Part shown: piece by piece, positions 1 to 64,000 of the stretch | Layout of the letters: every line of letters starts with the position of its first letter | Position numbering within the stretch: the first letter of the stretch is position 1 | The notes under the pieces: generated by a model | Database searches by the model: none | What the model was told of the DNA's origin: nothing | The model's input: the letters and a program-made list of their open reading frames with translations, nothing else | Assembly: GCA_041662585.1 (NCBI GenBank) | Contig: JBAZSG010000006.1 | Span: forward strand, 4,155 to 68,154 | Direction of reading: 5' to 3' | Length of the DNA stretch: 64,000 nt | Origin: Patescibacteria group bacterium | GTDB lineage: Bacteria; Patescibacteriota; Patescibacteriia; UBA1558; GWA2-36-10 | Made by a program: the position numbers and the translations under genes

Positions 1-588
1 ACGCCAGCTTTCAAAAACTATCATGGCTTTCCAGCCGCTTTATGTGTATCTATAAACGAAGCAGTAGTACATGGCATTCCGACAGCTGAGCCTTTGCAAG
101 AAGGAGATTTAGTGGGTATTGATTTAGGGATTAAATATAAGGGTTTTTATACCGATACAGCTATGACAGTGGGAGTTGGTAAGATTAGTCCTGAGTCAGA
201 ACAATTGCTTAAAATAACCAAACAGTCATTGTATATAGCTATAGATCAATTAAAAATTGGAGGATATATATCAGACATTGGTAAGGTCATAGAAAAATTT
301 ATCAAGCCTTATGGTTATGGCATAGTTAGAGATTTGGCTGGGCATGGGGTCGGACGAAAAGTACATGAAGAACCCAGTGTACCAAATTATTATCAAGGTA
401 GAAAATCAGTTCAGATTTTTGATGGTATGGTTATTGCTATTGAGCCGATGCTTATCATGGGTGGTGACTGGAGAGTAAAAACTAGAGATAACAAGTGGGA
501 TGTAATATCAAATGATGGTAGTGCGACGGCTCATTTTGAGCATTCAGTAGCCATTACCAAAGACGGAAATATTATTTTGACAGAGTAA
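1..588 (+). CDS. map: methionine aminopeptidase type I, C-terminal portion (5' end lies outside window)
   Basis: Frame of ORF 94..588 is open back to nt 1; translation carries MetAP-I pita-bread hallmarks (..LAGHGVGRKVHEEP.., ..IAIEPM.., ..TAHFEHSV..). Confidence 0.8.
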   Translation, partial: TPAFKNYHGFPAALCVSINEAVVHGIPTAEPLQEGDLVGIDLGIKYKGFYTDTAMTVGVGKISPESEQLLKITKQSLYIAIDQLKIGGYISDIGKVIEKFIKPYGYGIVRDLAGHGVGRKVHEEPSVPNYYQGRKSVQIFDGMVIAIEPMLIMGGDWRVKTRDNKWDVISNDGSATAHFEHSVAITKDGNIILTE

Positions 589-687
589 TTTTAATTATTA
601 TTGCGATTATTCTACGCTAGATGCGAATTTGCTTTAGCAACGGAGCAGTCAGCGTAGAATAGGAGCAATTAATATAATTGATCTAGT

Positions 688-1071
688 ATGAATAAAAAAT
701 ATTTGGGTATTGATTATGGTGACAAGAGGATTGGTCTTGCTTTAGCTGAAGGCAAAGGACCAGCTTTGCCATTTAAAGTAATAGCCAATGACAAAGATTT
801 TTTAAAAAATATCAAAGAGATTATTGTACAAGAATATATTAGTGATATTGTAGTTGGTTTGCCCAATAGTTTTTCCGGAGAAGAAAATGAAAGATTTATT
901 TTAACCAAAAATTTTATTGAGCACTTACAGCGTGATTTAGCTATCAATATAGCTACAGTTGATGAGCAGTTGACTTCCAAACTTTATGAAAAAATGGGAG
1001 TAAGTAAAGATATAGACAAGTATGCTGCTACAGCTATTTTAGATACTTATTTGATTCAAAATGATTTATAA
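688..1071 (+). CDS. ruvX: YqgF/RuvX-family putative Holliday junction resolvase / pre-16S rRNA nuclease
   Basis: 127 aa; N-terminal 'YLGIDYGDKRIGLALAE' matches the YqgF RNase H-like signature. Confidence 0.8.
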   Translation: MNKKYLGIDYGDKRIGLALAEGKGPALPFKVIANDKDFLKNIKEIIVQEYISDIVVGLPNSFSGEENERFILTKNFIEHLQRDLAINIATVDEQLTSKLYEKMGVSKDIDKYAATAILDTYLIQNDL

Positions 1072-2146
1072 TTTACCAAAATTTATTTTTGTTTTTATTT
1101 TAGCATTTTTTTTATCTTTAATTTTTTCAAAAATAATTATTTATGTGGCTCGCAAATTGAATATTTTGGACAGACCTAGTCAAGAAAGAAAGATACACAA
1201 ACAACCCACTCCACTCTTAGGAGGTTTGGCTATTTATACTGCTTTTTTGTTTACGATTTTGATTTTGTGGCAGGGCAAATTATTGTTGGATGGTCGGGTG
1301 GATATGGAGCTAATAGCTTGGTTTTTGCTCGGAGGCTTGATTTTGATGATCAATGGGTATTTAGATGATAAATACTCTCTACAGCCTTATATTAGCATTT
1401 TGGGGCCTATTTTGGCTTCTTTAATAGTGATTTGTGGTGGTTTAAAGATTGCTTATATTAGCAATCCAGCTGGTGGAATTTTATATTTAGATAGTATATT
1501 TGGTTGGGATTTTATAGCTATTATACTTACTTTTTTGTGGTTATTGGGCATTACTTATACAACCAAGCTTTTAGATGGTATAGATGGTCTTAGTTCTAGT
1601 ATTGGACTTATAGCTTCTTTGATTATTTTTGGCGTTAGTTTAAATTGGGATGTAGTGGGATCTAGTACATCCCTTTTATCTTTGGCTTTAGCTGGATCAA
1701 TATTTGGTTTTTTGATGTTCAATTGGTATCCAGCCAAAGTATTTTTGGGAGAGGGAGGCAGTACTTTTATTGGTTTTGCTTTGGGAGTGCTGTCTATTAT
1801 TTCTGGTTCCAAAATTGCTACAGCACTTTTGGTAATGGGTTTGCCGGTTTTGGATATTTTTTGGGTGATTATAAAAAGAGTGAGATTGGGCAAGGCCATT
1901 TGGCACGGTGATCAAGAACATTTACATTTTAGAATGTTACGCAGTGGTTTTTCACAAAAGCAAATAGTATTTTTTCTCTCAGCAGTATCTTTGCTTTTTG
2001 GAGCAATATCTATATTTTTTACTACCAAAATAAAAATAGGCGCTTTAATAATAGTTTTTGTTTTGATGTTTGCACTTAGTGCTTGGCTTAATTATCGCTT
2101 ATCCGCCAAAGGCGGAGTAAACAAAGAAAAGCATGCAGAAATATAA
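1061..2146 (+). CDS. glycosyltransferase family 4 (MraY/WecA-type) polyprenyl-phosphate sugar-1-phosphate transferase
   Basis: 361 aa polytopic membrane protein with the MraY/WecA 'LLDGIDGL' and 'DD' motifs; cannot distinguish MraY from WecA/TagO by eye. Confidence 0.65.
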   Translation: MIYNLPKFIFVFILAFFLSLIFSKIIIYVARKLNILDRPSQERKIHKQPTPLLGGLAIYTAFLFTILILWQGKLLLDGRVDMELIAWFLLGGLILMINGYLDDKYSLQPYISILGPILASLIVICGGLKIAYISNPAGGILYLDSIFGWDFIAIILTFLWLLGITYTTKLLDGIDGLSSSIGLIASLIIFGVSLNWDVVGSSTSLLSLALAGSIFGFLMFNWYPAKVFLGEGGSTFIGFALGVLSIISGSKIATALLVMGLPVLDIFWVIIKRVRLGKAIWHGDQEHLHFRMLRSGFSQKQIVFFLSAVSLLFGAISIFFTTKIKIGALIIVFVLMFALSAWLNYRLSAKGGVNKEKHAEI

Positions 2147-2597
2147 ATTTATTATAATTTTTTTTATAGTTATAGCTGCGTTACTTTATGTAGCTTATTA
2201 TAATCTTAGTTATTTTAATACCCAAGTATCAGTCGTAGAAATTAAGGGACACAATTTTGATACCGATGTTGTACAAAGTTTTGCAGATATAGAGCGTGGT
2301 TTATCTGGTCGAGCCAGTATGGACGATAATCAAGCTATGTTGTTTGTTTTTCCTGACAAACAAAAGCGTACTTTTTGGATGAAGGAAATGAATTTTGCTA
2401 TTGATTTGTTGTGGATAGATGGTCAGCAAATTGTTGCTTATGAAAAAAATATGTTGGCTCCAGTCAAAGATTTGTCTATTAGCGAATTACCAAGATATAC
2501 TTCGCCACAACCGGTAGATAAAGTTTTAGAAATTCAAGCTGGATTAATTGATAGTTTAGATATAAAAATAGGGGATAATATTAATATAAATATATGA
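2133..2597 (+). CDS. DUF192 (COG1430)-family protein with N-terminal membrane anchor
   Basis: 'MLFVFPDKQKRTFWMKEMNFAIDLLWIDG' resembles the DUF192 core; TGA stop overlaps the next start (ATGA). Confidence 0.55.
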   Translation: MQKYKFIIIFFIVIAALLYVAYYNLSYFNTQVSVVEIKGHNFDTDVVQSFADIERGLSGRASMDDNQAMLFVFPDKQKRTFWMKEMNFAIDLLWIDGQQIVAYEKNMLAPVKDLSISELPRYTSPQPVDKVLEIQAGLIDSLDIKIGDNININI

Positions 2598-2911
2598 CAA
2601 AAGAACGTTGGAAAGAGCTCAGAGCCAATGTCAAAGAAAATTTTGGTATAGAGGATGAATATGAAGAAGATTTGGAACCAGGCATAGCCGAAGTCATTCA
2701 ATTTACTGGAGCTGAAGGAAAAACGTTGATGCGTTTTGTTACCAAACCAAAAGTATTGGACAAAAAAACCAGTTTTTCTCATCGAGCTGGTTCTGATGTA
2801 AAGGTAGAATATGTTTATTCAGAAGATGAAACAAGTTCTTATTTGGAAATTTATACTTGGTCAGTAGACAAAGATGATTGGGTAAAACTAGACGTAGAGG
2901 AGAGATTTTAG
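2594..2911 (+). CDS. hypothetical acidic protein
   Basis: 105-aa ORF translationally coupled to the upstream gene (ATGA overlap); no recognisable motif. Confidence 0.4.
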   Translation: MTKERWKELRANVKENFGIEDEYEEDLEPGIAEVIQFTGAEGKTLMRFVTKPKVLDKKTSFSHRAGSDVKVEYVYSEDETSSYLEIYTWSVDKDDWVKLDVEERF

Positions 2912-2925
2912 TTATAATATAGATT

Positions 2926-3354
2926 ATGAATCAAACAAGAAATATTTTATTTTTGGTGCTAGCATTTATGATAGTTGGTTTAGTGACTATATTTTTTACT
3001 CATGAAGCTAAAAAAACAGACTATACCACAGTACAAGAAGATTATATAAAAGAGATAGAGCCATGGATTGATTCTGTATTGCTGGATCAATCACCAGCCA
3101 ATATAGCAATTATAAAAAATAATTTTTTAAATTTTCATAGTGCAGATCGTTCTATAGGTTCAGCTCATATTGCTTTATTTTTGGCCTTTGATGCTTGGGA
3201 GAGATTTTATTTAACTGGTGACCAAGTGGTCAGAGAACAGTCTATCAAACATTTTTCTACAGCTCTTGGGTTATTACCAGATTTGAGTGATAAAATAGAT
3301 AATTTGATAAGCATTATTCAAGCAGAAAGTAATTATAAACTAGAAATAGAATGA
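2926..3354 (+). CDS. hypothetical protein, single N-terminal TM helix
   Basis: 142-aa ORF with hydrophobic N-terminus (ILFLVLAFMIVGLVTIFF); no motif recognised. Confidence 0.4.
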   Translation: MNQTRNILFLVLAFMIVGLVTIFFTHEAKKTDYTTVQEDYIKEIEPWIDSVLLDQSPANIAIIKNNFLNFHSADRSIGSAHIALFLAFDAWERFYLTGDQVVREQSIKHFSTALGLLPDLSDKIDNLISIIQAESNYKLEIE

Positions 3355-4076
3355 TTAAATATTTAACAATATTTATTAACCCTCTTATATTATTACTTGG
3401 CTTTTGGTCTTTATTTTATAGCCAAAAGGCTATTCATTATTGGCTTATTATTATAGCCATATTGCTTATATTATTGTCTGGTCGTATTGTAGCTAAAAAT
3501 AAATTTTGGAAGTTTAAAGTTTTGTGGCTTAATTTAATTTTTGTATATATTTCGCAATTATTATTTTTTCTTTTATTAATATCTGGCGACCTCAGATATA
3601 TTTTATCTTTCGTCTTATCTTTATCTTGGGTTTTGATTTGGTGGCTGATATTCAAATATTTTGAAAATACAAATAATATAGAAAGTAGCAATTATTTAGC
3701 TGTTAATAAGTTTTTTTATTATATTGGTTTTTGGTTTTTAGCCACTAGTGCTTATGCTTTGGTTATATTTTTACACTTTCCATTGCTGTATACTTATTTA
3801 GTATTGATTATAGTGACATTTTTTTGGGCCTTGGATATTATCAGGGCCAGAGATGATCTGGCTTGGCCTTATTTGCTTTTTTCTTTGTTTTTACTTAGTC
3901 AAATCATGGCAGTGGTCTATTTATTGCCACTAAGTTTTTATGTGGCAGGGACTATTGCAACTTTGTGGTTTTTCTTTATAATAGATAATACAGCCAATAC
4001 CTTAAAATCCTTTAGATTGTATTTAAGCTTGTTTTTATTGACTGTTTTGCTAGTATTAATCACAGCGATATTATAA
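3351..4076 (+). CDS. hypothetical polytopic membrane protein
   Basis: 241 aa, at least 6 predicted TM segments, Trp/Phe/Leu-rich; overlaps the upstream stop (ATGA). Confidence 0.4.
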   Translation: MIKYLTIFINPLILLLGFWSLFYSQKAIHYWLIIIAILLILLSGRIVAKNKFWKFKVLWLNLIFVYISQLLFFLLLISGDLRYILSFVLSLSWVLIWWLIFKYFENTNNIESSNYLAVNKFFYYIGFWFLATSAYALVIFLHFPLLYTYLVLIIVTFFWALDIIRARDDLAWPYLLFSLFLLSQIMAVVYLLPLSFYVAGTIATLWFFFIIDNTANTLKSFRLYLSLFLLTVLLVLITAIL

Positions 4077-4104
4077 TTTAACCCCCCCTGTATTATATAA
4101 TTAT

Positions 4105-5190
4105 ATGGATGAAAAACATCAACATTTTGCCAGACCGACCACAGAAAGGCCACCATCTATGTTCAATTTGACTATTTGGACTATTTTTGTTGGACTTGTA
4201 GCTGGTTTTGGAGGTTATTTATTGGGTAATTATTTATTACCTGGTGATAGTGCCAATTATTTTAATATCAACAATCCAGACAGAACTGTAAAAGTCAACA
4301 TTGAACAACCATTGATCAATGTAAGTAATAAATATCACAATACAATAGCTGGTGTATATAAACCATCGTTGGCTGTAGCGGCTGTAGGACAATCTTTATT
4401 TTCCAAAGATGATTTTTTGGGATCGGCTGTAGTAGTCACCTCTGATGGCTGGCTCATGACTACCAATCAAGTAACTACCAGTGATAATGTCAGTATAGTC
4501 TTGGGCGACAAAATATATAAAGCAAGTAATTTGGTTCAAGATTTATTTAGTGGCGTGGTGTTTTTAAAAATAGATGAAAATTCTTTGCAACCAGTAAATT
4601 TTCAATTAATTGATAATTTTAAAACAGGGGAGACGCTATTTACCAGTATAGATTTGGTCAATACTTATGAACATTCTTTTAAGGCTACTTATTTGAGTAA
4701 TCCTCATTATTCGGTCAATAAATATTTATTTACCGATACTATAGATTATTATATTGATATTACAGATACGCAGGTTAGTCTAGGAGCTCCATATTTTAAT
4801 TTGGATGGCAATTTGATTGGTTTGGCTTATAATGTAAACAATGACACAGTACTTTTACCTTCAGAATATATAAAGCAAGCAGTCAAGCATTTATTAAACA
4901 ACACCGAGCGTTCAAAATTGGGTCTTAGATATGTAGATATGGAAAATAATAGTGGCTTTTCTAGCAAAGGAAATTTGGTTTACAATCCACAGTATGCAGC
5001 TATAGTTTACAATTCACCAGCTTATAAAGCAGGCTTAAAGTCTGGTGATCAGATAGTCGCCATAAACAACGATGTTGTATCTAGCTATAGAACACTTACT
5101 TCAATATTGCAAGATTATAGACCAGGCGACACTATTGTTGTCAAAATTTTGCGTGAAAACACAGAGCAGGATATTGAAGTGACTCTTTAA
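4105..5190 (+). CDS. HtrA/DegS-like trypsin-fold protein with C-terminal PDZ domain, membrane-anchored, catalytic residues apparently substituted
   Basis: N-terminal TM segment, S1C-like core ('GSAVVVTSDGWLMTTNQV', '..LGAPYFNLDGNLIGLAY') and PDZ-like C-terminus ('GLKSGDQIVAINNDVV..GDTIVVKILR'). The canonical His ('TNxHV') reads Q and the 'GNSGGP' Ser reads L. Confidence 0.55.
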   Translation: MDEKHQHFARPTTERPPSMFNLTIWTIFVGLVAGFGGYLLGNYLLPGDSANYFNINNPDRTVKVNIEQPLINVSNKYHNTIAGVYKPSLAVAAVGQSLFSKDDFLGSAVVVTSDGWLMTTNQVTTSDNVSIVLGDKIYKASNLVQDLFSGVVFLKIDENSLQPVNFQLIDNFKTGETLFTSIDLVNTYEHSFKATYLSNPHYSVNKYLFTDTIDYYIDITDTQVSLGAPYFNLDGNLIGLAYNVNNDTVLLPSEYIKQAVKHLLNNTERSKLGLRYVDMENNSGFSSKGNLVYNPQYAAIVYNSPAYKAGLKSGDQIVAINNDVVSSYRTLTSILQDYRPGDTIVVKILRENTEQDIEVTL

Positions 5191-5394
5191 ATACACCATA
5201 TTAAGGAGAACTTAAGGGGGTTTTCAATCTTTACAGAGGCCTTTAAAAATGTTATAATCTGTAAGATTTTAATAAATAAAAATCTTTATCAAAAATAAAG
5301 AAACCTAATATATGCTGAACTGTTAATTTATTTGCTAATATTAGCCAATAAATTAGCTAAAATCTAAACCCAATCGTGCGCTTATTTTAGTGTA

Positions 5395-5976
5395 ATGTTT
5401 TGGGTATTTTTTACGTCTATATATATGAAGAGTATAAAAGGTAATTTACAAGAAAGAATAGCTTTTTTAAAGCTTAGATCAGGAGATTCTGATGCTTTTG
5501 CCTTTTTTTATGATAAATATGTTAAAAGTATTTATCGTTTCGTATATATCAGGGTAGGAAGCAAGCAAGTTGCTGAAGATTTGACTCAAGATATTTTTCT
5601 CAAGATTTGGCAACATTTGGTAGATAAAAAGCATGTCAAAAGTTTTCAGGCTTTTATATTCCGTATAGCTCGCAACACAGTGGTGGATCACTATAGATAT
5701 TCCAAACAAGAACTGCCACTAGAGTATATGCCAGAGTCAGTTGAAATGATAGAAGGCGTGATATTGTCCAGTGACAAAAATATTGATGCTGACATATTGC
5801 TCAAAGAAATAGGCAAATTAAAATCAGAATATCAAGAAGTATTATTACTCAAATATGTTGAAGACATGTCAATAGAAGATATAGCACATGTCATGAGTAA
5901 AGATAAAAATAATATTAGAGTTACTATTCACAGAGCTCTAAATAAATTAAAAACAATTACCAAAGGTAAAAAATAA
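5395..5976 (+). CDS. RNA polymerase sigma-70 family, ECF subfamily sigma factor
   Basis: Region-2-like 'DLTQDIFLKIWQHL' and region-4 HTH 'SIEDIAHVMSKDKNNIRVTIHRALNKLK'; true start may be the internal Met at 5425. Confidence 0.8.
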   Translation: MFWVFFTSIYMKSIKGNLQERIAFLKLRSGDSDAFAFFYDKYVKSIYRFVYIRVGSKQVAEDLTQDIFLKIWQHLVDKKHVKSFQAFIFRIARNTVVDHYRYSKQELPLEYMPESVEMIEGVILSSDKNIDADILLKEIGKLKSEYQEVLLLKYVEDMSIEDIAHVMSKDKNNIRVTIHRALNKLKTITKGKK

Positions 5977-5991
5977 TCGCGTAATAAACTC

Positions 5992-7428
5992 ATGAGTAGT
6001 TTAATAAAAAATATTTCTCGTATCAAAAATCTGGAAAGTGTACAACCAGACAGAAGATGGGAGAAAACAACCAAATTTGATCTATTGGATGAAATATCAT
6101 CTCAAAATAGACTGATGCAAGCCTACAAATTATCAACCTCCCAAAAGGTAGATCTTTTTGTGATGCGTTTTTTCAATCGCGTTGCTCCATCAATGTCCAA
6201 AGTTTTGGCAACATTTTTGGTATTTATGATGTTTTTTGGCGTAAATATGGCTGCTCAGGCTTCTGTACCAGGTGAAACATTGTGGCCAGTAAAGAGATCT
6301 ATTGAAGAAGCAGAAATATCTCTTACTTTTAGTCCAGTCAAAAAGACAGAAGTCCACATAAAACATGTCAATGAAAGGTTAGATGAAATTGATAAAATTT
6401 TAGAACCAGCTGTCAATGTAGAACCAGCTGTCAAAGAACAAAAAAATAAAGCTATTAAACAAGCTATTACTCATTTAGAAAAAGATGTTACTTCTGTTGA
6501 TAGCTCACTCAAGATTGTAAAAAGTGAAAAAGAAGCTTTGGAAGTAGTAGAACTAGTCAAAAAAGTGACTGATGCTACCAAAGAAGTAGATAATAAATTA
6601 AGCGAAAAAAAGCTAACAGCTAAAAATATTGATAATCAAGCACTGGACGAAGCCTTGACTCAAGCCAAAGTATTGAATAAACAAGTTAAGAAAGCGGCTG
6701 TAGCTGTAGCCATTGAAGTACACGAAGAATTACAAAAAACAACTGAAGATAAGGCTGCTTCACTAGTAGTCAAGACTACTAGTACGCCTAGTGAAATATC
6801 TGAGATTAGTAAGGTAGGACCTTTTGAAACAAGTACTACAGATATAGTAGACAAGGGAGCTAGTAAAGAATTATCTTCAGAAGAAGTAGCCACTATCAAT
6901 AATATAGTCAAAGAAATCTTAGTCTCAGAAATAGCTGATCTTTCAGCTGAAGTAAAAGATGTCAAACAAAAAGTAGAAATAGTCAATTCAGAAGCTTTAA
7001 AGGCTATAACTAAAGATGCTTTAGGAGAAAAAGATAAAACAAAAATCATCAGCTCTGAGCTAGATGAAATAGAGATAATAAAAAAAGAAAGTTCGGAAGA
7101 TAGTGAAGTAGTATTGACCGAAGCCAAAGTATTGTTAGACAGTGGAATGTTTAAAGATGCTTTTGAAAAAGTATCTGAGGCCAATGAAAAATATCAAAAA
7201 GCCGAAGTGACTTTGGAAAAGATTGGTCAGGCTATCAAAGTAAATGAAGCTAGTGATGCAGCTGCCAAAGCTCTTGAAAATCAAAAACCACCTGTTGTTG
7301 AATTGCCAATTAGTACTACTACCACTTCTACAATAGAAAAAACACCTGATATTGAAATCATAAAATCTTCTGCTATTGATATCAAGGATACTGAAATAAT
7401 CAAAGAATCAGAAGAAGTGACAAAATAA
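5992..7428 (+). CDS. DUF5667-type putative anti-sigma factor: single-pass membrane protein with long acidic coiled-coil ectodomain
   Basis: Immediately downstream of the ECF sigma gene; TM helix (VLATFLVFMMFFGVNMAA) followed by 'PGETLWPVKRSIEEAE', which resembles the DUF5667 motif; remainder is E/K-rich. Confidence 0.5.
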   Translation: MSSLIKNISRIKNLESVQPDRRWEKTTKFDLLDEISSQNRLMQAYKLSTSQKVDLFVMRFFNRVAPSMSKVLATFLVFMMFFGVNMAAQASVPGETLWPVKRSIEEAEISLTFSPVKKTEVHIKHVNERLDEIDKILEPAVNVEPAVKEQKNKAIKQAITHLEKDVTSVDSSLKIVKSEKEALEVVELVKKVTDATKEVDNKLSEKKLTAKNIDNQALDEALTQAKVLNKQVKKAAVAVAIEVHEELQKTTEDKAASLVVKTTSTPSEISEISKVGPFETSTTDIVDKGASKELSSEEVATINNIVKEILVSEIADLSAEVKDVKQKVEIVNSEALKAITKDALGEKDKTKIISSELDEIEIIKKESSEDSEVVLTEAKVLLDSGMFKDAFEKVSEANEKYQKAEVTLEKIGQAIKVNEASDAAAKALENQKPPVVELPISTTTTSTIEKTPDIEIIKSSAIDIKDTEIIKESEEVTK

Positions 7429-7855
7429 ATAAAATTTTTATAGTTCATTTTAATAATTAATTTATAATCCCATCGCGACGTGGCTGATTTAGTCCATCAG
7501 GGGCGTCATATAGTCTGAGGATATTTAGTTTTTGTTCCCATGCACGAATGAAAACTAGTATCCCTAGATTATCGCCTAATCGCGCGCGAAATAGGGATTA
7601 GTTTATAACTTGCTATAGAGGGTTATAAACACAACACTCTTGTCGTTGGGCCCTGCCCGGCACAAGATTTTAATTAACGTTCCTAGACAATCTATTTTTT
7701 CAGATGGATTTGTGAGCCTATTTATTTAGTTAACCAGAAAGGTCGGCATGGCAATGCCGTGGGTGCTAGATATAATAGTCTGAGCCTCCATATGGTGGAG
7801 ACGTTTGCAAATTGTCTTATTAAATAATGTTTAGAGAACTTTTAAAACCGAACAA
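7429..7855 (+). other. GC-enriched structured intergenic region: candidate long 5' leader or unclassified ncRNA upstream of the S-layer-like gene
   Basis: 427 bp with no ORF; contains several strong hairpins (ATCCCTA..TAGGGAT 7560-7600; GTTTATAAC..GTTATAAAC 7601-7630; GGCAT-GGCA-ATGCC 7746-7759; CTCCA..TGGAG 7785-7799) and a TATAAT at 7771-7776. Confidence 0.3.
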
Positions 7856-10800
7856 ATGAGTTTAATAAAAAAACTTTTTGTGTTTTCCTTGGTAATTACC
7901 ACTGTCCTATCATTTAATCCTTTTAATGTTAAGGCAGCCGGTAGTTATGGAGCAGGATCACTTCTTGCTCTACAAGGCGTACAAGGTTCAGCCGTTTATT
8001 ATATTGGTTCAGATGGAATGAAATATGTCTTCCCTGATTCAAAAACATATGCTACTTGGTATGACAATTTTAACGATGTTGTTAGAGTTGACGTAGCTGA
8101 GTTAGACATGTATCCAGACGGCGGAGCTATGACTTATCGTGCTGGTACCAAATTGGTAACTCACGAAAACACAGCCAAAATTTATGCCGTAGGTCCTGGT
8201 GGATTACTTCACTGGATTCCTACAGCAGAAATAGCTGAAGATTTATATGGAGCAAACTGGGCATCTAGAGTACTAGACGTAATTCCAGGATACTTCTCTT
8301 CAAGCTATGTTTCAGGCGCTGATTTATCTGATATGTATCCAAGTGGTACATTATTGCAAATGGGCGAAAACATGTACTATGTAGATGGTACAAGTGTAAG
8401 ACCTTTTGCTGATGCTGATGCCTTTGAAGCAAACAACTTTGCTTATGGTAACTTAATCACAGTTACTAGCGTTTCAGCTTATACATCAGGTACATCAATC
8501 ACTGGTGAAGAGACTGCCCTATCTGGCTTTATGCCAGCTGAAGGCAGTGGTCCAGTTGTCTCAGGTGGCAACTTGACAGTAGCTATTGCTAGTGGCACTC
8601 CAGCCTCTGGAATGGTTGTAGGTGGTGCAGCTCGCGTACCATTTACCAAATTAGCTTTGACTACTGGTAGTCAAGGTGTAACCATTGATACAATGGTTGT
8701 ACAAAGAGGCGGAATTGGTCAAGATGGTGCTTTTGATAGTATCGATATTTTAGATGGTACTACAATGCTTCCATATGATGCCAATTCAAAAACCTTCAAT
8801 TCAAATCACCAAGCTACATTTACCAAAGATTTGGTAATTCCAGCTAATACCACTAAGTATGTTTACTTAGCTGCTAATATGGTTTCTCAGACTACTATTG
8901 GTACTTCTTATGCTGGAGAAGCTCCAGCTCTAGGATTAGCAGCCGTTACTTTAGTTGGAAGTGGTTCAGTAGGCGGTTCATTACCAGTTTATGGTAATAC
9001 TCAAACCTTAAATGGAACCATTGCTATTGGTACCGTTGGAATCCAAAGAGGTTCTTATGGAAATGCCACTTCAACTTCAATTGAAGTTGGTAAAACTGAT
9101 TACACTTTCTTCTCATTTCAAGTAAATCCTTCTTCTGTAGAAGATGTAACTTTCAACCAAGTAGCTGTTTACCAAGAAGGTACAGCAGTATTGGGTGATG
9201 ACATCACCAACATTGAACTGTTAAAAGATGGTGTGAAGGTTGCTGATGGTGTTGTCGATGGTAAGTACGTTACTTTTAGTGGTATTAATACTGTTATTCC
9301 AAAAGGACAAACTTATCAATATGCAGTTAGAGCTGATGTTGACGGCGGTTCACTTAGAACAGTAGACTTGGGTATATATCGCACTACCGATTTATTGGTA
9401 ACTGGTAATACTTATGGTTATAACATCACTCCAAGTTATAGTGGAGCTGGTTCATCATATACTAGTTCTTCAGTTTATAACAAACCAGTATTAAGTGATA
9501 ATCAATTTACCATGTCAAATGGTACTTTGACTGTTGAAAGAGGTAATATAGTTGGTTCTGAAAACATTACCCTTGGTAATGATCAAACATTAGGATCATT
9601 CAAATTCACTGTAAAAGGCGAAGAAATTGATGTTACTGCTTTGACTTTGACAATAGCTTCTTCTGCAACCGCTACTATTGAAGATGCTTTGGCTGGTGTA
9701 AAATTAGTTGATAGCAACGGTACTACCGTAGCTGGTCCAACTGATGTTACCAACAATGCACTTACAGTTGCCTTTACTGACACATTTACTTTACCAGTTG
9801 GTGAAAGTGAATATAAAGTAGTAGGTAATATTGCTAACAATGGTGGTTGGGCAGCTAATGATACTATTTATGCTAGCATCAGTACTCCAGCAACAGCTAT
9901 TACAGCCACTGGTGTTATTACTGGCAATAGTATTACTTCTGGTACAGCCACAGCTATTAATACAAATACCCAGACAGTTAAAGCTGCTTCTTTGACCGTA
10001 ACCAAAGATACCCTACCAACTACAAGCACCGTTATCGCTGGTGCTCAAGATGTAGTATTGGGTTCTTGGACATTTGATACTACAAATTCAGGAGAAGATA
10101 TCAGAATTACATCTTTGGTATTTGCTGCTTCTTCAACAGATGCTACTAACCTAACTGTATATAATGGCGTTTATGGTAGTGGTGGAGTTGCAATGAGCCC
10201 AATTAATTCTGCTCCAACAGTTGCTGATGGTGCTTCTTCAACCTTTGCTTTTGATGAACCAATAGTTATTACCAAGAAGACAAGTAAAACTATCCAATTG
10301 GTAGGTGATATCAATAGTAGTGCTACTACTGGACAAAGTGCTCAATTTGGTTTGACCGATGTAACAGCAGCTACCAACGCTTCAGTTGTAGCTTATGGTG
10401 TAACTACTGGAAATAGAGCTACATTATCTCTTACTGCTGATAATGGTGCTACACTTACTTATTCAGCCGCTGGCGCTGTTACTGTAAGTACATACAACAA
10501 TCCATCAAATGCTATTGCTAGAGCAGGTGCTACTGGCGTTACATTTGGCAGTGTCAAGCTAGATGCTCTATATGAAAATCTAGATTTAGACCAATTGATT
10601 GTTTATGTTGCTGACGGTGCTTTGACTGGTACAGCTACTGGTAATTATGCTGATGTCAACAAAGTATACATTTATGATGGTACTACTTTGTTAGCTTCAA
10701 ATGCTATCCCATCAACTGGTTTGTATACATTCAACTTTGACAATGGTACTTTGACTGTCCCTGTAGACGGTTCAAAGACTTTGACAATCAAAGCTGACTT

Positions 10801-11623
10801 GAGTACTATCAGTCAAGTAAACGATGTACCAGGTACTCCAGCTGCCGACATTGCCTTTGGCTTTGGTGGTACAGATGGATTTAAGTTTACCGGTACTTCT
10901 TCAAATACCACAGCTACAGAGACCTACAATGGTTCTACATCTTCAGCTATGATATTGCATAAAGCATTACCAACTGTTACCGTTGCTCAAAGTAGTGCTG
11001 CTTTAGGTGCTGCTACTACAATGGCTAACGGTGCTTCAGACTTGTATGCTTTCAAAGTCACTGCTGATGCAGCAGGTAGTGAAGTATTACTATACAGAGC
11101 TACATTTGAAATCGCTACTGGTGGTGGCGCAACCGTTACAGTTACCAACTGTTATCTAAAGGATAGTGATGGTAATACTGTAGGTGCTGCTGCTACTCCA
11201 ACTGATGTTGATGGTGCTCCATCTTATGTATCATATGTATTCAACAATCCTGACATCTCAGCTGGTAATACCAAAGAAGCCTTGATGGTTGCTGCTGGTT
11301 CTAGCGAGACTTATAAGTTGAATTGTACTTTAGCTAACGCTGCTTCAGGAGATAATATAGCTGTTGCCTTAGTAGGTGACGTTGCTTCTTCTACTCTAGC
11401 TGCTAGCTTTGGCACCCCATCTGCTACTGGTCAAAACAATGCAGATGCTTGGGCCGCTGTAGACAAAGGAAACTTTGTATGGTCAGATAACTTCAAGAAC
11501 CGTGGCCTAGCCACAGACGGTGCTAATGCTACTGCCTGGGGACAATGGTACAATGGTTACTTGGTATCTGGTCTAGGTACAAGTGGTACTACTACTGCTT
11601 ATACAATTGGTTGGTCAAGCTAA
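7856..11623 (+). CDS. large secreted Thr/Ser/Ala/Gly-rich cell-surface protein (S-layer-like) with signal peptide
   Basis: 1255 aa; signal peptide (MSLIKKLFVFSLVITTVLSFNPFNVKAAG); three N-terminal ~55-aa repeats (YYIGSDGMKYVFPD.. / IYAVGPGGLLHWIP.. / MYYVDGTSVRPFAD..) then long beta-rich T/S/A/G/V/N segments with almost no Cys/His/Met. Codon usage visibly differs from neighbours (GGT/GCT/ACT-rich). Confidence 0.6.
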   Translation: MSLIKKLFVFSLVITTVLSFNPFNVKAAGSYGAGSLLALQGVQGSAVYYIGSDGMKYVFPDSKTYATWYDNFNDVVRVDVAELDMYPDGGAMTYRAGTKLVTHENTAKIYAVGPGGLLHWIPTAEIAEDLYGANWASRVLDVIPGYFSSSYVSGADLSDMYPSGTLLQMGENMYYVDGTSVRPFADADAFEANNFAYGNLITVTSVSAYTSGTSITGEETALSGFMPAEGSGPVVSGGNLTVAIASGTPASGMVVGGAARVPFTKLALTTGSQGVTIDTMVVQRGGIGQDGAFDSIDILDGTTMLPYDANSKTFNSNHQATFTKDLVIPANTTKYVYLAANMVSQTTIGTSYAGEAPALGLAAVTLVGSGSVGGSLPVYGNTQTLNGTIAIGTVGIQRGSYGNATSTSIEVGKTDYTFFSFQVNPSSVEDVTFNQVAVYQEGTAVLGDDITNIELLKDGVKVADGVVDGKYVTFSGINTVIPKGQTYQYAVRADVDGGSLRTVDLGIYRTTDLLVTGNTYGYNITPSYSGAGSSYTSSSVYNKPVLSDNQFTMSNGTLTVERGNIVGSENITLGNDQTLGSFKFTVKGEEIDVTALTLTIASSATATIEDALAGVKLVDSNGTTVAGPTDVTNNALTVAFTDTFTLPVGESEYKVVGNIANNGGWAANDTIYASISTPATAITATGVITGNSITSGTATAINTNTQTVKAASLTVTKDTLPTTSTVIAGAQDVVLGSWTFDTTNSGEDIRITSLVFAASSTDATNLTVYNGVYGSGGVAMSPINSAPTVADGASSTFAFDEPIVITKKTSKTIQLVGDINSSATTGQSAQFGLTDVTAATNASVVAYGVTTGNRATLSLTADNGATLTYSAAGAVTVSTYNNPSNAIARAGATGVTFGSVKLDALYENLDLDQLIVYVADGALTGTATGNYADVNKVYIYDGTTLLASNAIPSTGLYTFNFDNGTLTVPVDGSKTLTIKADLSTISQVNDVPGTPAADIAFGFGGTDGFKFTGTSSNTTATETYNGSTSSAMILHKALPTVTVAQSSAALGAATTMANGASDLYAFKVTADAAGSEVLLYRATFEIATGGGATVTVTNCYLKDSDGNTVGAAATPTDVDGAPSYVSYVFNNPDISAGNTKEALMVAAGSSETYKLNCTLANAASGDNIAVALVGDVASSTLAASFGTPSATGQNNADAWAAVDKGNFVWSDNFKNRGLATDGANATAWGQWYNGYLVSGLGTSGTTTAYTIGWSS

Positions 11624-11670
11624 ATAATTCTTATTTAGTGAGATTAATTAATTCAAAGATATACAGAAAC

Positions 11671-11699
11671 ACACCTCTCCCCATTTTGGGGAGGGGTGT
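11671..11699 (+). terminator. GC-rich hairpin after the S-layer-like gene (ACACCTCTCCCC-ATTTT-GGGGAGGGGTGT)
   Basis: 12-bp stem (one G-U) with 5-nt loop, 48 bp after the stop; no clean T-run on the + strand. Confidence 0.45.
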
Positions 11700-11762
11700 T
11701 GTCAAAAACAAGTAAATATAATAGAATTAGCTAGTAATTTTATAGATTAAATTTTTAATACA

Positions 11763-12449
11763 ATGAAAAAAACATACCAAAATTTGATTATTGGAGGCTT
11801 AATATTGTTGGTTATAGCTTTTATATTTGCTTGGACAGCATATTTTAAACAAAACTCAACAAAAATTATAATCCCTGATATAAGCAAAATTTATACTATA
11901 GAAGATTTTTCAGACTCTAGTTTAGACGAAGAGAGTTTACAAAACCTTATCAAGCGTTTAAATAATGATCAAAAATATTTAAGAGAAGGCACCTATGAAA
12001 GCGAAGTACAACGTTATGATATTTGGGTGGATATTGCCAATTTAAAATTTGCTTTAGAAGATTATGATAGTGCAGTAGAGATATGGGAATACGCTATTAC
12101 TTTAAATAATTCAAATCCATTGGCCTTCGCCAATTTGGCCAATTATTATAAATCATTTGCCAATGATTATGAAAAAGCAGCTTATTATTATGATCAAGCT
12201 ATTCAAAAAGATAACGTTGGTTATTATTTTGATTATGAAGCCTATGCAGAATTATATATAAGGTATTTGCCAGAAGATCCACATAGAGTAGAAATTATTA
12301 TGCTTGATGGTGTAGCTAAAGCAGTTGGGAATACTAAATTAAATTTTTATTTGTTTCTTTATAATTATTGGAATGAAAAAGGAGATTCAAATAAGACAGC
12401 ACAATATAAAGATGAAATTTTAAAAATAGACGCTAATTATCAATTTTAA
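11763..12449 (+). CDS. membrane-anchored TPR-repeat protein
   Basis: 228 aa; N-terminal TM (LIIGGLILLVIAFIFAWTAYF); TPR-like repeats (WEYAITLNNSNPLAFANLANYY.., AAYYYDQAIQKD..); first gene of a three-gene operon. Confidence 0.5.
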   Translation: MKKTYQNLIIGGLILLVIAFIFAWTAYFKQNSTKIIIPDISKIYTIEDFSDSSLDEESLQNLIKRLNNDQKYLREGTYESEVQRYDIWVDIANLKFALEDYDSAVEIWEYAITLNNSNPLAFANLANYYKSFANDYEKAAYYYDQAIQKDNVGYYFDYEAYAELYIRYLPEDPHRVEIIMLDGVAKAVGNTKLNFYLFLYNYWNEKGDSNKTAQYKDEILKIDANYQF

Positions 12450-12451
12450 TT

Positions 12452-14737
12452 ATGGAAGTGTTAAAAAAAGTTTTGAATAAAGCAATTTGGTTGTTGATTA
12501 TAGGCGCTTTAGTGGTTCCACTTTATGTTGATAGTGATTTTTTCTTTCCTTATATTTTTAGCAAGACATTAGCCTTTAGAATAATAATAGAAATATTATT
12601 ATTGCTATGGTTAATTTATATATTTATAAAGAAAAATAAAATTAATATTGATTGGTTGACAATCACATTTTTTGTGATGTTGGTTTTTATGTATGTTTCG
12701 TCCATTTTTGGGCACAATTTTTCTTTGAGCTTTTGGAGTACAATAGAAAGAGGAGAGGGATTGTTGCTTTGGACGCATTTATTTTTTTATTTTTTTATAT
12801 TACACAATTTTATTCAAGAAAAAAAACAATGGTTGTTGTTGTTTGATGTATTCTTTATTATTGCGCAAGTAGTAGCTGTGGTTGGACTATTGCAGTATGC
12901 TGGAGTAGACTTTATCAATCACTCAGGAGTAGCTGAAGAGCGCATAGCTTCGACTATAGGCAATGCAGCGTATCTAGCTGGTTATTTATTGTTTGCTTTT
13001 TTTATTGGTTTATATTTGATGTTTAAACGTCAAAATATTTGGTTGAGCTTGTATTATTCTATAGCGATTTTGATAGATATTTTTATCGTAATTCAGACTG
13101 GCACTAGGGGAGCATTTTTGGCCTTTATTATTAGTATTTTATTATTTGTTGTATATAATATTTTTAAACTGGCCAATAAAAAAATTAAGTATTATGTATT
13201 ATTTTTAGGTATTTTATTTATTATTTTTTTGGCATTAGTTTTTACTAATAAAGATAGTAGTTTTATACAAAACAACTTACCTTTACGTAGAATAGTTAGC
13301 ATTTCTTTAGAAGAACGTACAGCTCAGACTCGTTTTATGGCCTGGGAGTCTGCTTGGCAAGGATTTAAAGACAGGTCTATTTTGGGACACGGGCAAGAGC
13401 ATTACGCAGTGGTTTTTAATAAATATTTTAATCCAGAAATATATTCTCATGTTGGTTCCAGAATTTGGTTTGATAGAGCACACAATATTTTCTTGGATCA
13501 TTTGGTGACAGGTGGATTAATAGGCTTTATTCTGTATAGTATTTTAATTATTGGACCTATCTGGCTTGTTTTAAAAAAGATATTTGTCAAAAAATCTCAT
13601 GACAATCAGGAAAACGATAATATTTGGGAAAATTTTGCTACACAAATGTTATTTTTGGCAATATTTTCTTTTATATTCCAAGGGCTTTTAGTTTTTGAAG
13701 CACTAGTCACTTATTTGCCTTTATTTTTGATAATCGCTTTTGTGATAAAAGAATATACTGAACCAAAGTTTATAATAGAAAACAGCAAAAAAGTTTTAAT
13801 ATCTTTGATGATATATGCTATTGCTTTTATACCCATAATGTATATTGTGAATATCAAAGAAGCCAAGGCAAATTTGGAGGTGATTGATGCCCTACAATTG
13901 CAATCCATAGATTATAATCAATCAATTGTGGGTTATGAAAAAGTATTGAATTATAATAGTTCTGGTACCAATGAATATCTTCGTCGAATGACAGAATATG
14001 TAGATGGTTTGATAATAAATAGAAATGTCAGTCCTTATGAAGCTACCCAATTTGTAGATATAGTAGATAAAGCATTAGAAAAAAGACTTCAGGAGTTTCC
14101 AGAAGATGTAGCCACTTATTTGTTATTTATGAGACACTACAACTACACTTATGTACTTGATCCAGATAGATTGTACAAAGTTGAAGAATTGGGCAAAAAA
14201 GCTTTGGAATATAGTCCAACTAGACCACAGATATATTATGAATTGGGTTATGCCGATTTGTATTTATATCAGAGAATGATAGAAGATGCTAATACTGATG
14301 AAGCTAAAAAATATCAGGTAGGAACAGTGGACAATTTTCAAAAAGCTATCGATTTAAATAATGATGTGATGGAGTCTTATATCAATATGATTATGGTATT
14401 ATTGACTAGTGATCAGTCAGATAAAGTGCAATCTTATATAGATATTATGGAGAATATGGGCATAGATTATAAAAAAGAGTCATCATTATCTAGAATGGCA
14501 AACTCAGCTTTACATGCTGAAGACTATAAATGGGCTGCTTATTTTAGTGAGTTATTGATAAAAGTAGTGCCAGAAAATCCTGACTATTATATAAATACTG
14601 CCTTAGCTCTAGCATATTTAGGCGATTATGATAGAGCTATTGAAATAGCTGAAGAGATAAAGAATTTTGGTGGGCAATATATTATTCAATCAGAAGAATT
14701 TATTAAAGATATAAAATCAGGAAAATTAACTAAATAA
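12452..14737 (+). CDS. Wzy_C (O-antigen ligase/polymerase-like) polytopic membrane domain fused to a C-terminal TPR domain; candidate O-oligosaccharyltransferase
   Basis: 761 aa; ~450-aa multi-TM N-terminal part with the Wzy_C-like motif 'IQTGTRGAFLAFIISILLF' and a large extracytoplasmic loop containing conserved His; ~300-aa soluble C-terminal TPR region. Confidence 0.6.
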   Translation: MEVLKKVLNKAIWLLIIGALVVPLYVDSDFFFPYIFSKTLAFRIIIEILLLLWLIYIFIKKNKINIDWLTITFFVMLVFMYVSSIFGHNFSLSFWSTIERGEGLLLWTHLFFYFFILHNFIQEKKQWLLLFDVFFIIAQVVAVVGLLQYAGVDFINHSGVAEERIASTIGNAAYLAGYLLFAFFIGLYLMFKRQNIWLSLYYSIAILIDIFIVIQTGTRGAFLAFIISILLFVVYNIFKLANKKIKYYVLFLGILFIIFLALVFTNKDSSFIQNNLPLRRIVSISLEERTAQTRFMAWESAWQGFKDRSILGHGQEHYAVVFNKYFNPEIYSHVGSRIWFDRAHNIFLDHLVTGGLIGFILYSILIIGPIWLVLKKIFVKKSHDNQENDNIWENFATQMLFLAIFSFIFQGLLVFEALVTYLPLFLIIAFVIKEYTEPKFIIENSKKVLISLMIYAIAFIPIMYIVNIKEAKANLEVIDALQLQSIDYNQSIVGYEKVLNYNSSGTNEYLRRMTEYVDGLIINRNVSPYEATQFVDIVDKALEKRLQEFPEDVATYLLFMRHYNYTYVLDPDRLYKVEELGKKALEYSPTRPQIYYELGYADLYLYQRMIEDANTDEAKKYQVGTVDNFQKAIDLNNDVMESYINMIMVLLTSDQSDKVQSYIDIMENMGIDYKKESSLSRMANSALHAEDYKWAAYFSELLIKVVPENPDYYINTALALAYLGDYDRAIEIAEEIKNFGGQYIIQSEEFIKDIKSGKLTK

Positions 14738-17176
14738 ATGTTTTTATTATCAAATAAAGCAGAATCTTATATTGAGAAACTAATAAAAATTATTACACCA
14801 AGTATATTTTTTATTCCTTTAATATTAAATTCAAATTTTTATTTTCCTTTTGTTACACCACGGACATTTTTATTTAGACTGATAGTGACTATTATATTTG
14901 CTTTGTATTTAGTTTTGTTTGTGTTTAGTAAAGAAAAATATAAATCTTTTGGAACTAAAATACTCTTGGCGTATATAAGTTTTGCTTTTATACTTACTTT
15001 ATCTAGTCTTTTTGGTGGTGATTTTTTGTATAGTTTTTGGGAAAATGCAGAGAGAATGGAAGGTTTATTGGGTTTATATTATTTGATAGCCTTTTTTGTT
15101 GTTTTAGTAGGAGTTTATCATCGCAAAAAATCATGGCAATTTTTGCTTTATGTGACTTCTTTTGCTTCTTTTATTATAGCTTATATTGCTCTTTCTCAGG
15201 CTTTGGGCATAGATTTATTACTGGCGTCCTCTGGTGGAGCTAGAGTATCAGCTACTTTGGGCAATCCTACTTATCTGGCTGCTTATGCACTTATTCATAT
15301 GTTTTTGGCAGCTTATCTATTGCTCAAAAATACCAAAAGACGACTTTCTTTTGAATTGATAGGGTTTTATGTCTTGGATTTAATATTAATAATTTTAGAA
15401 ATATTTTCTCGAAATAAAGGAGGAGTAGGTATAATTACTATTATTTTTAGAAATATATATTTGGTGCTTTTATTTTTTGTGCCTCAGCTATTGGTACATT
15501 TAAATTTTTTCTTCCGTCATAGTAAACAAAAATTAGCTCAAATTAGTCGAAAAGCTTATTTTGTGATTTTAATAATATTAAATTTCATTGCTTTATTTAA
15601 TACTCAAACTAGGGGAGCATTGGTGGGTATTTTTGTAGCTTTGTTGACCATAGCTATATTTTTGTTGTTTAGTAAGTATGTACATAAAAAATTAAAATAT
15701 TCAGTAGTCGCTTTATTATTATTTTTTATAATTTTAGTTTCTTCTATATTTGCATTTAAGCAAAGTAGTGTAGTGCAAAACAACAATACCTTGAGAAGAG
15801 TAGCTAGTATTTCTTTGTCTGATGCTACTACCGAGACTAGGTTACTCACTTGGCAAATAAGTATACAGGGTTTTAAAGAAAAACCAATACTTGGTTGGGG
15901 AGAGGATAAATTTTATGTAGTATTTAATAAATATTTTCCAACTGCCATTTTTGAAGACTTTGGTTCACGGGTTTGGTTTGATAGACCACACAATGTATTT
16001 ATCCAACAATTGATACATGGTGGTTTGTTGGGATTATTGGCTTATTTGGCAATATTTTGGTTTGCTTTCAAAAATTTATTTAAGCATTACCAAAAAACCA
16101 AAGACGCAAAGACTATCAGTATTTTTGGTGGACTTATCATCGCCTATATGGTGCAAAACTTTTTTGTTTTTGATAGTCTCAATACCTATATTTTGGTAAT
16201 ATTGATTTTGGCTATTACAGTATTTTTGGGAAATGATAAAAAACCGATAGATACCAAGCAATCAGTGCCTAGTGACAATAAACTTTGGGTAGCTACTGGA
16301 TTGTTTTTATTCATTTTGATTAGCGGATATTATTTAAATATTCCAGCTGCTAAAGCCAACAAAGATTTTGTGGCTATTTATCAGGCTTTGAGAGCTGAGC
16401 CTGCAAATTTACCATTCAACGAAGACCTTAATCAAGAATTAATTGATATAATAAATAGTAATTATTTTGGTAAATTTGAGTTTAGACAAGTATATTCAGA
16501 ATACGCTTATTCTCTTTTACAAGTTCCCGAAGTACCAAATTACAGAAAAGGTAAAACCATGGAACTAGCTGAGGTAGAGCTCTTAAATAGTATAGACGAG
16601 CAGCCAGACAATGTCAGACATCATAGTTTTTTGGCTAATCTTTATTTGGCTGGAGCTAGACTAGATCCAAGTTATGCTCAAAAAAATATCAGATTGGTAG
16701 AAGATAAAGCTTTGATACTCAGCCCTACTAGGACACAACTTTATTATACACTGGGTAGTGCTTATATGACTTTACAAGATAGTGATAAGGCTATAGCCAA
16801 TTTTATCAAAGCCAAAGAATTGTCACCACATGTTTTTGAATCATATCAAAATTTATTTTCAGCTTATTTGAGTACAGATAGAGTAGAAGAAGCCAAACAA
16901 GTCTTGCTTGAAATAGAGGATAATACTCAGCCTTCAGCAGCAAACTATAGTAATTTGGGTCAAATACTCAATTATTTTGGCATGACAGAAGAAGCTGTTA
17001 ATTATATAGAAACAGCTACCTTAACATATCCTCAAGAGAGCAATCTTTTAATTCAGTTGCTAGTTTACTATGATAAGCTAGATGATCAAGTAAAATTGAA
17101 CGAAACATTAGCAAAATTAAAAATACTTGATCCAGCTACAGCTAGTCAAATTGAGATAAATTTAAAAAGTTTATAA
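14738..17176 (+). CDS. second Wzy_C-TPR fusion protein (paralog of 12452..14737)
   Basis: 812 aa; same architecture ('NTQTRGALVGIFVALLTIAIFLL', 'VWFDRPHNVFIQQL' compare 'IWFDRAHNIFLDHL' in the paralog); the start abuts the previous stop. Confidence 0.6.
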   Translation: MFLLSNKAESYIEKLIKIITPSIFFIPLILNSNFYFPFVTPRTFLFRLIVTIIFALYLVLFVFSKEKYKSFGTKILLAYISFAFILTLSSLFGGDFLYSFWENAERMEGLLGLYYLIAFFVVLVGVYHRKKSWQFLLYVTSFASFIIAYIALSQALGIDLLLASSGGARVSATLGNPTYLAAYALIHMFLAAYLLLKNTKRRLSFELIGFYVLDLILIILEIFSRNKGGVGIITIIFRNIYLVLLFFVPQLLVHLNFFFRHSKQKLAQISRKAYFVILIILNFIALFNTQTRGALVGIFVALLTIAIFLLFSKYVHKKLKYSVVALLLFFIILVSSIFAFKQSSVVQNNNTLRRVASISLSDATTETRLLTWQISIQGFKEKPILGWGEDKFYVVFNKYFPTAIFEDFGSRVWFDRPHNVFIQQLIHGGLLGLLAYLAIFWFAFKNLFKHYQKTKDAKTISIFGGLIIAYMVQNFFVFDSLNTYILVILILAITVFLGNDKKPIDTKQSVPSDNKLWVATGLFLFILISGYYLNIPAAKANKDFVAIYQALRAEPANLPFNEDLNQELIDIINSNYFGKFEFRQVYSEYAYSLLQVPEVPNYRKGKTMELAEVELLNSIDEQPDNVRHHSFLANLYLAGARLDPSYAQKNIRLVEDKALILSPTRTQLYYTLGSAYMTLQDSDKAIANFIKAKELSPHVFESYQNLFSAYLSTDRVEEAKQVLLEIEDNTQPSAANYSNLGQILNYFGMTEEAVNYIETATLTYPQESNLLIQLLVYYDKLDDQVKLNETLAKLKILDPATASQIEINLKSL

Positions 17177-17190
17177 AAGACAATAAAAAT

Positions 17191-17228
17191 AACCTCGCAG
17201 GTTTTTAAACCTGCGAGGTTATTTTTTA
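17191..17228. terminator. bidirectional rho-independent terminator (AACCTCGCAGGTTT-TT-AAACCTGCGAGGTT plus T-runs on both strands)
   Basis: 14-bp perfect stem between convergent genes 14738..17176(+) and 17237..17689(-); T/A runs on both sides. Confidence 0.75.
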
Positions 17229-17236
17229 ATCTTAAG

Positions 17237-17689
17237 CTAAGCGGACATTATTAATTTTGATTCTTTTTTGGATATTATTTTTTTATCCCCCAAAATATTC
17301 ACTAGAGTATTTACTTTATTATCGTTTTTATGAATAGTACCCATTATATCTACTCTAAGGTCACTTAATTTGTCATCTAAATAGTCTTTTGTGACCATTG
17401 TAGATTTAATATTTACTATTTGTGACTCCATACCATCCATCCTATTATCCATTTTATCGAAGCGTTGATCTATTTTCTCAAAGCGTTGATCTATTTTCTC
17501 AAAGCGTTGATCTATTTTGCTGAATTGGCCTTCCGTATAATTGGCAAAACTGTTAATTGATTTAGCTAATTCGTCAATATTATTAGTGTTTTGGTCTACT
17601 TTTTGTTCTAAACCTCCTACTTTTTTGTCCAAGCCTTGGATTGCTTGGAGTATTTTTTGATTTGATACTTCGCTTTTCTTCTTTTGCAT
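17237..17689 (-). CDS. hypothetical coiled-coil protein with heptad tandem repeats (FEKIDQR x3)
   Basis: 150 aa, Q/K/D/N-rich, predicted coiled coil; contains a perfect 3x21-bp DNA tandem repeat. Confidence 0.45.
   Translation of the reverse strand: MQKKKSEVSNQKILQAIQGLDKKVGGLEQKVDQNTNNIDELAKSINSFANYTEGQFSKIDQRFEKIDQRFEKIDQRFDKMDNRMDGMESQIVNIKSTMVTKDYLDDKLSDLRVDIMGTIHKNDNKVNTLVNILGDKKIISKKESKLIMSA
17459..17520. repeat. 3 x 21-bp perfect tandem repeat (AAGCGTTGATCTATTTTCTCA) inside CDS 17237..17689
   Basis: Read directly from the sequence at 17461-17520; in frame (7 aa per unit). Confidence 0.85.
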
Positions 17690-17763
17690 AGTATTAATAT
17701 TAATTATTTAGGTCACTATATTATATAATAGTCATTTTAAAGTGTCAATTTTAGCTTATTTTG

Positions 17764-18966
17764 TTAAAATAATCTAAGATATAGCTCTTTGGTTTTAGCT
17801 AGACTTTGCTTGAGATCAAAATTGCTTACAATGTTTTGATAATTTTTTTCTAGAATATTTGAATTTATTTTATCAATTTCTTTGATAGCCGTGGCTAGAG
17901 ATAGAGGATTGGCTGGAGAGACCAATAGACCAGTTTCTTTATCTTTTATTATTTCAGGTATTCCACCTACTTTGGTGGCTATGACAGGTATTTTGGCGAG
18001 CCCTGCTTCTAAGAGAACATAAGGCAGACCTTCTTTGACAGAAGGGAGTATAAAAGCAGTAAAGGCCTTGAGGTATTTATGGGCAGTATCTTTGGCACCG
18101 AGCAATTTAAAATATTTATCTAGATTATTATCCTTGATTTGTTGTTTTATATTTTCCAGCTCTGGGCCATCTCCTATAAGTACCCATTGATAGTTTTCCA
18201 ATAGAGGAGACTGTTCATCTTGTAAGATTTTGATAGCTTCGACTAGATAGCTATAGCCTTTGGTTTTATAAAAGCTAGCAATAGTACCAAAATATTTTTT
18301 ATTTTTATCTAATCCCAATTTTTCTAGAGCAGTAAAGCGATCATAAAAATTTGTATTATCTATATCAATACCATTGTGTATAGTGATTATTTTATTTTCT
18401 GGAGCTAGTTTATTATCAATAGCACTTTGTCTATCGGCTTCAGATACTGTGATCACAGCATGATTGATGCTAGAAGATATTTTTTCAGAGAATGTATACA
18501 ATTTTTTTTTAAACTTTGATAGTGGCTCATTGAAGACAAAACCATGAGCTGTATAGAGTATTCTAAGTTTTGTATTTGTGATGTTGGCAGAATACATACG
18601 AGCAGCCAAGGCTCCCAACAACCCAACTTTGGAACTATTGAGATGTACCAAATCATATTTTCCAGCATTGTATATTTTAAGAATTTCCATTGTAGCTAGA
18701 TAATCTTTAGAAAAGTCTATATTTCTGATTAGGTATGGTATAGGGAGACTTTTTATGTTTAGCTGTTTTAATTCTTCCAAAAATTTTGAGTCAGTATTTT
18801 TTTCTTCGCCATAGGCCACATGGATTTCATTGTCTTCGCCAAAATATTTGGCCAAAGCTAAGACATACTTTTGAGCTCCACCAAATTTTGTTTGAGTGAT
18901 GATATATAGTATTTTTTTGCCTTTAAGCTCTTTATTTGTATTATCTTTATGGCTAATATTAGTCAT
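17764..18966 (-). CDS. glycosyltransferase family 1 (GT4-type, retaining)
   Basis: 400 aa; C-terminal GT1 signature 'EGLPYVLLEAGLAKIPVIATKVGGIPEII'. Confidence 0.8.
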   Translation of the reverse strand: MTNISHKDNTNKELKGKKILYIITQTKFGGAQKYVLALAKYFGEDNEIHVAYGEEKNTDSKFLEELKQLNIKSLPIPYLIRNIDFSKDYLATMEILKIYNAGKYDLVHLNSSKVGLLGALAARMYSANITNTKLRILYTAHGFVFNEPLSKFKKKLYTFSEKISSSINHAVITVSEADRQSAIDNKLAPENKIITIHNGIDIDNTNFYDRFTALEKLGLDKNKKYFGTIASFYKTKGYSYLVEAIKILQDEQSPLLENYQWVLIGDGPELENIKQQIKDNNLDKYFKLLGAKDTAHKYLKAFTAFILPSVKEGLPYVLLEAGLAKIPVIATKVGGIPEIIKDKETGLLVSPANPLSLATAIKEIDKINSNILEKNYQNIVSNFDLKQSLAKTKELYLRLF

Positions 18967-19054
18967 TTCTTTAATTGATTTATTTAATAAATACTGGTAT
19001 AATTTTATAGTATTTACAAAGCTAAAGCAAGCTTTTTATTAGAAAATAGCCAAA

Positions 19055-20167
19055 ATGAGGATAGTAATTGCAACAGGTATATTTATTCCCGAGCTTGGTG
19101 GTCCAGCTACTTACGCCGCTAAGATAGCGGATAGTTTTTTAGCTTTGGGTCATCAAGTCAAGATTGTTAGTTATTCTGATCAGAGTAGTTATGATTTGGA
19201 CAAAAATTTAGCTTATCCAATTTTTAGAGTAAAAAGATCTAATAAATTATTAAATTATCTAAATTATTTTAAAGTCTTGCGACAGGTCGCCAAAGATGCT
19301 GATGTTATATATTCTTTTGATCATTTTAGTGCTGGCATTCCAACGGCTTTGTTGGCTAGTATTTATCAGAAACGTTTTTATATTCGGGTCGGTGGCGATT
19401 TTATTTGGGAAAGATATTTGGATTTAAATAATTCGGCGGTTACTCTAAAAGATTTTTATAAAAACAATTTGCATCTTACGGCCGAGGGAAAAAGGTTTAA
19501 AGTTATTTCCTGGGTGTTTAAAAAATCCACCGGTATTATATTTACTACCAAATTTCAATTGGAAATATTCCAAAAGTATTATAATTTATTATCAGATAAA
19601 CTATTTGTAGTTAATAATCCTATTAGTAAGGGGGCTAAGATATCCAGAGACATTGTTAATAAAGAAATCATCATGACCGGACGCTTTATTCACAAAAATA
19701 ATATTTTAAATTTAATCAAAGCTTTCAAAAATATTTCTGACAAAAGCTATAAATTGATTTTGATAGGAGAAGGAGCTATCCAAAACAAAATGGAAAATTT
19801 AATAAAAGAATTAGCTATAAGTGACCGGGTTTTTATTGAACCAAAGCTTTCCAGAGATGATTTAGCCAAGAGAATGTCTGGAGCTTATCTAGCTATTTGG
19901 CCATCACTGACGGATATTAGCCCCAATTCTATGCTAGAAGCCTTGAGTATCAATGTACCAGTTATCAGCTCTATAGAGATTGGTTTTGATTGGCTCAAAG
20001 ACAAGATAAAAACTTTTGATCCTAGAGAGGTTTCAGAAATTACAGAGGCTATTGATAGCTTATTGGACAAAGACGCTTATTTGGCTTATCAAGAAAAAAT
20101 AAACAAAATTAGCTATGAGTACACTTATGCTCAAGCGGCTAAAGATACTATAGATATTTTAAAATAA
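19055..20167 (+). CDS. glycosyltransferase family 1
   Basis: 370 aa; GT-B fold hallmarks ('MTGRFIHKNNILNLIKAF', 'PNSMLEALSINVPVISS'). Confidence 0.65.
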   Translation: MRIVIATGIFIPELGGPATYAAKIADSFLALGHQVKIVSYSDQSSYDLDKNLAYPIFRVKRSNKLLNYLNYFKVLRQVAKDADVIYSFDHFSAGIPTALLASIYQKRFYIRVGGDFIWERYLDLNNSAVTLKDFYKNNLHLTAEGKRFKVISWVFKKSTGIIFTTKFQLEIFQKYYNLLSDKLFVVNNPISKGAKISRDIVNKEIIMTGRFIHKNNILNLIKAFKNISDKSYKLILIGEGAIQNKMENLIKELAISDRVFIEPKLSRDDLAKRMSGAYLAIWPSLTDISPNSMLEALSINVPVISSIEIGFDWLKDKIKTFDPREVSEITEAIDSLLDKDAYLAYQEKINKISYEYTYAQAAKDTIDILK

Positions 20168-21324
20168 TGAAAGAATTAAAAGACACTTCAATATTGATGA
20201 TTAGTATGGACATTGGATTATTGGAAGCCAGTGGCTCTGGTGATGTGATAGCTAGACATCAGCAATATGCCAAGCATTTGAAAAAATTGGATATTATTGT
20301 TTTTGGTAAAAGTAATAAAACAGAAAATAAATTGGCAGTCAATTTTCAAGTTTATGGAGTAGGTAAAAATATTTTTTCTTTTTTTAAAGCCAAAAGTTTA
20401 GCTACCAAGCTTTACCAAAAAAATAACTATGATTTGATTGATACTCAAGATCCACATTGGACCGGTCTATTGGGACTAACACTCAAGAAAAAATTTAAGA
20501 CAAAACTGGAGATTCATTTTCATGGAGATTTTTGGCAAAATAATATTTGGTTAAATGAGTCTTGGAAAAACAAGTTTTACAATTTTTTGCAAAGTAAAAT
20601 AGTCCCACAAGTAGATGCTATCAGAGTGGTCAATCCCAGAATAAAAGAAAAATTGATAACTGCTAATATTTATGCCAAAAAGATAAAAGTAATAAATACT
20701 CCAGTTAACGAAGAAGAATTTATTAGAGCTGTAGCAGAAAAAGATATACTAGCCATTAAAAATCAATATAATAAAAAAATTATTTTTTTTGCTGGACGTT
20801 TGGTAGCAGCCAAAAATCTTATATTTCTTTTGGAAGTAGTCAAATTGTTGTATAGAAAAAGAAATGATTTTGTATTACTAGTAGCTGGCAAAGGTGATGA
20901 ACAAGAAAATTTAGTAAATTTTGTAAATAATAACAACTTGGAAGAAGTGGTTTTTTTACTTGGTCCCCAAAAACACCAAGATTTAGTGACTTATTTTAAG
21001 GCTGCTTATATTCATGTTTTGCTCTCTACCAACGAAAGTTTTGGCAAGACTATTATTGAAGCAGGTATGACAGGTTTAGCAACGCTCGCTTCTAAAACAC
21101 TTGGTGCTTCTTTTATTATTAAAGATAATAGCACTGGCTGGCTGGTTGATATAAATGATTTAGATAATACAGTCACAAAACTAAACAATTTGCTTGATAG
21201 TCCAGACGAAGTAATACAAGTAGGTAATAGAGCCAAACAAGACTTTGTAGAACATCATGGTCAAACTAAAACATTTCAAAAAGTAAATGACTTTTGGCAA
21301 GAAATAATAAATGATCAATTATAA
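20167..21324 (+). CDS. glycosyltransferase family 1
   Basis: 385 aa; 'ESFGKTIIEAGMTGLATLASKTLGASFII' GT1 E-x7-E-like motif. Confidence 0.75.
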   Translation: MKELKDTSILMISMDIGLLEASGSGDVIARHQQYAKHLKKLDIIVFGKSNKTENKLAVNFQVYGVGKNIFSFFKAKSLATKLYQKNNYDLIDTQDPHWTGLLGLTLKKKFKTKLEIHFHGDFWQNNIWLNESWKNKFYNFLQSKIVPQVDAIRVVNPRIKEKLITANIYAKKIKVINTPVNEEEFIRAVAEKDILAIKNQYNKKIIFFAGRLVAAKNLIFLLEVVKLLYRKRNDFVLLVAGKGDEQENLVNFVNNNNLEEVVFLLGPQKHQDLVTYFKAAYIHVLLSTNESFGKTIIEAGMTGLATLASKTLGASFIIKDNSTGWLVDINDLDNTVTKLNNLLDSPDEVIQVGNRAKQDFVEHHGQTKTFQKVNDFWQEIINDQL

Positions 21325-21326
21325 GT

Positions 21327-22364
21327 ATGAGGTTGCTAATGATTACTAGAAAAGTAGATAGAGATGATGGCCTTGCTGGCTTTACTTACAATTGGATAAA
21401 AAAATTGTCTAGTAAAGTGGACGAGCTCTATGTAATGTGCCTAGAAAAAGGTAACGATAGAGACCTGCCAGACAATGTACATGTATATTCTTTGGGCAAA
21501 GAAAATGGCAAAAATAGATTTAAAGAATTTTTTAGATTTCATTATTTGGCTATCAAATTGGTACCAAAAGTAGATGGTATTTTTGCTCATCAAAATCCAG
21601 AATATGGAATACTTATTTCACCTTGGGCAAAGATTTTTAGGAAAAAATTAATAGCTTGGTATACTCACAAACAAGTTAGCCTAAGATTAAAGATATTAAA
21701 TTTGGTTTCTGATAAGATGGTAACAGCTTCTAAAGAAAGTTTTAGATTAGTTAGTAATAAATTACAAGTATTACATCACGGTATAGATACAGATGTTTTT
21801 TATTTTAAAGACAGAGTAGTTAAAGATACTTTAAATATTTTAAATATTAGTCGTATTTCTGCTACCAAGCGTATTGATAAGATGATTGATATAGTAGCTG
21901 AATTGAAAAAAATATTAGATAAAAAAGTTGTTTTTAAAATAGCTGGCGTACCTACTTTGGAAAAAGATAAATTATTTTTAGAAACTTTAAAAAATAAAGT
22001 AAAAGAATTCAATTTAGAATCAAATGTAGAGTTTTTGGGATCAGTACCCAATCATTTAACACCGGCATTGTATCAAGAAGCTGATTTATTTTTTAATTTT
22101 TCCCAGACAGGTAGTCTTGATAAGACAGGACTTGAAGCTATGAGTTGCGGTTGTTTGGTACTAGCTTCAAACGAGGCTTTTAAGGATATTTTAGAGCCTA
22201 TAAACTCATTATTTTATATAGCTAGTACTGAACAGGCTGTAGAAAATATTAAAAAGATTTTAGCCATTGATAATAATGATTTACGTTTAAAATTGCGCAA
22301 TTATGTCAAAGAAAATCATGATTTGGATAAATTAATTACTAAGATAGTAAAATTGTATGAGTAG
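21327..22364 (+). CDS. glycosyltransferase family 1
   Basis: 345 aa; 'GSLDKTGLEAMSCGCLVLASN' GT1 motif. Confidence 0.7.
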   Translation: MRLLMITRKVDRDDGLAGFTYNWIKKLSSKVDELYVMCLEKGNDRDLPDNVHVYSLGKENGKNRFKEFFRFHYLAIKLVPKVDGIFAHQNPEYGILISPWAKIFRKKLIAWYTHKQVSLRLKILNLVSDKMVTASKESFRLVSNKLQVLHHGIDTDVFYFKDRVVKDTLNILNISRISATKRIDKMIDIVAELKKILDKKVVFKIAGVPTLEKDKLFLETLKNKVKEFNLESNVEFLGSVPNHLTPALYQEADLFFNFSQTGSLDKTGLEAMSCGCLVLASNEAFKDILEPINSLFYIASTEQAVENIKKILAIDNNDLRLKLRNYVKENHDLDKLITKIVKLYE

Positions 22365-23004
22365 ACAAGTAGACAAAGAACATTACGATTTCTCTAAATA
22401 TTGTAATACCAGCAGATTCATTAGTTATTGGCATCAACTAGATGAGATTATTAAATTAAATCCGCAAAGTGTTTTGGAAGTAGGAGTTGGTGATAAGGTC
22501 GTGGCTAGTTATTTAAAAAATAATACGGATATTGTCTACACTTCTTTGGACATTGCAGAAGATTTGAAACCAGATATAGTAGGCGATATAGAAAAAATGG
22601 ATTTAGCGGACAACAGCTTTGATATTATTTGTGCTTTTGAGGTATTGGAGCATTTACAATTTGATGATTTTGATAAAACACTTAGAGAATTATCTAGAGT
22701 TTCAAAAAATTATGTAGTGCTTAGTTTGCCACATTGGGGCAGACATTTTTCTATAGAAATAAGATTACCATTTTTGGGTAAAATAAAATGGCAATATAAA
22801 TTTAATTTTTTACCAATTAAACATAAATTTAATGGACAACACTATTGGGAGATTGGTAAAGCAGGATATTCTATAAATAAAATAAGAAGTAAAATCCAAG
22901 AGGCTGGTTTGAATATTGAGAAAGATTATGTCTCTTTTGGATCACCTTATCATCATTTTTTCATTTTAAAGAAAAAAATAAATGTGTGGAATAAATGGAT
23001 TTAA
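22357..23004 (+). CDS. class I SAM-dependent methyltransferase
   Basis: 215 aa; motif I 'VLEVGVGDKVVASYL' and 'DIICAFEVLEHL' (Methyltransf_11-like). Confidence 0.7.
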   Translation: MSRQVDKEHYDFSKYCNTSRFISYWHQLDEIIKLNPQSVLEVGVGDKVVASYLKNNTDIVYTSLDIAEDLKPDIVGDIEKMDLADNSFDIICAFEVLEHLQFDDFDKTLRELSRVSKNYVVLSLPHWGRHFSIEIRLPFLGKIKWQYKFNFLPIKHKFNGQHYWEIGKAGYSINKIRSKIQEAGLNIEKDYVSFGSPYHHFFILKKKINVWNKWI

Positions 23005-24829
23005 TTTTAGGGATGAAAATCTGATCAAGCAGATGAACAACAAAATCAAACATCGAGGTCCTGATGATTTGGGTGTTTTTTTGGATGATATTTTTTCTTT
23101 GGGGCATGTTAGATTATCTATTATTGATTTGTCCCAGCGTGGGCATCAGCCTATGTTTAGTAGCGATAAAAATTATATTATTATCTATAATGGTGAGCTG
23201 TACAATTTTGAAAAAATAAAAAAAGATTTAAAATCAAAGGGATTTAAGTTTACTTCAAATACAGATACGGAGGTAATTTTAAATTCTTATATTGCTTATG
23301 GGGAAAAATGTTTAGATAAGTTTAATGGTATATTTTCATTTGCTATCTTCGACAAAAAAAAGAAGAAGCTTTTTGCAGCTCGTGACCATTTTGGAGTGAA
23401 ACCATTTTTTTATTATTTCAAAGATAATAAATTTATTTTTTCATCAGAGATAAAAAGTATTTTAGAACACAATGTTGATAAAAGTTTAGATTTTGATTCT
23501 CTTAATTTATATTTTAGGTTTTTGTATATTGCTGGTCCTAGAACTATTTTTAAAAATATAAAAAAATTACAAGCTAGTCATTATTTGATTTTGCAAAATA
23601 ATAAATTGGAAATTAAAAGGTATTATCGTGTACCACAAGAAAAAAAAGATTTTTCTTTTCCTGAAGCCAAAGAAATCATCAGAACAAATTTTGACAAGGC
23701 CGTGGAAAGACAACTGATATCAGATAGACCATTGGGGCTGTATTTGAGCGGAGGTATTGATTCAACAGCTATATTGGGCTCAATGTCAAAGCTTGTCAAT
23801 CATAAAATAAAGACTTTTACAGTAAAATTTGATACTAAGATAGAAGAAGATAAATTTAATATTGATAGTCAGTTGGCTAAAAAAACTAGCGATTATTATA
23901 AAACAGATCATTATGAATTATTGGTAAAACCAAAAGAAGTAGCAGAAAATTTGGAAAAGGTAATTTATCATATGGATGACTTAGTTTCTAATCATACTCA
24001 AACAGCTACTTATTTATTATCTAAATTAGCCAAAGGACAAGTGGCTGTAGTTTTGGGGGGTGATGGAGGAGATGAAATATTTGGTGGTTATGAAAGGCAC
24101 TATTATTATAATTTGATAGATAAATTTCAAAAAATACCAAAAATAATTAGAGACAATTATATAAACAAATCTTTGTCCAATGCTTTTGGTAGGCAAGATA
24201 TTTATAATAAGTTAAATACAAAAAATGAATTTGATTTATTTTGGCAATTTAGAGCTCAAAAAGAAAAAATGGTAAAAAGATTTTTGAAATCAGATATTAT
24301 CAATTTGGATAATACAAAACAAATTTTAAAAACTCAATATTTTTCTAAAAACTCAAAAAGCTATATGGATTATTTGATGATGGTAGATTTGGATACTTGG
24401 TTGGTAGATGAGTCACTTACTAGATCAGATAAACTCACTATGGCTTTTGGTCTTGAAGAGCGAGTGCCAATTCTTGATAAAGACTTGGTTGAGACAGCTT
24501 TTGCTATACAATCTAGCTATAAGATAAGAAATAAATATCAAGGTAAATATATTTTTAAAGAAGCAGTAAAAGATTATTTACCAGATTATATTTATGACAA
24601 ATCAAAGACAGGTTGGTTTTCTCCAGCGGCCAAGTGGCTTCGTACAGATCTCAAAGATTTGGCTTATCAGACATTAGCCAATGATTATAATCCAGACACT
24701 AGTGAATTTTTTGATTTTGATGAAATCAGAAAAATATTGGACAATCATATAGATAAAAAAGAGTATGCTTTAAATACCATATGGTCATTGATAACTTTTC
24801 AGATTTGGTATAAACTTTTTAAACAATAA
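22982..24829 (+). CDS. asparagine synthase (glutamine-hydrolysing)-family amidotransferase (AsnB-like)
   Basis: 615 aa; starts 'MCGI' (Ntn-amidotransferase Cys2); 'DLSQRGHQPM'; PP-loop 'LYLSGGIDSTAI'. Confidence 0.8.
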   Translation: MCGINGFNFRDENLIKQMNNKIKHRGPDDLGVFLDDIFSLGHVRLSIIDLSQRGHQPMFSSDKNYIIIYNGELYNFEKIKKDLKSKGFKFTSNTDTEVILNSYIAYGEKCLDKFNGIFSFAIFDKKKKKLFAARDHFGVKPFFYYFKDNKFIFSSEIKSILEHNVDKSLDFDSLNLYFRFLYIAGPRTIFKNIKKLQASHYLILQNNKLEIKRYYRVPQEKKDFSFPEAKEIIRTNFDKAVERQLISDRPLGLYLSGGIDSTAILGSMSKLVNHKIKTFTVKFDTKIEEDKFNIDSQLAKKTSDYYKTDHYELLVKPKEVAENLEKVIYHMDDLVSNHTQTATYLLSKLAKGQVAVVLGGDGGDEIFGGYERHYYYNLIDKFQKIPKIIRDNYINKSLSNAFGRQDIYNKLNTKNEFDLFWQFRAQKEKMVKRFLKSDIINLDNTKQILKTQYFSKNSKSYMDYLMMVDLDTWLVDESLTRSDKLTMAFGLEERVPILDKDLVETAFAIQSSYKIRNKYQGKYIFKEAVKDYLPDYIYDKSKTGWFSPAAKWLRTDLKDLAYQTLANDYNPDTSEFFDFDEIRKILDNHIDKKEYALNTIWSLITFQIWYKLFKQ

Positions 24830-24830
24830 T

Positions 24831-25520
24831 ATGAACTTAGAAACAATAAAAATCAATAAAACATTGATAAAAGATATATTTATAGAATCTTGGCGAGGCA
24901 AGACTATTGATAGAATTTTTTTAAATTCTTCTTTGCGTAGTATTGAATTGAGTGGTGATATTTTAGACTTGGGCTCTGGATCCAAAAAAAACAGCTATCA
25001 TCGTTTTATAAAATACAAAAAACCATACACTATAAAATTTACAGACTTATACAAAAATACAGATGATCCAGACATTATAAAGCTTGATTTGGAAACAAGC
25101 TTTACTATTGCAGATGCTAGTTTTGAGGCTATTACTTGTTTTAATGTTTTAGAACATATTTATAATCATCAAAGTCTAGTCAATGAATCATCTAGAGTTT
25201 TGAAAAATAATGGATTATTTGTTGGTAGTGTTCCATTTTTGGTAAATTATCACGGAGATCCAAATGATTATTGGCGTTATACTTGGCAATCTTTAGAAAA
25301 TATTTTTGTTAAAGCTAATATGTCTTCAGAAAAAATAATAGTTTTAGCCACAGGACCATTGATGGCCAGTTTTTTACAAATAGAATTTATGATACCAAAA
25401 TTTATAAAACCATTTTTTATTTTATGGGACTTATATTTAGATAGTATACTAGTAAAATGGAAGAAATTTTTAAAACATAAACATGTTTTGGGGTATTTAT
25501 TTGTTTTTAAAAAGAATTAA
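24831..25520 (+). CDS. class I SAM-dependent methyltransferase
   Basis: 229 aa; 'ILDLGSGSKKNS' motif I and 'FNVLEHI'. Confidence 0.6.
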   Translation: MNLETIKINKTLIKDIFIESWRGKTIDRIFLNSSLRSIELSGDILDLGSGSKKNSYHRFIKYKKPYTIKFTDLYKNTDDPDIIKLDLETSFTIADASFEAITCFNVLEHIYNHQSLVNESSRVLKNNGLFVGSVPFLVNYHGDPNDYWRYTWQSLENIFVKANMSSEKIIVLATGPLMASFLQIEFMIPKFIKPFFILWDLYLDSILVKWKKFLKHKHVLGYLFVFKKN

Positions 25521-25523
25521 TTT

Positions 25524-26615
25524 ATGAAATTATATTATATAATTTATGAGGATTTTATAAAGGAAAGAGCTAGTAATGTACAAATATCTAACACTACTAA
25601 TTTTCTAAATAGCCCTGGTATTGATGTAAATTTAATCTTTCCTTATAAGTTTGAAATGCCTGATAGATATAAAATAAAATCTAATATTATTTTCTTGTTT
25701 AATAAAACTTTTTCTAAGTTTAATAAATTAAATATTTTAAAATTTAGTTTAAAATTATTTTCTTATTTAAGAAAAGTTGATTCTGATTCAATTGTTTATT
25801 TTAGGCATGTTGTTTTATTACCGGTTATTTTGTTAGTTAAACTATTTTTACCAAAATTAAAAATAGTTTATGAAATACACAGAGAGGTTAATGATAGTTT
25901 TGGTAAATATTGTGAAAAAAAATTGATAAAAAAAGGAATTAAATTAATTACTATTTCTGATTCTTTGAAACAATCTTATCAGCAACAATATGGAGTTAAA
26001 GAAAATAAAATTCAAGTAGTGCATGATGCAGTAGATTTAGAAACTTTTGATATAAATATTAATCAGTTTGAAGCTAGAAAAAAGGCTCATGTAGAGGAAA
26101 AGGCAACTGTTATGTATATTGGTAGTTTATGGACTGTAAAAGGTGTTGATATTTTGTTAGGAGCAGCTAAAAAGTTGCCAGAGTACAATTTTTATTTTGT
26201 TGGCAAAGAACATGCTGATTTTGTTGATTTGAGAAAAGAGTTTGAGAATTTGTCTAATGTTTTTATAAAAGGAATGGTACCTCATCAAGAAGTGCCAGTT
26301 TTGCAAAAAGCTGCTGATTTATTGGTTATTCCTCATCCTAAAAATAATTTATCTCAATCGCCAATGAAACTATTTGAGTATTTGGCTAGTAATACACCAA
26401 TTCTTTCTGTTGATTTAGATAATATTAGAGAAATTTTGCCAGGTAACAGTTTATTTTTTGAACCAGAAAATCTTGATGATGTAGTGGTTAAGATTAAAGA
26501 TTACTTTACTCATCAGGCAGATTATATAAATAAAGCTAAGAATAATATAGAAATTGCTAGAAAATATTCTTGGCAGAATAGATCTAAATTAATTAAAGAT
26601 TTTATAAATAATTAA
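25524..26615 (+). CDS. glycosyltransferase family 1
   Basis: 363 aa; 'TVMYIGSLWTVKGVDILLGAAKKL' and 'SPMKLFEYLASNTPILS' GT1-like. Confidence 0.6.
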   Translation: MKLYYIIYEDFIKERASNVQISNTTNFLNSPGIDVNLIFPYKFEMPDRYKIKSNIIFLFNKTFSKFNKLNILKFSLKLFSYLRKVDSDSIVYFRHVVLLPVILLVKLFLPKLKIVYEIHREVNDSFGKYCEKKLIKKGIKLITISDSLKQSYQQQYGVKENKIQVVHDAVDLETFDININQFEARKKAHVEEKATVMYIGSLWTVKGVDILLGAAKKLPEYNFYFVGKEHADFVDLRKEFENLSNVFIKGMVPHQEVPVLQKAADLLVIPHPKNNLSQSPMKLFEYLASNTPILSVDLDNIREILPGNSLFFEPENLDDVVVKIKDYFTHQADYINKAKNNIEIARKYSWQNRSKLIKDFINN

Positions 26616-26616
26616 T

Positions 26617-27645
26617 ATGAAGTTTGTTTGCCCTAAAGATCATAATAGTTTGATTAAAGATGATACAAAGTATTATTGTGAAAAATGTAATACGAATTAT
26701 CCAATTATTAATAATATTCCTAGATTTACGGAGGTTAATTTTTATTGGGGAGAAATTCCAGAGTCCAATATGGACAAAATGTTGACTATTATAAAAGACA
26801 AGGGTTATCACGCTGGATTAGACTATTTAGAAGAAAATTTTCCAGGTCGTTCTAAATTTGTCTTTAATATTAGTAGGTCTGATTGGCATTTTGCTGTAGA
26901 TATTAAACCAGGTATGAAAATTTTAGATTTAGGTTGCGGTTGGGGCACCCATTCTTTTCCTTTGGCTGATTTGGGGGCTGAAGTTTATGCTGTAGATATT
27001 ACTAAACAGCGAGTAGAATTTGTAGAAGCTAGAAAAAAAATTGAAAATAAAGAAAACATTTATCCTTTGGTTGGTAATGTAATGGAACTACCTTTTGAGA
27101 ATGAAAGTTTTGATTTAATTATTAGTAATGGAGTATTAGAATGGGTTGGCTTGCAAGAACAGTATGGTAAGCCACGAGAAGTACAGGAAAAATTTTTAAA
27201 ATTGATGCGAGGATTATTAAAAAAAGATGGAATTTTGTATGTTGGTATTGAAAATAGATTTGCTCTATCTTATTTTGCAAAAGGTATTGATCATTCAGGA
27301 CTTCGTTATACTAGTTTGATGCCTCGTTTTTTAGCTAATACATATACTCAAAGTAAATTAAAAAAACCTTATTTAACCTATACCTATACTTATAATGGTT
27401 ATAAAAAATTATTTAATAAAATTGGTTTTAATAAAATAGATACATATATTCCTTTTTCAGGATATAATAATCCAAATTCTCTTGTACCATATAAGTCATC
27501 AGAGGCTTTACAATTTTTTATGTTAACTAGAGGTAAATTTAATAATATAAAATTAAAATTATTAAAATATATTTTGTTTAATAGATTATTTTTAAAGTTG
27601 TATAGATTTTTTAGTTTTAGTTTTGATTTTTATTTAAAAAAATAG
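26617..27645 (+). CDS. SAM-dependent methyltransferase with N-terminal Trm112-like zinc-ribbon
   Basis: 342 aa; 'FVCPKDHNSL..YYCEKCNTNYPIINNIPRF' then motif I 'ILDLGCGWGTHSFPLADLGAEVYAVDI'. Confidence 0.65.
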   Translation: MKFVCPKDHNSLIKDDTKYYCEKCNTNYPIINNIPRFTEVNFYWGEIPESNMDKMLTIIKDKGYHAGLDYLEENFPGRSKFVFNISRSDWHFAVDIKPGMKILDLGCGWGTHSFPLADLGAEVYAVDITKQRVEFVEARKKIENKENIYPLVGNVMELPFENESFDLIISNGVLEWVGLQEQYGKPREVQEKFLKLMRGLLKKDGILYVGIENRFALSYFAKGIDHSGLRYTSLMPRFLANTYTQSKLKKPYLTYTYTYNGYKKLFNKIGFNKIDTYIPFSGYNNPNSLVPYKSSEALQFFMLTRGKFNNIKLKLLKYILFNRLFLKLYRFFSFSFDFYLKK

Positions 27646-27647
27646 AT

Positions 27648-28493
27648 ATGATTAATTTTTTAAAAACTTATTTAGTAGATAACTATTTTGATGGTTTAAG
27701 GCAAGATGATATTAATATTGTTAAAACACAAAATGGTACTGGGCATCTTAATAAAAAAATAGTTTTTTATGTTTTTGATAAAAATAATAAAAAACCAGCA
27801 CTTGTTGTTTATGCTGCTCGTAATAAGAAAGTAAATGATGTTCTAAAAAATTCAATAAATAGTAATAAAAAACAAGATGATTTAGCTCCAAAAATTTTAT
27901 TTGAGGATTATTACAATAATATATATTTTGTAGGAATTGAATTCATTCAAGGTCAAAAATTAAATCTAAACAATAAAGATGATATTAATTTAGTCTTTGA
28001 TTATATTATTAGACAATATAAAGACAATAAAAATAATGAGATTAAGAGACTGGATGTTTTTTATCAAGACATTAAAAATAAATTTTTTAAAATAGATATT
28101 GACATTAATAATTTAATTGAAGACAAGTTTAGTTCTTTTAAAGATGTAAAATTACCAGTCATAAAACAACACGGAGATCTTCAGGACAATAATATATTTA
28201 TAGTAAATGGAAAGTTGAAAATAATAGATTGGGATGATTATGGTTTTTGCGATTTTCCTTTATTTGATTTTTTTACTATTTATATAAAATATAAAAGAAA
28301 AATAGCCAAAGATAATTTTATAGAAAATAAGTTGAATGATTTTTATAAACTTAAAAATTTTGAAAAAATTAATACAGAAATATATATAATATTTTATTAT
28401 TTATATGATTTTTTACGAAAAGATAAACTGCACAATAAATATGAGCGTAAAAAACATTATTTAGAATTAGAGAAAAATATAAAAAAGATTTAA
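27648..28493 (+). CDS. hypothetical protein with protein-kinase-like (APH/choline-kinase-type) phosphotransferase motifs
   Basis: 281 aa, extremely N/K/I-rich; catalytic-loop-like 'HGDLQDNNIFIV' and 'IIDWDDYGF' (HGDxxxxN ... IDWD). Confidence 0.4.
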   Translation: MINFLKTYLVDNYFDGLRQDDINIVKTQNGTGHLNKKIVFYVFDKNNKKPALVVYAARNKKVNDVLKNSINSNKKQDDLAPKILFEDYYNNIYFVGIEFIQGQKLNLNNKDDINLVFDYIIRQYKDNKNNEIKRLDVFYQDIKNKFFKIDIDINNLIEDKFSSFKDVKLPVIKQHGDLQDNNIFIVNGKLKIIDWDDYGFCDFPLFDFFTIYIKYKRKIAKDNFIENKLNDFYKLKNFEKINTEIYIIFYYLYDFLRKDKLHNKYERKKHYLELEKNIKKI

Positions 28494-28497
28494 ATAT

Positions 28498-29142
28498 ATG
28501 GAGAATAAATTTTGGAATAATTATACAAAGTATAAAGGACCCACTTCTTTTCCCATGGGTATTTTAGAAAAATATGCTAAAGGAAATATTTTGGATCTTG
28601 GTTGCGGTGACGGCACTCACGCTGGTATGGTACGTAAATTTTTTTTAGGGAGTATATATGCTATTGATCCTTCGGATGATATTATAGCTAAAGCCAAAAG
28701 TAGATATCAGGATATAAATTTTCAGCCAGCCAGTGCCTATGACTTGCCATACGAAGATTCTTTTTTTGACCTAGTATATGCTATTGATGTAATAGAGCAT
28801 TTAAAAACACCAGAGAAGATGCTCAAAGAAGTTGAAAGAGTATTAAAATCAGGGGGCATAGTAGTATTTCAAACACCAAATTATCCTATAAAAAGATTGT
28901 ATGATTTTAATAATTTTTTGGCTAAAAAAAATTGGCGTCATAATTTTAAAGATGATCCAACTCATTTTTATAAATTTACAGCAAAGCATTTGAAAAATAT
29001 GTGTTCTAAGTATTTTGAAGTTGTTGAATTTAAAACCAGAAATATTTTTTTACAAAATAAATTAAAATTTTTGAAAAATAAAAGAAATAAAATGCCTTGG
29101 ATATTATTTGGTCAAAAAACTATAATTATTTTAAAAAAATAA
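28498..29142 (+). CDS. class I SAM-dependent methyltransferase
   Basis: 214 aa; 'ILDLGCGDGTHAGM' motif I, 'LVYAIDVIEHL'. Confidence 0.7.
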   Translation: MENKFWNNYTKYKGPTSFPMGILEKYAKGNILDLGCGDGTHAGMVRKFFLGSIYAIDPSDDIIAKAKSRYQDINFQPASAYDLPYEDSFFDLVYAIDVIEHLKTPEKMLKEVERVLKSGGIVVFQTPNYPIKRLYDFNNFLAKKNWRHNFKDDPTHFYKFTAKHLKNMCSKYFEVVEFKTRNIFLQNKLKFLKNKRNKMPWILFGQKTIIILKK

Positions 29143-29146
29143 TAAT

Positions 29147-29617
29147 ATGAATAGAAAATTTTTTGAGATATTTAAAAAATTCATGATAAAAGAAAGGACA
29201 ATTGTTTGGAGAAGTCTTTTTGGTAAGCTAGGCAAAGGTAGTAGAGTAACTGGTCGTATTAAAGTTTATTTCCCAGAAAATATATTTGTAGGAGAGAAAA
29301 CCACTTTGAATGAAGGTGTAATACTTAATGCTAGGACAAAACTAATAATTGGAGATTATTGTCATATTTCTCCGGGAGTCATCATAAATACAGGAAGTTT
29401 GGATATAAATATTCATTATAAAAAAAGACCCCACACAAAAGCGGAAGTAAAAATAGGTGATGGTGTTTGGTTGTGTTCCGGGGCACTGGTAAATCCAGGA
29501 GTGACTATTGGTGAAGGTGCTGTCATAGCTTCTGGTTCTGTAGTAAACCATGATGTTGATCCCTTTACAGTGGTTGGTGGTGTACCAGCTAAATTTATTA
29601 AAAAATTAGAACATTAA
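29147..29617 (+). CDS. hexapeptide-repeat (left-handed beta-helix) acyl/acetyltransferase
   Basis: 156 aa; 'VKIGDGVWLCSGALVNPGVTIGEGAVIASGSVVNHDV' hexapeptide repeats. Confidence 0.7.
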   Translation: MNRKFFEIFKKFMIKERTIVWRSLFGKLGKGSRVTGRIKVYFPENIFVGEKTTLNEGVILNARTKLIIGDYCHISPGVIINTGSLDINIHYKKRPHTKAEVKIGDGVWLCSGALVNPGVTIGEGAVIASGSVVNHDVDPFTVVGGVPAKFIKKLEH

Positions 29618-30870
29618 TCTTTTGATAATTTTAAAAAAGTAATAGATAAAAATAGATTAAAAAATCTAGTTATTACTCTAGCCAAAACAATACCTAAAAG
29701 TCCAAAATTTAATACTAATACAAAAATCAATACAATTTGAACAGAGGAGCTCACTATTTTGAATAGGTATATTTCTTTTAACATTTTTTGAGCTTCAAAT
29801 ACAGAAGTGATAGTGAGCAAGGGTAAGGTTATAAAGGAAATAGCAAAAATTCTGGAATAAAATACAGCTTCCATATATTTTGGGAATATAAGTTGAAATA
29901 TATAAGGAGCTAATATGATATATACAATAGCTACGATGACCAATAAAAAGCTTAGTTTGGCCATTTTTTTGATTAAAGTATCTTTTATTTCTTTTTTTGT
30001 TTTCGTAGCAAATTTTGGAGCAGCTAAAGTAGTAATTGGCTTTACCAGAGATTTCATTTGTTCTAGAGGGGCAACAGCAAAGGCATAAATAGCTAATTCT
30101 GTAGCACCCAAATAATGAAAAACCAATATTTTATCAATTTGCATAGCTACTGTACCCAATATACCTACAAAGCTCAAATGTTTACCATATTTTACAGTTT
30201 GAGTATCTACTTCTTTATTTGGGGGGTATCTATTTTTTATATGTATAAAATATATTATTCTTAAAATAAGTAGAGGTATGAAAAAAGATGCTACTACTAA
30301 AAATAAATTATCAACTAAATATATAGTTAAGAATATACATAGACTACTAATAATTTTTGTAAAAACAGTATATTTAGTCAATTTATCAAACCATTTTTTA
30401 CCATTAAAATAAGATTGGTATAAAGCAAGACTATCTATTAGTGGTACCACTATGCTTATCAAGGCAAAAGAAACCATCAAATCATAATTATTGTTTAGAT
30501 AATAATAGATAGCCATAGCTAAACTAGCTGTGGCCCCAATAAGCCCCCATTTAATTTTGGTTTTTAATGCTGATAATAATGATCCTTCAAATCCTTTGGC
30601 AACTGCCCTAGTAACAGAACTATCCATACCATTTAGAGTGGTCATGGATAGTATACTAAATATAGAGATTATATATTTATATTGACCATAGGTCTCTACT
30701 GGCAATAAATTGGCGAAAGCAATGGCTAATAAAAAAGAAGATACGCTGGAGATTACTTGACTGATTGACAACCAAAAGCCACCTTTGGCTAGATAGACCA
30801 TATCTGTCTTGGTATATTTTTCACTACGACGTAATAAATTGTATATTTTGTCTTGGAATTTATTTGACAT
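29614..30870 (-). CDS. polysaccharide biosynthesis flippase (Wzx/MOP-superfamily-like)
   Basis: 418 aa, ~12 TM segments, typical oligosaccharide flippase organisation adjacent to sugar-nucleotide genes. Confidence 0.65.
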   Translation of the reverse strand: MSNKFQDKIYNLLRRSEKYTKTDMVYLAKGGFWLSISQVISSVSSFLLAIAFANLLPVETYGQYKYIISIFSILSMTTLNGMDSSVTRAVAKGFEGSLLSALKTKIKWGLIGATASLAMAIYYYLNNNYDLMVSFALISIVVPLIDSLALYQSYFNGKKWFDKLTKYTVFTKIISSLCIFLTIYLVDNLFLVVASFFIPLLILRIIYFIHIKNRYPPNKEVDTQTVKYGKHLSFVGILGTVAMQIDKILVFHYLGATELAIYAFAVAPLEQMKSLVKPITTLAAPKFATKTKKEIKDTLIKKMAKLSFLLVIVAIVYIILAPYIFQLIFPKYMEAVFYSRIFAISFITLPLLTITSVFEAQKMLKEIYLFKIVSSSVQIVLIFVLVLNFGLLGIVLARVITRFFNLFLSITFLKLSKD

Positions 30871-32074
30871 TTTGATATTTCAAAATTTCGTAATGATGTT
30901 TTATATTTTTAAATATTTTATGATTTACCGCTTTAACTAAAAAATCATAATTTTTGATTTGAGATTTTTTTATATTTTGACAGCCAAATATTTTGTCAGC
31001 TTTGATAAAAGGATCATAAATAGCAATTTGGTATTTATGTTTTTTGAGCTCTTTAATAAAATCTTCTACTTTTGAATTTCTAGTATCAGTAATATTTGCT
31101 TTAAAAGTAGCCCCCAGTATTAATATTTTTTTGGTTTTTATTTTATGCTGACGAATATATTTTAGTAATTGTTTTGCTTCATATTTAGCCATATTGTCAT
31201 TGATGCTGCGTCCAGCCAAAATCATTTTTGGATTATGATGCAAGCTTTTAGATTTTTGGCTAAGATAATATGGATCGACACTGATACAATGTCCACCGAC
31301 TAGTCCGGGTGTAAATTTTAGAAAATTCCATTTGGTGCCAGCAGCTTTGAGTACCTCCTCGTAGTCAATATGCGCTTTATCTAGTATCATTTTCAATTCA
31401 TTCATCAGAGCAATATTGACATCTCGTTGAGTATTTTCTATTATTTTTGCTGCTTCAGCTACTTGAATACTAGAAGCTCTATGTACGCCAGCTTTGATTA
31501 TTTTGCTATATGTTTTGTCGACAATATCTAGAGTTTTAGTATTACTACCGGAAATTACTTTGACTATTTTTTCCACTGTATTTATTTTATCACCAGGATT
31601 TATTCTTTCAGGGGAATAACCAACAAAGAAATCTTTGTTAAATTTTAATTTAGAGTATTTTTCCAAAACGGGTACACAATCACTTTCAGTGCACCCAGGA
31701 TAGACAGTTGATTCATAGACTACAATACTACCAGCAGTCATATATTGACCAACTATTTTGGAGGCACTGAGTAGTGGCTTGAGATCAGGATTTTTGTATT
31801 TGTCTATGGGTGTAGGGACAGCTATGATGATAAAATTTGACTGGGAAATTATTTTTGGATCAGCTGAAAAATTTATTTTGGCTTGCTTGATATCAGAAGT
31901 AGCCACTTCTTTGGTGTGGTCTATATTTTTTTGTAATTCAGCAATTCTTTGTTGGTTGATATCAAAACCATTGATAGCTTCTTGCTTGCCAAATGCTACA
32001 GCCAGAGGAAGGCCAACATAACCCAAACCAACAACACATATTTTTATTTTTTTAGTCTTCATTTTTTTGTTCAT
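30860..32074 (-). CDS. UDP-sugar 6-dehydrogenase (UDP-glucose/UDP-ManNAc dehydrogenase family)
   Basis: 404 aa; N-terminal Rossmann 'KICVVGLGYVGLPLAVAF'; catalytic-Cys region 'GGHCISVDP'. Confidence 0.8.
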   Translation of the reverse strand: MNKKMKTKKIKICVVGLGYVGLPLAVAFGKQEAINGFDINQQRIAELQKNIDHTKEVATSDIKQAKINFSADPKIISQSNFIIIAVPTPIDKYKNPDLKPLLSASKIVGQYMTAGSIVVYESTVYPGCTESDCVPVLEKYSKLKFNKDFFVGYSPERINPGDKINTVEKIVKVISGSNTKTLDIVDKTYSKIIKAGVHRASSIQVAEAAKIIENTQRDVNIALMNELKMILDKAHIDYEEVLKAAGTKWNFLKFTPGLVGGHCISVDPYYLSQKSKSLHHNPKMILAGRSINDNMAKYEAKQLLKYIRQHKIKTKKILILGATFKANITDTRNSKVEDFIKELKKHKYQIAIYDPFIKADKIFGCQNIKKSQIKNYDFLVKAVNHKIFKNIKHHYEILKYQNVK

Positions 32075-32077
32075 ATA

Positions 32078-33088
32078 TTACTTTATTTTGCCATCCAAAG
32101 GATGGTCGCCATTTGGGCGATAATAATCTTTGTACCAGGTTATAAATTTTTTAATACCATCTTCAATATTAGTTTGTGGTTTGAATTTTAATTTCGCTTG
32201 GGAGTGTTTTATATCAGCAAAAGTATCTGACACGTCACCAGCTTGCATAGGCATCATTTTTTTTGTAGTTTTTTTGGCTAAGTTTTTTTCTATCAATTCT
32301 ATAAAATGTTGTAGTTTTACAGACTTGTTATTTCCTAGATTAAATATTTCATAAGGATAAGAGTGGTAAAGGGCTGATAGGACACCATCTACTATATCAT
32401 CTATATAGGTAAAATCTCTTTTCATTTGACCATGGTTAAAGACTTTTATAGTCTGATTGGCTAAAATAGCTTTGGTAAAGAGAAATAATGCCATATCTGG
32501 ACGTCCATAAGGGCCATAAACAGTAAAAAACCTCAGTCCGGTACAATTGAGGCCATAAAGATGATGATAGGTATGAGCTATCAATTCATCAGCTTTTTTG
32601 CTAGCGGCATATAGTGATATTGGTTTATCAACATTATCATCTACAGAAAATGGTAATTTTTGATTTTTACCATAAACTGAACTTGAAGAAGCATAAATAA
32701 AATCTTTTATTTTATGATTTTTTACTTCGTCTATCAGATTGGCAAAACCAACAATATTGGATTGGATGTAAGTATGAGGATGAGTCAGACTATACCTGAC
32801 GCCTGCTTGAGCAGCCAGATGACATACTTTGTCTATTTTGTTGGTAGCCAATACTTTTTTGACAAATTTTAGGTTTGTTAAATTACCTTTATAAAATTTA
32901 TAATTATTAAATTTTTTTAATATTTTATTTCTATCTTTTTTTAAATTTACATCATAATAATCACTCAGGCTATCTAGACCCACAACTCGAACGCCCATCT
33001 CCAGCAGTTTTTTAGCAACATGAAAACCAATAAAACCGGCTGAACCGGTAACAAGTATGGTGGTATTTTTTTTAAATTTTATATTCAT
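32078..33088 (-). CDS. NAD-dependent epimerase/dehydratase (UDP-glucuronate 4-epimerase-like)
   Basis: 'ILVTGSAGFIGFHV' GxxGxxG, 'YAASKKADE' YxxxK. The ORF track starts at a TTG (33127), but the ATG at 33088 ('MNIKFKKNTTILVTG') is the likelier start. Confidence 0.75.
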   Translation of the reverse strand: MNIKFKKNTTILVTGSAGFIGFHVAKKLLEMGVRVVGLDSLSDYYDVNLKKDRNKILKKFNNYKFYKGNLTNLKFVKKVLATNKIDKVCHLAAQAGVRYSLTHPHTYIQSNIVGFANLIDEVKNHKIKDFIYASSSSVYGKNQKLPFSVDDNVDKPISLYAASKKADELIAHTYHHLYGLNCTGLRFFTVYGPYGRPDMALFLFTKAILANQTIKVFNHGQMKRDFTYIDDIVDGVLSALYHSYPYEIFNLGNNKSVKLQHFIELIEKNLAKKTTKKMMPMQAGDVSDTFADIKHSQAKLKFKPQTNIEDGIKKFITWYKDYYRPNGDHPLDGKIK

Positions 33089-33100
33089 GTTTATTAATTT

Positions 33101-33192
33101 TAATCCCCCTAAATCCCCCTTTGACAAGGGGGACTTGTCAAACTCTATTAATTAATTCTCCCCTGTCAAGGGGAGATGGCTGAAGGACAGAG
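33101..33192. repeat. cluster of GC-rich palindromes (CCCCC-TTTGACAA-GGGGG; TTGACAAG-GGGGA-CTTGTCAA; TCTCCCC-TGTCAA-GGGGAGA)
   Basis: Read directly; conspicuous C/G runs in an AT-rich intergenic spacer between two same-strand genes. Confidence 0.6.
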
Positions 33193-33198
33193 GGGTTA

Positions 33199-34560
33199 TT
33201 ATCGCCCCAAACTCTTATTAAACACAGTATTGATAGTTTTTAAGATTATAGAAATATCTAGAGCTACAGATTGATTTTTGATATAAAACAAATCATATTG
33301 TAGTTTTTCTTTAGCATCAGCTACGCTAGCACCATATGGAAAATTTATTTGAGCCCAACCAGTAAGTCCTGGTTTGACTAGATGTCTTTCATTATAAAAT
33401 GGTATAGCCTCTTTGAGGGTGCTTACAAATTCTGGTCTTTCAGGGCGAGGACCAACAAAACTCATATTACCTTTGATGATATTTATAAATTGAGGTATTT
33501 CATCTATCCTAGTTTTACGGATAAATTTGCCAACTTTTGTAACTCGTGAGTCATTTTCTTTGGCCCACTGAGCACCATTGGTTTCGGCATTTTTGGTCAT
33601 AGAGCGCAATTTGTAAACAGTAAATATTTTGTTGTGCAGGCCAACTCTTTCTTGTTTATAGATAATAGAACCAGCTGATTCAAGCTTTATGGCCAAGATT
33701 ATAAAAGGAAGTATCAACAGAGAAATAAGACCAAAAAATACAGAAAGCACTATATCCATAATTCTTTTGAAAAAAGATGACCAATGTTGATTTTTTTGAC
33801 TAATATTTTCCAAAAACCAGTGACGCTCCAAGGAAGAGACGGGTACCTTGCCAGTAATTTTTTCATAAAAGTCAGTAAGATTAAAATATTGTATTTTAAG
33901 ATCTATGTTTTCAAATAAATAGCGAGCTACCTCTGGACTATATTTTGGGTCATTGACAGCTACTACAGTATTGATTTTGAGCTCTAGTATTTTATTTCTC
34001 ATTTCGCTGATATCTTTACTGACAGCGACTATTTGAAATTTTTCAGGGATAACAGATGAATCGGGGTTGATAATTAGTTTTAGTTTATAACCCAAGTGAG
34101 GCTTGGTAATTATTTCTTCAGCTAGTAGTAGTGATTCAGAATGGATGCCAATAATAGCTAGATTACTGCCTAGTCTATCGCTAGATATGAGTTTGTAAAA
34201 TATTTTTCGCCAAAGGATAAACAAAATAGCAAAAATACCAACCAGTATCAGCAGTATGGTTTGTGGCCTGATGCCAAGAATATTGCCAACTAAATAAAAG
34301 AAAGACATGGCCAAGACAGTATTGATGAGCAAATTTTGCACCAAGCTACCATAAAATTTAAAGCCTTGTTGGACTTTGTTTATTTCGTATAAACCATTGA
34401 TAAAAAATATTATTATCCACAAGGCAAAAATAATTGAAAAAGGGCCCAAATGCTTGGACCATAGTAGGCTATCAATATAAGAAAAACGTAACCACAAGGT
34501 GATGGCTAAAGAACTATATAGTAATATCAGGTCTCCAAATAATAATATTATCTTTCTCAT
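33199..34560 (-). CDS. polyprenyl glycosylphosphotransferase (bacterial sugar transferase, WbaP/PssY-like initiating enzyme)
   Basis: 453 aa; N-terminal TM segments; 'KRIMDIVLSVFFGLISLLILPFI', 'YKLRSM', 'DEIPQFINIIKGNMSFVGPRP'. Confidence 0.8.
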   Translation of the reverse strand: MRKIILLFGDLILLYSSLAITLWLRFSYIDSLLWSKHLGPFSIIFALWIIIFFINGLYEINKVQQGFKFYGSLVQNLLINTVLAMSFFYLVGNILGIRPQTILLILVGIFAILFILWRKIFYKLISSDRLGSNLAIIGIHSESLLLAEEIITKPHLGYKLKLIINPDSSVIPEKFQIVAVSKDISEMRNKILELKINTVVAVNDPKYSPEVARYLFENIDLKIQYFNLTDFYEKITGKVPVSSLERHWFLENISQKNQHWSSFFKRIMDIVLSVFFGLISLLILPFIILAIKLESAGSIIYKQERVGLHNKIFTVYKLRSMTKNAETNGAQWAKENDSRVTKVGKFIRKTRIDEIPQFINIIKGNMSFVGPRPERPEFVSTLKEAIPFYNERHLVKPGLTGWAQINFPYGASVADAKEKLQYDLFYIKNQSVALDISIILKTINTVFNKSLGR

Positions 34561-34850
34561 TTATAATTTTATTTATTCCACCTTTGGTGGATAATAATTG
34601 AGTATATTATAGTAAAAAATATCCTTTTTTGTCAAGAAAATAGCATTTTTAGCTTTTTTTGAATATAGTGCAATATATGATATAGTTTATGTATTACTAT
34701 TTTATGAGTTTATTGCTAAAATTAGCCAAAGAAATAAAAGCTGATTATGCAATTTTAGATAAAAATACACCTTTATTATTAGATTTGCTAAATAGTGGTT
34801 TATCATACTATGATAAGGAGGATATAATAATAAAATTTAATGATTAATGT

Positions 34851-35798
34851 ATGAAAATATCAATTGTTTTACCAATTTATAATGAAGAAGAAAATGTAAA
34901 TATTCTTTATAATAAATTGACAGAAGTTTTAAAAAGAATTGGAGTAGAGTATGAGATACTTTGTGTTAATGATGGATCAAAAGATAAAAGTTTTGATATT
35001 TTAAAGAACATTGCAGAGCACGACAAAAAAGTTAAGGTAATCAATTTTAAAAATAATTTTGGCCAAACTGCCGCTATGTCAGCTGGCATCAAAGCTTCTC
35101 AAGGAGATTTAATAATACCAATGGATGCTGATTTGCAAAATGATCCAGAAGATATACCAAGATTTTTAGAAAAGATTAATGAAGGTTTTGATGTGGTATC
35201 AGGTTGGCGTAAAGATAGGAAAGATGCTTTGGTTTTAAGAAAAATACCTTCTTGGGTTGCAAATTGGATTATCGGAAAGATTACAGGTGTTAAAATTCAT
35301 GATTATGGGTGTTCAATGAAAGCTTATAAAAGAGAAATTATAAAAGATGTAAATCTATATGGAGAAATGCATCGTTTTATTCCAGCTTATGCTTCTTGGC
35401 AAGGAGCTGTAGTGACAGAGATGGTAGTTACACATCATCCACGTATTCACGGTGTGACTAAATATGGAATTGGCAGAACTTTTAAAGTAATTTTGGATTT
35501 AATAGTGGTAAAGTTTTTATCAGTCTATATCAATAGACCAATCCATTTTTTTGGGGGTATTGGTTTTGTATCATTATTTTTAGGAATTATCACTGGCTTG
35601 ACAGCTTTAACGCTTAGAATTTTAGAGATAAAATATATTGTAGAAACTCCCTTACCTATTCTTTCAGCTTTATTAATAATAGTCGGAGTTCAACTCATAG
35701 CTATGGGTATATTAGCAGAAATGATTATGAGAACTTATTATGAGTCACAACATAAAGAACCTTATGTTATAAAAGATAAAATTAATTTTGATAACTAA
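34851..35798 (+). CDS. glycosyltransferase family 2, polyprenyl-phosphate glycosyltransferase (GtrB/ArnC/DPM1-like)
   Basis: 315 aa; 'KISIVLPIYNEEENV', 'CVNDGSKD', 'DADLQNDPEDI', two C-terminal TM helices. Confidence 0.8.
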   Translation: MKISIVLPIYNEEENVNILYNKLTEVLKRIGVEYEILCVNDGSKDKSFDILKNIAEHDKKVKVINFKNNFGQTAAMSAGIKASQGDLIIPMDADLQNDPEDIPRFLEKINEGFDVVSGWRKDRKDALVLRKIPSWVANWIIGKITGVKIHDYGCSMKAYKREIIKDVNLYGEMHRFIPAYASWQGAVVTEMVVTHHPRIHGVTKYGIGRTFKVILDLIVVKFLSVYINRPIHFFGGIGFVSLFLGIITGLTALTLRILEIKYIVETPLPILSALLIIVGVQLIAMGILAEMIMRTYYESQHKEPYVIKDKINFDN

Positions 35799-37663
35799 TG
35801 TGTGGAATTACTGGTTATCTTGGTAAAGGTAATCAAGATATATTAGAGAAAATGACAAATAGTCTTTATCACAGAGGTCCTGATGATAAAGGTTTTTTAT
35901 TGGAAGAAAATTTGGGTATGGGACATCGTCGTTTATCAATTATTGATTTGAGTGATTCAGGACGGCAGCCAATGACTAACGAAGATGGATCAATTATAAT
36001 AGTTTTAAATGGTGAGATCTATAATTATCAAGAATTAAAAGAACAATTAAAAAATCAACATAAATTTAAGAGTCAAACTGATACGGAAGTTATTATTCAT
36101 CTTTATGAAGAGATTGGCACAGAAGTTTTTTCTAAATTAAATGGAATGTTTGCGATTGCTTTGTATGACAAGAAAAGAAAAAAAATAATATTATCTAGAG
36201 ATAGATTTGGTAAAAAACCACTATATTGGGGAATTTTTAATGAAACATTTTTGTTCTCTTCAGAGTTAAAGTCATTTTTAAATCATCCGTCTTTTAAAAA
36301 AGAATTAAATATAGAGGCTCTTAATAAATATTTACAATATGAGTATGTGCCGACACCGCATGCGATTTTTAAAGGAGTATATAAATTAGAGCCAGGATAT
36401 TACTTAGAATATGATTCTAAAAATATAAAAAAGGAAAAATTTTGGGATATTCATTTTGAAAAATCTGACCTTACTTTTAATGAGTCTTTAGAAAAGTTAG
36501 ATTATGAAATGAATAGAGCAACAAAAATTAGAATGATGAGTGATGTGCCTTTGGGGGTATTTTTAAGTGGAGGTATAGATAGTAGTATTATTGCTTATTA
36601 CGCACAAAAAAATAGTCAGCAAAAAATAAAAACTTTTTCTATTGGTTTTAAAGAAAAAAGTTTTGATGAATCAAATTATGCTCGTCAGGTAGCTAGATAT
36701 TTAGGCACCGAACATCATGAACAAATTTTAAGTGCCAAAGATTCTCTAGATTTTATTCCAAAAATTGCAGATTTGTTGGATGAACCAATGTCTGATTCAT
36801 CTATTGTACCAACTTATTTATTATCTAAATTTACCAAAGAACATGTTACAGTTGCTTTGGGTGGAGATGGTGGGGATGAATTATTGTTGGGTTATGATAC
36901 TTTCGTAGCCCAGCGCTATGCAGATATATATGACAAGGTACCGTTTTTTATTCGTCAATTGATAACTAAGACAGTTACAAGTTTGCCAACATCTTTTTCT
37001 AATATGTCTTTAGATTTTAAAATAAAAAAATTTACCAAAGATTTTGAAGATAATAAAAATTACAGACATCAACGTTGGTTAGGTTCTTTTGACAAACAGA
37101 GTCGTAGTAATTTATTTACAAATAATATTTGGCAAGATTTGAAAAATAAAAATGAATTTAACGATGTTGATAACTATTTAGATAGTATATCCAAATTAGA
37201 TAAATATCAGAAATTAATTTATTTATATTTAAGAACTTACATGTTAGACGATATTTTAGTAAAAGTAGATAGAGCTAGCATGTTTAATGCACTGGAAGTT
37301 AGGGCGCCGTTTTTGGACTATCAAGTAGCAGATTTAATTAATTCTATGCCAATTAATTTTAAATTAAAAGGAACTAAAACAAAATATATACTTAAAAAAT
37401 TAATGGATGGCAAGCTGCCTCAAAATATTATTTATCGTAAAAAGAAAGGTTTTGGTATGCCAATAGCTGATTGGTTGAATAATGATTTAAAATCATTAGC
37501 ACAAGAACTATTAAATTCTGAAAGAATAAAAAGAGAGGGCTTATTTGATTATAAATATGTAGAGAGGTTATTAGAAGGACATTTTGATCACAAACAAGAT
37601 AATCGTAAATTAATTTGGACTCTTATGGTATTTGAAATGTGGCGTGAAAAATGGTTTAATTAA
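35798..37663 (+). CDS. second asparagine synthase (glutamine-hydrolysing)-family amidotransferase
   Basis: 621 aa; 'MCGITGY', 'DLSDSGRQPM', PP-loop 'VFLSGGIDSSII'. Confidence 0.8.
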   Translation: MCGITGYLGKGNQDILEKMTNSLYHRGPDDKGFLLEENLGMGHRRLSIIDLSDSGRQPMTNEDGSIIIVLNGEIYNYQELKEQLKNQHKFKSQTDTEVIIHLYEEIGTEVFSKLNGMFAIALYDKKRKKIILSRDRFGKKPLYWGIFNETFLFSSELKSFLNHPSFKKELNIEALNKYLQYEYVPTPHAIFKGVYKLEPGYYLEYDSKNIKKEKFWDIHFEKSDLTFNESLEKLDYEMNRATKIRMMSDVPLGVFLSGGIDSSIIAYYAQKNSQQKIKTFSIGFKEKSFDESNYARQVARYLGTEHHEQILSAKDSLDFIPKIADLLDEPMSDSSIVPTYLLSKFTKEHVTVALGGDGGDELLLGYDTFVAQRYADIYDKVPFFIRQLITKTVTSLPTSFSNMSLDFKIKKFTKDFEDNKNYRHQRWLGSFDKQSRSNLFTNNIWQDLKNKNEFNDVDNYLDSISKLDKYQKLIYLYLRTYMLDDILVKVDRASMFNALEVRAPFLDYQVADLINSMPINFKLKGTKTKYILKKLMDGKLPQNIIYRKKKGFGMPIADWLNNDLKSLAQELLNSERIKREGLFDYKYVERLLEGHFDHKQDNRKLIWTLMVFEMWREKWFN

Positions 37664-37678
37664 GTATATTATAGATAT

Positions 37679-38251
37679 ATGGAAGAAAAAAAATTGAATT
37701 TGGGAGCTGGTGAAGATAGTAAAGATGGTTATATAAGTATAGATTGGAATGAATTGACTAAACCAGATGTAGTACATGATTTGAATAAATTGCCTTATCC
37801 TTTTGAGGATAATTATTTTGATGAAATATTAGCTTCTCATATATTAGAGCATTTAGATAAACCATTTGAGGTTATGAAAGAGTTGCACAGAATATTAAAG
37901 CCAAGTGGTAAATTGATAATTAAAGTGCCACATTTTAGTAGAGGTTTCACTCATACAGAACATGCTCATGGCTTTGATATATCTTTTCCTATGTATTTTA
38001 ATAAAGATTTTACTAAGTCAGGTTTTTATGGTGTAGAGTTTAAACTTAAAAAACTTAAATTACATTGGGCTGCTTTTACTCATTTGTTACCTTATTATGG
38101 GTATGGAAAAATAGCTATAAGGTTTATAAAATTATTAAGTTTTATGTTGTCTAGTTTGGCAAATATTAGCCCTAATTTGTGTAGTCGCATATGGTGTTTT
38201 TGGGTAGGGGGATTTGAAGAAATAGAATTTGAATTTATTTGTAAGAAATAA
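37679..38251 (+). CDS. class I SAM-dependent methyltransferase (Methyltransf_11-like)
   Basis: 190 aa; 'LNLGAGEDSKDGYISID', 'FDEILASHILEHL'. Confidence 0.55.
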   Translation: MEEKKLNLGAGEDSKDGYISIDWNELTKPDVVHDLNKLPYPFEDNYFDEILASHILEHLDKPFEVMKELHRILKPSGKLIIKVPHFSRGFTHTEHAHGFDISFPMYFNKDFTKSGFYGVEFKLKKLKLHWAAFTHLLPYYGYGKIAIRFIKLLSFMLSSLANISPNLCSRIWCFWVGGFEEIEFEFICKK

Positions 38252-39017
38252 TATGTCATCAAGTGAACGTTTTGGTTATGAATGGGATAAATATTCGGGT
38301 ATCGATTCTAACTATGAAAAACAATTTAAAAATTGGATATATCCTCTTGAATCAGAGTTTTTTAAAGACAAAGTGATTTTAGATGCGGGCTGTGGTATGG
38401 GTAGAAATAGTTTTTGGCCACTCCAATGGGGAGCAAGAGAAGTTGTAGCCTTTGATTTTGATAGACGTTCGGTTGAATCAGCTAAGAGAAATTTAGAACA
38501 TTTTAATAATGTAGAAGTTTTTTATAAAAGTATTTATGATATTACTTGGGTGGATAAATTTGATATAGCTTTTAGTATTGGTGTGATACATCATTTGAAA
38601 GATCCAAAACAAGCTTTGCAAAATATGATTAAAGCTTTAAAATCAGATGGCACGCTTTTGATTTGGGTTTATAGTTATGAAGGTAATGAATGGATAGTAA
38701 AATTAGTTGATCCCATTAGAAAAAATATTACTTCAAAATTACCAGTTGGCTTAGTGCATTTTTTAAGTTATTTATGTTCTATACCTTTATATATTTTTAT
38801 AAAAATGTTTAAAAATACAAATGGTTATTTAAAACAAATTTCTAATTTTAAATTTTGGCATGTACATAGTATAGTTTTTGATCAATTGATACCGGACATA
38901 GCTAATTATTGGAAAAAGACCGAAGTAGAAGAATTATTTTTAAATTTAGGTTTAAAATCAGTGGATATTCATCAACCGCCAAATAAATCTGGTTGGATAA
39001 TTATTGGAAAAAAATAA
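38229..39017 (+). CDS. class I SAM-dependent methyltransferase
   Basis: 262 aa; 'VILDAGCGMGRNSF' motif I, 'FDIAFSIGVIHHL'. Confidence 0.65.
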   Translation: MNLFVRNNMSSSERFGYEWDKYSGIDSNYEKQFKNWIYPLESEFFKDKVILDAGCGMGRNSFWPLQWGAREVVAFDFDRRSVESAKRNLEHFNNVEVFYKSIYDITWVDKFDIAFSIGVIHHLKDPKQALQNMIKALKSDGTLLIWVYSYEGNEWIVKLVDPIRKNITSKLPVGLVHFLSYLCSIPLYIFIKMFKNTNGYLKQISNFKFWHVHSIVFDQLIPDIANYWKKTEVEELFLNLGLKSVDIHQPPNKSGWIIIGKK

Positions 39018-39043
39018 GCATTTTTGTCAAACAAGTAAACTCC

Positions 39044-39083
39044 GATCTGCGAGGTTGGTACAACCTCGCAGATCGCTTATTTT
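39044..39083 (+). terminator. rho-independent terminator (GATCTGCGAGGTTG-GTA-CAACCTCGCAGATC + TTATTTTAT)
   Basis: 14-bp perfect stem after the last methyltransferase; shares the 10-mer AACCTCGCAG, in inverted orientation, with the 17191..17228 terminator. Confidence 0.7.
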
Positions 39084-39158
39084 ATAGCTTTTTTCTTCTT
39101 TGTGATTATAGGTAAAATATGTTATAATTTATACACCAAAAAACAAAAATAAAGTATA

Positions 39159-40301
39159 GTGAAAGTATTTGAAACAAAAATTTATCTAAGATTTTTATCT
39201 TGGTTTATTGCCGTAGCATTTTTGCCATTAGCCGCTTTATTTTTATCAATATATCTTTTTAATTCAGCTTTACTACAATCAGTTTTAATAGAATCAAGAG
39301 ATACAGTATTATTTGCTATTTTTATTTCTCTGGCTTTAATTTTATTATTATCTTTGATAGCTACAAAACTATTATCAAAATCAATTATCAAGCCTATTAA
39401 AATATCGGTTTGGGAATTATCAAAAGTAGTAGGAGATTTATTTAAAACAGTACAAAATCTTTCAGCTATTAGCCAAAACAACGGAGAATTATCAGATTCT
39501 TTGTTGCGTAGTAGCCAAGCTCAAAAAACTGGCTTAAAAACAGGTAGTAAGGCGGTATTTGATATGGTAAATTCTTTGAATCAAGTTGCTCAAAAGACCA
39601 AATTGGCCGCTACCAAGACACGTAATGTGGATAAATTAGCTAGTGATAGTGGTGATAGATCAAAAGAAGCTTTGGATAGTTTGGTAGTGGTAAGACAATT
39701 ACTTACTGAAAATCAAAAACTTAGTCATGCTCTTGATGGCTATGCTGAAGATGTAAAAAATATATCTTCACGAGTAGTTATTTTGGCTGAAACAGCCAAA
39801 TTTCTGAGTCTCAATGTTTCTATTGAGGCTAGTAAGACTTCTTTTGGTAATGATTTTTCAGATTTGGTTTCCCAAATTAGAGAATTAAATATTATTAGTG
39901 AGCAAGCAGCCGAATCCATTGGCACTTTGGTTGCTAATATGCAACGACAAATAGAACAGTCTGGTGATTTTTCAAAACATCAAGCCCAAGAAACAGATAA
40001 AACAATCAAAGTGGTGAGTCAAAATATCCATTTTTTGTCTAAGATAGCAGCAAATATGCTGCAAATATCTCAAAATGTGCAAGCCATAGACCAAGAAACC
40101 CAAGAGACTAGACAGGACTCTGAAGACATTGGTACCATGATCAAAAAATTGGATACTGAAGCCAAGTCTTTGGTAGGTCATGTTGATACTGTAACACAAA
40201 CTATTAATCAGCAAGTAGCTATTATTAGGTCACTAAACAAATCTTCAACAGCGCTCAATGCAGTGACAACTACCCTTAATGATTTGGTAGGAGAAAAATA
40301 A
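39159..40301 (+). CDS. methyl-accepting chemotaxis protein-like transducer (two TM helices, no periplasmic sensor domain)
   Basis: 380 aa; two N-terminal TM helices ~15 aa apart, then a coiled-coil signalling domain (..SRVVILAETAKFLSLNVSIEASKT..). Confidence 0.65.
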   Translation: MKVFETKIYLRFLSWFIAVAFLPLAALFLSIYLFNSALLQSVLIESRDTVLFAIFISLALILLLSLIATKLLSKSIIKPIKISVWELSKVVGDLFKTVQNLSAISQNNGELSDSLLRSSQAQKTGLKTGSKAVFDMVNSLNQVAQKTKLAATKTRNVDKLASDSGDRSKEALDSLVVVRQLLTENQKLSHALDGYAEDVKNISSRVVILAETAKFLSLNVSIEASKTSFGNDFSDLVSQIRELNIISEQAAESIGTLVANMQRQIEQSGDFSKHQAQETDKTIKVVSQNIHFLSKIAANMLQISQNVQAIDQETQETRQDSEDIGTMIKKLDTEAKSLVGHVDTVTQTINQQVAIIRSLNKSSTALNAVTTTLNDLVGEK

Positions 40302-40303
40302 AT

Positions 40304-40726
40304 ATGACAGCTAGATCAGAAAAATTTATTTTATTTTATATAGGAGACGAGCAATATGCTTTGCCAGTTTTGATTGGTAATCAATTTATTGAATTTGAAA
40401 ATATGACTCTTATACCAAAAATTAGCCAAAAAATAAAAGGTCTTATTTATCACAATGGCAATATTGTTACTATCATTGATACCAAAGAGTTATTAAACAT
40501 AAAAATATTACAAAAAAATAAACAATTGATGTGTCTGACATTTGAAGCAGATGGATATTATTATGGTTTATTGGTCGATCAAGGAGGTGAAACTTTGGCA
40601 GTCAACAAGACTTTTAATGATAGACACAAAAAAGTTTTTAGCAAATATTTTAGGACAAAAGACAAGAAAAAAGTTTATATATTAGACATAGATGATATTT
40701 TATCTCAAATAAATATTTATGATTAG
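40304..40726 (+). CDS. cheW: CheW-like coupling protein
   Basis: 140 aa; 'FILFYIGDEQYALPVLIGNQFIEFENMTLIP..GLIYHNGNIVTIIDTKELLNI' CheW fold pattern. Confidence 0.7.
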   Translation: MTARSEKFILFYIGDEQYALPVLIGNQFIEFENMTLIPKISQKIKGLIYHNGNIVTIIDTKELLNIKILQKNKQLMCLTFEADGYYYGLLVDQGGETLAVNKTFNDRHKKVFSKYFRTKDKKKVYILDIDDILSQINIYD

Positions 40727-42263
40727 CACCAAATATAAAGATTTATATTTATCTACCACCAAAGAACAATTTAAAAAATTGTCTACTTTGTTGTTATATT
40801 TAGAAAAAAAACCAGCTAGTCAAAATTTGATTGAAAATATTTTTCGCCTTATTCATTCTATGAAGGGAGCAGCAGCTACTATGTCTTACAAAAAGACAGT
40901 CAATCTTTTGCATGCTATGGAATCGGTAGTAGATGCTGCCTACAATGGAGATTTGCGTATAAATCAAAAGATTTTGAATTCATTTTTTGATATTTTGGAT
41001 ATTTTGAAACAAAATTTTAATAGTATAGACAAACACAACAAAGAAATTGTACTCACTAAGCAAATAAAGCTTATCAAGACACTTTTGAATCAAAAAAATA
41101 CCAAAGATGCTAGTAAACAAAAAAAAGAAAAACATATACTCGGATCTTTGCCCAGCGTAGCTGAACTGACAGTCTCTACTGACAAGCTCGATGATATTGG
41201 TAATTCTTTGGATGATCTGCTTATCAATGCTATGAAAATAAAAAACAAAGCCAAAGGATCGGAGGATGTTGATTTTTTAAAAGTTTGTGTTGACAATGAC
41301 AAAATTTTGGCCAATTTGAGAAGACAATTGGAAAAAATAAGAATAGTACCACTCAAAGATGTCTTGTCATCACTACCATATTTAGTTAGAGAGATAGCTA
41401 GAAACGAAAACAAACAGGTAGAGATTGTTATCAAAGATCACAATATATCTTTGGACAAGGCTATTGTAGATGAGATTGTAGAAATATTAATACAATTACT
41501 CAAAAATGCAGTGGCACACGGTATAGCCAGTAAACCAGTCAAAGGTAAAATAATAGTTGATTTTTCTTTGGTGGGGGACAGAATGTATATATCGGTCGAG
41601 GATAATGGTCAAGGTATCAATTGGCAAGATATATTAGCTTTAGCTATTAAAAATAAAATAATATCTAGTCAAAAAGCAAAGACTATGACTATAGATCAGA
41701 TAAAAAAGTTTATTTTTCAAGCAGGTATTTCCAAGGGTAGAAATTTGAATACTGTTTCAGGTAGAGGTATTGGGCTCAGCTTGGTCAAAGCCAAAACAGA
41801 AGAACTAGGTGGTTCTATAGAAGTAATTTCCAAAATAAATAAAGGTACAAAATTTATTATTGACTTACCACAGCCGCTATCTGTTTTTAGGAGTATTATT
41901 TTCAACTTGTTGGGTTATGTTTTTGCTTTGCCACTTGATTTTATAGATAAAATAATAAATTTAGATGATGTAAAAAATCTAAATAAAACCAAGATTTTTA
42001 CTTATAAAAAAAATAAATATAAGCTAATTTCTTTGCTAAATATTTTTGATATAAAAAACTTTGAGCCTTTGTACAAGTATATAGCTTTGATAAATTATAA
42101 AGGATCAAAAGTTGCCTTACCAATTATCAGACAAGTGCAAGAAGATGAACTGATTATGAAAAAAGCTCCTTTGATTTTTAAAAATAATAAATACATAAAA
42201 GGCGTAGCTGTATCAGCTCAAGGTCAGGCAATATTAGTATTGGATATAAATAATTTAATTTAA
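40719..42263 (+). CDS. cheA: CheA-type histidine kinase (HPt, dimerisation, HATPase_c, CheW-like domains)
   Basis: 514 aa; HPt 'LIHSMKGAAATM'; HATPase 'DNGQGINW'; 'SGRGIGLSLVKAKTEELGGSIEVIS'; C-terminal CheW-like domain. Confidence 0.8.
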   Translation: MISTKYKDLYLSTTKEQFKKLSTLLLYLEKKPASQNLIENIFRLIHSMKGAAATMSYKKTVNLLHAMESVVDAAYNGDLRINQKILNSFFDILDILKQNFNSIDKHNKEIVLTKQIKLIKTLLNQKNTKDASKQKKEKHILGSLPSVAELTVSTDKLDDIGNSLDDLLINAMKIKNKAKGSEDVDFLKVCVDNDKILANLRRQLEKIRIVPLKDVLSSLPYLVREIARNENKQVEIVIKDHNISLDKAIVDEIVEILIQLLKNAVAHGIASKPVKGKIIVDFSLVGDRMYISVEDNGQGINWQDILALAIKNKIISSQKAKTMTIDQIKKFIFQAGISKGRNLNTVSGRGIGLSLVKAKTEELGGSIEVISKINKGTKFIIDLPQPLSVFRSIIFNLLGYVFALPLDFIDKIINLDDVKNLNKTKIFTYKKNKYKLISLLNIFDIKNFEPLYKYIALINYKGSKVALPIIRQVQEDELIMKKAPLIFKNNKYIKGVAVSAQGQAILVLDINNLI

Positions 42264-42267
42264 AAAT

Positions 42268-42795
42268 ATGGATATTAAAGCAAAAATTTTGTTTGTTGAT
42301 GATGATGCTTTTCTTCGTAAAGTCTACAAGTCAGAGCTTAGTGATCAGGGTTATGAAGTAATTTTGGCGGCTGATGGAGGAGAAGGCTTGGAAAAGGCTC
42401 AAATTTCTGATCCAGATTTGATTATTTTGGATATGATAATGCCTATAAAAAATGGTTTTGAAGTTTTGACTGAGTTACAAAACAATCCAAAAACAAAAAA
42501 TATTCCAGTCATCATATTATCAAACCTTGGTCAGAAAGACGATATCAAAAAAGGTTTGGATTTGGGAGCAGTAGATTATTTGATAAAAGATAATATAACT
42601 TTAAATACTATTGTGGAAAAGGTTAGACATTATTTGAATTCCAAAACAAAATCAAAGAGTGCCAAGATGAATGGTAGTCATCACCATCATCGCGAAACAG
42701 ACCTTAAAAAAGAAGATAAGGTGAATGGCAAAACCAGAGAGGATGGCCTGGGCCATAAACAATATTATAAATCCGAACCAAGTAGAGAAAAATAA
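42268..42795 (+). CDS. CheY-like response regulator receiver protein with His-rich C-terminal tail
   Basis: 175 aa; 'ILFVDDDAFLRKV', 'LIILDMIMP', 'IPVIILSN' receiver signature; tail 'NGSHHHHRETD'. Confidence 0.8.
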   Translation: MDIKAKILFVDDDAFLRKVYKSELSDQGYEVILAADGGEGLEKAQISDPDLIILDMIMPIKNGFEVLTELQNNPKTKNIPVIILSNLGQKDDIKKGLDLGAVDYLIKDNITLNTIVEKVRHYLNSKTKSKSAKMNGSHHHHRETDLKKEDKVNGKTREDGLGHKQYYKSEPSREK

Positions 42796-42797
42796 AT

Positions 42798-44483
42798 ATG
42801 AAAATTATAAGTGACGAGAAAATTTATAGAATTATTAGCAAGATTGGTTTGATTGATTTGGGGGTTTTGGATACCGCACTTCAAGCTGCCAAAGAACAAG
42901 AAGTAGATTTTGTTGATTTTTTGATAAAACAAGATCTTATAAAATCCAATGAGATTGGACAGTTGATAGCCAATGATTTACACATCAAATATATTGATTT
43001 GAGTAGAGAGCAAATTGATTCCAATGTACTAAATATTATTCCAGAAATAGTAGCTCGCAAACAAAATATTATTGCCTTTAAAAGAGACGAAGAAGGTTTG
43101 AAAATAGCCATGCTGGATCCATATAATTATGAGATGATCAAGATGGTTGAAAAAAAGGCTGGAGAAAAAGTATTGCCATATTTTTCTACAGAATATGATA
43201 TCAAAAATACTTTTGCTCTTTATAGAAAATCCATTCAACAAGAATATGCTACCAACATTCAAAAACATGCTATCAAAGCTCAGGGAGCCAATGTAGAATC
43301 AGTATCAGTAGTCAAATTGGTAGATGATATTTTTTCTTATGCTTATACCAATCATGCGTCTGATGTGCATATCGAGCCAGAGGACAAAGAAATAAAAATT
43401 CGTTTTAGGATAGATGGGATACTGTATGATGTATTGACACTGAGTAAAGGTATTTTGGAATTGATAGTAGCTAGAATAAAGATTTTGGCCAAATTGAGAA
43501 CTGACGAAAGTCGAGCTGCCCAAGATGGAAAAATCGTTACCAGAGTAGAGGCTGAAAAAGTAGATATTCGTGTATCCATTGTACCCATTACTCATGGTGA
43601 GAAAATAGTGCTGCGTCTTTTGTCTTCAAAAGGAAAACAATTTTCTTTGGAAGATTTGGGTATGACTGGTAGAGATTTAGAAATAGTGCAAAGAGCGGCC
43701 AAGCGTCCTTATGGTATGATTTTGTCCACTGGTCCTACTGGCTCTGGTAAAACAACTACTTTGTATGCCTTGATAAAGTTGCTTAACAATCGAAATATAA
43801 ACATTTGTACTATTGAAGATCCAGTAGAATATGATTTGGAAGGCATCAATCAAATCCAAGTAAACCCTCAAACCAATCTTACTTTTGCTCAAGGACTTAG
43901 ATCATTGCTTCGTCAAGATCCTGATATTATCATGGTTGGTGAAATCAGAGATGAAGAAACAGCTAGTATTGCTGTCAATTCTGCCATGACAGGACATCTG
44001 GTATTATCAACCCTTCATACCAATGACGCGGCTACATCTTTGCCCAGACTTTTGGATATGAAGATAGAGCCATTTTTGGTGGCTTCCACAGTCAATATAA
44101 TAATTGCTCAACGTCTACTTCGTAAAATTTGTATGAAATGTATAGTTTCTTATACATTAAAAGACAAAGAAATAGAACAACTCAAGTCAGAAATTGAGTT
44201 AAATAAATTTTTGAACATAGAAAAAATATCAGATGTTCGTTTTTATAAAGGCAAAGGTTGCAAATCCTGTAATAATAGTGGCTATATTGGTCGTATTGGT
44301 ATTTTTGAAGTTTTGGAAGTTACTGATGATATAAAAGAGTTGATTATGGCTAGAGCTGACAATGAACAAATAAAAAAGAAAGCCATGGGCAATGGCATGA
44401 AAACTATGTTTGAAGATGGTTTTGATAAAGCTATATCTGGTAAGACCACCTTGGACGAAATATTTAGAGTTACTAAACAATAA
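42798..44483 (+). CDS. pilB: type IV pilus assembly ATPase PilB (GspE family)
   Basis: 561 aa; N-terminal GSPII_E_N-like region, Walker A 'GPTGSGKTTTLYA', Asp/His boxes, C-terminal tetracysteine 'CMKC..CKSCNNSGYIGR'. Confidence 0.85.
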   Translation: MKIISDEKIYRIISKIGLIDLGVLDTALQAAKEQEVDFVDFLIKQDLIKSNEIGQLIANDLHIKYIDLSREQIDSNVLNIIPEIVARKQNIIAFKRDEEGLKIAMLDPYNYEMIKMVEKKAGEKVLPYFSTEYDIKNTFALYRKSIQQEYATNIQKHAIKAQGANVESVSVVKLVDDIFSYAYTNHASDVHIEPEDKEIKIRFRIDGILYDVLTLSKGILELIVARIKILAKLRTDESRAAQDGKIVTRVEAEKVDIRVSIVPITHGEKIVLRLLSSKGKQFSLEDLGMTGRDLEIVQRAAKRPYGMILSTGPTGSGKTTTLYALIKLLNNRNINICTIEDPVEYDLEGINQIQVNPQTNLTFAQGLRSLLRQDPDIIMVGEIRDEETASIAVNSAMTGHLVLSTLHTNDAATSLPRLLDMKIEPFLVASTVNIIIAQRLLRKICMKCIVSYTLKDKEIEQLKSEIELNKFLNIEKISDVRFYKGKGCKSCNNSGYIGRIGIFEVLEVTDDIKELIMARADNEQIKKKAMGNGMKTMFEDGFDKAISGKTTLDEIFRVTKQ

Positions 44484-44498
44484 AATAAATATAAATAT

Positions 44499-45716
44499 AT
44501 GTTGTTTGCTTATAAACTTTCAGATAATAAAAACAAGATAACTGCTGGTACTATTGATGCTCCAAATCGTCAGCAAGCTAGAAATCAATTGTTGCTTCGA
44601 GATGGTATTTTGATATCTTTGGAGCCAGCTGGCAGGTCAAATATACATCATAAAGTTGGTGGAAAACAATTGTTATTTGGTCGGATAAAACTTTTGGAAA
44701 AAGTAATGTTTGCCAAACATTTATCAGTGATGATCAAAGCTGGCATGTCTATTGACGGGTCTTTGGAAGCTTTAAAAGATAATGCTTCTCCTTTGATGAC
44801 TAGAGTTTTGACAGAAGTTTTATCAGATGTACGTAAAGGAAATGCTCTGTCTTCAGCTCTTAAAAAGCATCCTCGTGATTTTGATTTACTTTTTATAAAT
44901 ATGGTAGCGGCTGGTGAAAAAGGAGGCAACTTGGCCAAAAATTTGAATTTATTATCTGTTCAACAACAAAAATCATACGAATTACGCAAAAAAATAAAAG
45001 CAGCTGCCACTTATCCGACTGTCGTACTTTTGGCTATTGTAGCTTTGACAGCAGTAGTATCAAAATTTGTGTTACCAAAAATTGTCGGGTTTTTTACGAG
45101 TTTGAGTGTAGAGTTGCCTTTTAGTACTAGAATGTTGATAACTTCTGCTACTTTTTTTACTAATTATTGGATGTGGGTAGTACTCGCAACCATATTTTTG
45201 GTAATAACTTGGAATGTAATGGGCAAATTTCCTGTCAGTAGGCTGATACTTCACAAATTTATTATCAAGATACCTATTATTGGCAATTTGGTTATAAATA
45301 TGAATCTAGCTTTGTTTTGCAAAACTTTGGCTAGCTTGCTAAATAGTGGAATTACTATTGATCAAGCTTTGCAAATTGTATCTGAAACTATGACTAGTGA
45401 GGTTTATAAACAACAGACTATAAATATTTATCACAAAGTATTAAAAGGGAATTCTTTGTCGGACTCTATTTCCAACAACAAATATTTTCCTAGTATTGTG
45501 CCTCGTATGAGTATGGTTGGAGAGCAATCTGGAAATTTGAGTGAGGTACTTGAGCATTTGGCTGATTTTTATGAATTAGAGGTAGATAATACTACCAAAA
45601 ATCTTTCTACAATGCTGGAGCCAATACTTTTGGTAGCCATTGGTTTGGTAGTTGGTTTTGTGGCCATGTCTATTATCAATCCAATTTATGACTTAACCAG
45701 CAAGATAAGTCCATAA
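44499..45716 (+). CDS. pilC: type IV pilus inner-membrane platform protein PilC (GspF family)
   Basis: 405 aa; duplicated GspF domains with 3 TM segments; 'LLFINMVAAGEKGGNLAK', 'RMSMVGEQSGNLSEVLEHLADFYE'. Confidence 0.8.
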   Translation: MLFAYKLSDNKNKITAGTIDAPNRQQARNQLLLRDGILISLEPAGRSNIHHKVGGKQLLFGRIKLLEKVMFAKHLSVMIKAGMSIDGSLEALKDNASPLMTRVLTEVLSDVRKGNALSSALKKHPRDFDLLFINMVAAGEKGGNLAKNLNLLSVQQQKSYELRKKIKAAATYPTVVLLAIVALTAVVSKFVLPKIVGFFTSLSVELPFSTRMLITSATFFTNYWMWVVLATIFLVITWNVMGKFPVSRLILHKFIIKIPIIGNLVINMNLALFCKTLASLLNSGITIDQALQIVSETMTSEVYKQQTINIYHKVLKGNSLSDSISNNKYFPSIVPRMSMVGEQSGNLSEVLEHLADFYELEVDNTTKNLSTMLEPILLVAIGLVVGFVAMSIINPIYDLTSKISP

Positions 45717-45773
45717 CTACTCTCCAAAATACCCTTGTCAAAGTGGTTAGATGGATTATAAAAATTTGTACTA

Positions 45774-46862
45774 ATGAAGGAATATAAAATAAATCAAATA
45801 GGTTTTACACTAGTAGAAGTGTTGTTGGTAGTAACTATGTTTACTATTATTTTATCTTCCGTTATTTCTTTGACTACCAATCAGATTTTGGAAAGTGATT
45901 TAGCAGCCAAATCATTGGAAGTAACTTCTTTATTAGAAACAGCTAGGAACAATTCGGCGACTGGCTATCGAGGAGATGTTTGGAGTATCAAGGTGCTAGA
46001 TAGTGATGCTCTGTGTCAAAATAGTGGTGATTGTATATTACTTTTCAAAGGTAATAATTTTAGTACTAGAGACACTGCTTATGATCGTTTTGTCCAGTTT
46101 GACGTAGATGTTAGTGGTGTTTATGTCAACGTTGATCAGGAAAATGAGTTTTATTTTGCTTATTCATCGGGATGGTTGGCTACTACTTCAGCTGCATACT
46201 TAGATCAACAATATATAGTGTTAAATAGCAATTTTGGACAAAAAGAATCTATCTTGATTTATCCTACTGGTGTAATTTCTACTTTTGTTTGTGGGGAAGA
46301 TAAATTGTTTGATATAAATGGCAATGGCTATACAACCGTACAAATAGGCAATCAATGTTGGATGGCTGAAAACTTAAACACCGGTACTATGCTGGCTAGT
46401 GCCAGTATTGACCCAAGTGACGATGGTACTATACAAAAGTGGTGTTACAGCGATACTTCTAGTAATTGTAATAGCTATGGAGGACTTTATGATATAGTTG
46501 AACTTTTGGCTTATAATACTTCTGATAGTCAAGGTATTTGTCCAGCTGGTTGGCACATACCTACTGAAGCTGAAATAAATACTCTAGAGTCCAATTATTC
46601 CAACGGTGTTGACGAGGGATACAATTTAAGATTGGGTGGTATTTCAGGATTTAATTTGCCATTTAGTGGGCAAATAACCAAATCAACAAATGCTTATGCT
46701 GATATAACAACTTTATCTACTATCTGGTCTTCTTATTATACAGGCACGCAAGGTAAAGTTTATTATATTAATGATTCTGTAGACGCAGATGTACTAACAG
46801 CTCTTTTGACTGCTTCACCAAGTGATAAGGGTTATGCTGCTCGTTGTTTAAAAGATTATTAA
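45774..46862 (+). CDS. prepilin-type N-terminal domain protein fused to a Fibrobacter-succinogenes-major-paralogous (FISUMP, TIGR02145-like) domain
   Basis: 362 aa; class III signal 'GFTLVEVLLVVTMFTIIL'; C-terminal 'IGNQCWMAENLN...YGGLYDIVELL...CPAGWHIPTEAEINTLE' matches FISUMP hallmarks. Confidence 0.6.
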   Translation: MKEYKINQIGFTLVEVLLVVTMFTIILSSVISLTTNQILESDLAAKSLEVTSLLETARNNSATGYRGDVWSIKVLDSDALCQNSGDCILLFKGNNFSTRDTAYDRFVQFDVDVSGVYVNVDQENEFYFAYSSGWLATTSAAYLDQQYIVLNSNFGQKESILIYPTGVISTFVCGEDKLFDINGNGYTTVQIGNQCWMAENLNTGTMLASASIDPSDDGTIQKWCYSDTSSNCNSYGGLYDIVELLAYNTSDSQGICPAGWHIPTEAEINTLESNYSNGVDEGYNLRLGGISGFNLPFSGQITKSTNAYADITTLSTIWSSYYTGTQGKVYYINDSVDADVLTALLTASPSDKGYAARCLKDY

Positions 46863-46863
46863 A

Positions 46864-47805
46864 ATGCTAGCTATAAAACACAAAATTAATGGTTTTTCTT
46901 TGGTAGAGGTAATCATAGCCTTGGGAGTTTTTTCTATCTTGGCAGCTGGAGTTTTTAATATTGTGACTAGTTCTTACAAAAATTTTTATGGCGTCGGAGA
47001 TAAACAAGTGATTAGCGAATTTGCTCAAGAAGGTATGGAAATAGTTCGGGCTATTCGTGATAATTCTTGGCAAGATATAGAAAATGTTTCTGGTGCTGGC
47101 AATCAGGGAGTGAGCAAGGCTAGTGCTGGTTATTGGCAGTTTAGTGGTACTAGTAATACTTTGGGTGTTTTGACTAGGACCATAGCAATAAGTGATGTAA
47201 GTCGTGATAGTAACAATGAAATAGTTTTATCAGGTGGAACCAATGATCCAAGTACCAAAAAAGTAGTGGTCACAGTGACAGGAACTGGCATAAGTGACTA
47301 TGTATTGACTGTTTATTTGACTGATTGGAACAATAAGACTTGGTTACAAACTAACTGGAGCGGAGTAGGCGAAAGAGAGTATTGGTCAGATAGTACTATG
47401 GCCTCATCAACCTATACCAATGGTGATAATAATATTTCTACTAGCACCACAGGCGCATTGACCCTTTTTTGGAATGGCACTACATTTGATTCTCCGGGGT
47501 ATTTATATTCTTCTATATATGATATAAACTCAGATGATAAAGAGCCCAAAAGTATTAGTGTAGAACAAGTTGTTCCTAGTCCTTGTAATTTGGATATTAC
47601 ACTTGAAGTTAGTGATGATATTAGTTTTGCAGTAGCTAATATTAGTAGTCAAATTTTTAGTGATGATAGTACTAGTTATTATACTAGTTCTACGCCAGCT
47701 AGTTTAAATGGTAAAAGATATATGAGATATAGAGTTGACATGGCTAGCTGTAGTAGTGGCGCTAGTAGTCCAACACTTTATTCAGTAAAGATTAATTATA
47801 GATGA
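46864..47805 (+). CDS. prepilin-type (pseudopilin/minor pilin-like) protein
   Basis: 313 aa; 'NGFSLVEVIIALGVFSILAAGVF' prepilin cleavage/methylation motif. Confidence 0.6.
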   Translation: MLAIKHKINGFSLVEVIIALGVFSILAAGVFNIVTSSYKNFYGVGDKQVISEFAQEGMEIVRAIRDNSWQDIENVSGAGNQGVSKASAGYWQFSGTSNTLGVLTRTIAISDVSRDSNNEIVLSGGTNDPSTKKVVVTVTGTGISDYVLTVYLTDWNNKTWLQTNWSGVGEREYWSDSTMASSTYTNGDNNISTSTTGALTLFWNGTTFDSPGYLYSSIYDINSDDKEPKSISVEQVVPSPCNLDITLEVSDDISFAVANISSQIFSDDSTSYYTSSTPASLNGKRYMRYRVDMASCSSGASSPTLYSVKINYR

Positions 47806-49067
47806 TGAATATAAATAAAAATAAAAAAGGCTTTTCTTTAATAGAGGCTGTAATTTATCTAGCGATAGTTGCTATTTTGCTTACAGCAGTAGTGAGTTTG
47901 CATCTGACTTTGGGGGGTACTTCCAATAAACTTGCTAGTAATATTTTGGCTTCTAGGAATAGGCGCGTGGCTTTGTCTAGTGTTGATTATTTGATTAAAA
48001 ATGCTGATGGAATGCTCAGAGACATCAATGGAGATTGTTCAGATTTTGATGCTACACCACCAGTACTAGCCTTATATTTTGCTGACGATACATATTTGCC
48101 TGGTACTTGTGTAGAAAACGGTGGAGGAGTCAGGCTATCAATAGATGATAAAAATGTAAGTCTGACTTGTTATCCAAATATGAGTGGCAATGGTCATTTT
48201 CAAAATTGCGAAACATGGCGTTATCCCGCTACCAACATTTATTATCTTTCTTCTCCCAATGTAGCTGTATTAAATACCTCATTGAGCTTTAGCACTTCTA
48301 CGGCCACTTCTACCGCCAATAATTTTTTGGCAGTCAGTACTCAGCTTAGTGTGGGCACACATACTAATAATCAAGTCAATTTGAGTGCTACTTCTACCGC
48401 CACTTCTACCACTATTGTCAGAAATGAGCAGGCCAGTGGGCTTATGACTTGGTGGAAGTTTGAGGCGAGCCCTGGTTTTGGTGTAGATACACAACAAAAT
48501 ATTAATATATCCTGTAATACCCCCAGTACTGTTAGTGGTTTGGTAAGTAGCAGTACGCAAGCAGCAGATTTTAACGGTAGTTCAGATACTTGTTATAATA
48601 TTAGTGCTAGGCGTATAAGATTTAATAATAGTTTTTCTTTGGCTACTTGGATGAATGCTGATGCCAGAGCAGTGGACACGCCTATTATGCTTTTTAGTAA
48701 TCTTACTTCTTTGGGTTATTCATTTTATACTGACGATGGTTATCTTAGTTTACGAGTTTGTGATAGTGATGCTTGTGAAGAATACAATTCTACTTTTCAA
48801 ATGGCCAATGATACTACTTATCATGTGACAGCTACTTATGATTTAGAAGATGATGAAGTGATATTGTATGTTTATCAAAAAGGAGTAGGTGGTAAAGCTA
48901 CCACTACGGTAAATTCATTAAAAACTTTGGTAAACCACGCTTCTAACTTTGTAATAGCCGGAGATTTGACAACATACTTTGATGGGACACTAGATGATAT
49001 TCGGACTTATAATAGAGTATTGAGTCCAGAAGAGATCTGGGCTATACAATCTCAAGGAGAGATTTAG
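47802..49067 (+). CDS. prepilin-type protein with C-terminal LamG/concanavalin-A-like lectin domain
   Basis: 421 aa; 'KGFSLIEAVIYLAIVAILLTAVV'; C-terminal 'GTLDDIRTYNRVLSPEEIWAI' typical of bacterial LamG-domain proteins. Confidence 0.6.
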   Translation: MMNINKNKKGFSLIEAVIYLAIVAILLTAVVSLHLTLGGTSNKLASNILASRNRRVALSSVDYLIKNADGMLRDINGDCSDFDATPPVLALYFADDTYLPGTCVENGGGVRLSIDDKNVSLTCYPNMSGNGHFQNCETWRYPATNIYYLSSPNVAVLNTSLSFSTSTATSTANNFLAVSTQLSVGTHTNNQVNLSATSTATSTTIVRNEQASGLMTWWKFEASPGFGVDTQQNINISCNTPSTVSGLVSSSTQAADFNGSSDTCYNISARRIRFNNSFSLATWMNADARAVDTPIMLFSNLTSLGYSFYTDDGYLSLRVCDSDACEEYNSTFQMANDTTYHVTATYDLEDDEVILYVYQKGVGGKATTTVNSLKTLVNHASNFVIAGDLTTYFDGTLDDIRTYNRVLSPEEIWAIQSQGEI

Positions 49068-49098
49068 TTTATTTACTATATTTTGCTATAATATATCT

Positions 49099-49929
49099 AT
49101 GCTAGATAAAATAAAAAAAGCAAATCAGGGAGCTATAGCGTTATTGTTAGTAATTATGATTACAGCTTTGACTATAGTTTCAGCCGCCGTAATATCTATG
49201 ACCAATATTTCAGACTTGATGTCTTCTTTTTATTTTTCTCAATCAGAAGAAGCTGATGTAGAAATGGATGCTTGTCTAGAAGATGCTTTGTGGCGTCTAG
49301 CTTCTAGCACTGAGATTTCAGGTACATATTATCTCAATACTGTTGGTACTAGTTGTTATTATCAAATAGCTGATAGTATAGAGGCTGGTTTAAAAACTGT
49401 TACTTCTACGGCTAGTACTACTTCAGATGTTGGTTATTGGGTGGATGCAGTGATTGCTCAAATCAATGTTTCTACCACACCGATTAGTATTTATTCTTAC
49501 AAAAATTTTAATATGTCCTATGCGCCTATTGTGGTCTCTGAAGGTGGTGCAGCTGTCTGTGGTGATGGCACCATAACTAGTCCAGAAGTCTGTGATGAGC
49601 TCAATAATACAATTACTGAATATTGCGGAGATGGCAATACAGATGTAGGCAAATGCAATGCTGATTGTAGTGCAGTCGTGCCAGATGAGACTTGCGATGA
49701 TGGTAATACAACTACCGAGATGTGTGGCGATGGAACACAACAAAATGGCACTTATTGTAATGCTAATTGTACCGTAGAAACAGTCTTGGCCGAAACTTGT
49801 GACTATACACCAGGATCTTGCAATGCTTCTAGCTGTTGTGATAGCGTTGGCTTGGGTTGTGCCACTGGAAAACGTGGATTTCTAGCCTGTAGTGAAACTT
49901 GTACAACTTGTCTTTTAAATTGTTTATAA
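49099..49929 (+). CDS. membrane-anchored protein with Cys-rich 'CGDG...CDDGN' repeats (Myxococcus cysteine-rich repeat/DUF4215-like); possible pilus-associated adhesin
   Basis: 276 aa; N-terminal hydrophobic segment (GAIALLLVIMITALTIVSAAVI); repeats 'CGDGTITSPEVCDELNN', 'CGDGNTDVGKCNADCS', 'CDDGNTTTEMCGDGTQQNGTYCNANC'. Confidence 0.45.
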   Translation: MLDKIKKANQGAIALLLVIMITALTIVSAAVISMTNISDLMSSFYFSQSEEADVEMDACLEDALWRLASSTEISGTYYLNTVGTSCYYQIADSIEAGLKTVTSTASTTSDVGYWVDAVIAQINVSTTPISIYSYKNFNMSYAPIVVSEGGAAVCGDGTITSPEVCDELNNTITEYCGDGNTDVGKCNADCSAVVPDETCDDGNTTTEMCGDGTQQNGTYCNANCTVETVLAETCDYTPGSCNASSCCDSVGLGCATGKRGFLACSETCTTCLLNCL

Positions 49930-49945
49930 TTTAATTTTAGGGCTT

Positions 49946-51697
49946 ATGGGCAAAAATATAATAGGTATCGATATTTCAGATTTTTCTATTGAAGCCGTAG
50001 CTTTGGAAAAAGATAGACATAGTTTTAAGTTAGAATCTTATGCTCGTTTTAGACTTTCTCCAGAAATAGTTGAAGATGGTCAGATACTAGATAAAGAAAA
50101 ATTGAAAAGTGCTATTTTAAAGCTGTTTAAAAGTGCCAAGCCGGTTGTTTTTGACAAATCACGCAAGGTATTTTTATCTATTCCAGAGTCACAGACTTTT
50201 TCCAAAATATTTTCTGTACCAAAAAATATCAAAAATAAAGAATTGGAAACAGTAGTATTTAATAAAGCAGAAGAATTGATTCCAGAGTCTATTGACAAAT
50301 TGACGGCTATCATAAAAGTCTTGGCTGAAACAGATAAAGATAAGCAAGTTTTTTATACAGCCGTAAGCACAGAAATATTACAGAGTTTTGTAAGTGTTTT
50401 TAATGAATTGGATATAGAAGTAGTAGGTATTACTACTGAAGCCAATAGTTCTTTTGCTGGTATCAAAGAAAGTAAAGACAAAAAAAATACATTGGTTTTG
50501 GATCTTGGCGCCAGGACTACTATTGCTTCTATTTTTACCAAACATGGTTTATATTCAAATATAAATATTGCTATTGGTGGAGATAATATCACCAAGGCTA
50601 TTGCCAAAAAATTAAAGATTACTTATAAACAAGCCGAGGACAAAAAAGTAAAAATTGGTTTGACAGCTGATGAATATGGAGAAATCATGCTCATCGCCCA
50701 AGGTCAATTACAGCCACTGGTAGATGAATTAAAAGTATTTATAGAATATTGGCAAAAATCTAGTGGTAATACTATAGAACAAGTTGTTTTGATAGGGGGC
50801 TTATCTCAAATGAAAGATATTGATAAATATTTTGGAGAAGACTTAAACATAGCCACTCAAATTGGTCAGCCGTTTATTGATACAGACTCTTTATGGAAAG
50901 GATTGAATTCTAGTAAATACATAAATGCTTTGGGATTAGCTAGATTGGCTCAGCAAGGCACGGATATCAATTTTTTTGATAAGATGCCAAAAGCCAAAAA
51001 ACAAAAAAATACAAATAATAATATAAATAACAATAACAATAATCAATATATAGAAAATCAAAATAATATCAAAACAAAGTGGTTGGCCAGTTTTAAAAAT
51101 AAATATGTTTTATTTGGATTAGGCATTATTTTTTTGGCAGCAGCTTTGTTTTTGTTTAAAAATAAAATTCCTATTTTAAAAGACTGGGTAGCACTACCTA
51201 CTTGGGAAGAAAAAATATATGTAGCGATAGATAATCCCAATGGAATAAGCAATTTTATCCCAGGTGAATATTATGATTTATTACTTTACAAAACATATAC
51301 TACTTCTACAGATGAGACATTGCCAGACGATTATGTTGAAAATTTTTCAAACAATTTGATTGCCCTAGAAAAGGAAGCAAACATAAAAGTATTGCCAAAA
51401 GTCGCTGAGTCTTATACACCAGAAGGTTATTATGTGATTCCCCAAATAATATCTTATGAGAGTACAGATATAGTTCCTTTGGAAGAAAATTATAAAGTAG
51501 GGGATGTTTTAGAAGCGGATATCAATTATCGATTTATGATGTTTTCATATCAATCTTTGAAAGATTGGTTGATAAATAAAGATCCAAAAGTAGCTGATAA
51601 ACTAGGTAGTTTTGATTTTGAAATCATTAATTATACACTTGATAGTGAAGGAGCAAATTTTAACATCTTGGTACTGATTAATAAAAAATCAGACTAA
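49946..51697 (+). CDS. pilM: PilM-like actin-fold pilus assembly protein fused via a poly-Asn linker to a PilN-like single-TM segment
   Basis: 583 aa; N-terminal 'IIGIDISDFSIEAVAL' PilM/FtsA-like; low-complexity 'NTNNNINNNNNNQYIENQNN' then TM 'YVLFGLGIIFLAAALFLF'. Confidence 0.55.
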   Translation: MGKNIIGIDISDFSIEAVALEKDRHSFKLESYARFRLSPEIVEDGQILDKEKLKSAILKLFKSAKPVVFDKSRKVFLSIPESQTFSKIFSVPKNIKNKELETVVFNKAEELIPESIDKLTAIIKVLAETDKDKQVFYTAVSTEILQSFVSVFNELDIEVVGITTEANSSFAGIKESKDKKNTLVLDLGARTTIASIFTKHGLYSNINIAIGGDNITKAIAKKLKITYKQAEDKKVKIGLTADEYGEIMLIAQGQLQPLVDELKVFIEYWQKSSGNTIEQVVLIGGLSQMKDIDKYFGEDLNIATQIGQPFIDTDSLWKGLNSSKYINALGLARLAQQGTDINFFDKMPKAKKQKNTNNNINNNNNNQYIENQNNIKTKWLASFKNKYVLFGLGIIFLAAALFLFKNKIPILKDWVALPTWEEKIYVAIDNPNGISNFIPGEYYDLLLYKTYTTSTDETLPDDYVENFSNNLIALEKEANIKVLPKVAESYTPEGYYVIPQIISYESTDIVPLEENYKVGDVLEADINYRFMMFSYQSLKDWLINKDPKVADKLGSFDFEIINYTLDSEGANFNILVLINKKSD

Positions 51698-51743
51698 AAA
51701 TAGTACTAAAAACATATGCACAGAGTTTAATTTGGGAGGAGTA

Positions 51744-51772
51744 TTGGCAATTATTGGTAGATTTGATATAAT
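51744..51772 (+). promoter_or_regulatory. sigma-70-like promoter for the major pilin gene (-35 TTGGCA, 17-bp spacer, extended -10 TGATATAAT)
   Basis: Read directly ~50 bp upstream of the pilin ATG. Confidence 0.45.
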
Positions 51773-51821
51773 ATAGACATCTTTAATTCAATATAAAATA
51801 ATTTAACTAATCTTATAAAGT

Positions 51822-52331
51822 ATGAAAATTAAACAAAATTTTAGATTACACTCAAGACAAGCAGGATTTACGCTTATTGAGTTAATTATCGTAATCGCTA
51901 TCATCGCCTTATTAGCAGCAGCTACTTTTGTGGCTGTCAATCCAGCCAAGCGTATTGGTGATGCCAATAATGCTCAGCGTTGGGCTGATATTACAGCTAT
52001 TGCCGATGCTTGGAATACTTATGTAGCTGATAATAGTGGTAGTAATCCAACTACATCAGCTGATTGTATTACAGCTAATACTACTTGTATGATTGCCAAT
52101 TATGCTGGTACTGATACTGACTATGCTTGTGGAGCTTCAACCACCGCTGCTCTTATTTGGCTTGATCCATTGATTACCAGTGGTTATTTAGCAAATATAC
52201 CAGCTGACCCAAAATCTACTACAGCCGCAGCCACATCTACTGGTTATTATATGCTTAAAGATGCTAATGGTGCTTTGACGGTTGGTGCTTGTGAAACTTA
52301 TAATAGTGCTACAATAAAAGTTCAAAGATAG
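51822..52331 (+). CDS. type IV pilin (major pilin-like), class III signal peptide
   Basis: 169 aa; 'SRQAGFTLIELIIVIAIIALLAAATFVAV' (G|FTLIEL cleavage/methylation site), C-terminal Cys pairs. Confidence 0.75.
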   Translation: MKIKQNFRLHSRQAGFTLIELIIVIAIIALLAAATFVAVNPAKRIGDANNAQRWADITAIADAWNTYVADNSGSNPTTSADCITANTTCMIANYAGTDTDYACGASTTAALIWLDPLITSGYLANIPADPKSTTAAATSTGYYMLKDANGALTVGACETYNSATIKVQR

Positions 52332-52350
52332 TTTTTAAATCAAAATTTAT

Positions 52351-52390
52351 AAAACTTGATTCTACTAAAATAGGGTCAAGTTTTTATATT
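52351..52390 (+). terminator. terminator hairpin after the pilin gene (AAAACTTGA..TCAAGTTTT + T-run)
   Basis: 9-bp stem, 16-nt loop, followed by TTTTTATATTTT. Confidence 0.45.
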
Positions 52391-52445
52391 TTAAAATATT
52401 TGGATTTAAGGTATAATGAATATATAATATATATATAAAATATTA

Positions 52446-54116
52446 ATGAAAAATATGATAAAAAAGTTAAAAAATAAGTGGTTTTGGATAATATTGGTGA
52501 TTGTGATTATACTAGGGATTGTATTATTTCAGGTATTTAAAAAAGAAGAATCAAACTATATTACCGAAGCTACTCGTATCGGAGATATTGTGCAAACCGT
52601 AGAAGTGACTGGTTCAGTACAATCGGCTGATGATATAGAGCTCAATTTTGGTATGGCCGGTACTCTACAAGCTGTTTTGGTCAAGACAGGCGACGAAGTA
52701 GTCAAAGGACAGACCTTGGCTAGACTGACTTCAGGAGATATAGCTTCTCAAGTAGCTGATGCTAGAGCTAGTCTGGAGATTGCCAAATTACAATTGGATG
52801 AGCTTTTGGCTGGAGCTAGCAATCAAGATATAGAAGTGACCACGCAAGAATTTGCTAGTGCCAAAGCCAATTATCAAAGTGCTATGGATAGTTTGACAAA
52901 CTTGGAGCAAACTAGAGATCAAGAGATTGCCAATATAAAATCAGAAACTATTAGTACTTTAAAAGATAAATTATCTATAGCTCAATTTTCTTTGGATGTA
53001 GTCTACGATGCTATTTATGATAGTAATGCGGATCAAAATTTGTATGTTAGTGATATAGTATTATTGAATAATACTAGGTGGAATTATCAAGATGTAAATA
53101 GCAAATTTTCCAGCATAAAAGCATTGATTGAAAAAGCTGAGAATAGTAATGACAACAATGATATTTTAGTAGCTGCCAATGCTTTGGAAAATTATTTGAA
53201 AGATGTTTTTAATATTTTGACCGATACTTATGATGTGATGATAGTTACGGTTACTAATTCTGTTTATACAGCTACAGTTATTGATACTTTCAAAACTAGC
53301 ATAAATACCAAAACTACTAGTATCAATACAGCTATTTCAGCTGTTCAAAGCAATAGTGCCAATTTGCGTATTAGGGATTTATATTATCAAACCCAAATTT
53401 CTGACCAACAAAATACTATTGATTCATATAAGATTGCTATGTCTTTGGCTCAAGCCAAGCTAGACCTTAAGACAGCTCCACCTCGTGATTTTGCTGTTTC
53501 TTCAGCCGAAGCCAACATAAAAAGAGCTCAGGCAACTTTGGATAGATATCTTAGCAATTTATCTGAGACAGTGATTACAGCACCAGTTGATGGTATAGTC
53601 ACAGCAGTAAATTTTGATGTAGGAGAGCAGACTAGTTTATCTACTCCTGTAATATCTATGATTGGTTTAGCTACCATGCAAATAGAAGTAGATGTACCAG
53701 AATCAGATATAAGCAAATTGGCTGTAGGAGATCAAGTAGAGATCACTTTGGATGCTTTTTCAGCTAGTGACAAATTTGTCGGGACAGTTATTTTTATAGA
53801 TCCAGCAGCTACCAATATTGACGGAGTGGTATATTATACTACCAAAATAGCTTTTAATGAAAAAGATGATCGTATAAAATCTGGTATGACAGCTGATTTA
53901 ACTATTTCTACTGATAGCAGAGAGGGTGTGTTGGTAGTGCCATCCAGAGCTGTAATATATCGAGAAGATAAAAAATATGTACAAATATTGGACAACGGTG
54001 TTTTGGCAGAATTAGAAGTTGTGACTGGTTTAAGAGGCGATGATGGCTTAACAGAAATAATTAGTGGTTTAGAAGCAGGTGTTGAGGTTGTCACTTTTAT
54101 AAAGAAAGCAGAGTAA
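52446..54116 (+). CDS. HlyD-family periplasmic adaptor (membrane fusion protein), MacA-like
   Basis: 556 aa; N-terminal TM, lipoyl-like 'GSVQSADDIELNFGMAGTLQAVLVKTGDEVVKGQTLARL', long coiled coil, C-terminal beta-barrel-like region. Confidence 0.65.
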   Translation: MKNMIKKLKNKWFWIILVIVIILGIVLFQVFKKEESNYITEATRIGDIVQTVEVTGSVQSADDIELNFGMAGTLQAVLVKTGDEVVKGQTLARLTSGDIASQVADARASLEIAKLQLDELLAGASNQDIEVTTQEFASAKANYQSAMDSLTNLEQTRDQEIANIKSETISTLKDKLSIAQFSLDVVYDAIYDSNADQNLYVSDIVLLNNTRWNYQDVNSKFSSIKALIEKAENSNDNNDILVAANALENYLKDVFNILTDTYDVMIVTVTNSVYTATVIDTFKTSINTKTTSINTAISAVQSNSANLRIRDLYYQTQISDQQNTIDSYKIAMSLAQAKLDLKTAPPRDFAVSSAEANIKRAQATLDRYLSNLSETVITAPVDGIVTAVNFDVGEQTSLSTPVISMIGLATMQIEVDVPESDISKLAVGDQVEITLDAFSASDKFVGTVIFIDPAATNIDGVVYYTTKIAFNEKDDRIKSGMTADLTISTDSREGVLVVPSRAVIYREDKKYVQILDNGVLAELEVVTGLRGDDGLTEIISGLEAGVEVVTFIKKAE

Positions 54117-54117
54117 T

Positions 54118-54828
54118 ATGATTGAATTAAAAGATGTTTATAAAGAGTTTGTAAATGAAGAAGTAGTAACCAAGGTTCTTCATGGTATTAATCTCAAAAT
54201 AGATAAAGGTGAATTTTTGGCTATCATGGGTCCTTCTGGATCAGGTAAGTCAACTCTTATGCATATTTTGGGATTCTTAGACACACTAAGCACTGGTAAA
54301 TATTATTTTGACAACAAAGATGTGTCTAGTTTAGATGATGATACTTTGGCGCAGTACAGAAACAAAAGAGTTGGTTTTGTTTTTCAAAGTTTTAATTTAC
54401 TGCCCAAAACTAGTGTTTTAGATAATGTAAAATTACCACTTTTATATAGCAAAGATAAAACAGATTCACAAGCAGTCGATGAAGCTATAAAAAGTGTAGG
54501 TTTAGAGCATAGAAGAGAGTATCTTTCCAATCAATTATCTGGTGGTGAAAAACAACGAGTAGCAATTGCGCGAGCTTTGGTAAATAAACCAGATATTATA
54601 TTTGCTGATGAGCCAACTGGCAATTTAGATTCTAAATCAGGTATTCAAATTATGGCTATTTTGGCTGGCCTATCCAAAATGGGTAAAACAGTAATATTGG
54701 TTACTCACGAATCTACTACGGCTAGATATGCCAAGAGAATAATAATGGTTAAAGATGGTTTGATTGTTAGTGATGAAAATAATAAAAATATTATCAAAAC
54801 AGAAGACATAAATGGTCAATTAAAATAA
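54118..54828 (+). CDS. ABC transporter ATP-binding protein (MacB/LolD-type)
   Basis: 236 aa; Walker A 'GPSGSGKST', signature '[15 protein letters not shown]', Walker B '[12 protein letters not shown]'. Confidence 0.85.
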
Positions 54829-54831
54829 TTT

Positions 54832-56076
54832 ATGCGTTTTGACTTTAGAATATGGTTTGGGACTTTGCAAGCATTAAAGCGTAATAAAATGCGCTCTTTT
54901 TTGACTTCACTGGGGATTGTCATTGGTATCTCTTCTGTAGTTATCATCATGTCTCTTGGAGCAGGAGCACAGAGTTTGGTGGTCAATCAAATACAAGGTA
55001 TAGGTGGTGACTTATTGGCTATACTTCCAGGAGCTAGTGATGATGATGGTCCACCAGCATCAGTGATGGGTATTAGTATTACTACTTTGACCACTGAAGA
55101 TTTGCAAGCTATAGAAGAAAGAGTACCAGAAGTTACAGCTGCAGCAGCTTATGTCAGAGGGACAGCTATTGCTTCTTGGCAAAACAAAGTAGATGATACT
55201 AGTTTTTTGGGTACAACGGGCAATTATATGCAAGTAGAAGAAGGCGCAGAGCTCATAGCTGGTCATTTTTTTTCGGAAGATGAAGCCAATTCTATTAGTA
55301 AAGTAGCTGTTCTTGGTTATAGTGTAGCCGAAGAATTATTCAATGGAAATATAGACCCCATTGGTGAGCGTATTAAAATAAACAAAGAATCTTTTAAAAT
55401 AATAGGTGTAATGGCCGAAAGAGGAACGGCTGGTTTTCAAGATCAAGATGATCAAATATTTATACCCATCACCACTGCTCAAAAGTTAATGTTGGGTATT
55501 AATTATCTTACTTTTGGTAGAGCCAAGGTAACTCAAGGGGCAGATATTGATTTTGTAATTGAAGAAGTGGTTGATGTTTTGCGGGATAGGCATGGTATAG
55601 ACAATCCCCAAGAAGATGATTTTTCGGTCAGATCATCTGAATCAACTTTAAATACTTTAAATAGCATTACGGATGCCCTAAATTATTTTTTAGGCATGGT
55701 AGCTGGGATTTCTTTAATAGTTGGTGGAATTGGTATTATGAATATTATGCTTGTTTCAGTATCAGAGAGTACCAAAGAAATAGGTCTTAGAAAGGCAGTG
55801 GGAGCAACTAGAAGAGATATTAGTATCTATTTTTTGGTGCAAACGATCATCTTGACATTATTAGGGGGTATCATAGGAATATTTTGGGGAATACTAGTGT
55901 CATTTTTGGCTAGTGTTATAGCCAATGCTTTGGGCTATGATTGGAATTTTGTAGTATCAGTAGTCTCTATTGTTATTTCTCTGATATTTACTATCATAGT
56001 TGCTTTAGCTTTTGGTTGGTATCCAGCCAAAAAAGCTGCCGATTTAAATCCAATTGAAGCTCTTCGTTATGAATAA
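54832..56076 (+). CDS. ABC transporter permease, FtsX/MacB-type (MacB_PCD + FtsX domains)
   Basis: 414 aa; N-terminal TM, large extracytoplasmic domain, C-terminal FtsX-like 3-TM bundle ('EIGLRKAVGATRRDI'). Confidence 0.8.
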   Translation: MRFDFRIWFGTLQALKRNKMRSFLTSLGIVIGISSVVIIMSLGAGAQSLVVNQIQGIGGDLLAILPGASDDDGPPASVMGISITTLTTEDLQAIEERVPEVTAAAAYVRGTAIASWQNKVDDTSFLGTTGNYMQVEEGAELIAGHFFSEDEANSISKVAVLGYSVAEELFNGNIDPIGERIKINKESFKIIGVMAERGTAGFQDQDDQIFIPITTAQKLMLGINYLTFGRAKVTQGADIDFVIEEVVDVLRDRHGIDNPQEDDFSVRSSESTLNTLNSITDALNYFLGMVAGISLIVGGIGIMNIMLVSVSESTKEIGLRKAVGATRRDISIYFLVQTIILTLLGGIIGIFWGILVSFLASVIANALGYDWNFVVSVVSIVISLIFTIIVALAFGWYPAKKAADLNPIEALRYE

Positions 56077-56079
56077 TTT

Positions 56080-57315
56080 ATGAAATTAATTACTACCACA
56101 AAAATAGCTTTAGTTGCTCTAAATAAAAATAGAATCAGGACTTTTTTGACTATTTTGGGAGTAATGATTGGTATTTCTTCAGTGACAGTCATCATTTCAG
56201 CTGGTGATAGTATTAGAGCTTTGGTTCAGAATCAAGTATCTAGCTTTGGTTCGGATTTTATACAAACAGAAGTGAGAGTCCCATCTTCAGGAGGTGGAGT
56301 AGCTAGTCAAGCTCAAGGTATAGCTATAACCACAATGAAAGATAGTGATAGGGAAGATATATTGGAATTACCATATATATCCAAAGCCTATTCAGCTATT
56401 ACTGCTCAAGAAGTTATTTCTTGGCAAGGAGAGATAAAAAAATCTTTGATCTATGGAGTGACCGAAGATTATATCAATATTGATAGTACAGAAATAGCTG
56501 AAGGTAGATTTTTTACCGATGAAGAAGGTGATTCTTTGGCTAGAGTAGTAGTGTTAGGTGCCAAAGTCAAAGAAGATTTATTTGGCTCCAGTCCAGCAAT
56601 TGGACAAAATGTAAAAATTCATAAACAAAATTACAAAGTAGTTGGTGTAGCAGCTTCAAGAGGAGCAGTATTCTTTTTTGATTTTGATGATTTAGTATAT
56701 ATTCCATTAAAAACTACTCAAAAATTAATATTGGGTATAGATCATGTTTTATCTATTACTTCTCAATTGTCTGATCCAAGTCGTGAAGATGAGATGGTCA
56801 ATGCTATAGAAAATATAATGAGAGCAAATCATGATATTGATAATCCAGATAGAGATGATTTTGAAGTAGCTTCTATGGCTGATGCTCAAGATTTACTCAA
56901 TACTATCATTGGTGGTATTACTTTATTATTGGTAGCTCTAGCAGCTGTATCACTAGTAGTCGGTGGAGTAGGTATTATGAATATCATGTATGCTACAGTC
57001 TCTGAGAGAACCTTTGAAATAGGTCTTCGTAAAGGAGTGGGAGCTAGTAAAAAAGATATTTTGCAACAATTTTTAGCTGAAGCAGTAGTCATTACTTTAT
57101 GGGGTGGTATTTTTGGTATAATTTTGGGCATTGTATTTATATATGCTGTTTATATAATAGCCAATAAATATAAGCTAGATTGGAGCTTTTCTATATCAAT
57201 ATTAGGTCTAATACTAGCCTTGGGCTTTTCGGTGGCTGTAGGGCTTGTTTTTGGCCTTTATCCAGCCAAAAAAGCCGCTGAGTTGGATCCAATTACTGCT
57301 CTGCGAAGGGAATAG
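56080..57315 (+). CDS. ABC transporter permease, FtsX/MacB-type (paralog)
   Basis: 411 aa; same architecture ('EIGLRKGVGASKKDI'). Confidence 0.8.
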   Translation: MKLITTTKIALVALNKNRIRTFLTILGVMIGISSVTVIISAGDSIRALVQNQVSSFGSDFIQTEVRVPSSGGGVASQAQGIAITTMKDSDREDILELPYISKAYSAITAQEVISWQGEIKKSLIYGVTEDYINIDSTEIAEGRFFTDEEGDSLARVVVLGAKVKEDLFGSSPAIGQNVKIHKQNYKVVGVAASRGAVFFFDFDDLVYIPLKTTQKLILGIDHVLSITSQLSDPSREDEMVNAIENIMRANHDIDNPDRDDFEVASMADAQDLLNTIIGGITLLLVALAAVSLVVGGVGIMNIMYATVSERTFEIGLRKGVGASKKDILQQFLAEAVVITLWGGIFGIILGIVFIYAVYIIANKYKLDWSFSISILGLILALGFSVAVGLVFGLYPAKKAAELDPITALRRE

Positions 57316-57340
57316 AGGACAGACAACAAGATAGAGATTA

Positions 57341-57367
57341 TTAGCACTCCTTGACTTAGAGTGCTAA
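57341..57367 (+). promoter_or_regulatory. CIRCE operator (TTAGCACTC-N9-GAGTGCTAA), HrcA binding site
   Basis: Perfect match to the CIRCE consensus, 30 bp upstream of the hrcA-like start. Confidence 0.85.
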
Positions 57368-57397
57368 TTTGGTATATAATGTAATAAAGAAAATTTT

Positions 57398-58057
57398 ATG
57401 GAAGATAGAGGTCAAAAATTACTCAAAGAAATTGTTGATATTCATATCAAGACTGCTCGTCCAGTAGGCTCTTCAATGTTGGCAGAGAGCAAAAAATTTG
57501 ATTTGTCTCCAGCCACTATTCGTAATGCCATGTATGAACTGGAGACTGAAGGATATATAGCTCAGCCACATACTTCAGCTGGACGTATACCAACTGTGAT
57601 GGGTTACAAATATTATTTGGACAATTTGCTTAATATCAAAAATTTAAATGACAAAGAAAACAAAGAATTGACTCAAGCCTACAACAATGATGTGCGTGAG
57701 CTGGCCAAATTAATAGTCAACAAAACCAATCTAGCTACCATTGTCGGATTTTCACCAACTGATCTTTATTTTACAGGCTTGTTCAATCTTTTCTCTCAGC
57801 CAGAGTTTGAAGATTATAAGATGGTATTATCAATGACCAAAGTAGTTGATTCTTTGGAAAAAGCTATGGCTGATATTTATCATCAAATAGACAAACCACT
57901 AGTTTTAATTGGCCATGACAATCCATTTTCTTCGGATTGTTCGGTCGCTATTACACCTATTAGTGGTGGAAGATTACTAGCCATACTTGGCCCAATGCGT
58001 ATGGATTACAACAAAGTATTAGGATTATTAGCAGAAATTACTAAAATTATAAAATAA
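57398..58057 (+). CDS. hrcA: HrcA-like heat-inducible transcription repressor (short, 219 aa)
   Basis: N-terminus 'QKLLKEIVDIHIKTARPVGSSMLAE' matches the HrcA winged-helix start; preceded by CIRCE and followed by grpE-dnaK-dnaJ; ~120 aa shorter than typical HrcA. Confidence 0.6.
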   Translation: MEDRGQKLLKEIVDIHIKTARPVGSSMLAESKKFDLSPATIRNAMYELETEGYIAQPHTSAGRIPTVMGYKYYLDNLLNIKNLNDKENKELTQAYNNDVRELAKLIVNKTNLATIVGFSPTDLYFTGLFNLFSQPEFEDYKMVLSMTKVVDSLEKAMADIYHQIDKPLVLIGHDNPFSSDCSVAITPISGGRLLAILGPMRMDYNKVLGLLAEITKIIK

Positions 58058-58545
58058 TGCATAATAAAAAAGACAAAAAAGAAAATAAAGACAAAGTAGA
58101 GAAAGTAAATTTTGAAGTGCAAGCAGCTGCCAATTTGGCTGGTTGGCAAAAAGCTTTGGCTGATTATCAAAATTTGCAAAAAGAAATGAGCAAGCGTTTG
58201 TCTGATATGAATGATTTTGTAGCTGCCAATTTCTTATTAGAGCTATTACCAATTTTTGATAATTATCAAATAGCTATTTCTCATGTGCCAGCCAAAGAAA
58301 AAAAAGAAGCTTGGGCTGTGGGCTTGGAACATATACTCAAGCTGTGGGAAAGCTTTTTGACTGATCATGGACTGAGCAAAATAAAAGCTCTTGGTGAGCA
58401 ATTTGATCCAAATTTGCATGAAGCAGTTGGTCAAATAAATGATAAAGAAAAAGCTGATCAAATAATTTTAGAAGAAAAATTGGCTGGGTATACATCTAAA
58501 GATAGAGTAATTCGTCCAGCCAAAGTGATTATCAATAATAATTAA
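58057..58545 (+). CDS. grpE: nucleotide exchange factor GrpE
   Basis: 162 aa; coiled-coil N-terminal half, C-terminal 'LEEKLAGYTSKDRVIRPAKV' GrpE beta domain; operon context. Confidence 0.75.
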   Translation: MHNKKDKKENKDKVEKVNFEVQAAANLAGWQKALADYQNLQKEMSKRLSDMNDFVAANFLLELLPIFDNYQIAISHVPAKEKKEAWAVGLEHILKLWESFLTDHGLSKIKALGEQFDPNLHEAVGQINDKEKADQIILEEKLAGYTSKDRVIRPAKVIINNN

Positions 58546-58572
58546 TTATTAATAAAGAAAGGAGAAAACATT

Positions 58573-58971
58573 ATGTCACTTATACCATGGAGTCCACTTT
58601 TAGACACCTTTGATTCATTGGAAAAAGGTTTTAGCAACTTTTTGCCAGCTATGGATGTCTATGAAGAACATGACAATGTAGTCGTTGAAGCAACACTTGC
58701 TGGTATCAGGCCAGAAGATGTAAATATCAATGTCCACGATGATGTTTTGACCTTAGAGGGCAAACGGGAGACTTCTAGCGAAGTAGATGAAAAAAATTAT
58801 TATCGCAAAGAGGTACGCAGTGGTTCATTTAATCGTAGTGTAGTATTACCAGCAGCAGTGCAAGCTGATAAGGCTGAAGCCAATTTTGAAAATGGGTTAC
58901 TTAAAATATTGTTACCAAAACAAGACGAATCTAAATCAAAAAATATTAAGATTAATATAAATAAGAAATAA
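58573..58971 (+). CDS. Hsp20/alpha-crystallin family small heat-shock protein
   Basis: 132 aa; 'AMDVYEEHDNVVVEATLAGIRPEDVNINVHDDVLTLEGKRE' alpha-crystallin domain. Confidence 0.8.
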   Translation: MSLIPWSPLLDTFDSLEKGFSNFLPAMDVYEEHDNVVVEATLAGIRPEDVNINVHDDVLTLEGKRETSSEVDEKNYYRKEVRSGSFNRSVVLPAAVQADKAEANFENGLLKILLPKQDESKSKNIKININKK

Positions 58972-59307
58972 ATGATAAATAATTTCAACTCACCACTTAA
59001 CTTGAAATTAATCAAGCAATGTCCAATTTGTTCAGCTGATTATAGTCAGACAAATATACAAATTTTGGATGAAAATGAGTTTGGTGTACTTACTTATGCT
59101 AGTTGTGATAGCTGTCGAGCCAATTTACTTACCAAGTTTTCTTCTTTACCACAAGGAGTGATAGGCAATGCTATACTCACTGATTTGAGTCCTCAAGAAG
59201 TATTGGATTTTGCTGTAGAAAATGAGATTGATGCTGATGATGTATTGGGTATTCAAGCCATGCTAACCAAGAAAGAATTAATAAAAAATTTAAAAAAATT
59301 AGTATAA
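58972..59307 (+). CDS. hypothetical zinc-ribbon protein (CxxC...CxxC) within the heat-shock operon
   Basis: 111 aa; 'CPICSADY' and 'CDSCRANL'. Confidence 0.4.
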   Translation: MINNFNSPLNLKLIKQCPICSADYSQTNIQILDENEFGVLTYASCDSCRANLLTKFSSLPQGVIGNAILTDLSPQEVLDFAVENEIDADDVLGIQAMLTKKELIKNLKKLV

Positions 59308-59319
59308 TATAAAAAACAT

Positions 59320-61230
59320 ATGGGAAAAATTATTGGAATTGACTTGGGAACCACAAACTCTGCTGTTGCTATTATAGAGGGTGGTAAACCAAAAATTTTG
59401 GAAAACAAAGAAGGTAACCGTACTACTCCATCTATGGTTGCTATTTCCAAAAACGGAGAACGCTTAGTTGGTATTGCTGCCAAACGTCAAGCAGTCACCA
59501 ATTCGGCCAATACTATTTTTTCAGTCAAAAGATTGATTGGTAGAAAATATAATGATCCAGCCATTAAAGAAGATATAGATACTGTGTCTTATAAAATTGT
59601 TAAAGCTGGAGAGGGAGTAAAAGTAAAAATGGGAGATAAAGAACATACTCCTCAAGAAATTTCAGCTATGATACTACAAAAAATCAAAGCTGACGCTGAA
59701 GAAAAATTGGGTGAGCCAGTCACTGAAGCAGTGATTACTGTGCCAGCTTATTTTGATGATGGACAACGTCAGGCCACCAAAGATGCTGGTAAGATTGCTG
59801 GTTTGGAAGTAAAACGTATTATCAACGAGCCAACTGCTGCTGCCCTAGCTTATGGTTTTGACAAGAAAAAAGATCAACAAGTAGTAGTTTATGATCTTGG
59901 TGGTGGTACATTTGATGTATCAATCCTAGATGTATCTTCAGATACAGTAGAAGTAAAAGCTACCAATGGTGATACTCACTTGGGTGGTGATGATTTTGAT
60001 CAGATAATTATTGCTTGGATTTTAGCAGAGTACAAAAAACAAGAGGGTATTGATTTATCTGGCGATCCTTTGGCCATGCAAAGACTCAAAGAGTCTGCTG
60101 AAAAAGCCAAAACAGAACTTTCTTCATCAATGGAAACAGAAATCAATCAACCATTTATCACTACTGATGAATCTGGTCCAAAACATTTGGTAATGAAAAT
60201 TACTAGAGCTAAGCTAGAAGAGTTGGTTGGTGATTTGGTAGCCAAAACTCTAGAACCATGTAAAAAGGCTTTGGCCGATGCTAAAATAACAATTAAGGAT
60301 ATTGAAGAAGTAATCATGGTTGGTGGCATGACTAGAATGCCATTGGTCCAAAAGAAAGTAGAAGAATTTTTTGGTAAAAAACCAAATATATCAGTAAACC
60401 CTGATGAAGTAGTAGCTCTTGGTGCGGCAGTACAAGCTGGTGTATTACAAGGTGATGTCAAAGATGTATTGCTTCTTGATGTCACACCTTTGACATTGGG
60501 AATTGAAACTATGGGTGGAATACGTACTCCACTGATAGAAAGAAACGCTACTATTCCTACTTCAAAATCTCAAATATTTTCTACAGCCGCTGATAATCAA
60601 GACACCGTAGAAATACATGTCTTACAAGGTGAGCGTCAAATGGCTCAAGACAACAAGACACTAGGTAGATTTACTTTATCTGGTATTCCTCCAGCTCCTC
60701 GTGGTGTGCCACAAATTGAAGTGAGTTTTGATATTGATGCCAACGGTATTTTAAATGTAAAGGCAGTTGATAAAGCCACTAACAAAGAACAGTCTATTAC
60801 TATCAAATCATCTTCAGGTCTTAGTGATGCTGAGGTAGAAAAAATGACCAAAGATGCTGAGGCTCATGCCGAAGAAGATAAAAAGAAAAAAGAAGAAGTA
60901 GAAGTCAGAAATAGTGCTGATCATATTGTCTTTCAAACAGAGAAATTTATCAAAGATAATAAAGACAAAATAAAAGAAGAAGATAAAAAAGAAATGGAAG
61001 AAAAGATGGAAGCTTTGAAGAAAGTCAAAGATGATTCTGATTTAGAGAAGGTAAAATCAGCTGTCAAAGACATGGAAGAAGTCGTACAAAAAATTGGCGC
61101 AGCTATGTATCAAAATCAAGCTCAAGAACAGCAAAATACTGCTGGTGCTGCTGGTCCAGAGACAGATAAAAAAGCTGACAAAGAGCCAGTTGAAGGTGAC
61201 TTTGAAGAAGTAAAAGAAAATAAAAAATAA
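59320..61230 (+). CDS. dnaK: molecular chaperone DnaK (Hsp70)
   Basis: 636 aa; '[13 protein letters not shown]', '[12 protein letters not shown]', '[15 protein letters not shown]'. Confidence 0.95.
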
Positions 61231-61236
61231 GTCCTC

Positions 61237-62343
61237 ATGGCCAAAGATTTTTATAAAATTTTAGGAGTTAATAAAACAGCTAGTGAAGCGGAAATAAAAA
61301 AAGCTTTTCGCAAACTAGCGCACCAGCATCATCCTGACAAAGCCAATGGTAATGCCGATAAGTTCAAGGAAATAAACGAAGCTTATCAGGTCTTGTCCAA
61401 CAAAGAAAAACGTAGTCAGTACGATCAATTTGGTTCTACTTTTGATGGAGCAGGTGGCAATCCTTTTGGTGGAGGCAATCCTTTTGGACAGGGCAATATG
61501 GGAGGTTTTGATTTTTCCGGAGCTCAAAATATGGATTTTGATTTGGGAGATATATTTGGTCAGTTTTTTGGTGGAGGAGCATCAAATAGCAGAGCTAGAA
61601 GTCAAAGAGGTCAAGATATACAAGTTGATATGGAAATTACTCTCAAAGAAGCTGTTTTTGGTAAAACAGATACTTTCTCTTTGCGCAAACAAGTAGCTTG
61701 TCCACCTTGTAAAGGTACAGGCGCAGAAAAAGGTACCTCCTATGAAAAATGTCCAACTTGTGATGGCAGTGGTAAGATTGCTACTACAGTACTAGGTACT
61801 TTTCGTACTCAAACTGTCTGTCCAGAATGTATGGGACAAGGTAAGTTGATTAAAAACAAATGTGGTGCTTGTCATGGTCAAGGATTCAATGAAGAAAATG
61901 TAGATATCAAAGTAGAAATACCAGCTGGTATAGACGATGGTCAAGCTATTCGTTTGGCTGGGCAAGGTAATGCTGGTAACAATGGATCTCCAGCTGGTGA
62001 TATGTATGTCAATGTTCATGTCAAAAATGAACCAGGTTTTGAGAGACATGGCAGTGACTTGGTGAGTGAATATGATATTCCATTTACTGTAGCTGCCTTG
62101 GGTGGGGAGATACAGGTCAAAACTATTGATTCTAAAGTAAAACTTAAAATACCAGCTGGTACTCCTAGTGGCAAACAATTTGTTTTGAGAGACAAAGGTG
62201 TCACTCATCTTAGGTCTCGTGGTCGTGGTAATCAAATAGTCATAGTCAATGTAGATGTGCCCAAAAAACTGACTAAAAAACAAAAAGATTTATTAGAAGA
62301 ACTAAATAAAGAATTTTTTGTTAGTAAAAAGGGATGGTTTTAA
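61237..62343 (+). CDS. dnaJ: molecular chaperone DnaJ (Hsp40), type I with CxxCxGxG zinc-finger domain
   Basis: 368 aa; J domain 'DFYKILGV..HPDK', G/F-rich region, four CxxCxG repeats. Confidence 0.9.
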   Translation: MAKDFYKILGVNKTASEAEIKKAFRKLAHQHHPDKANGNADKFKEINEAYQVLSNKEKRSQYDQFGSTFDGAGGNPFGGGNPFGQGNMGGFDFSGAQNMDFDLGDIFGQFFGGGASNSRARSQRGQDIQVDMEITLKEAVFGKTDTFSLRKQVACPPCKGTGAEKGTSYEKCPTCDGSGKIATTVLGTFRTQTVCPECMGQGKLIKNKCGACHGQGFNEENVDIKVEIPAGIDDGQAIRLAGQGNAGNNGSPAGDMYVNVHVKNEPGFERHGSDLVSEYDIPFTVAALGGEIQVKTIDSKVKLKIPAGTPSGKQFVLRDKGVTHLRSRGRGNQIVIVNVDVPKKLTKKQKDLLEELNKEFFVSKKGWF

Positions 62344-62396
62344 TCCTTGACTTTTTCTTGATTTTTATTTATAATTTATTCCGTTATTTATATATT

Positions 62397-62472
62397 GCCA
62401 TCCTAGCTCAGTTGGTAGAGCAACGGTTTTGTAAACCGTCGGTCGTCGGTTCGAGTCCGACGGATGGCTCCA
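62397..62472 (+). tRNA. tRNA-Thr (anticodon TGT)
   Basis: Hand-folded cloverleaf: acceptor GCCATCC/GGATGGC, D-arm GCTC-AGTTGGTA-GAGC, anticodon arm ACGGT-TTTGTAA-ACCGT (positions 34-36 = TGT), T-arm GTCGG-TTCGAGT-CCGAC, encoded CCA. Confidence 0.85.
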
Positions 62473-62510
62473 TCATTCACTTATTTTAAAGAATTATTAA
62501 AAACATTGAT

Positions 62511-62666
62511 ATGTCACAAGATAATTTAGCCAAACTAGAGTGTACTGAATGTCACAGTATTAATTACCATAGTCACAGAAATAAAAAAACTGTAAAAGAA
62601 AGACTAGAAGTAAAAAAACATTGCAAAAAGTGTAAAAAACACACAATGCATAAAGAAACTAAATAA
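62511..62666 (+). CDS. rpmG: 50S ribosomal protein L33
   Basis: 51-aa ORF absent from the ORF track (below its length cutoff): [51 protein letters not shown]; matches the L33 pattern (LECTEC..NY....KN....RLE.KK.C..C.KHT.HKE.K). Confidence 0.8.
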
Positions 62667-62700
62667 TCCCAGCCCAATCCTTGGGAGGGATTATTTCTTA
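62667..62700 (+). terminator. terminator hairpin after rpmG (TCCC-AG-CCCAA-TCC-TTGGG-AG-GGGA + TTATTTCTT)
   Basis: Read directly. Confidence 0.45.
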
Positions 62701-62750
62701 ATGGGATATGGATTATTGAAAAGATTAAAATTTTTATAAACACTTGGTAG

Positions 62751-62824
62751 GGGGGAGTATTTCAGTGGTAGAATGCTGGTCTCCAAAACCAGCGACGAGG
62801 GTTCGATTCCTTCCTCCCCTGCCA
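62751..62824 (+). tRNA. tRNA-Trp (anticodon CCA)
   Basis: Hand-folded: acceptor GGGGGAG/CTCCCCT (G1-U72 wobble), anticodon arm CTGGT-CTCCAAA-ACCAG (34-36 = CCA), T-arm GAGGG-TTCGATT-CCTTC, discriminator G, CCA encoded; closely resembles canonical bacterial tRNA-Trp. Confidence 0.8.
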
Positions 62825-62827
62825 AAT

Positions 62828-62918
62828 GTTTAGAAGATAGTTTGGTCTCCATCCAGCCCCTCGCGAGGGGCTGGATCCAAAACCTCTAGCGTGGGTCCGA
62901 TTCCTACCGCCCCTGCCA
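62828..62918 (+). pseudogene. degenerate tRNA-Trp copy lacking a 5' acceptor strand, with a 26-bp perfect GC-rich palindrome (ATCCAGCCCCTCGCGAGGGGCTGGAT, 62851-62876) where the CCA anticodon should be
   Basis: D-arm-like GTTTAGAAGATAG, anticodon-stem/loop halves GGTCTCCA | palindrome | TCCAAAACCTC, variable TAGC, T-arm GTGGG-TCCGATT-CCTAC, acceptor 3' strand CGCCCCT-G-CCA; starts only 3 nt after the intact tRNA-Trp CCA. Confidence 0.45.
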
Positions 62919-62973
62919 AAAGAGCAAGATATTCAGTATCTTGTTTTTTTGATATACTAAATATATTAAAATT
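62913..62973 (+). repeat. 61-bp direct repeat, copy A (terminator-like hairpin CAAGATA-loop-TATCTTG + T7 + promoter-like GATATACTAAAtATATTAAAATT)
   Basis: 54/61 identical to 63836..63896; differences confined to the hairpin loop (TTCAGT vs GTTATT) and one T/G. Confidence 0.8.
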
Positions 62974-62980
62974 ATATATT

Positions 62981-63319
62981 ATGAAAGAAATAAATTGGAA
63001 AGATTTTGATAAGGTTGAAGTAAGAGTGGGGACTATTATAGAAGTAGAAGATTTTCCGGAAGCTAAGATACCGGCTTATAAAATAAAAGTCGATTTTGGT
63101 AATGAAATTGGGATTAAAAAATCAAGTGCTAGAATTACAAATTTATATACAAAAGAAGAATTGTTAAATAAAAAAATAATTGCTGTAGTTAATTTTCCAC
63201 CAAAACAGATTGGTCCATTTGTTTCTGAATTTCTTTGCGCTGGTTTTTATAGGAAAGATGGTACAGTGGTATTAGCAGTTCCAGATAAAGATATTCCCAA
63301 TGGCAGTAAACTTGGTTAA
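62981..63319 (+). CDS. tRNA-binding domain protein (CsaA/Trbp111-like, EMAP/Myf fold)
   Basis: 112 aa from the ATG at 62981 ('[40 protein letters not shown]...'). The track's 62891 start runs through the pseudo-tRNA and repeat and is not used. Confidence 0.6.
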
Positions 63320-63338
63320 TTTTTTATATAAAATATTA

Positions 63339-63368
63339 GGGTAGAAGTCGTGGCTTCTACCCTTTTTT
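63339..63368 (+). terminator. rho-independent terminator (GGGTAGAAG-TCGTGG-CTTCTACCC + TTTTTT)
   Basis: 9-bp perfect stem plus T6 immediately after the tRNA-binding protein gene. Confidence 0.75.
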
Positions 63369-63382
63369 GATTGTTGCGAATC

Positions 63383-63607
63383 TTACGGACAAATGCTATT
63401 AGCATCAGGTACCGTAAAAGATGATACTCTAATTTGACCAACTGGGAGATCTACGTTTACTCCCTGTGCTCTAAGATATGGCGTAGCATGATCTGCCGAG
63501 ACATAAATCTCTTTAGCTTTTACACCGGCTTTAATTAGAGCAGTGGTCAGATCAGCTAAGTCATGCTGATCAGCAACAATAACTAAACGTTTGACGGCCA
63601 TAGCCAT
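63383..63607 (-). CDS. small hypothetical protein encoded in a locally GC-enriched patch
   Basis: 74 aa (MAMAVKRLVIVADQHDLADLTTALIKAGVKAKEIYVSADHATPYL...); GC visibly higher than the flanks; no confident family assignment. Confidence 0.35.
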   Translation of the reverse strand: MAMAVKRLVIVADQHDLADLTTALIKAGVKAKEIYVSADHATPYLRAQGVNVDLPVGQIRVSSFTVPDANSICP

Positions 63608-63835
63608 CCTCCAATCTTAAAAACTAATCACCTTGATTGATGATTAGTTTTTTATATCTTTCTATATTTTTTAGAATTTTAAGAACGCCACAAAAAGCTA
63701 ATCACCATGGATAGCTTTGGTAGCGGTTGGTTTGTTCTTAAAATATTTCTCATAAGTCTATATATTACTACATTTTTACAAAATGTCAATTTAATAATTT
63801 TTATCAAAAAATCTTCCAACTTCGTCCCACAATCT

Positions 63836-63896
63836 CTGCCAAAAGAGCAAGATAGTTATTATCTTGTTTTTTTGATATACTAAAGATATTAAAATT
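63836..63896 (+). repeat. 61-bp direct repeat, copy B
   Basis: See copy A; located just upstream of the lipoprotein gene start. Confidence 0.8.
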
Positions 63897-63909
63897 TAAA
63901 TTAAATTTT

Positions 63910-64000
63910 ATGAAAAAACTACTTATTATCTTATTTTTACCTATTTTTATTAGTGGTTGTTTTAATGGCTCTGGCGTGGGTAAAACTGAAAAATTTTCTA
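63910..64000 (+). CDS. putative lipoprotein, 5' part only (runs off window)
   Basis: MKKLLIILFLPIFISGCFNGSG...: signal peptide with lipobox-like FISGC. Confidence 0.5.
   Translation, partial: MKKLLIILFLPIFISGCFNGSGVGKTEKFS

What the first reader, a model, noticed from the sequence alone, without database searches (positions are those of the whole stretch)
22357..39017. Six SAM methyltransferases and two AsnB-like amidotransferases in one glycan locus: predicted heavily methylated, amidated uronic-acid glycan
The window encodes MTases at 22357, 24831, 26617 (with a Trm112-like Zn-ribbon), 28498, 37679 and 38229. It encodes two full-length AsnB homologs with intact Ntn Cys (MCGI..) and PP-loops (SGGxDS). 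A UDP-sugar 6-dehydrogenase, a UDP-GlcA-4-epimerase-like enzyme and an acetyltransferase are also present.

AsnB-like enzymes in O-antigen loci, for example P. aeruginosa WbpS, are implicated in amidation of uronic-acid carboxylates. The dehydrogenase would supply the uronic acid.

The methyltransferase count is exceptional for a locus of this size. It suggests O-methylated sugars or non-sugar substituents.
Basis: partly seen in the sequence, partly recalled or inferred. Interest (0 to 1): 0.65.

Follow-up and report, generated by a model that had tools for sequence, protein, structure and literature searches.

The report
Patescibacterial surface-glycan locus with amidation/methylation cassettes
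The genes are real, but this is a fairly ordinary sugar-polymer locus from a tiny uncultured Patescibacteria (CPR) bacterium, built from a shared scaffold plus swappable cassettes of a WbpS-like amidotransferase and small methyltransferases; many methyltransferases are normal for this lineage, and the link to uronic acid is plausible but only partly supported.

Summary
There are six class-I SAM methyltransferases, two full-length AsnB-family amidotransferases (Ntn-Cys and PP-loop intact), a TviB-type sugar 6-dehydrogenase, a UDP-GlcA-4-epimerase-like SDR and a hexapeptide acetyltransferase, all at the stated coordinates.

The window comes from a 702-kb Patescibacteria (CPR) MAG contig. The genes form a Wzx/Wzy-type locus (12452-39017) next to a chemosensory/type IV pilus cluster.

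Both AsnBs fail NCBIfam's housekeeping AsnB cutoff. They resemble an AsnB-like gene in the E. coli O65 O-antigen cluster (41% and 34% identity) more than E. coli AsnB (27-29%, N-terminal part only). In every Patescibacterial locus examined, their orthologues sit among glycosyltransferases.

The locus is modular. A relative with AsnB1 alone lacks the dehydrogenase, epimerase and AsnB2. GT2-AsnB2-MT5 is a highly conserved cassette that sits next to a GT-C enzyme in several relatives.

The dehydrogenase accompanies these AsnBs only in some relatives, so "amidated uronic acid" is plausible but unproven, especially for AsnB1. Four to nine methyltransferases per locus is typical of this lineage.

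Verdict: a new member of a known kind, of moderate-to-low interest.

The parts
11763..12449 (+). TPR protein, first gene of the Wzy_C-TPR operon
   Evidence: Pfam TPR_2/TPR_11, weak
12452..14737 (+). Wzy_C (O-antigen ligase/polymerase family) membrane protein with a C-terminal TPR domain, paralogue 1
   Evidence: Pfam Wzy_C 6e-19. 29% identical to paralogue 2. Orthologue in L002 at 57%.
14738..17176 (+). Wzy_C + TPR membrane protein, paralogue 2
   Evidence: Pfam Wzy_C 2e-20 plus TPR. Only the TPR part matches PDB entries. Orthologue in L091 at 54%.
17185..17226 (.). Perfect 20-bp inverted repeat with U-tracts on both sides: a bidirectional terminator closing the Wzy_C operon
   Evidence: I25
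17764..18966 (-). GT4 glycosyltransferase (GT4a)
   Evidence: Pfam Glycos_transf_1 2e-32. Syntenic in L002, L091 and L125.
19055..20167 (+). GT4 glycosyltransferase (GT4b), first gene of the 10.5-kb plus-strand operon
   Evidence: Pfam. Promoter-like site at 18975-19003.
20167..21324 (+). GT4 glycosyltransferase (GT4c)
   Evidence: Pfam Glycos_transf_1 4e-31
21327..22364 (+). GT4-type glycosyltransferase (GT4d), always just upstream of the AsnB1 module
   Evidence: Pfam. Synteny in L002, L091, L093 and L125.
22357..23004 (+). MT1, class I SAM methyltransferase; overlaps AsnB1 by 23 nt
   Evidence: Pfam Methyltransf_11 5e-12. Orthologue in L002 at 61%.
22982..24829 (+). AsnB1, glutamine-dependent AsnB-family amidotransferase (615 aa)
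   Evidence: Pfam and NCBIfam. Catalytic residues invariant in orthologues. 34% identical to the E. coli O65 cluster AsnB-like protein, versus 27% to K-12 AsnB.
24831..25520 (+). MT2, SAM methyltransferase with a C-terminal hydrophobic segment, directly after AsnB1
   Evidence: Pfam. Hydropathy 1.66 at residues 170-188. A methyltransferase follows AsnB1 in L002, L003, L085-L087 and L089.
25524..26615 (+). GT4 glycosyltransferase (GT4e)
   Evidence: Pfam
26617..27645 (+). MT3, SAM methyltransferase with an N-terminal Cys/His-rich mini-domain
   Evidence: Pfam Methyltransf_11 1.5e-18. Trm112p only E=0.06.
27648..28493 (+). Kin, lineage-restricted APH-fold (sugar-hydroxyl-type) kinase
   Evidence: HGDxQDNN and IDWD are invariant. 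AF2 pLDDT 80.6. Foldseek best match APH(2'')-Ia, E 3e-7. Only 9 homologues found in 5.8 billion proteins.
28498..29142 (+). MT4, SAM methyltransferase
   Evidence: Pfam Methyltransf_11 5e-24
29147..29617 (+). Hexapeptide-repeat O-acetyltransferase (WcaF/Maa-like)
29614..30870 (-). Wzx-type flippase
   Evidence: Pfam Polysacc_synt 6e-20
30860..32074 (-). Nucleotide-sugar 6-dehydrogenase of the TviB/WbpO clade (accessory: absent from L002)
   Evidence: Orthologues in L125 (84%) and L010 (71% over the part on the contig).
32078..33127 (-). UDP-(HexNAc)uronate 4-epimerase-like SDR (accessory)
   Evidence: The SSSSVYG and YAASK motifs are read.
33199..34560 (-). Large polyprenyl-phosphate hexose-1-P transferase (priming enzyme)
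   Evidence: Bac_transf 1e-66. TIGR03025 scores 371.5, above the 295.6 cutoff.
34851..35798 (+). GtrB/ArnC/PgfS-like GT2 polyprenyl-phosphate glycosyltransferase with two C-terminal TM helices; its stop overlaps the AsnB2 start
   Evidence: Conserved at 53-86% next to AsnB2 in L091, L125-L128 and L130.
35798..37663 (+). AsnB2, WbpS-like glutamine-dependent amidotransferase (621 aa)
   Evidence: Best NCBIfam family TIGR03108 at 582 bits, below the 817 cutoff. 41% identity / 472 bits to the E. coli O65 cluster AsnB-like protein.
37679..38251 (+). MT5, compact SAM methyltransferase with a C-terminal hydrophobic segment; co-conserved with AsnB2
   Evidence: Pfam. 64-75% identity directly downstream of AsnB2 in L091, L127, L128 and L129, and one gene further (after a radical-SAM gene) in L130. 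Hydropathy.
38253..39017 (+). MT6, SAM methyltransferase (Methyltransf_9/11-like) with a predicted C-terminal TM helix
   Evidence: Pfam. Gene-caller start. Orthologues in L125 (79%) and L091 (68%). Hydropathy 1.88.

Best explanation
Windows 12452-39017 encode a Wzx/Wzy-type cell-surface glycan pathway of a Patescibacteria (CPR) bacterium. It is built from a conserved scaffold plus exchangeable decoration cassettes.

Scaffold:
- A large phosphoglycosyl transferase primes undecaprenyl phosphate.
- Five GT4 enzymes extend the repeat on the cytoplasmic face.
- Wzx flips it.
- One or both Wzy_C-TPR proteins polymerise it and/or transfer it to an acceptor. There is no lipid A-core in this lineage, so the acceptor is a protein, pilin or wall polymer (inferred).

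Decorations:
1. Two deeply diverged WbpS-like AsnB-family amidotransferases use glutamine-derived ammonia and ATP (acyl-adenylate chemistry) to turn sugar carboxylates into primary amides. The carboxylates are most plausibly HexNAc- or hexuronic acids made by the TviB-type dehydrogenase and the 4-epimerase.
2. Small SAM methyltransferases directly follow each AsnB (MT2; MT5 and MT6). Each carries a C-terminal hydrophobic segment and probably works on the membrane-bound lipid-linked intermediate.
3. An MT3-kinase-MT4-acetyltransferase block adds methyl, phosphate (possibly methyl-phosphate) and O-acetyl groups.
4. GT2-AsnB2-MT5(-MT6) is a self-contained, highly conserved cassette. The GtrB/ArnC-like GT2 loads a sugar on undecaprenyl phosphate, for later transfer outside the membrane by a GT-C enzyme. 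The GT-C lies next to the cassette in relatives but is not in this window.

Shown: gene content, family assignments, intact catalytic motifs, synteny and cassette structure.
Inferred: the substrates, the order of steps, the stage (nucleotide-sugar or lipid-linked) at which amidation and methylation occur, and the final acceptor.
For: Gene content and family assignments.

Organism: proteins 100% identical to AsnB1, AsnB2 and Kin are named Patescibacteria group bacterium, on a 702-kb contig.

The AsnBs are not E. coli-type housekeeping AsnB:
- NF006949 scores 308 and 334, against a cutoff of 499.
- Alignment to E. coli AsnB covers only about the first 360 residues plus a short C-terminal stretch (158-163 bits). 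The E. coli O65 O-antigen-cluster AsnB-like protein aligns end to end (472 and 301 bits). It shares the inter-domain insertion, the ~70-100-residue insertion after the GDGGDE motif, and the IWxLxxFExW C-terminus.
- The best solved relative is the non-asparagine enzyme 7YLZ, a hydroxyamidotransferase.

The WbpS/WbqG/PGN_1234 family (eps_aminotran_1) makes uronamides in vivo. AsnB2's top family is that one.

Context: every Patescibacterial AsnB1- or AsnB2-type locus with readable flanks is embedded among GT and MT genes (L002, L003, L005, L085, L087-L093, L125-L130). By contrast, 18 more distant AsnB homologues (L100-L117) found in the same scan have no such neighbours.

Modularity:
- L002 = scaffold + AsnB1 module + MT3-Kin-MT4-AcT, without dehydrogenase, epimerase or the AsnB2 cassette.
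- L125 = scaffold + AsnB2 cassette + dehydrogenase/epimerase, without AsnB1.
- L091 has the AsnB2 cassette inserted right after AsnB1.

Cassette conservation: GT2 53-86%, AsnB2 58-76% and MT5 64-75% identity. In the more distant loci (L126-L130), where AsnB2 stays at 58-60% and MT5 at 64-71%, the GT4 genes fall to 25-38%.

GT-C (PMT_2), GtrA or large unannotated membrane proteins lie next to the cassette in L125, L127, L128 and L130.

TviB-type dehydrogenase and epimerase lie next to an AsnB2-like gene in L037, L039, L024 and L125.

Hydrophobic C-termini occur only in MT2, MT5 and MT6. Kinase fold and invariant catalytic loop.
Against: - No biochemical or glycan-composition data exist for any Patescibacterial member.
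- Both AsnBs score below the curated cutoff of the WbpS family model (438 and 582 against 817).
- The dehydrogenase is absent within 10 kb of the AsnB gene in L002, L003 and L126-L130. It is present in only 11 of 80 cross-phylum AsnB-like loci. A locus-encoded uronic-acid supply is therefore not a general partner. The E. coli O65 cluster shows that a dedicated dehydrogenase need not be inside the cluster: ugd lies just outside it.
- AsnB1 is the most conserved gene of its locus (45-51% identity where neighbours are 25-40%). That could also fit a more central metabolic role.
- No GT-C partner for GT2 was found in the window.
- The roles of the Wzy_C-TPR proteins are untested.
Confidence: 0.6

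Rival explanations
1. One or both AsnB homologues (AsnB1 especially) are the organism's working asparagine synthetase. They merely sit in, or are co-transcribed with, the glycan operon. The glycan is then methylated and acetylated but not amidated.
For: - Both pass the generic TIGR01536 'asparagine synthase (glutamine-hydrolyzing)' cutoff (467 and 504 against 267), and all sources name them so.
- The glutaminase and PP-loop residues are intact.
- AsnB1 is much more conserved than its neighbours across Patescibacteria, as expected for a core function in an auxotrophic, genome-reduced organism.
- Several relatives lack a nearby dehydrogenase.
- From established knowledge: long-form AsnBs of Gram-positive bacteria can make asparagine.
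Against: - There are two paralogues only 35% identical, each translationally coupled to GT or MT genes.
- GT/MT context is invariant in all Patescibacterial loci examined.
- Both are below the cutoff of the AsnB equivalog model.
- The region that holds the aspartate-binding residues of E. coli AsnB is replaced by a ~70-100-residue insertion, shared with an O-antigen-cluster enzyme.
- Either AsnB can be absent from otherwise syntenic loci (L002 lacks AsnB2, L125 lacks AsnB1). However, I examined no locus that lacks both.
Confidence: 0.13
2. The AsnB-like enzymes amidate a non-sugar carboxylate of the envelope. One candidate is meso-diaminopimelate or D-Glu of peptidoglycan precursors (as for LtsA / Lactobacillus AsnB1 / B. 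subtilis AsnB). Another is a carboxyl on an amino-acid or lactyl/pyruvyl substituent. In that case the dehydrogenase is irrelevant to them.
For: - The AsnB family is known to act on many carboxylates. The best solved relative, 7YLZ, is a hydroxyamidotransferase for a polyketide acid.
- Peptidoglycan-amidating AsnB homologues are of the same long form (established knowledge, not tested here).
- AsnB1 occurs without a dehydrogenase in L002 and L003.
Against: - No mur/PG-precursor genes lie next to either AsnB in any locus. The neighbours are always GT4, GT2 and MT genes.
- AsnB2 is closest to the glycan type (TIGR03108; E. coli O65 cluster protein).
- No pyruvyl- or lactyl-transferase or amino-acid ligase genes were seen in the window.
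Confidence: 0.08
3. Same enzymology, different product. The locus is a general protein O-glycosylation system. The Wzy_C-TPR proteins act as PglL/TfpO-like oligosaccharyltransferases that put a short, heavily modified oligosaccharide on pilins or surface proteins, rather than polymerising a polysaccharide.
For: - The locus is flanked by, and syntenic with, an MCP-CheW-CheA-response regulator plus PilB/PilC/pilin/PilM cluster in the window, L002 and L125.
- PglL/TfpO enzymes belong to the Wzy_C family (established knowledge).
- CPR bacteria lack lipid A-core, so a WaaL role is impossible.
- No chain-length regulator (Wzz/PCP) or LCP ligase was detected in the window.
Against: - There are two Wzy_C paralogues, and one could be a true polymerase.
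- No similarity to solved PglL/WaaL structures was detectable by sequence; only the TPR part matched.
- Adjacency to pilus genes may be coincidental in a 0.7-Mb genome.
Confidence: 0.3

Closest known systems
WbpS (P. aeruginosa O6) / WbqG (E. coli O121) / PGN_1234 (P. gingivalis) / H. pullorum WbpS: uronamide-forming AsnB-family amidotransferases (NCBIfam TIGR03108 eps_aminotran_1)
   Same: - Full-length Ntn-Cys glutaminase plus PP-loop synthetase.
- Located inside glycan loci.
- Co-occur here with a WbpO/TviB-type dehydrogenase and a 4-epimerase, as in the WbpO-WbpP-WbpS logic.
- AsnB2's best family model is TIGR03108.
   Different: - Scores are below the curated cutoff (582 and 438 against 817).
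- No XrtA/PEP-CTERM context.
- The organism is a CPR monoderm without LPS.
- Each AsnB is coupled to small methyltransferases, and AsnB2 to a GtrB-like GT2.
- The dehydrogenase is not conserved with them in relatives.
AsnB-like gene of the E. coli O65 O-antigen gene cluster (NZ_CP010191.1, locus L131:8142-10031)
   Same: - End-to-end alignment with AsnB2 (41% identity, 472 bits) and AsnB1 (34%, 301 bits).
- Shares the DGGDE motif, both insertions and the C-terminal motif.
- Sits between glycosyltransferase genes in a Wzx/Wzy cluster.
   Different: - The E. coli cluster has no methyltransferases and no GtrB-like GT2.
- Its function is itself only inferred. From memory, the O65 antigen contains a uronamide; I could not verify this here.
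E. coli asparagine synthetase B (PDB 1CT9; NF006949)
   Same: Same two-domain fold and the same catalytic Cys1, R49, N74, E76, D98 and PP-loop equivalents.
   Different: - Only 27-29% identity, and only over the first ~360 residues.
- E348 is replaced by Asp in GDGGDE.
- The segment carrying K376/D384 is replaced by a long insertion, and the C-terminus differs.
- Below the model cutoff.
GtrA/GtrB/GtrC, ArnC/ArnD/ArnE-F/ArnT and PgfS/PgfM-type three-component systems (polyprenyl-P sugar made inside, modified, flipped, transferred outside by a GT-C)
   Same: - The GT2 at 34851 matches ArnC (211 bits) and PgfS (180 bits) and has two C-terminal TM helices.
- Relatives carry GtrA and PMT_2-type GT-C genes next to the cassette.
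- A modifying enzyme sits between the GT2 and the transfer step, as with ArnD.
   Different: - Scores are below the equivalog cutoffs.
- No GT-C was found in this window.
- Action of an AsnB-type amidotransferase on a lipid-linked sugar has, to my knowledge, no precedent, and is an inference from gene order.
WbdD of E. coli O9a (methyltransferase + kinase that caps a glycan with methyl-phosphate); AglP of Haloferax volcanii (methyl ester of a hexuronic acid). Both recalled from memory.
   Same: A SAM methyltransferase adjacent to a eukaryotic-like/APH-fold kinase (MT3-Kin-MT4). Methyltransferases sit next to enzymes acting on uronic-acid carboxyls.
   Different: - Separate genes rather than one fusion protein.
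- Wzx-dependent rather than ABC-transporter pathway.
- No sequence match of Kin to any PDB chain; the best fold match is APH(2'')-Ia, not WbdD.
- No sequence comparison with AglP was possible.

Membership tests
Housekeeping asparagine synthetase B (NCBIfam NF006949 / E. coli AsnB type) | Whole-protein score above the curated equivalog cutoff (499 bits) | tested here: not met
   AsnB1 308.1 bits, AsnB2 333.6 bits
Housekeeping asparagine synthetase B (NCBIfam NF006949 / E. coli AsnB type) | Collinear synthetase domain including the aspartate-site segment (E348, K376, D384, R387 in E. coli numbering, recalled from the literature) | tested here: not met
   The alignment breaks after GDGGDE. E348 becomes D, and a ~70-100-residue insertion replaces the K376-D384 segment.
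Housekeeping asparagine synthetase B (NCBIfam NF006949 / E. coli AsnB type) | Makes asparagine / complements an Asn auxotroph; no other Asn route in the genome | not testable with these tools
   Only 64 kb of the 702-kb contig is readable. No wet-lab assay is possible.
AsnB superfamily, glutamine-hydrolysing (TIGR01536 asn_synth_AEB) | Score above the cutoff of 267.1; N-terminal Cys nucleophile; glutamine-binding R/N-G-E/D; SGGxDS PP-loop | tested here: met
   466.8 and 503.5 bits. C2, R44, N70-G-E72, D95 and S256GGxDS261 are invariant in 22 orthologues.
WbpS/WbqG-type glycan uronamide amidotransferase (TIGR03108 eps_aminotran_1) | Score above the curated cutoff of 816.9 | tested here: not met
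   AsnB2 581.8 (its best family), AsnB1 438.2
WbpS/WbqG-type glycan uronamide amidotransferase (TIGR03108 eps_aminotran_1) | Encoded within a glycan biosynthesis locus | tested here: met
   Window and all Patescibacterial orthologue loci examined
WbpS/WbqG-type glycan uronamide amidotransferase (TIGR03108 eps_aminotran_1) | Partnered with a UDP-HexNAc 6-dehydrogenase (WbpO/TviB type) and a 4-epimerase that supply the uronic acid | tested here: inconclusive
   Present in the window, L125, L010, L024, L037 and L039. Absent within 10 kb in L002, L003 and L126-L130.
WbpS/WbqG-type glycan uronamide amidotransferase (TIGR03108 eps_aminotran_1) | Product glycan contains a uronamide that is lost on mutation | not testable with these tools
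   Shown only for P. gingivalis and H. pullorum homologues
WbpS/WbqG-type glycan uronamide amidotransferase (TIGR03108 eps_aminotran_1) | XrtA exosortase / PEP-CTERM context (the model's original definition) | tested here: not met
   No exosortase or PEP-CTERM protein among the Pfam/NCBIfam hits in the window
Class I SAM-dependent methyltransferases (Methyltransf_11 type) | Pfam score above gathering; motif I GxGxG-like loop; acidic residue after strand 2 | tested here: met
   All six are above the 21.2-bit cutoff. Motifs read.
Trm112-like zinc ribbon (PF03966) on MT3 | Pfam score above 22 bits; four zinc ligands | tested here: inconclusive
   13.7 bits, E=0.06. The pattern is C5-x3-H9 ... C21-x2-C24.
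Wzx/Wzy-dependent glycan assembly | Initiating phosphoglycosyl transferase, Wzx flippase and Wzy_C-type polymerase/ligase | tested here: met
   TIGR03025 371.5 (above 295.6), Polysacc_synt 6e-20, two Wzy_C proteins
Wzx/Wzy-dependent glycan assembly | Chain-length regulator (Wzz/PCP) or a defined ligase to the acceptor (WaaL / LCP) | tested here: not met
   None detected among the window ORFs scanned
UDP-glucose 6-dehydrogenase (Ugd) | Score above the Ugd equivalog cutoffs | tested here: not met
   30-116 bits against cutoffs of 670-757. TviB model 439 bits (cutoff 592). Generic NDP-sugar dehydrogenase 368 bits, above 189.8.
UDP-glucuronate 4-epimerase-like SDR | Epimerase-type S-x-Y-x3-K catalytic set, no TDE dehydratase motif, closest to characterised UDP-GlcA 4-epimerases | tested here: met
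   SSSSVYG and YAASK. PDB 5U4Q 371 bits and 6ZL6/6ZLA 170 bits rank above WbgU/WbpP at 144-159 bits. The identity of 6ZLA as the B. cereus UDP-GlcA 4-epimerase is from memory.
GtrB/ArnC-type polyprenyl-phosphate glycosyltransferase system | GT2 with C-terminal TM helices, plus a GT-C transferase and a small flippase | tested here: inconclusive
   GT2 is present with two TM helices, but below the ArnC and PgfS cutoffs. GT-C or GtrA are present only in relatives L125, L127, L128 and L130, not in the window.
WbdD-like kinase/methyltransferase chain terminator | Kinase and SAM methyltransferase acting together; ABC-transporter pathway; coiled-coil ruler | tested here: inconclusive
   An APH-fold kinase with an intact catalytic loop is flanked by MT3 and MT4. 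However, the pathway is Wzx-dependent, there is no sequence hit to WbdD, and a coiled coil was not examined.

The most novel reading that the evidence does not exclude
GT2-AsnB2-MT5 is a conserved cassette found in several Patescibacterial lineages. In this reading, an AsnB-type amidotransferase and a membrane-anchored methyltransferase act on a polyprenyl-phosphate-linked uronic acid, analogous to ArnD acting on Und-P-Ara4FN. The result is a charge-neutralised (amidated, methylated) sugar. A GT-C enzyme then transfers it outside the cell onto pilins, surface proteins or wall polymers, next to the type IV pilus/chemosensory machinery these episymbionts use to engage hosts. This would be a previously undescribed step in extracytoplasmic glycan decoration, and the first defined surface-glycan chemistry for CPR bacteria.
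Probability: 0.2. Interest if true: 0.6.

Novelty: new member of a known kind. Interest (0 to 1): 0.35.

Why it matters
Patescibacteria make up a large share of uncultured bacterial diversity. They live attached to other microbes, and almost nothing is known about their surface glycans; the papers I searched mention only an unspecified EPS.

A genome of roughly 0.7 Mb that spends about 27 kb on one glycan, with two amidotransferases and six methyltransferases, and keeps the AsnB-MT cassettes more conserved than the glycosyltransferases, suggests the decorations matter for host contact or for phage and immune evasion.

In practice, the result gives concrete, testable enzyme sets (GT2-AsnB2-MT5; MT3-Kin-MT4). 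It also warns that 'asparagine synthase' annotations in CPR genomes should not be counted as amino-acid biosynthesis.

Tried and rejected
1. Near-identical DNA in plasmids: none.
2. Trm112 domain on MT3: not significant by Pfam.
3. A strict dehydrogenase-AsnB2 linkage, suggested by the window, L125 and L002: rejected. L010 pairs the dehydrogenase orthologue with an AsnB1-type gene only, and L126-L130 have AsnB2 without the dehydrogenase. The 'DH' of L127 is a distant fragment at 31 bits.
4. Recent duplication or gene conversion of the two asnB genes: rejected. They are 35% identical at protein level, and the only shared DNA is an 86-nt stretch (79% identity) over the active-site motif.
5. Repeats flanking the cassettes as insertion scars: none found.
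6. Kin as a WbdD homologue: no sequence hit to any PDB chain. The fold search gives generic APH(2'')/APH(3') kinases with modest TM-scores of ~0.45-0.5, so only 'sugar-type kinase fold' is claimed.
7. Looking for WbqG (E. coli O121) by DNA similarity found the O65-cluster gene instead. WbpS, WbtH, LtsA and B. subtilis AsnB sequences could not be obtained, so no proper phylogeny was made.
8. Membrane part of the Wzy_C-TPR proteins against solved structures: only the TPR part matches.
9. Rfam and tRNA scans of the window: only tRNA-Thr and tRNA-Trp at 62.4-62.8 kb, nothing in the locus.
It returned mostly distant cross-phylum AsnB-like loci, which were used as a background sample rather than as orthologues.

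Full report
**What is there**

The region is densely packed with intact ORFs. Pfam and NCBIfam scans give four transcription units.

- Plus-strand operon: TPR protein (11763), Wzy_C-TPR 1 (12452) and Wzy_C-TPR 2 (14738). It is closed by a perfect 20-bp hairpin at 17185-17226.
- A divergent GT4 gene (17764, minus strand).
- A 10.5-kb plus-strand operon of tightly abutting or overlapping genes: GT4b, GT4c, GT4d, MT1, AsnB1, MT2, GT4e, MT3, a kinase-like gene (Kin), MT4 and a hexapeptide acetyltransferase (19055-29617).
- A convergent minus-strand operon: priming phosphoglycosyl transferase, SDR epimerase, sugar 6-dehydrogenase and Wzx (34560 down to 29614).
- A divergent plus-strand operon: GT2, AsnB2, MT5 and MT6 (34851-39017).

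All six methyltransferases pass the Pfam gathering score and show motif I. They are only distantly related to one another.

Both AsnB homologues are full length, with the N-terminal Cys and SGGIDS. In 22 AsnB1 orthologues the glutaminase triad residues and the PP-loop are invariant.

The only weak element is the 'Trm112-like Zn ribbon' of MT3. The Cys/His pattern is there, but Pfam gives E=0.06.

**Where it comes from**

AsnB1, AsnB2 and Kin are 100% identical to proteins that NCBI names 'Patescibacteria group bacterium'. They lie on a 702,058-bp metagenomic contig.

GC is 26-33% across the locus.

The rest of the window fits this origin. Directly downstream lie MCP, CheW, CheA, a response regulator, PilB (with an MshEN domain), PilC, several pilin-like proteins and PilM (39159-52331). 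Then come a MacB/HlyD transporter, hrcA-grpE-hsp20-dnaK-dnaJ and two tRNAs.

From established knowledge, CPR bacteria are monoderm-like and lack LPS. This glycan therefore cannot be an O-antigen in the strict sense.

**Are the AsnB homologues asparagine synthetases?**

By NCBIfam, both pass only the generic TIGR01536 model. Both fail the E. coli-type AsnB equivalog (308 and 334 bits against a cutoff of 499).

AsnB2's best family is TIGR03108 (582 bits, cutoff 817). According to PMC7468200, this family contains WbpS and WbqG.

The best solved relative of both is 7YLZ, a hydroxyamidotransferase acting on a non-amino-acid carboxylate. It ranks ahead of E. coli AsnB 1CT9.

I retrieved E. coli K-12 AsnB and, by a DNA search, an AsnB-like gene inside the E. 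coli O65 O-antigen cluster. That gene lies between two glycosyltransferase genes, next to wzx and wzy.

| Comparison | Identity | Bits | Extent |
|---|---|---|---|
| AsnB2 vs O65-cluster protein | 41% | 472 | end to end |
| AsnB1 vs O65-cluster protein | 34% | 301 | end to end |
| AsnB1 / AsnB2 vs K-12 AsnB | 27-29% | 158-163 | first ~360 residues plus a short C-terminal piece |

The three glycan-locus proteins share four features that E. coli AsnB lacks:
- an insertion between the two domains;
- DGGDE in place of GEGSDE;
- a 70-100-residue insertion where E. coli AsnB carries its aspartate-site segment;
- a common C-terminal motif.

Mutants of WbpS-family genes in P. gingivalis and H. pullorum lose the uronamide or accumulate the acid form.

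The chemistry 'carboxylate to primary amide on a glycan building block' is thus well founded by homology and context, though not demonstrated here.

**Comparative context**

I collected orthologous loci by exact-protein look-ups and collection scans. I annotated them with the window's proteins as queries.

Four results matter.

*1. Context is always glycan-related.* Every Patescibacterial AsnB1-type or AsnB2-type locus with readable flanks is embedded among GT4, GT2 and MT genes. By contrast, 18 more distant AsnB homologues picked up by the same scan (L100-L117) have no such neighbours. The method can therefore see 'lonely' asnB genes.

*2. The locus is modular.*
- L002 (AsnB1 69% identical) reproduces the scaffold gene for gene: Wzy_C-TPR, GT4a-d, AsnB1, MT2, MT1, GT4e, MT3, Kin, MT4, AcT, Wzx, PGT, then MCP-CheW-CheA. 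It has neither dehydrogenase and epimerase nor GT2-AsnB2-MT5-MT6, and it adds a B12-radical-SAM gene.
- L125 (AsnB2 76%) has the scaffold, a PMT_2-type GT-C, GT2-AsnB2-MT6, and Wzx-DH-Epi-PGT, but no AsnB1.
- L091 has GT2-AsnB2-MT5-MT6 inserted immediately after AsnB1.

*3. GT2-AsnB2-MT5 is a co-conserved trio.* In distant Patescibacteria (L127-L130), AsnB2 stays at 58-60%, MT5 at 64-71% and GT2 (where present) at 53-66% identity. GT4 genes fall to 25-38%. The trio is accompanied by GtrA, PMT_2-type GT-C or large unannotated membrane proteins. AsnB1 is likewise the most conserved gene of its module (45-51% identity, against 25-44% for neighbours). A small methyltransferase almost always follows it.

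*4. The dehydrogenase is not a constant partner.* Its orthologue occurs in L125 (with AsnB2 only) and L010 (with an AsnB1-type gene only). It is absent within 10 kb in L002, L003 and L126-L130. In a cross-phylum sample of 80 AsnB-like loci, 41 have GT4 genes but only 11 have any dehydrogenase of this family. Even so, the arrangement TviB-type dehydrogenase, epimerase, AsnB2-like gene recurs in unrelated lineages: L037 Firmicutes, L039 and L024 Patescibacteria. This mirrors the WbpO-WbpP-WbpS logic.

**The dehydrogenase and epimerase**

The dehydrogenase scores 439 bits on the TviB (UDP-GlcNAc 6-dehydrogenase) model. It scores 181-204 on UDP-ManNAc dehydrogenases and 30-116 on UDP-glucose dehydrogenases. 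Its PDB relatives are UDP-ManNAc and NDP-GalNAcA dehydrogenases. The acid is therefore more likely an N-acetylhexosaminuronic acid than GlcA.

The SDR has an epimerase-type active site (SSSSVYG, YAASK). It is closest to 5U4Q and to the 6ZL6/6ZLA series, which I recall as the B. cereus UDP-GlcA 4-epimerase. WbgU and WbpP rank lower.

**The methyltransferases**

Six in one locus is high against the cross-phylum background. There, 49 of 80 loci have none within 10 kb, and the maximum is 5.

Within Patescibacteria it is ordinary. By the precomputed Pfam labels, methyltransferase counts per ~22 kb are as follows:

| Locus | Methyltransferases | Other methylase-type genes |
|---|---|---|
| L002 | 4 | 1 B12-rSAM |
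| L003 | 4 | 3 rSAM |
| L125 | 4 | - |
| L126 | 6 | - |
| L127 | 6 | - |
| L128 | 4 | - |
| L129 | 8-9 | - |
| L130 | 1 | 2 B12-rSAM |

'Exceptional' is thus not supported for this lineage.

Two further observations refine their roles.
- Only MT2, MT5 and MT6 have a C-terminal hydrophobic segment. These are the methyltransferases directly downstream of the AsnBs. This suggests action at the membrane on lipid-linked intermediates.
- MT3 and MT4 flank Kin. Kin belongs to a very narrow family: 9 homologues in 5.8 billion proteins. Its HGDxQDNN catalytic loop and IDWD metal site are invariant. Its AlphaFold model (pLDDT 80.6) matches aminoglycoside (sugar-hydroxyl) phosphotransferases. A phosphate or methyl-phosphate substituent is therefore possible, reminiscent of WbdD. 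This resemblance is from memory and was not confirmed by sequence.

**Mechanism proposed**

1. The PGT primes Und-P.
2. GT4 enzymes build the repeat.
3. UDP-HexNAcA or GalA, from the dehydrogenase and epimerase where present, is incorporated.
4. AsnB1 and AsnB2 adenylate a sugar carboxylate and amidate it with glutamine-derived ammonia.
5. Neighbouring membrane-associated methyltransferases methylate the same or adjacent residues.
6. Kin, MT3/MT4 and the acetyltransferase add further groups.
7. Wzx flips the unit.
8. The Wzy_C-TPR proteins polymerise and/or transfer it.

The GT2-AsnB2-MT5 cassette may instead act through a Und-P-monosaccharide that a GT-C adds outside the membrane.

Steps 1, 2 and 7 follow standard family roles. 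The substrates, the stage of amidation and methylation, and the acceptor are all inferred.

**Rivals**

- Housekeeping asparagine synthesis (0.13).
- Amidation of a non-sugar envelope carboxylate such as mDAP (0.08).
- For the product's destination: protein or pilin O-glycosylation rather than a polysaccharide (0.3; compatible with the main enzymology). This is suggested by conserved synteny with the chemosensory/T4P cluster and the absence of a Wzz or LCP gene.

**Novelty and verdict**

Glycan loci with WbpS-like amidotransferases and methyltransferases are known.

What is new is the lineage. I found no description of CPR surface-glycan loci in the searched literature. Also new are the cassette architecture and the strong conservation of the AsnB-MT pairs.

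I rate it a new member of a known kind, interest 0.35.

Noticed in passing
window 39159-52331: A chemosensory module (MCP, CheW, CheA, response regulator) is followed by PilB (with an N-terminal MshEN, c-di-GMP-binding-type domain), PilC, four N-methyl-motif pilin-like proteins (one with a Fib_succ_major domain, one with Laminin_G_3) and PilM. The MCP-CheW-CheA genes follow the glycan locus in the same order in L002 and L125, so glycan, Che and T4P form a conserved supercluster in this lineage.
   Followed up: partly
window 27648-28493: The kinase-like protein has only 9 homologues (E<=1e-5) among 5.8 billion clustered proteins and no sequence match in the PDB. Yet it folds confidently as an APH-type kinase with an invariant catalytic loop. 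It is always sandwiched between MT3 and MT4.
   Followed up: yes
window 5395-11623: An ECF-type sigma factor (5395-5976) and a DUF5667 protein (5992-7428) are followed by a 1255-aa ORF (7856-11623) with no Pfam or NCBIfam match. Its GC (0.39) is clearly higher than its surroundings (~0.30). It may be a large surface protein under dedicated sigma control.
   Followed up: no
window 17237-17689 (-) and 17720-17748: A 150-aa coiled-coil-like ORF contains three 21-nt tandem repeats (17447-17518). It is preceded by a perfect 12/12 sigma-70 consensus promoter and followed by the strong bidirectional terminator at 17185-17226. It is wedged between the Wzy_C operon and GT4a.
   Followed up: no
window 1061-2146: A Glycos_transf_4 (MraY/WecA family, PF00953) polyprenyl-phosphate HexNAc-1-P transferase lies 10 kb upstream of the locus. 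It could be MraY, or a second priming enzyme of the TagO/WecA type.
   Followed up: no
window 24008-24093 and 36812-36897: The only extended DNA similarity between the two asnB paralogues is an 86-nt stretch (79% identity). It encodes the TYLLSK...GGDGGDE...GY active-site segment. Otherwise they are diverged (35% protein identity).
   Followed up: yes
L129 14398-21878; L130 16913-21878: Related Patescibacterial loci carry GT10 and GT11 fucosyltransferase-family genes, a sulfotransferase, a DUF268 protein and a carbamoyltransferase next to the AsnB2-MT5 pair. This hints at fucosylated, sulfated or carbamoylated surface glycans in CPR bacteria.
   Followed up: no
L003 (CP179890.1, 423333-445183): A complete 675,639-bp Nealsonbacteria genome has an AsnB1-type gene followed by a methyltransferase and a GT. 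There are also two SPASM radical-SAM genes, a B12-radical-SAM gene, a polysaccharide deacetylase, a small multidrug-resistance-family (Multi_Drug_Res / TMEM234) membrane protein, a possible CDP-alcohol phosphatidyltransferase (faint Pfam hit) and a nucleotidyltransferase. No sugar dehydrogenase lies within 10 kb.
   Followed up: partly
window 34689-34847: The metagenome gene caller calls a 52-aa ORF in the 290-bp divergent promoter region between the priming transferase and GT2. Its reality and conservation were not examined.
   Followed up: no
L131 (E. coli M8, NZ_CP010191.1 3341651-3343540): The E. coli O65 O-antigen cluster contains a 629-aa gene annotated simply 'asnB: asparagine synthase (glutamine-hydrolyzing)'. 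It is only ~29% identical to the real AsnB and is clearly of the glycan-amidotransferase type. This is an example of the same annotation trap in a well-studied species.
   Followed up: partly

What the first reader, a model, noticed from the sequence alone, without database searches (positions are those of the whole stretch)
39159..45716. Minimal chemosensory module (sensor-less MCP, CheW, CheA, CheY-like with His-rich tail) co-operonic with pilB-pilC
The MCP has two TM helices separated by only ~15 residues, so it has no ligand-binding ectodomain. There is no CheB or CheR. The CheY-like protein ends in a poly-His tail (HHHH).

The module runs straight into the type IV pilus ATPase and platform genes. 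It reads as a Pil-Chp-like system dedicated to pilus control (twitching or attachment) rather than flagellar chemotaxis. The window has no flagellar genes.
Basis: partly seen in the sequence, partly recalled or inferred. Interest (0 to 1): 0.5.

Follow-up and report, generated by a model that had tools for sequence, protein, structure and literature searches.

The report
Stripped-down chemosensory module driving CPR pili
An ultra-small Patescibacteria (CPR) bacterium carries a minimal chemotaxis-type signalling pathway built into its type IV pilus operon; about 30 related species share the layout, in a group usually said to lack chemotaxis.

Summary
The six genes are real and sit at the stated coordinates: MCP, CheW, CheA, a single-domain response regulator (RR), PilB and PilC. 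They open a 12-gene unit (39100-52384) bounded by terminator-like hairpins. It continues through three minor pilins, an unknown membrane protein, a PilM fusion and the major pilin.

The window is 64 kb of a 702-kb Patescibacteria contig. The same gene order recurs in about 30 species-level genomes (Komeilibacteria/Parcubacteria), down to 40% CheA identity.

- **MCP:** two TM helices, a 14-residue non-conserved outer loop, no HAMP, and one continuous helix from TM2 to the tip. The bundle has 44H-like length, the tip is one residue shorter than usual, and no methylation motif is conserved.
- **CheA:** P1-P3-P4-P5 without P2; all catalytic motifs are invariant.
- **RR:** a complete receiver. The HHHH run is internal (residues 138-141 of 175) and not conserved.
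- **Absent:** no CheB/R/C/D/Z, flagellar, PilT or PilD gene in the window.

It fails the architectural hallmarks of the Pil-Chp (Tfp) class. It looks like a reduced F1/Dif-like system recruited independently. Relatives include a sensor-bearing MCP form and receptor-less Hpt-kinase forms that keep RR-PilB.

Control of the pilus motor by phosphorylated RR is inferred, not shown. I found no description of it in the literature.

The parts
39043..39075 (+). Terminator-like hairpin (15-bp stem, 9 GC pairs, then a T-rich tail). It closes the upstream glycan/methyltransferase genes.
39100..39128 (+). Sigma-70-like promoter candidate (TTGTGA-17-TATAAT with an extended TG), 31 nt upstream of the MCP start.
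   Evidence: This is a consensus match only.
39159..40301 (+). MCP, 380 aa. N-in topology with TM1 at about 12-34, a 14-aa outer loop and TM2 at about 49-71. One continuous helix runs from TM2 to the tip (turn at residues 227-229). Bundle of 44H-like length, no HAMP.
40304..40726 (+). CheW coupling protein, 140 aa.
40719..42263 (+). CheA, 514 aa. P1 (Hpt, H46 in HSMKG), a roughly 40-aa linker with no P2, then P3, P4 and P5.
42268..42795 (+). Single-domain response regulator, 175 aa. Receiver residues D11-13, D55, S85, Y104 and K107. A conserved YLNSKTxSKxAK motif follows the receiver. The tail is variable and holds an internal HHHH (138-141).
42798..44483 (+). PilB/GspE-family pilus assembly ATPase, 561 aa (MshEN + T2SSE).
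44499..45716 (+). PilC platform protein, 405 aa (two T2SSF domains).
45774..46862 (+). Minor pilin (N_methyl) with a Fib_succ_major domain.
46864..47805 (+). Minor pilin (N_methyl), 313 aa. Orthologues reach 1,000 aa or more.
47802..49067 (+). Minor pilin (N_methyl) with a Laminin_G_3 / ConA-like lectin domain.
49099..49929 (+). Conserved operon member of unknown family. It has an N-terminal hydrophobic helix and a Cys-rich C-terminus (CGDG repeats).
49946..51697 (+). PilM (actin-like ATPase fold) fused to a TM segment and an extracytoplasmic C-terminal region, 583 aa.
51744..51772 (+). Strong promoter-like site (TTGGCA-17-TATAAT with TG) ahead of the pilin gene.
   Evidence: This is a consensus match only.
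51822..52331 (+). Major pilin candidate, 169 aa (N_methyl; G/FTLIE prepilin motif).
52351..52384 (+). Terminator-like hairpin (14-bp stem then a T-run) that ends the unit.

Best explanation
This is a self-contained, minimal chemosensory phosphorelay that is part of the type IV pilus operon of a Komeilibacteria-like Patescibacteria lineage. It regulates the pilus machine.

Shown:
- One terminator-bounded unit encodes MCP-CheW-CheA-RR-PilB-PilC, minor pilins, PilM and the pilin.
- The MCP has no ligand-binding ectodomain and no HAMP. TM2 runs directly into a bundle of 44H-like length.
- The catalytic residues of CheA and the RR are intact.
- The arrangement is conserved across about 30 species.

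Inferred:
- MCP, CheW and CheA form a membrane signalling complex.
- Input arrives through the conserved N-terminal peptide and TM helices, as an intramembrane or protein-protein signal. Candidates are the state of the pilus machine, the membrane pilin pool, or envelope/host contact. It does not arrive through an external ligand.
- CheA phosphorylates the single RR directly from P1.
- Phosphorylated RR has no output domain, so it binds the PilB/PilC/PilM motor and switches pilus extension on or off. That would control attachment, twitching or uptake.
- There is no methylation-based adaptation. The signal ends by RR autodephosphorylation.
For: Operon:
- Terminator 39043-39075, promoter-like site 39100-39128 and terminator 52351-52384.
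- Gaps of 57 nt or less up to the pilin gene; an 8-nt CheW/CheA overlap; a 2-nt RR-PilB gap.

Synteny:
- Identical order in L003-L034 and L091, with CheA identity down to 40%.
- The CheW/CheA 8-nt overlap also recurs in those loci.

MCP:
- The only Pfam domain is MCPsignal.
- Across the 50 aligned full-length family members there are no indels between residues 60 and 378, apart from one column at the tip.
- The loop is the least conserved region (0.35). The N-terminal 11 residues are the most conserved (0.82).
- AlphaFold gives a continuous helix 47-226, a turn at 227-229, then helix 230-377.
- The best structural matches are B. subtilis McpB/YvaQ models and T. maritima 2CH7, aligned over about 305 columns. 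Tsr aligns over about 235.
- Only 6 of the 31 locus-derived MCPs match the methylation consensus, and the window MCP does not.

CheA:
- H46 and the N, G1, F and G2 box residues are invariant in 21 sequences.
- P3-P5 align with T. maritima CheA 1B3Q.

RR:
- D11-13, D55, S85, Y104 and K107 are conserved.
- Together with PilB it is the most conserved protein of the operon: 57-83% and 67-88% identity to the window, against 34-74% for the MCP.

Natural reduced forms:
- L040 and L092 lost MCP, CheW, P3 and P5. They keep an Hpt-HATPase kinase, the RR, PilB and PilC.
- They nest inside a clade whose other members have the full module.

Precedent: CheY-like and PATAN response regulators bind the PilB1 motor in Synechocystis (bioRxiv 10.1101/2021.06.11.447907; PMC11181946).
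Against: - No experiment or interaction prediction links the RR to PilB, PilC or PilM. Adjacency is the only evidence.
- The RR receiver is closest to generic stand-alone or OmpR-type receivers (T. maritima RR468 at 86 bits; T. maritima CheY at 54 bits). It has Asp where most receivers have the Pro that follows the conserved Lys.
- A conserved surface-polysaccharide locus (Bac_transf, Wzy_C) always lies just upstream, so it could be the regulated target instead.
- Deeper-branching RRs carry zinc-ribbon tails of unknown partner.
- No retraction ATPase (PilT) was seen, so a motility output is unproven.
- Only about 10% of the contig was readable, so other Che proteins elsewhere cannot be excluded.
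Confidence: 0.6

Rival explanations
1. Dif-like wiring. The pilus is the input rather than the output. The sensor-less MCP reads pilus activity, and the RR regulates production of the adjacent surface polysaccharide or glycan, or another non-pilus target.
For: - Dif-like clusters use 44H MCPs with two TM segments and periplasmic loops of only 3-10 aa.
- Such MCPs are thought to sense through partner proteins.
- M. xanthus Dif is described as CheR-independent, and type IV pili act upstream of it in EPS regulation (PMC2577667).
- A Bac_transf/Wzy_C/Polysacc_synt locus lies immediately upstream of the che-pil operon in every locus long enough to show it.
Against: - No CheC or CheD, which Dif-like clusters carry.
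- The che genes lie inside the pil transcription unit, and the glycan genes are separated from them by a strong terminator or are divergent.
- Lineages that lost the receptor keep RR next to PilB.
- The two readings can coexist as a feedback loop.
Confidence: 0.15
2. The same phosphorelay controls a DNA- or nutrient-uptake (competence-type) pilus rather than attachment or twitching.
For: - No PilT retraction ATPase in the window or within 10 kb of any homologous locus.
- CPR pili have been proposed to serve uptake from hosts (PMC7137472).
Against: - PilB scores far higher on the T4aP PilB and GspE models (522-529 bits) than on ComGA (255 bits).
- The minor pilins carry lectin-like LamG and Fib_succ_major domains, which suggests adhesion.
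- In cultivated Saccharibacteria, type IV pili drive host binding and twitching (PMC11623550, PMC9894109).
- PilT may lie elsewhere in the genome.
Confidence: 0.15
3. This is the core of an ordinary flagellar chemotaxis pathway whose other parts (CheR, CheB, flagellar genes) lie elsewhere. The pil adjacency is incidental.
For: Only about 73 kb of the 702-kb contig could be inspected.
Against: - The che-pil fusion is conserved in about 30 species.
- Most family MCPs, including the window's, lack the methylation consensus.
- Patescibacteria are reported to lack flagellar and chemotaxis genes (PMC7137472, PMC11974145).
- The nearest non-CPR CheAs sit in clusters with CheB, CheC/X and CheD, or next to CheR. 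None of these accompanies the CPR CheA.
Confidence: 0.03
4. The module is a decaying relic with no current function.
For: Reduced forms exist in relatives, with loss of MCP, CheW, P3 and P5.
Against: - All catalytic residues are invariant.
- MCP length is fixed at about 380 aa, with no internal indels in the 50 aligned members of a 79-cluster family.
- There are no frameshifts.
Confidence: 0.04

Closest known systems
Pil-Chp system of Pseudomonas aeruginosa (Tfp class: PilG, PilH, PilI, PilJ, PilK, ChpA, ChpB)
   Same: A CheA/CheW/MCP/CheY-type pathway dedicated to type IV pili rather than flagella. CheA lacks P2.
   Different: ChpA has many Hpt domains and a C-terminal receiver (PMC10782961). 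This CheA has one Hpt and no receiver. From my own knowledge, Pil-Chp also has a 40H MCP with a periplasmic domain, two response regulators, and CheR/CheB homologues. Here there is one RR, no CheR or CheB, and an ectodomain-less MCP of 44H-like length. The che genes are also fused into the pilB-pilC operon.
Myxococcus Dif and Geobacter Dif-like clusters
   Same: A 44H MCP with two TM helices and a very short outer loop, plus CheW, CheA and CheY. M. xanthus Dif is CheR-independent. There is a functional link to type IV pili and a nearby exopolysaccharide theme (PMC2577667).
   Different: Dif-like clusters include CheC and CheD and are not embedded in a pil operon. In Dif the pili act upstream and the output is EPS. 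The Myxococcus CheA loci picked up by my pattern scan are a different cluster (CheR-MCP(HAMP)-CheY-CheW-CheA-REC), not Dif.
Cyanobacterial Tax1/Pix phototaxis system
   Same: A chemotaxis-like kinase phosphorylates response regulators that act on the type IV pilus motor PilB1 (10.1101/2021.06.11.447907; PMC11181946).
   Different: Pix uses a photoreceptor MCP (PixJ), a hybrid CheA (PixL), and two antagonistic regulators, one of them PATAN-REC. Here the MCP has no sensor domain and there is one plain REC.
F1-type chemosensory systems (Bacillus, Thermotoga, archaea)
   Same: The best CheA model hit is the haloarchaeal CheA equivalog (259 bits, against 161 for the E. coli type). The MCP matches 44H receptors (B. 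subtilis McpB, T. maritima Tm1143) in length and fold. The nearest non-CPR CheAs sit with CheB, CheC/X and CheD. From my own knowledge, in archaea this class drives a type IV filament machine, the archaellum.
   Different: No CheB, CheR, CheC, CheD or CheV. CheA has no P2. The output is a bacterial type IV pilus. The class could not be assigned with MiST models.
Haloarchaeal Htr transducers (my own knowledge)
   Same: MCPs with two TM helices and little or no external domain, which receive their signal through TM contacts with a partner membrane protein.
   Different: No rhodopsin or other obvious partner gene lies next to the MCP here. The candidate partners are the pilus proteins themselves.

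Membership tests
Core chemosensory pathway (MCP-CheW-CheA-CheY) | CheA with Hpt phospho-His, a dimerisation domain, an ATPase with N/G1/F/G2 boxes, and a CheW-like P5. | tested here: met
   Pfam Hpt, HATPase_c and CheW hits. P3-P5 align with T. maritima CheA 1B3Q. H46, N263, D295/G297/G299, F333 and G348/G350/G352 are invariant.
Core chemosensory pathway (MCP-CheW-CheA-CheY) | MCP signalling hairpin with a conserved tip. | tested here: met
   MCPsignal at 41 bits against a 34.6-bit cut-off. The motif LSLNxSIEAxK..F..LVxQIRxLN is conserved. One deviation: the tip is one residue shorter than in ordinary MCPs.
Core chemosensory pathway (MCP-CheW-CheA-CheY) | Stand-alone receiver with the acidic pocket, phospho-Asp, Ser/Thr and Lys. 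| tested here: met
   D11-13, D55, S85, Y104 and K107 are conserved in 28 orthologues. By sequence it is closer to generic receivers than to CheY proper.
Tfp class (Pil-Chp type) chemosensory system | CheA with multiple Hpt domains and a C-terminal receiver. | tested here: not met
   One Hpt and no REC in the 514-aa CheA. The feature is taken from PMC10782961.
Tfp class (Pil-Chp type) chemosensory system | PilJ-type MCP (40H, periplasmic sensor, HAMP). This feature is from my own knowledge. | tested here: not met
   14-aa loop, no HAMP, and arms of about 155 and 148-152 aa. That matches the length of the 44H receptor Tm1143.
Tfp class (Pil-Chp type) chemosensory system | CheR/CheB homologues (PilK, ChpB) and two response regulators (PilG, PilH) in the cluster. 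This feature is from my own knowledge. | tested here: not met
   None in the window or within 10 kb in the related loci with gene calls. There is a single RR.
Tfp class (Pil-Chp type) chemosensory system | Placement of the CheA P3-P5 core in the Tfp clade by MiST class models. | not testable with these tools
   No class HMMs are available. NCBIfam lists only the haloarchaeal and E. coli-type CheA models.
F1 class chemosensory system | Accessory CheC/CheD (and CheB/CheR) together with 44H receptors. | tested here: inconclusive
   Receptor length and the best CheA model agree. All accessory proteins are missing locally. The nearest outgroup CheAs do have them.
Dif-like chemosensory cluster | 44H MCP with two TM helices and a tiny outer loop, plus CheW, CheA, CheY, CheC and CheD. 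| tested here: not met
   The MCP features are met. CheC and CheD are absent. The definition is taken from PMC2577667.
Type IVa-like pilus machine | PilB ATPase, PilC platform, PilM, and prepilins with the N-methylation motif. | tested here: met
Type IVa-like pilus machine | Retraction ATPase PilT and prepilin peptidase PilD. | tested here: inconclusive
   Absent from the 64-kb window and from 9 kb upstream of it. The rest of the genome was not readable.

The most novel reading that the evidence does not exclude
The ectodomain-less MCP may be an intramembrane sensor of the pilus machine itself. It could read the membrane pilin pool, or PilC/PilM activity, through its conserved N-terminal peptide and TM helices. 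With CheA and the RR acting back on PilB, this would close a contact-sensing feedback loop. An ultra-small episymbiont could then decide when to extend or hold pili on a host. That would be signal-processing behaviour in a phylum thought to lack chemosensing. It would also be the smallest natural chemosensory array: no adaptation enzymes, no P2, no HAMP, no sensor domain. Relatives provide a natural series of forms: a sensor-bearing MCP, a sensor-less MCP, and a receptor-less kinase.
Probability: 0.25. Interest if true: 0.75.

Novelty: new variant of a known kind. Interest (0 to 1): 0.55.

Why it matters
Patescibacteria are described as lacking chemotaxis and motility machinery (PMC7137472, PMC11974145). 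Their type IV pili are the best-supported tool for finding and binding hosts (PMC11623550, PMC9894109).

A conserved chemosensory phosphorelay wired into the pilus operon would mean some of these tiny cells regulate pilus activity in response to a signal. That would give a concrete handle on how episymbionts recognise or respond to hosts.

The system is also a naturally minimised chemosensory pathway of four proteins with no adaptation enzymes. Its MCP has an unusually rigid length and a shortened tip. Relatives have lost the receptor altogether. This makes it useful for asking what the irreducible core of array signalling is. It also shows that chemosensory control of type IV pili arose more than once.

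Tried and rejected
- **HAMP domain:** no Pfam hit, no room in the sequence, and AlphaFold shows an unbroken helix from TM2 to the tip. Rejected.
- **Methylation sites:** the consensus [ASTG][ASTG]xx[EQ][EQ]xx[ASTG][ASTG] matches only 6 of 31 family members and not the window MCP. There is no C-terminal CheR-tethering pentapeptide.
- **Upstream methyltransferases (37679-39017) as CheR substitutes:** they are generic class-I methyltransferases. They are not conserved next to the MCP in other loci, and a terminator separates them from it. Rejected.
- **His-rich tail as a functional feature:** not conserved. Rejected.
- **Myxococcus CheA loci from the pattern scan as Dif homologues:** the cluster is CheR-MCP(HAMP)-CheY-CheW-CheA-REC, not Dif. 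These hits come from the short search patterns and carry no phylogenetic weight.
- **Reading the rest of the contig for PilT, CheR or flagellar genes:** only 9 kb upstream could be fetched, and it holds a ribosomal protein operon, SecY, Adk and Map. The look-up at the downstream end found nothing on record.
- **Literature:** seven searches for a CPR/Patescibacteria che-pil system found no description. Follow-up reads of papers from those searches found none either.
- **Rfam:** only two tRNAs in the window.
- **Recent horizontal transfer:** GC content of the che genes (0.30-0.33) matches their neighbours, so there is no compositional sign of it.
Full report
**Source and setting.** The window is low in GC (0.26-0.39). 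The CheA protein is found verbatim on a 702,058-bp contig (ena:ERZ27249449:k141_305749) and is labelled 'MAG: Patescibacteria group bacterium' by NCBI. By coordinate arithmetic the window covers about 516,219-580,218 of that contig. Around the finding lie a large surface-glycan locus (glycosyltransferases, Wzy_C/TPR proteins, Bac_transf, two asparagine synthases, many class-I methyltransferases), a MacAB-like ABC exporter, and an hrcA-grpE-hsp20-dnaK-dnaJ operon.

**Observation.** All six genes are at the stated coordinates and pass Pfam gathering thresholds. Together with six more pilus genes they form one unit.
- A 15-bp-stem hairpin with a T-rich tail (39043-39075) follows the upstream methyltransferase.
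- A promoter-like site (39100-39128) precedes the GTG start of the MCP.
- Gene gaps are 57 nt or less as far as PilM. CheW and CheA overlap by 8 nt, and RR and PilB are 2 nt apart.
- The pilin has its own strong promoter-like site (51744-51772).
- A second hairpin with a T-run (52351-52384) ends the unit.
- Every window ORF of at least 100 aa without a longer overlapping ORF on the other strand was scanned with Pfam. None is CheB, CheR, CheC/D/X/Z/V, flagellar, PilT or PilD.
- The one inaccurate detail is the 'poly-His end'. HHHH is residues 138-141 of 175.

**Conservation.**
- CheA has 57 close relatives (40-100% identity, 509-522 aa), all from Patescibacteria, Parcubacteria or Komeilibacteria sources. 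Scores then drop sharply, from about 400 to 231 bits, where ordinary CheAs begin.
- A scan of GTDB species representatives found about 30 genomes with this CheA.
- In every locus long enough, my ORF/BLAST survey gives the same order: Bac_transf on the opposite strand, then MCP, CheW, CheA, RR, PilB, PilC, three minor pilins, the unknown protein, PilM and the pilin (gene calls).
- RR and PilB are the most conserved proteins, at 57-83% and 67-88% identity to the window. MCP, CheW and CheA are at 34-74%, 28-63% and 40-73%.
- Thirty species is a small fraction of known Patescibacteria. This is a lower bound, because the scan used short patterns.

**The MCP.**
- The family has 79 clusters. Most members are exactly 380 aa.
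- In a 50-sequence alignment there is no indel between residues 60 and 378, apart from one column at the hairpin tip.
- The 14-residue outer loop is the least conserved part (0.35). The N-terminal 11 residues (MKxxETKIYLRF) are the most conserved (0.82).
- Charge distribution in the sequence indicates an N-in, C-in topology.
- AlphaFold (pLDDT 75.8) gives helix 5-34, a short loop helix, and then one unbroken helix 47-226 from TM2 to the tip. A turn at 227-229 is followed by helix 230-377. There is therefore no HAMP, in agreement with Pfam.
- The arms are about 155 and 148-152 residues, roughly 22 heptads each.
- The C-arm aligns without gaps to T. maritima Tm1143 (2CH7), and the tip sits at the same distance from both ends.
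- Foldseek ranks B. subtilis McpB/YvaQ models and 2CH7 (about 305 aligned columns) above Tsr (about 235).
- That Tm1143 and McpB are 44H receptors is my own knowledge. On that basis this is a bundle of 44H-like length.
- In an exhaustive profile search, ordinary MCPs align end to end over about 304 profile positions and are consistently one residue longer.
- The Asn-to-Arg spacing across the tip is 22 here. It is 23 in the canonical tip consensus, as I recall it for E. coli Tsr. The tip has lost one residue.
- The methylation consensus is absent from the window MCP and from 25 of the 31 locus-derived family members.

**CheW, CheA and the RR.**
- CheA has P1 with H46 in the HSMKG motif, then a linker of about 40 residues that is too short for a P2 domain.
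- P3-P5 align with the T. maritima CheA structure. The N, G1, F and G2 box residues are invariant in 21 sequences.
- Lack of P2 is common: more than half of all CheAs lack it (PMC10782961).
- The best curated model is the haloarchaeal CheA (259 bits, against 161 for the E. coli type).
- The nearest non-CPR CheAs (26-31% identity) lie in clusters with CheB, CheC/CheX, CheD and CheY, or next to CheR. The CPR module therefore looks like a stripped-down F1/Dif-like system. This is an inference.
- The RR has the full receiver signature (D11-13, D55, S85, Y104, K107). It has Asp in place of the usual Pro after the Lys.
- A conserved YLNSKTxSKxAK motif follows helix 5. After it the tail varies, giving total lengths of 126-224 aa.
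- Deeper-branching members end in a zinc-ribbon (CPxCG...FCPxCGY; Pfam zinc-ribbon families).
- By sequence the receiver is closest to T. maritima RR468 (86 bits) rather than CheY (54 bits).

**Natural variants.**
- L093 carries a 634-aa MCP with an ectodomain of about 260 aa and a tip of normal length. It is followed by CheW, CheA, a zinc-ribbon RR and PilB. MCPs of 613-634 aa are the next-best hits after the 380-aa family.
- L040 and L092 have no MCP or CheW. A 297-311-aa Hpt + HATPase kinase without P3 or P5 precedes the zinc-ribbon RR, PilB and PilC.
- In a PilB neighbour-joining tree, L040 and L092 nest among lineages with the full module, so this is a secondary loss.
- The invariant core is therefore kinase, then RR, next to PilB.

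**Mechanism.** The steps shown are the operon structure, the domain anatomy, the intact catalytic residues, and the conservation with its variants. The remaining steps are inferred:
- An MCP/CheW/CheA complex forms at the membrane.
- Input comes through the TM helices and N-terminal peptide, because the external loop is short and unconserved and there is no HAMP or cytoplasmic sensor domain.
- P1 transfers phosphate directly to the RR.
- Phosphorylated RR has no output domain, so it acts by binding the pilus motor.
- The signal is terminated by autodephosphorylation, and there is no methylation-based adaptation.

Precedents for response regulators acting on PilB come from Synechocystis (10.1101/2021.06.11.447907; PMC11181946). 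A precedent for short-loop MCPs that sense through partner proteins and are linked to pili comes from DifA (PMC2577667). The minor pilins carry LamG/ConA-like and Fib_succ_major domains. That fits an adhesive pilus, as shown for Saccharibacteria (PMC11623550, PMC9894109).

**Comparison and novelty.**
- In function this is like Pil-Chp or the cyanobacterial Tax systems. By architecture it is not a Tfp-class member: single Hpt, no CheA receiver, one RR, no CheR/CheB, a 44H-like MCP and no ectodomain.
- The closest architectural match is the Dif-like type, but CheC and CheD are missing and the genes sit inside the pil operon.
- Seven literature searches found no description of a che-pil operon in CPR bacteria. 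Follow-up reads of papers from those searches found none either.
- Surveys state that the group lacks chemotaxis (PMC7137472, PMC11974145).
- I rate it a new variant of a known kind, of moderate interest (0.55).

**Main gap.** The rest of the genome (PilT, PilD, any CheR/CheB or flagellar genes) could not be inspected, and the RR's target is unproven.

Noticed in passing
L040:6362-7297 and L092:8103-8996: Receptor-less relatives. A 297-311-aa Hpt + HATPase kinase (no P3, no P5) directly precedes the RR, PilB and PilC, with no MCP or CheW. By the PilB tree this is a secondary loss inside a clade that otherwise has the full module.
   Followed up: yes
L093:5133-7037: A sister form with a 634-aa MCP. 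It has an ectodomain of about 260 aa with no Pfam match between the two TM helices. The cytoplasmic bundle is the same length, there is no HAMP hit, and the tip has normal length.
   Followed up: partly
L007, L027, L033, L040, L091-L093 (RR genes): In deeper-branching members the RR tail ends in a zinc-ribbon (CPxCG...FCPxCGY; PF13240/PF12773/PF13248). The partner is unknown. The window RR instead has a low-complexity tail with an internal HHHH.
   Followed up: partly
window 42268-42795 (residues 107-108): The conserved receiver Lys is followed by Asp (K-D) in all 28 orthologues, rather than the usual Lys-Pro. A conserved YLNSKTxSKxAK motif follows helix 5.
   Followed up: no
window 39840-39860 (MCP residues about 222-233): The MCP hairpin tip is one residue shorter than in ordinary MCPs (Asn-to-Arg spacing of 22 rather than 23). 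Nearly the whole 380-aa family shares this. The 634-aa relative (L093) and most of the 613-634-aa sister MCPs do not.
   Followed up: yes
window 45774-49929: The minor pilins carry Fib_succ_major and Laminin_G_3 (lectin-like) domains. The next gene (49099-49929) encodes a conserved protein with no family match, an N-terminal hydrophobic helix and a Cys-rich CGDG-repeat C-terminus. The second minor pilin ranges from about 305 to about 1,230 aa among relatives.
   Followed up: partly
window 49946-51697: PilM is fused to a TM segment and a C-terminal extracytoplasmic region of about 180 aa. An Asn-rich run (NTNNNINNNNNNQ) lies between them.
   Followed up: no
window 5395-11623: An ECF-type sigma factor (5395-5976), a DUF5667 protein (5992-7428) and a 1,255-aa ORF with no Pfam match (7856-11623).
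   Followed up: no
window 12452-17176 and 33199-34560: Two large Wzy_C + TPR proteins and a Bac_transf gene. Bac_transf on the opposite strand, and often Wzy_C genes, lie next to the che-pil operon in almost all related loci. This suggests a conserved glycan-pilus neighbourhood.
   Followed up: partly
window 22982-24829 and 35798-37663: Two asparagine-synthase-like (GATase + Asn_synthase) paralogues and at least six class-I methyltransferases within the glycan locus.
   Followed up: no
L019, L020, L022, L026-L031 (record titles): Several TPA MAGs that carry this CPR-type operon are titled 'uncultured Gammaproteobacteria bacterium'. This is probably a mislabelled taxonomy in those submissions.
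   Followed up: no
L044:5890-12511: The Myxococcus loci picked up by the CheA pattern scan encode CheR-MCP(HAMP)-CheY-CheW-CheA-REC. That is a different chemosensory cluster and is not related to the CPR module beyond general CheA homology.
   Followed up: yes

Follow-up and report, generated by a model that had tools for sequence, protein, structure and literature searches.

A palindrome-split tRNA-Trp remnant in a Patescibacteria genome: a probable relic of a GIY-YIG nuclease cassette

Why should an intact tRNA-Trp gene be followed immediately by a second tRNA-Trp copy that lacks its 5′ end and carries a long perfect palindrome in its anticodon arm? Such an arrangement, with an intact copy 1 and a truncated copy 2, was described in an initial annotation of a 64-kb stretch of DNA from a Patescibacteria genome (hereafter, the window). 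Both ARAGORN and Rfam agree with that description in calling tRNA-Trp at 62751–62824 alone, and inspection of copy 2 likewise shows that the acceptor 5′ strand is missing and that the T arm, the acceptor 3′ strand and CCA are present. A complete second tRNA that might have been overlooked was not found by ARAGORN outside copy 1; for 62825–62918, ARAGORN gives no tRNA and Rfam gives nothing even at E ≤ 10. The 26-bp perfect palindrome, ATCCAGCCCCTCGCGAGGGGCTGGAT, was recovered at 62851–62876. It is unique across the 64-kb window with 3 mismatches allowed, and was obtained in 0 of 100 shuffles.

Structure of the tRNA-Trp locus in the window

The palindrome consists of a 24-bp dyad-symmetric element, which we designate PAL, together with one flanking A and one flanking T (Table 1). 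The 24-bp insert (62852–62875) is bracketed by the direct repeat TCCA (62848–62851 and 62876–62879), and both repeats hold the CCA anticodon; the palindrome does not replace the anticodon, contrary to what had been proposed. The source contig (ENA k141_305749) carries the same bases throughout the locus. A second MAG, from an independent assembly (GCA_041667165.1), differs at 2 positions over 1.7 kb, both outside the tRNA-Trp/palindrome stretch. Thus, the locus is not an assembly artefact.

Table 1. Parts of the tRNA-Trp locus, in coordinates of the 64-kb window
Feature	Coordinates	Strand	Description or basis
GIY-YIG gene relic	62704..62739	+	11 final codons and stop, GYGLLKRLKFL*; translation
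Cassette-borne complete tRNA-Trp(CCA), copy 1	62751..62824	+	ARAGORN and Rfam, 63.4 bits
Cassette spacer/trailer	62825..62843	+	Common to the window and L169
GGTCTCCA, cassette-side copy of the anticodon-arm 5′ strand	62844..62851	+	Ends in the left TCCA (62848–62851)
PAL, 24-bp dyad-symmetric element TCCAGCCCCTCGCGAGGGGCTGGA	62852..62875	.	Palindrome analysis
Orphaned native tRNA-Trp 3′ half	62876..62918	+	Right TCCA, T arm, acceptor 3′ strand, CCA
Native tRNA-Trp terminator hairpin and T-run	62919..62950	+	Matches the sequence after the L009 tRNA-Trp

The codons upstream of copy 1 are recognisable as a nuclease relic: they share 7 of 8 residues with the C-terminus of homolog P0129 (HGLLKRLK) and fit the alignment of the protein family, and the nucleotide alignment between the window and the full form of lineage L169 begins at ATGGATTATT. 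The rpmG terminator adjoins this relic because a deletion took the left PAL and the native 5′ half entirely, and the nuclease gene except for its 11 final codons. At the other end of the locus, the terminator forms a strong hairpin in the RNA fold. The initial annotation expected related genomes to have secE-nusG after tRNA-Trp; neither this genome nor any relative's locus examined has this order. Downstream, another degenerate tRNA-3′-end remnant with a repeated terminator brackets variable cargo.

Comparison of the two copies with tRNA-Trp genes of other lineages revealed that (i) the 3′ half of copy 2 matches the tRNA-Trp of relatives L003 and L009 at 40 of 43 positions, but copy 1 of the window at 36 of 44 (80% identity over 45 nt when 62876–62920 is aligned with the 3′ part of copy 1); (ii) L009 has a single uninterrupted tRNA-Trp followed by a terminator identical to that of the window; (iii) the 3′ half of copy 2, when joined in silico to the 5′ half of L009, is called as tRNA-Trp by ARAGORN; and (iv) copy 1 is identical at 73 of 74 positions to the internal tRNA of the L169/L112 cassette, and differs from the relatives' native type in the acceptor, D, anticodon and T stems. 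As judged from these identities, the 3′ half of copy 2 is the resident original gene and copy 1 is a different, imported tRNA-Trp. The D-arm-like stretch at 62830–62851, which had been assigned to copy 2, has a different gene origin from that 3′ half; it is shared with the L169 cassette, and the 3′ half is of the tRNA type native to the host. The alignments show copy 2 to be a junction, with cassette sequence before PAL and a dead native 3′ half after it. The feature as a whole is what remains at the right-hand junction of an insertion that entered the anticodon loop of the resident tRNA-Trp gene and has since decayed. The orphaned 3′ half is a pseudogene, in which the T-loop TTCGATT has become TCCGATT (T55C). 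Copy 1 is the sole intact tRNA-Trp within the window and presumably the working gene.

These results separate the explanations that had been suggested from the window. The insertion of a small palindromic element is upheld as far as the target-site-like duplication is concerned; the duplicated host tRNA into which it was thought to have inserted is not, since the 3′ half of copy 2 is the original gene. The same identity contradicts a 3′ duplication of the tRNA made by an integrase, and the structure contains no integrase. The more general idea of a mobile-DNA footprint at tRNA-Trp is borne out in spirit by the cassette found in other lineages.

The complete cassette in other Patescibacteria

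The complete element was read directly in L169 and is also present in L157, L149 and L188. Its left end comprises the native 5′ half ending in GGTC-TCCA, a PAL, TCCAAAACC and a short linker; its middle comprises an 81-aa stand-alone GIY-YIG gene followed by a complete spare tRNA-Trp; and its right end comprises GGTCTCCA, a PAL, TCCA-AAACC and the native 3′ half with its terminator. In all, the insert spans about 0.45 kb. Complete elements regularly have the palindrome at both junctions, and GGTCTCCA precedes the right-hand PAL wherever a lineage retains the right end. The 41-nt GGTCTCCA-PAL-TCCAAAACC unit at both ends of the full forms constitutes direct repeats that match part of the tRNA, within which the palindrome is foreign to the tRNA. 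In-silico removal of the cassette and the PALs restored a tRNA-Trp call by ARAGORN in 4 of 4 full forms (L169, L157, L149 and L188).

The spare tRNA-Trp is often flanked by a complementary leader and trailer. This complementarity is significant in L149, L165, L188, L157 and L169 and was seen by inspection in L145 (6 lineages); as a universal feature it was rejected, as it fails in L121, L166 and the window, where it is weak (score 6, reached by 136 of 500 shuffles). Between near-identical tRNAs, the differences are biased toward the anticodon stem (5/5, 4/5 and 8/10 differences in 12 of about 75 positions). The anticodon arm of the internal tRNA is identical to that of the orphan halves in L157, L149 and L190, and in L188 the tRNA type that is internal in the window lies outside, and vice versa. 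Decayed forms are many (left-only, right-only or with a frameshifted ORF): L121 has no left end at all, L165 and L145 retain about 10 nt of the 5′ half, and L157, the only lineage in which the outer halves are perfectly intact, has a frameshifted ORF. At the gathering threshold, Rfam detected only tRNA, and no intron or ribozyme, in the window and six cassette loci; a group I intron was rejected on the same grounds, as no ribozyme core was detected in the locus or the six cassettes.

The cassette ORF belongs to the GIY-YIG family (PF01541; E = 1e-13 to 1e-15 in L169, L165 and L121). The nuclease proteins have 78–88 aa and consist of the catalytic domain alone, with no sequence-specific DNA-binding domain fused to it, and the closest solved structures are those of the stand-alone UPF0213 proteins 1zg2 and 1ywl. 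By profile search, the family includes at least 7,665 90%-identity clusters, with 1,846 50%-identity representatives, a family-wide count that covers any locus. The cassette carries a nuclease of a homing-endonuclease superfamily outside any intron or intein, of which the window retains only the 11-codon relic.

All 15 other lineages fetched have a GIY-YIG gene immediately 5′ of a full tRNA-Trp, together with PAL-bearing tRNA-Trp fragments. The labelled lineages among them are Komeilibacteria, Kerfeldbacteria, Parcubacteria, Doudnabacteria, Collierbacteria and Microgenomates, and the GIY-YIG/tRNA-Trp association persists where tRNA-Trp does not adjoin rpmG. The site is occupied in the window and in L169, and empty, with an uninterrupted tRNA-Trp, in L003, L006 and L009. 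At these empty sites the native tRNA is clean, and neither a PAL nor any cassette-type segment is present. Occupied and empty sites are interleaved among genomes with 81–91% DnaJ identity; one conserved site is polymorphic for presence or absence among close relatives. The initial annotation had allowed for an ancestral stable feature shared by related genomes. The arrangement does recur, patchily, in many Patescibacteria, but it is not a stable ancestral feature, since the tRNA-Trp of the closest relatives, whose DnaJ is 82–91% identical, is uninterrupted. The window and L169 share the cassette (tRNA at 73/74 positions, ORF tail, spacer and PAL) in two different native alleles.

Genome contigs were scanned with GGTCTCCAN{10,40}TCCAAAACC, a permissive pattern for which about 2,000 chance matches are expected; among the matches listed (at least 120), only L112 and L121 were real. 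A metagenome scan with CTGCCA added upstream, a pattern blind by design to left ends and to tRNAs with a solo PAL, gave at least 13 true loci in at least 7 distinct arrangements among the matches listed (at least 55). No full-length tRNA-Trp with a solo PAL was seen in the loci examined or among the matches listed. The viral contigs scanned contained no PAL and no true arrangement, and gave no sign of phage origin.

The PAL family has the consensus CCCAGCCnCTCGCGAGnGGCTGGG (19 copies). In this family, 96.5% of positions are complementary, a level reached by 0 of 500 shuffles, and 11 of 12 pairs show double changes; PAL folds as a DNA hairpin with z = −5.3. The symmetry includes the exact centre, where CGCG alternates with CTAG. 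As an RNA hairpin cannot require central symmetry, these changes point to a dyad at the DNA level. More than 25 PALs lie in orphan halves, at the D loop, the position-26 junction, the anticodon loop and the T loop, and none was seen in internal tRNAs. The direct repeats that flank them are 3–4 nt long, mostly TCCA and otherwise TCA, (T)ACA or TGAA.

Origin and movement of the cassette

We estimate a probability of about 0.8 that the locus is the decayed relic of a selfish GIY-YIG cassette that splits tRNA-Trp. The cassette would be a selfish element of the free-standing homing-endonuclease type. Its nuclease would cut tRNA-Trp genes that have no insert, in or close to the anticodon arm, which PAL interrupts in both orphan halves, and repair would copy the cassette from the occupied allele, whose two orphan tRNA halves would act as homology arms. 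As the target is essential (the sole tRNA-Trp in each stretch examined), the cassette would bring its own tRNA-Trp, whose diverged anticodon stem may resist cutting or reduce recombination with the orphan halves. PAL would belong to the element and may be the site that a dimeric nuclease binds or cuts, or a hairpin or cruciform that the nuclease recognises; it would also spread as a 24-bp mini-insertion with 3–4-nt target duplications at unpaired positions of the orphan halves. The window most likely holds an immobile element whose palindrome retains no function; at most, the palindrome would be transcribed as a piece of the tRNA-Trp 3′ trailer.

It is unlikely that PAL is an independent miniature palindromic repeat, similar to REP, MITE or yeast mitochondrial GC-cluster sequences and unrelated to GIY-YIG, with the cassette moving by other means. 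PAL does combine a palindrome with a short target-site duplication as such repeats do; it occupies several positions, is sometimes tandem (L188) and has a family consensus, one copy (L189, 4413–4436) lies outside a tRNA-Trp half, and a second palindrome type is present on the left side in L145 and L165. Genome-wide dispersal, however, was not observed: with 2 mismatches allowed, there is one PAL in the 64-kb window, against up to 4 within about 150 nt of an orphan half elsewhere, and the copies in the fetched loci cluster at tRNA-Trp fragments. All 15 other lineages have a PAL at the anticodon-loop TCCA, every full form has one at each junction, and the L189 copy, the sole outlier, is 20 nt from another tRNA-Trp-like remnant. 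An old tandem partial duplication of tRNA-Trp, immobile, vertically inherited and accompanied by a domesticated GIY-YIG gene, would agree with the very broad distribution at the same locus and with the many decayed forms, the frameshifted L157 ORF among them; the empty sites would then be secondary losses. Loss through repeats would leave traces, however, and the L003, L006 and L009 sites are clean. The occurrence of the same cassette in two native alleles and the swapped tRNA types of L188 also count against vertical inheritance, which we regard as quite improbable.

Site-specific integration and RNA processing are less probable still. An attL/attR footprint left at tRNA-Trp by a tyrosine or serine recombinase, whose element carries a tRNA fragment, is very improbable: a recombinase is present within the cassette in 0 of the 15 other loci, where GIY-YIG is the sole gene, the insert of about 0.45 kb joins the tRNA within the anticodon loop and has a PAL at each side, and the element brings a whole tRNA instead of the replaced part. 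Such a footprint would fit the status of tRNA-Trp as an integration hotspot and the bracketed cargo downstream in the window, as well as the 481-aa large serine recombinase that abuts the tRNA 3′ end in the closest relative (L003/L004); this recombinase, however, is part of another insertion, one that lies at the tRNA 3′ end and leaves the tRNA intact. A circle carrying the tRNA 5′ half alone was rejected as a general model, as the outer halves of full forms are matched partners; the internal tRNA of full forms is self-consistent, which also counts against integration of such a circle. In L196, the displaced 5′ half is mismatched to the retained 3′ half. The lowest probability, only a slight one, falls to an RNA-level device, in which a split or intron-containing outer tRNA-Trp is rejoined via PAL hairpins, or a tRNA-like element acts in regulation or processing. 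The PALs do lie at unpaired cloverleaf positions, like archaeal mini-introns, the leader and trailer are complementary in 6 lineages, and the L157 outer halves are intact. In most lineages, by contrast, the halves are decayed or missing (no 5′ half and T55C in the window, no left end in L121, about 10 nt in L165 and L145), extra hairpins occur in D and T loops, PAL is symmetric to its central base pairs with every copy self-complementary, and Rfam finds nothing beyond tRNA. A bulge-helix-bulge was rejected by inspection and folding, as PAL pairs with itself and the alternative 4-bp helix (TCCA/TGGA), which is absent where PAL begins with CCCC, has its bulges 3′ and not 5′. A long-range PAL1:PAL2 duplex joining the halves, in the style of Nanoarchaeum split tRNAs, was rejected because the two PALs of L149 have diverged and do not complement each other, each being still self-complementary.

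For the selfish cassette, movement by homing or by PAL-directed cutting is what we infer, and several observations fit homing poorly. Characterised homing endonucleases have a DNA-binding domain, which the 81-aa protein lacks. In L157, L149 and L190, the identity of the internal anticodon arm to that of the orphans implies that the internal tRNA is not immune to a nuclease reading this arm. Homing by break repair requires no terminal repeats, and the identical 41-nt units at both ends look more like the outcome of recombination or transposition at PAL. The overhangs made by characterised GIY-YIG enzymes are 2 nt long, which leaves the 3–4-nt duplications at PAL unexplained. A bolder proposal, possible but in our view doubtful, is that the 81-aa GIY-YIG protein and the 24-bp PAL constitute a minimal, previously unrecognised DNA-mobility system. 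A nuclease that is dimeric or reads hairpins or cruciforms would recognise PAL, cut T(N)CA at unpaired tRNA-Trp positions and move full cassettes and solo PALs alike; the system would persist by breaking the host tRNA-Trp while supplying a cut-resistant variant copy. If true, it would be a drive-and-addiction module specific to Patescibacteria and a living bacterial model of tRNA-gene splitting by mobile elements.

Significance and comparison with known systems

The odd pseudo-tRNA is explained as part of a recurrent element, present in 15 of 15 other Patescibacteria lineages inspected. An essential tRNA gene appears to have been fractured and functionally replaced by an imported allele, which suggests a route for horizontal tRNA-gene replacement in otherwise highly reduced genomes and, in bacteria, a counterpart of the origin from mobile elements that has been proposed for archaeal split tRNA genes. 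The very small nuclease has a candidate DNA site (PAL or the tRNA-Trp anticodon arm) and may find use as a compact enzyme specific for a site or a structure. In annotation, the orphan halves escape tRNA finders, and the stretch that leads into the nuclease gene, a 5′ half plus PAL, would pass as intergenic. No description of a tRNA-Trp-splitting GIY-YIG/PAL cassette was found in the searchable literature.

Archaeal split, permuted and multi-intron tRNA genes use bulge-helix-bulge introns. As in these genes, tRNA-Trp is interrupted in the anticodon loop, with short inserts in the D and T loops; unlike them, the cassette lacks a bulge-helix-bulge or signs of rejoining, its halves decay and it provides a complete spare gene. 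The att elements of phages, ICEs and islands target tRNA genes and carry the displaced part of the tRNA. The cassette resembles such integrative elements in inserting inside a tRNA gene, in keeping function through an element-borne tRNA and in leaving partial-copy footprints; it differs in its tiny size, the absence of an integrase, the whole tRNA and the palindrome-bearing junctions. Group I introns occur in tRNA genes of Patescibacteria (PMC13011429), that is to say, in the same phylum and also as anticodon-loop inserts. The cassettes, unlike these introns, contain no Rfam ribozyme, and PMC13011429 makes no mention of Trp, palindromes or GIY-YIG.

Mobile GC-rich palindrome families include REP/BIME, the Rickettsia palindromic elements and the yeast mitochondrial GC clusters. 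PAL is similarly short, GC-rich in an AT-rich genome and flanked by short duplications, and inserts into RNA genes; unlike REP and GC clusters, it is exactly 24 bp, centre-symmetric and nearly confined to tRNA-Trp fragments by the nuclease gene. Other small mobile GC-rich palindromes include the fungal mitochondrial palindromic repeats (for example, PMC7218506). In the "fractured genes" of PMC2677866, a free-standing homing endonuclease gene splits a protein-coding gene, and split inteins rescue it. There, as here, an essential gene is broken by an endonuclease-gene insert and the compensating device travels along; the rescue of the fractured genes is by protein trans-splicing of the split gene itself, whereas the cassette supplies a complete second gene copy and the broken halves decay.

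The phage T4 tRNA gene cluster contains the SegB gene. The cassette differs from the T4 Seg system in that (i) its 81-aa protein is a catalytic domain alone, and I-TevI and Seg proteins add a DNA-binding domain; (ii) it splits the anticodon loop of its target, brings a replacement tRNA and has 24-bp palindromes at its bounds; and (iii) its host is a cellular genome and not a phage. In other respects it is close to the free-standing GIY-YIG homing endonuclease genes of T4-like phages, the Seg family (cf. PMC2988022 and PMC13096335): the nuclease gene lies outside introns and beside tRNA genes, its presence varies among close relatives, and co-inheritance of the nuclease gene with flanking tRNA DNA is the expected outcome.

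Architecture of the cassette and its decay in the window

The window is AT-rich DNA of a Patescibacteria (CPR) genome; ENA contig ERZ27249449:k141_305749 is identical to it, GCA_041667165.1 is nearly identical, and the names on homologs of its DnaJ are Parcubacteria or Patescibacteria. The gene order hrcA, grpE, hsp20, dnaK, dnaJ, tRNA-Thr and rpmG leads to an intact tRNA-Trp gene (copy 1), directly followed by a 5'-truncated, palindrome-bearing tRNA-Trp (copy 2). The 94 nt after copy 1 gave no ARAGORN or Rfam call, even at E<=10. The 26-bp perfect palindrome of the initial annotation is real, being the only one in the window at 3 mismatches (0 of 100 shuffles), and the sequence 3' of it shares 80% identity with copy 1 in the latter's 3' part. 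It had been described as replacing the anticodon; close reading revealed instead a 24-bp insert, designated PAL, between direct repeats that each keep the anticodon.

Close relatives were located through DnaJ homologs (L003/L004, 91% identity; L006/L008, 87%; L009, 82%), and each has one uninterrupted tRNA-Trp straight after the rpmG terminator. Comparison with these native genes revealed that (i) copy 2 agrees with them at 40 of 43 positions, but with copy 1 at 36 of 44; (ii) the terminator behind copy 2 is that of L009; (iii) each of the four stems of copy 1 deviates from the native type; and (iv) the ~49 nt before copy 1 are absent from the relatives. Therefore, the 3' half of copy 2, orthologous to the native gene, is on sequence grounds the resident and copy 1 the newcomer. 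An intact gene followed by a truncated one is present as first annotated, but the truncated one is not a simple duplicate. The acceptor stem of the window tRNA-Trp and of the relatives' tRNA-Trp pairs G1 with U72; the usual end pair of bacterial tRNA-Trp is A1-U72. CCA is gene-encoded in most of these genes.

When genome and metagenome collections were scanned for the pattern, most matches were due to chance. Among the matches listed, the window arrangement recurred in a Komeilibacteria-labelled MAG (L112, the same as L169 and L177), a Kerfeldbacteria-labelled MAG (L121) and at least 6 more metagenome lineages, with a 24-nt palindrome (25 nt in L112) of differing sequence at exactly the same site in each. 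L169, syntenic with the window (dnaK, dnaJ, tRNA-Thr, rpmG), has the intact cassette. Its rpmG terminator is followed by the native 5' half ending GGTCTCCA, PAL, and TCCAAAACC with an 18-nt linker; then by an 81-aa ORF, a complete internal tRNA-Trp and a spacer; and finally by GGTCTCCA, PAL, TCCAAAACC and the native 3' half. The internal tRNA is identical to copy 1 at 73 of 74 positions. The 81-aa ORF encodes a GIY-YIG catalytic domain (PF01541, E = 1e-13); among solved structures, the stand-alone UPF0213 proteins 1zg2 and 1ywl come nearest to it. The full form also exists in L157, L149 and L188; deleting cassette and PALs in silico yielded an ARAGORN tRNA-Trp in all four, as did joining the orphan 3' half of the window to the L009 5' half.

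The alignment of L169 with the window starts exactly at a nuclease-gene relic (62704), and only the last 11 nuclease codons are kept; thus, the window copy is decayed. A deletion has taken the 5' half of the native gene together with the PAL on the left and the bulk of the nuclease gene. We conclude, with a probability of about 0.8, that the feature is the relic of a tRNA-Trp-splitting cassette; it is itself dead, yet exposes a widespread element.

Features of the window and of related loci
Feature	Locus	Position	Strand	Remarks
Paired 20-nt palindromes	window	33105-33176		intergenic
Paired 20-nt palindromes	L169	5050-5125		dnaK-dnaJ spacer
Nuclease-gene relic	window	62704-62739		last 11 codons, GYGLLKRLKFL and stop; 7/8 identity with C-terminus of homolog P0129
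Copy 1, tRNA-Trp(CCA)	window	62751-62824		ARAGORN and Rfam
Acceptor strands of copy 1	window	62751-62757 / 62815-62821
Perfect palindrome	window	62851-62876		26 bp
PAL insert	window	62852-62875		24 bp; TCCA direct repeat on both flanks
Direct repeat, 72 nt	window	62902-62973, 63825-63896		88% identical; tRNA 3' end, terminator hairpin, AT-rich stretch
CsaA-like tRNA-binding-domain ORF	window	62981-63319		PF01588
74-aa ORF	window	63383-63607	minus	no family
Remnant 3	window	63814-63841
Remnant 3	L006	8103-8130
Remnant 3	L169	2469-2486	minus
Remnant 3	L189	4460-4487
Serine recombinase gene, 481 aa	L003	7516-8961	minus	large type; overlaps last 15 nt of intact tRNA-Trp
Serine recombinase gene, 481 aa	L004	2448-3893		as in L003
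GIY-YIG ORF	L157	547-792		in-frame TGA and frameshift near 5' end
Reduced native tRNA, second palindrome type	L145	183-225		left of nuclease gene
Reduced native tRNA, second palindrome type	L165	1230-1185	minus	left of nuclease gene
Two consecutive tRNA-Trp 5' fragments	L186	2251-2460		before nuclease gene
Tandem PAL units	L172	1-150		contig begins within PAL

The palindrome family and the internal tRNA

Nineteen 24-nt PAL copies have the consensus CCCAGCCnCTCGCGAGnGGCTGGG, with 96.5% of positions complementary and both-sided changes in 11 of the 12 pairs; no shuffle or slid register comes near this complementarity. The symmetry reaches the two central pairs (e.g., CGCG to CTAG in both L149 PALs), and because such central bases could not pair in an RNA hairpin, PAL is read not as an RNA signal but as a putative dyad at the DNA level or a hairpin of single-stranded DNA. 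The two L149 PALs have diverged from each other and are each still self-complementary, which speaks against long-range PAL–PAL pairing. Every PAL has a 3–4-nt direct repeat on its flanks, namely TCCA at the anticodon, TCA or TGAA in the D loop and (T)ACA at the position-26 junction; L188 carries two PALs in tandem with TCCA after each. The orphan 3' halves of L169, L145 and L166 have similar hairpins in their T loops, and all of these sites are unpaired cloverleaf positions. No PAL lies within the internal tRNAs of the loci inspected. Elsewhere PAL is rare: the 64-kb window has a single copy, and L189 has one outlier, beside another tRNA-like remnant. A further family, made up of the paired 20-nt palindromes TCCCCCTTTGACAAGGGGGA and TCTCCCCTGTCAAGGGGAGA with AATCCCCCTAAA close by, is intergenic in both the window and L169, at different loci.

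The spacer that follows the internal tRNA can pair over ~10–17 nt with the leader 4–6 nt 5' of this tRNA, by inspection in L145 and by computation in L149, L165, L188, L157 and L169; the window, L121 and L166 do not show this complementarity. Such a pairing could represent a processing stem or an inverted repeat of the DNA. Differences between near-identical tRNA-Trp pairs concentrate in the anticodon stem, 12 of about 75 positions (5/5 for L188 internal versus L006 native, 4/5 for the window versus L149 internal, 8/10 for L196 versus L195 internal). As indirect evidence, this fits possible selection on the cassette tRNA, either to escape an anticodon-arm-reading nuclease or to keep it from recombining often with the orphan halves.

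Recurrence and patchy presence in Patescibacteria

Homologs of the 81-aa protein fall into at least 7,665 clusters (profile search, E<=1e-8) and 1,846 50%-identity representatives (all-against-all search, E<=1e-3); among the profile matches listed, the organism in the source name, where given, is Patescibacteria or an unclassified "bacterium". In 15 of 15 lineages (L186/L187, L188, L189, L190, L191-L194 (Collierbacteria), L195 (Doudnabacteria), L196/L197, L198 (Microgenomates), L166, L121, L145, L149, L157, L165 and L169), the nuclease gene lies directly 5' of a complete tRNA-Trp, and tRNA-Trp fragments with PAL in the anticodon loop lie beside it, also where rpmG does not adjoin tRNA-Trp (L191, L196, L198).

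L169, L157, L149 and L188 are full; L186, L189, L190, L191, L196 and L198 are left-only, with PAL-bearing 5' fragment(s), nuclease gene, full tRNA and native terminator; L195 is akin to these, plus a degenerate PAL-less 3' fragment at the right; L121, L166 and the window are right-only. Grouped with the last, L145 and L165 keep ~10 nt of the 5' end, the native tRNA being reduced to GGGGGCGTCG before a different 20-nt palindrome, CCTGCCTGCCGG(C/T)AGGCAGG, a second type at the same element. Although the nuclease ORF of L157 is broken, the two PALs at this locus are still identical, as are all of its tRNA parts; this could reflect very recent inactivation, sequencing error or recoding. Such a mix of intact and eroded copies is the trace that invasion and then decay of a selfish element would leave. 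Of the two 5' fragments in L186, one is cut at the anticodon and has no PAL; in the second, PALs interrupt position 26 and the anticodon loop. This suggests repeated events at a single locus. L172 shows two units in tandem, each consisting of PAL, TCCAAAACC, 3' half and CCA, with a spacer of 26 nt between them; truncated copies with PAL can thus form arrays.

Among close relatives, occupied sites are interspersed with empty ones; the window is nearer to L003 (91%), which is empty, than to L169 (85%), which is occupied. Were the empty sites products of loss through the repeats, they would carry PAL or cassette-type traces; they are clean native genes with neither. The window and L169 share the cassette from ORF tail through tRNA, spacer and PAL to TCCAAAACC, beyond which each has its own lineage's native allele (L009-type and L006-type, respectively). 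L188 is the reverse of the window, with an L006-type internal tRNA in a split outer gene of GGGGGAG type. Together, these sequence patterns favour repeated insertion into different resident alleles.

Other insertions share this target. The 72-nt repeats enclose a 923-bp segment with the CsaA-like and the 74-aa ORF, and resemble the footprint of a second, separate insertion at the tRNA-Trp 3' end. Remnant 3, TTCCAACTTCGTCCCACAATCTCTGCCA, resembles the T-loop and acceptor 3' end of tRNA-Trp in degenerate form; several relatives have a single copy of it 3' of tRNA-Trp, always with a tRNA-Trp-type terminator next, and the intervening cargo varies (tRNA-binding protein in the window, response regulator in L169, pilin-like gene in L189, about 240 nt of non-coding DNA in L006). 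The serine recombinase of L003/L004, the closest relative, belongs to a different integrated element at the same tRNA; past its gene lie >4 kb of ORFs without recorded Pfam match.

Mechanism and known systems

The sequences directly establish how the cassette is built, that it recurs, that close relatives have it patchily, that the 3' half of copy 2 is orthologous to the native gene and that the window copy has decayed; how it spreads is inferred. The GIY-YIG protein may drive the spread by putative cutting of uninterrupted tRNA-Trp genes, after which repair would copy the cassette, the tRNA halves serving as homology arms; with a spare tRNA on board, breaking an essential gene would be survivable, and PAL would be an element-owned, putative nuclease-related DNA site. 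We hold this homing mechanism tentatively, at somewhat less than even odds. Against its simple form, the 81-aa protein has no DNA-binding domain, the internal tRNA is indistinguishable from the target in three lineages, and the cassette carries an identical 41-nt unit at both ends, which suggests recombination or transposition at PAL. Known GIY-YIG cut geometry does not match a 3–4-nt duplication. The initial annotation had favoured site-specific integration at tRNA-Trp, and the defining trait of an integrase element was not found here; nor was that of a group I intron (Rfam) or of a bulge-helix-bulge intron (inspection).

The arrangement is undescribed in the literature searched, including a recent survey of Patescibacteria tRNA introns. 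SegB is a free-standing GIY-YIG homing endonuclease gene in the T4 tRNA cluster. The cassette agrees with such free-standing genes in nuclease family and site polymorphism, and differs from them in lacking the DNA-binding domain, so that it belongs with them only in part. Besides these genes, tRNA-targeting integrative elements and small mobile GC palindromes are among the closest known systems, as are "fractured genes", which are split by endonuclease genes (PMC2677866).
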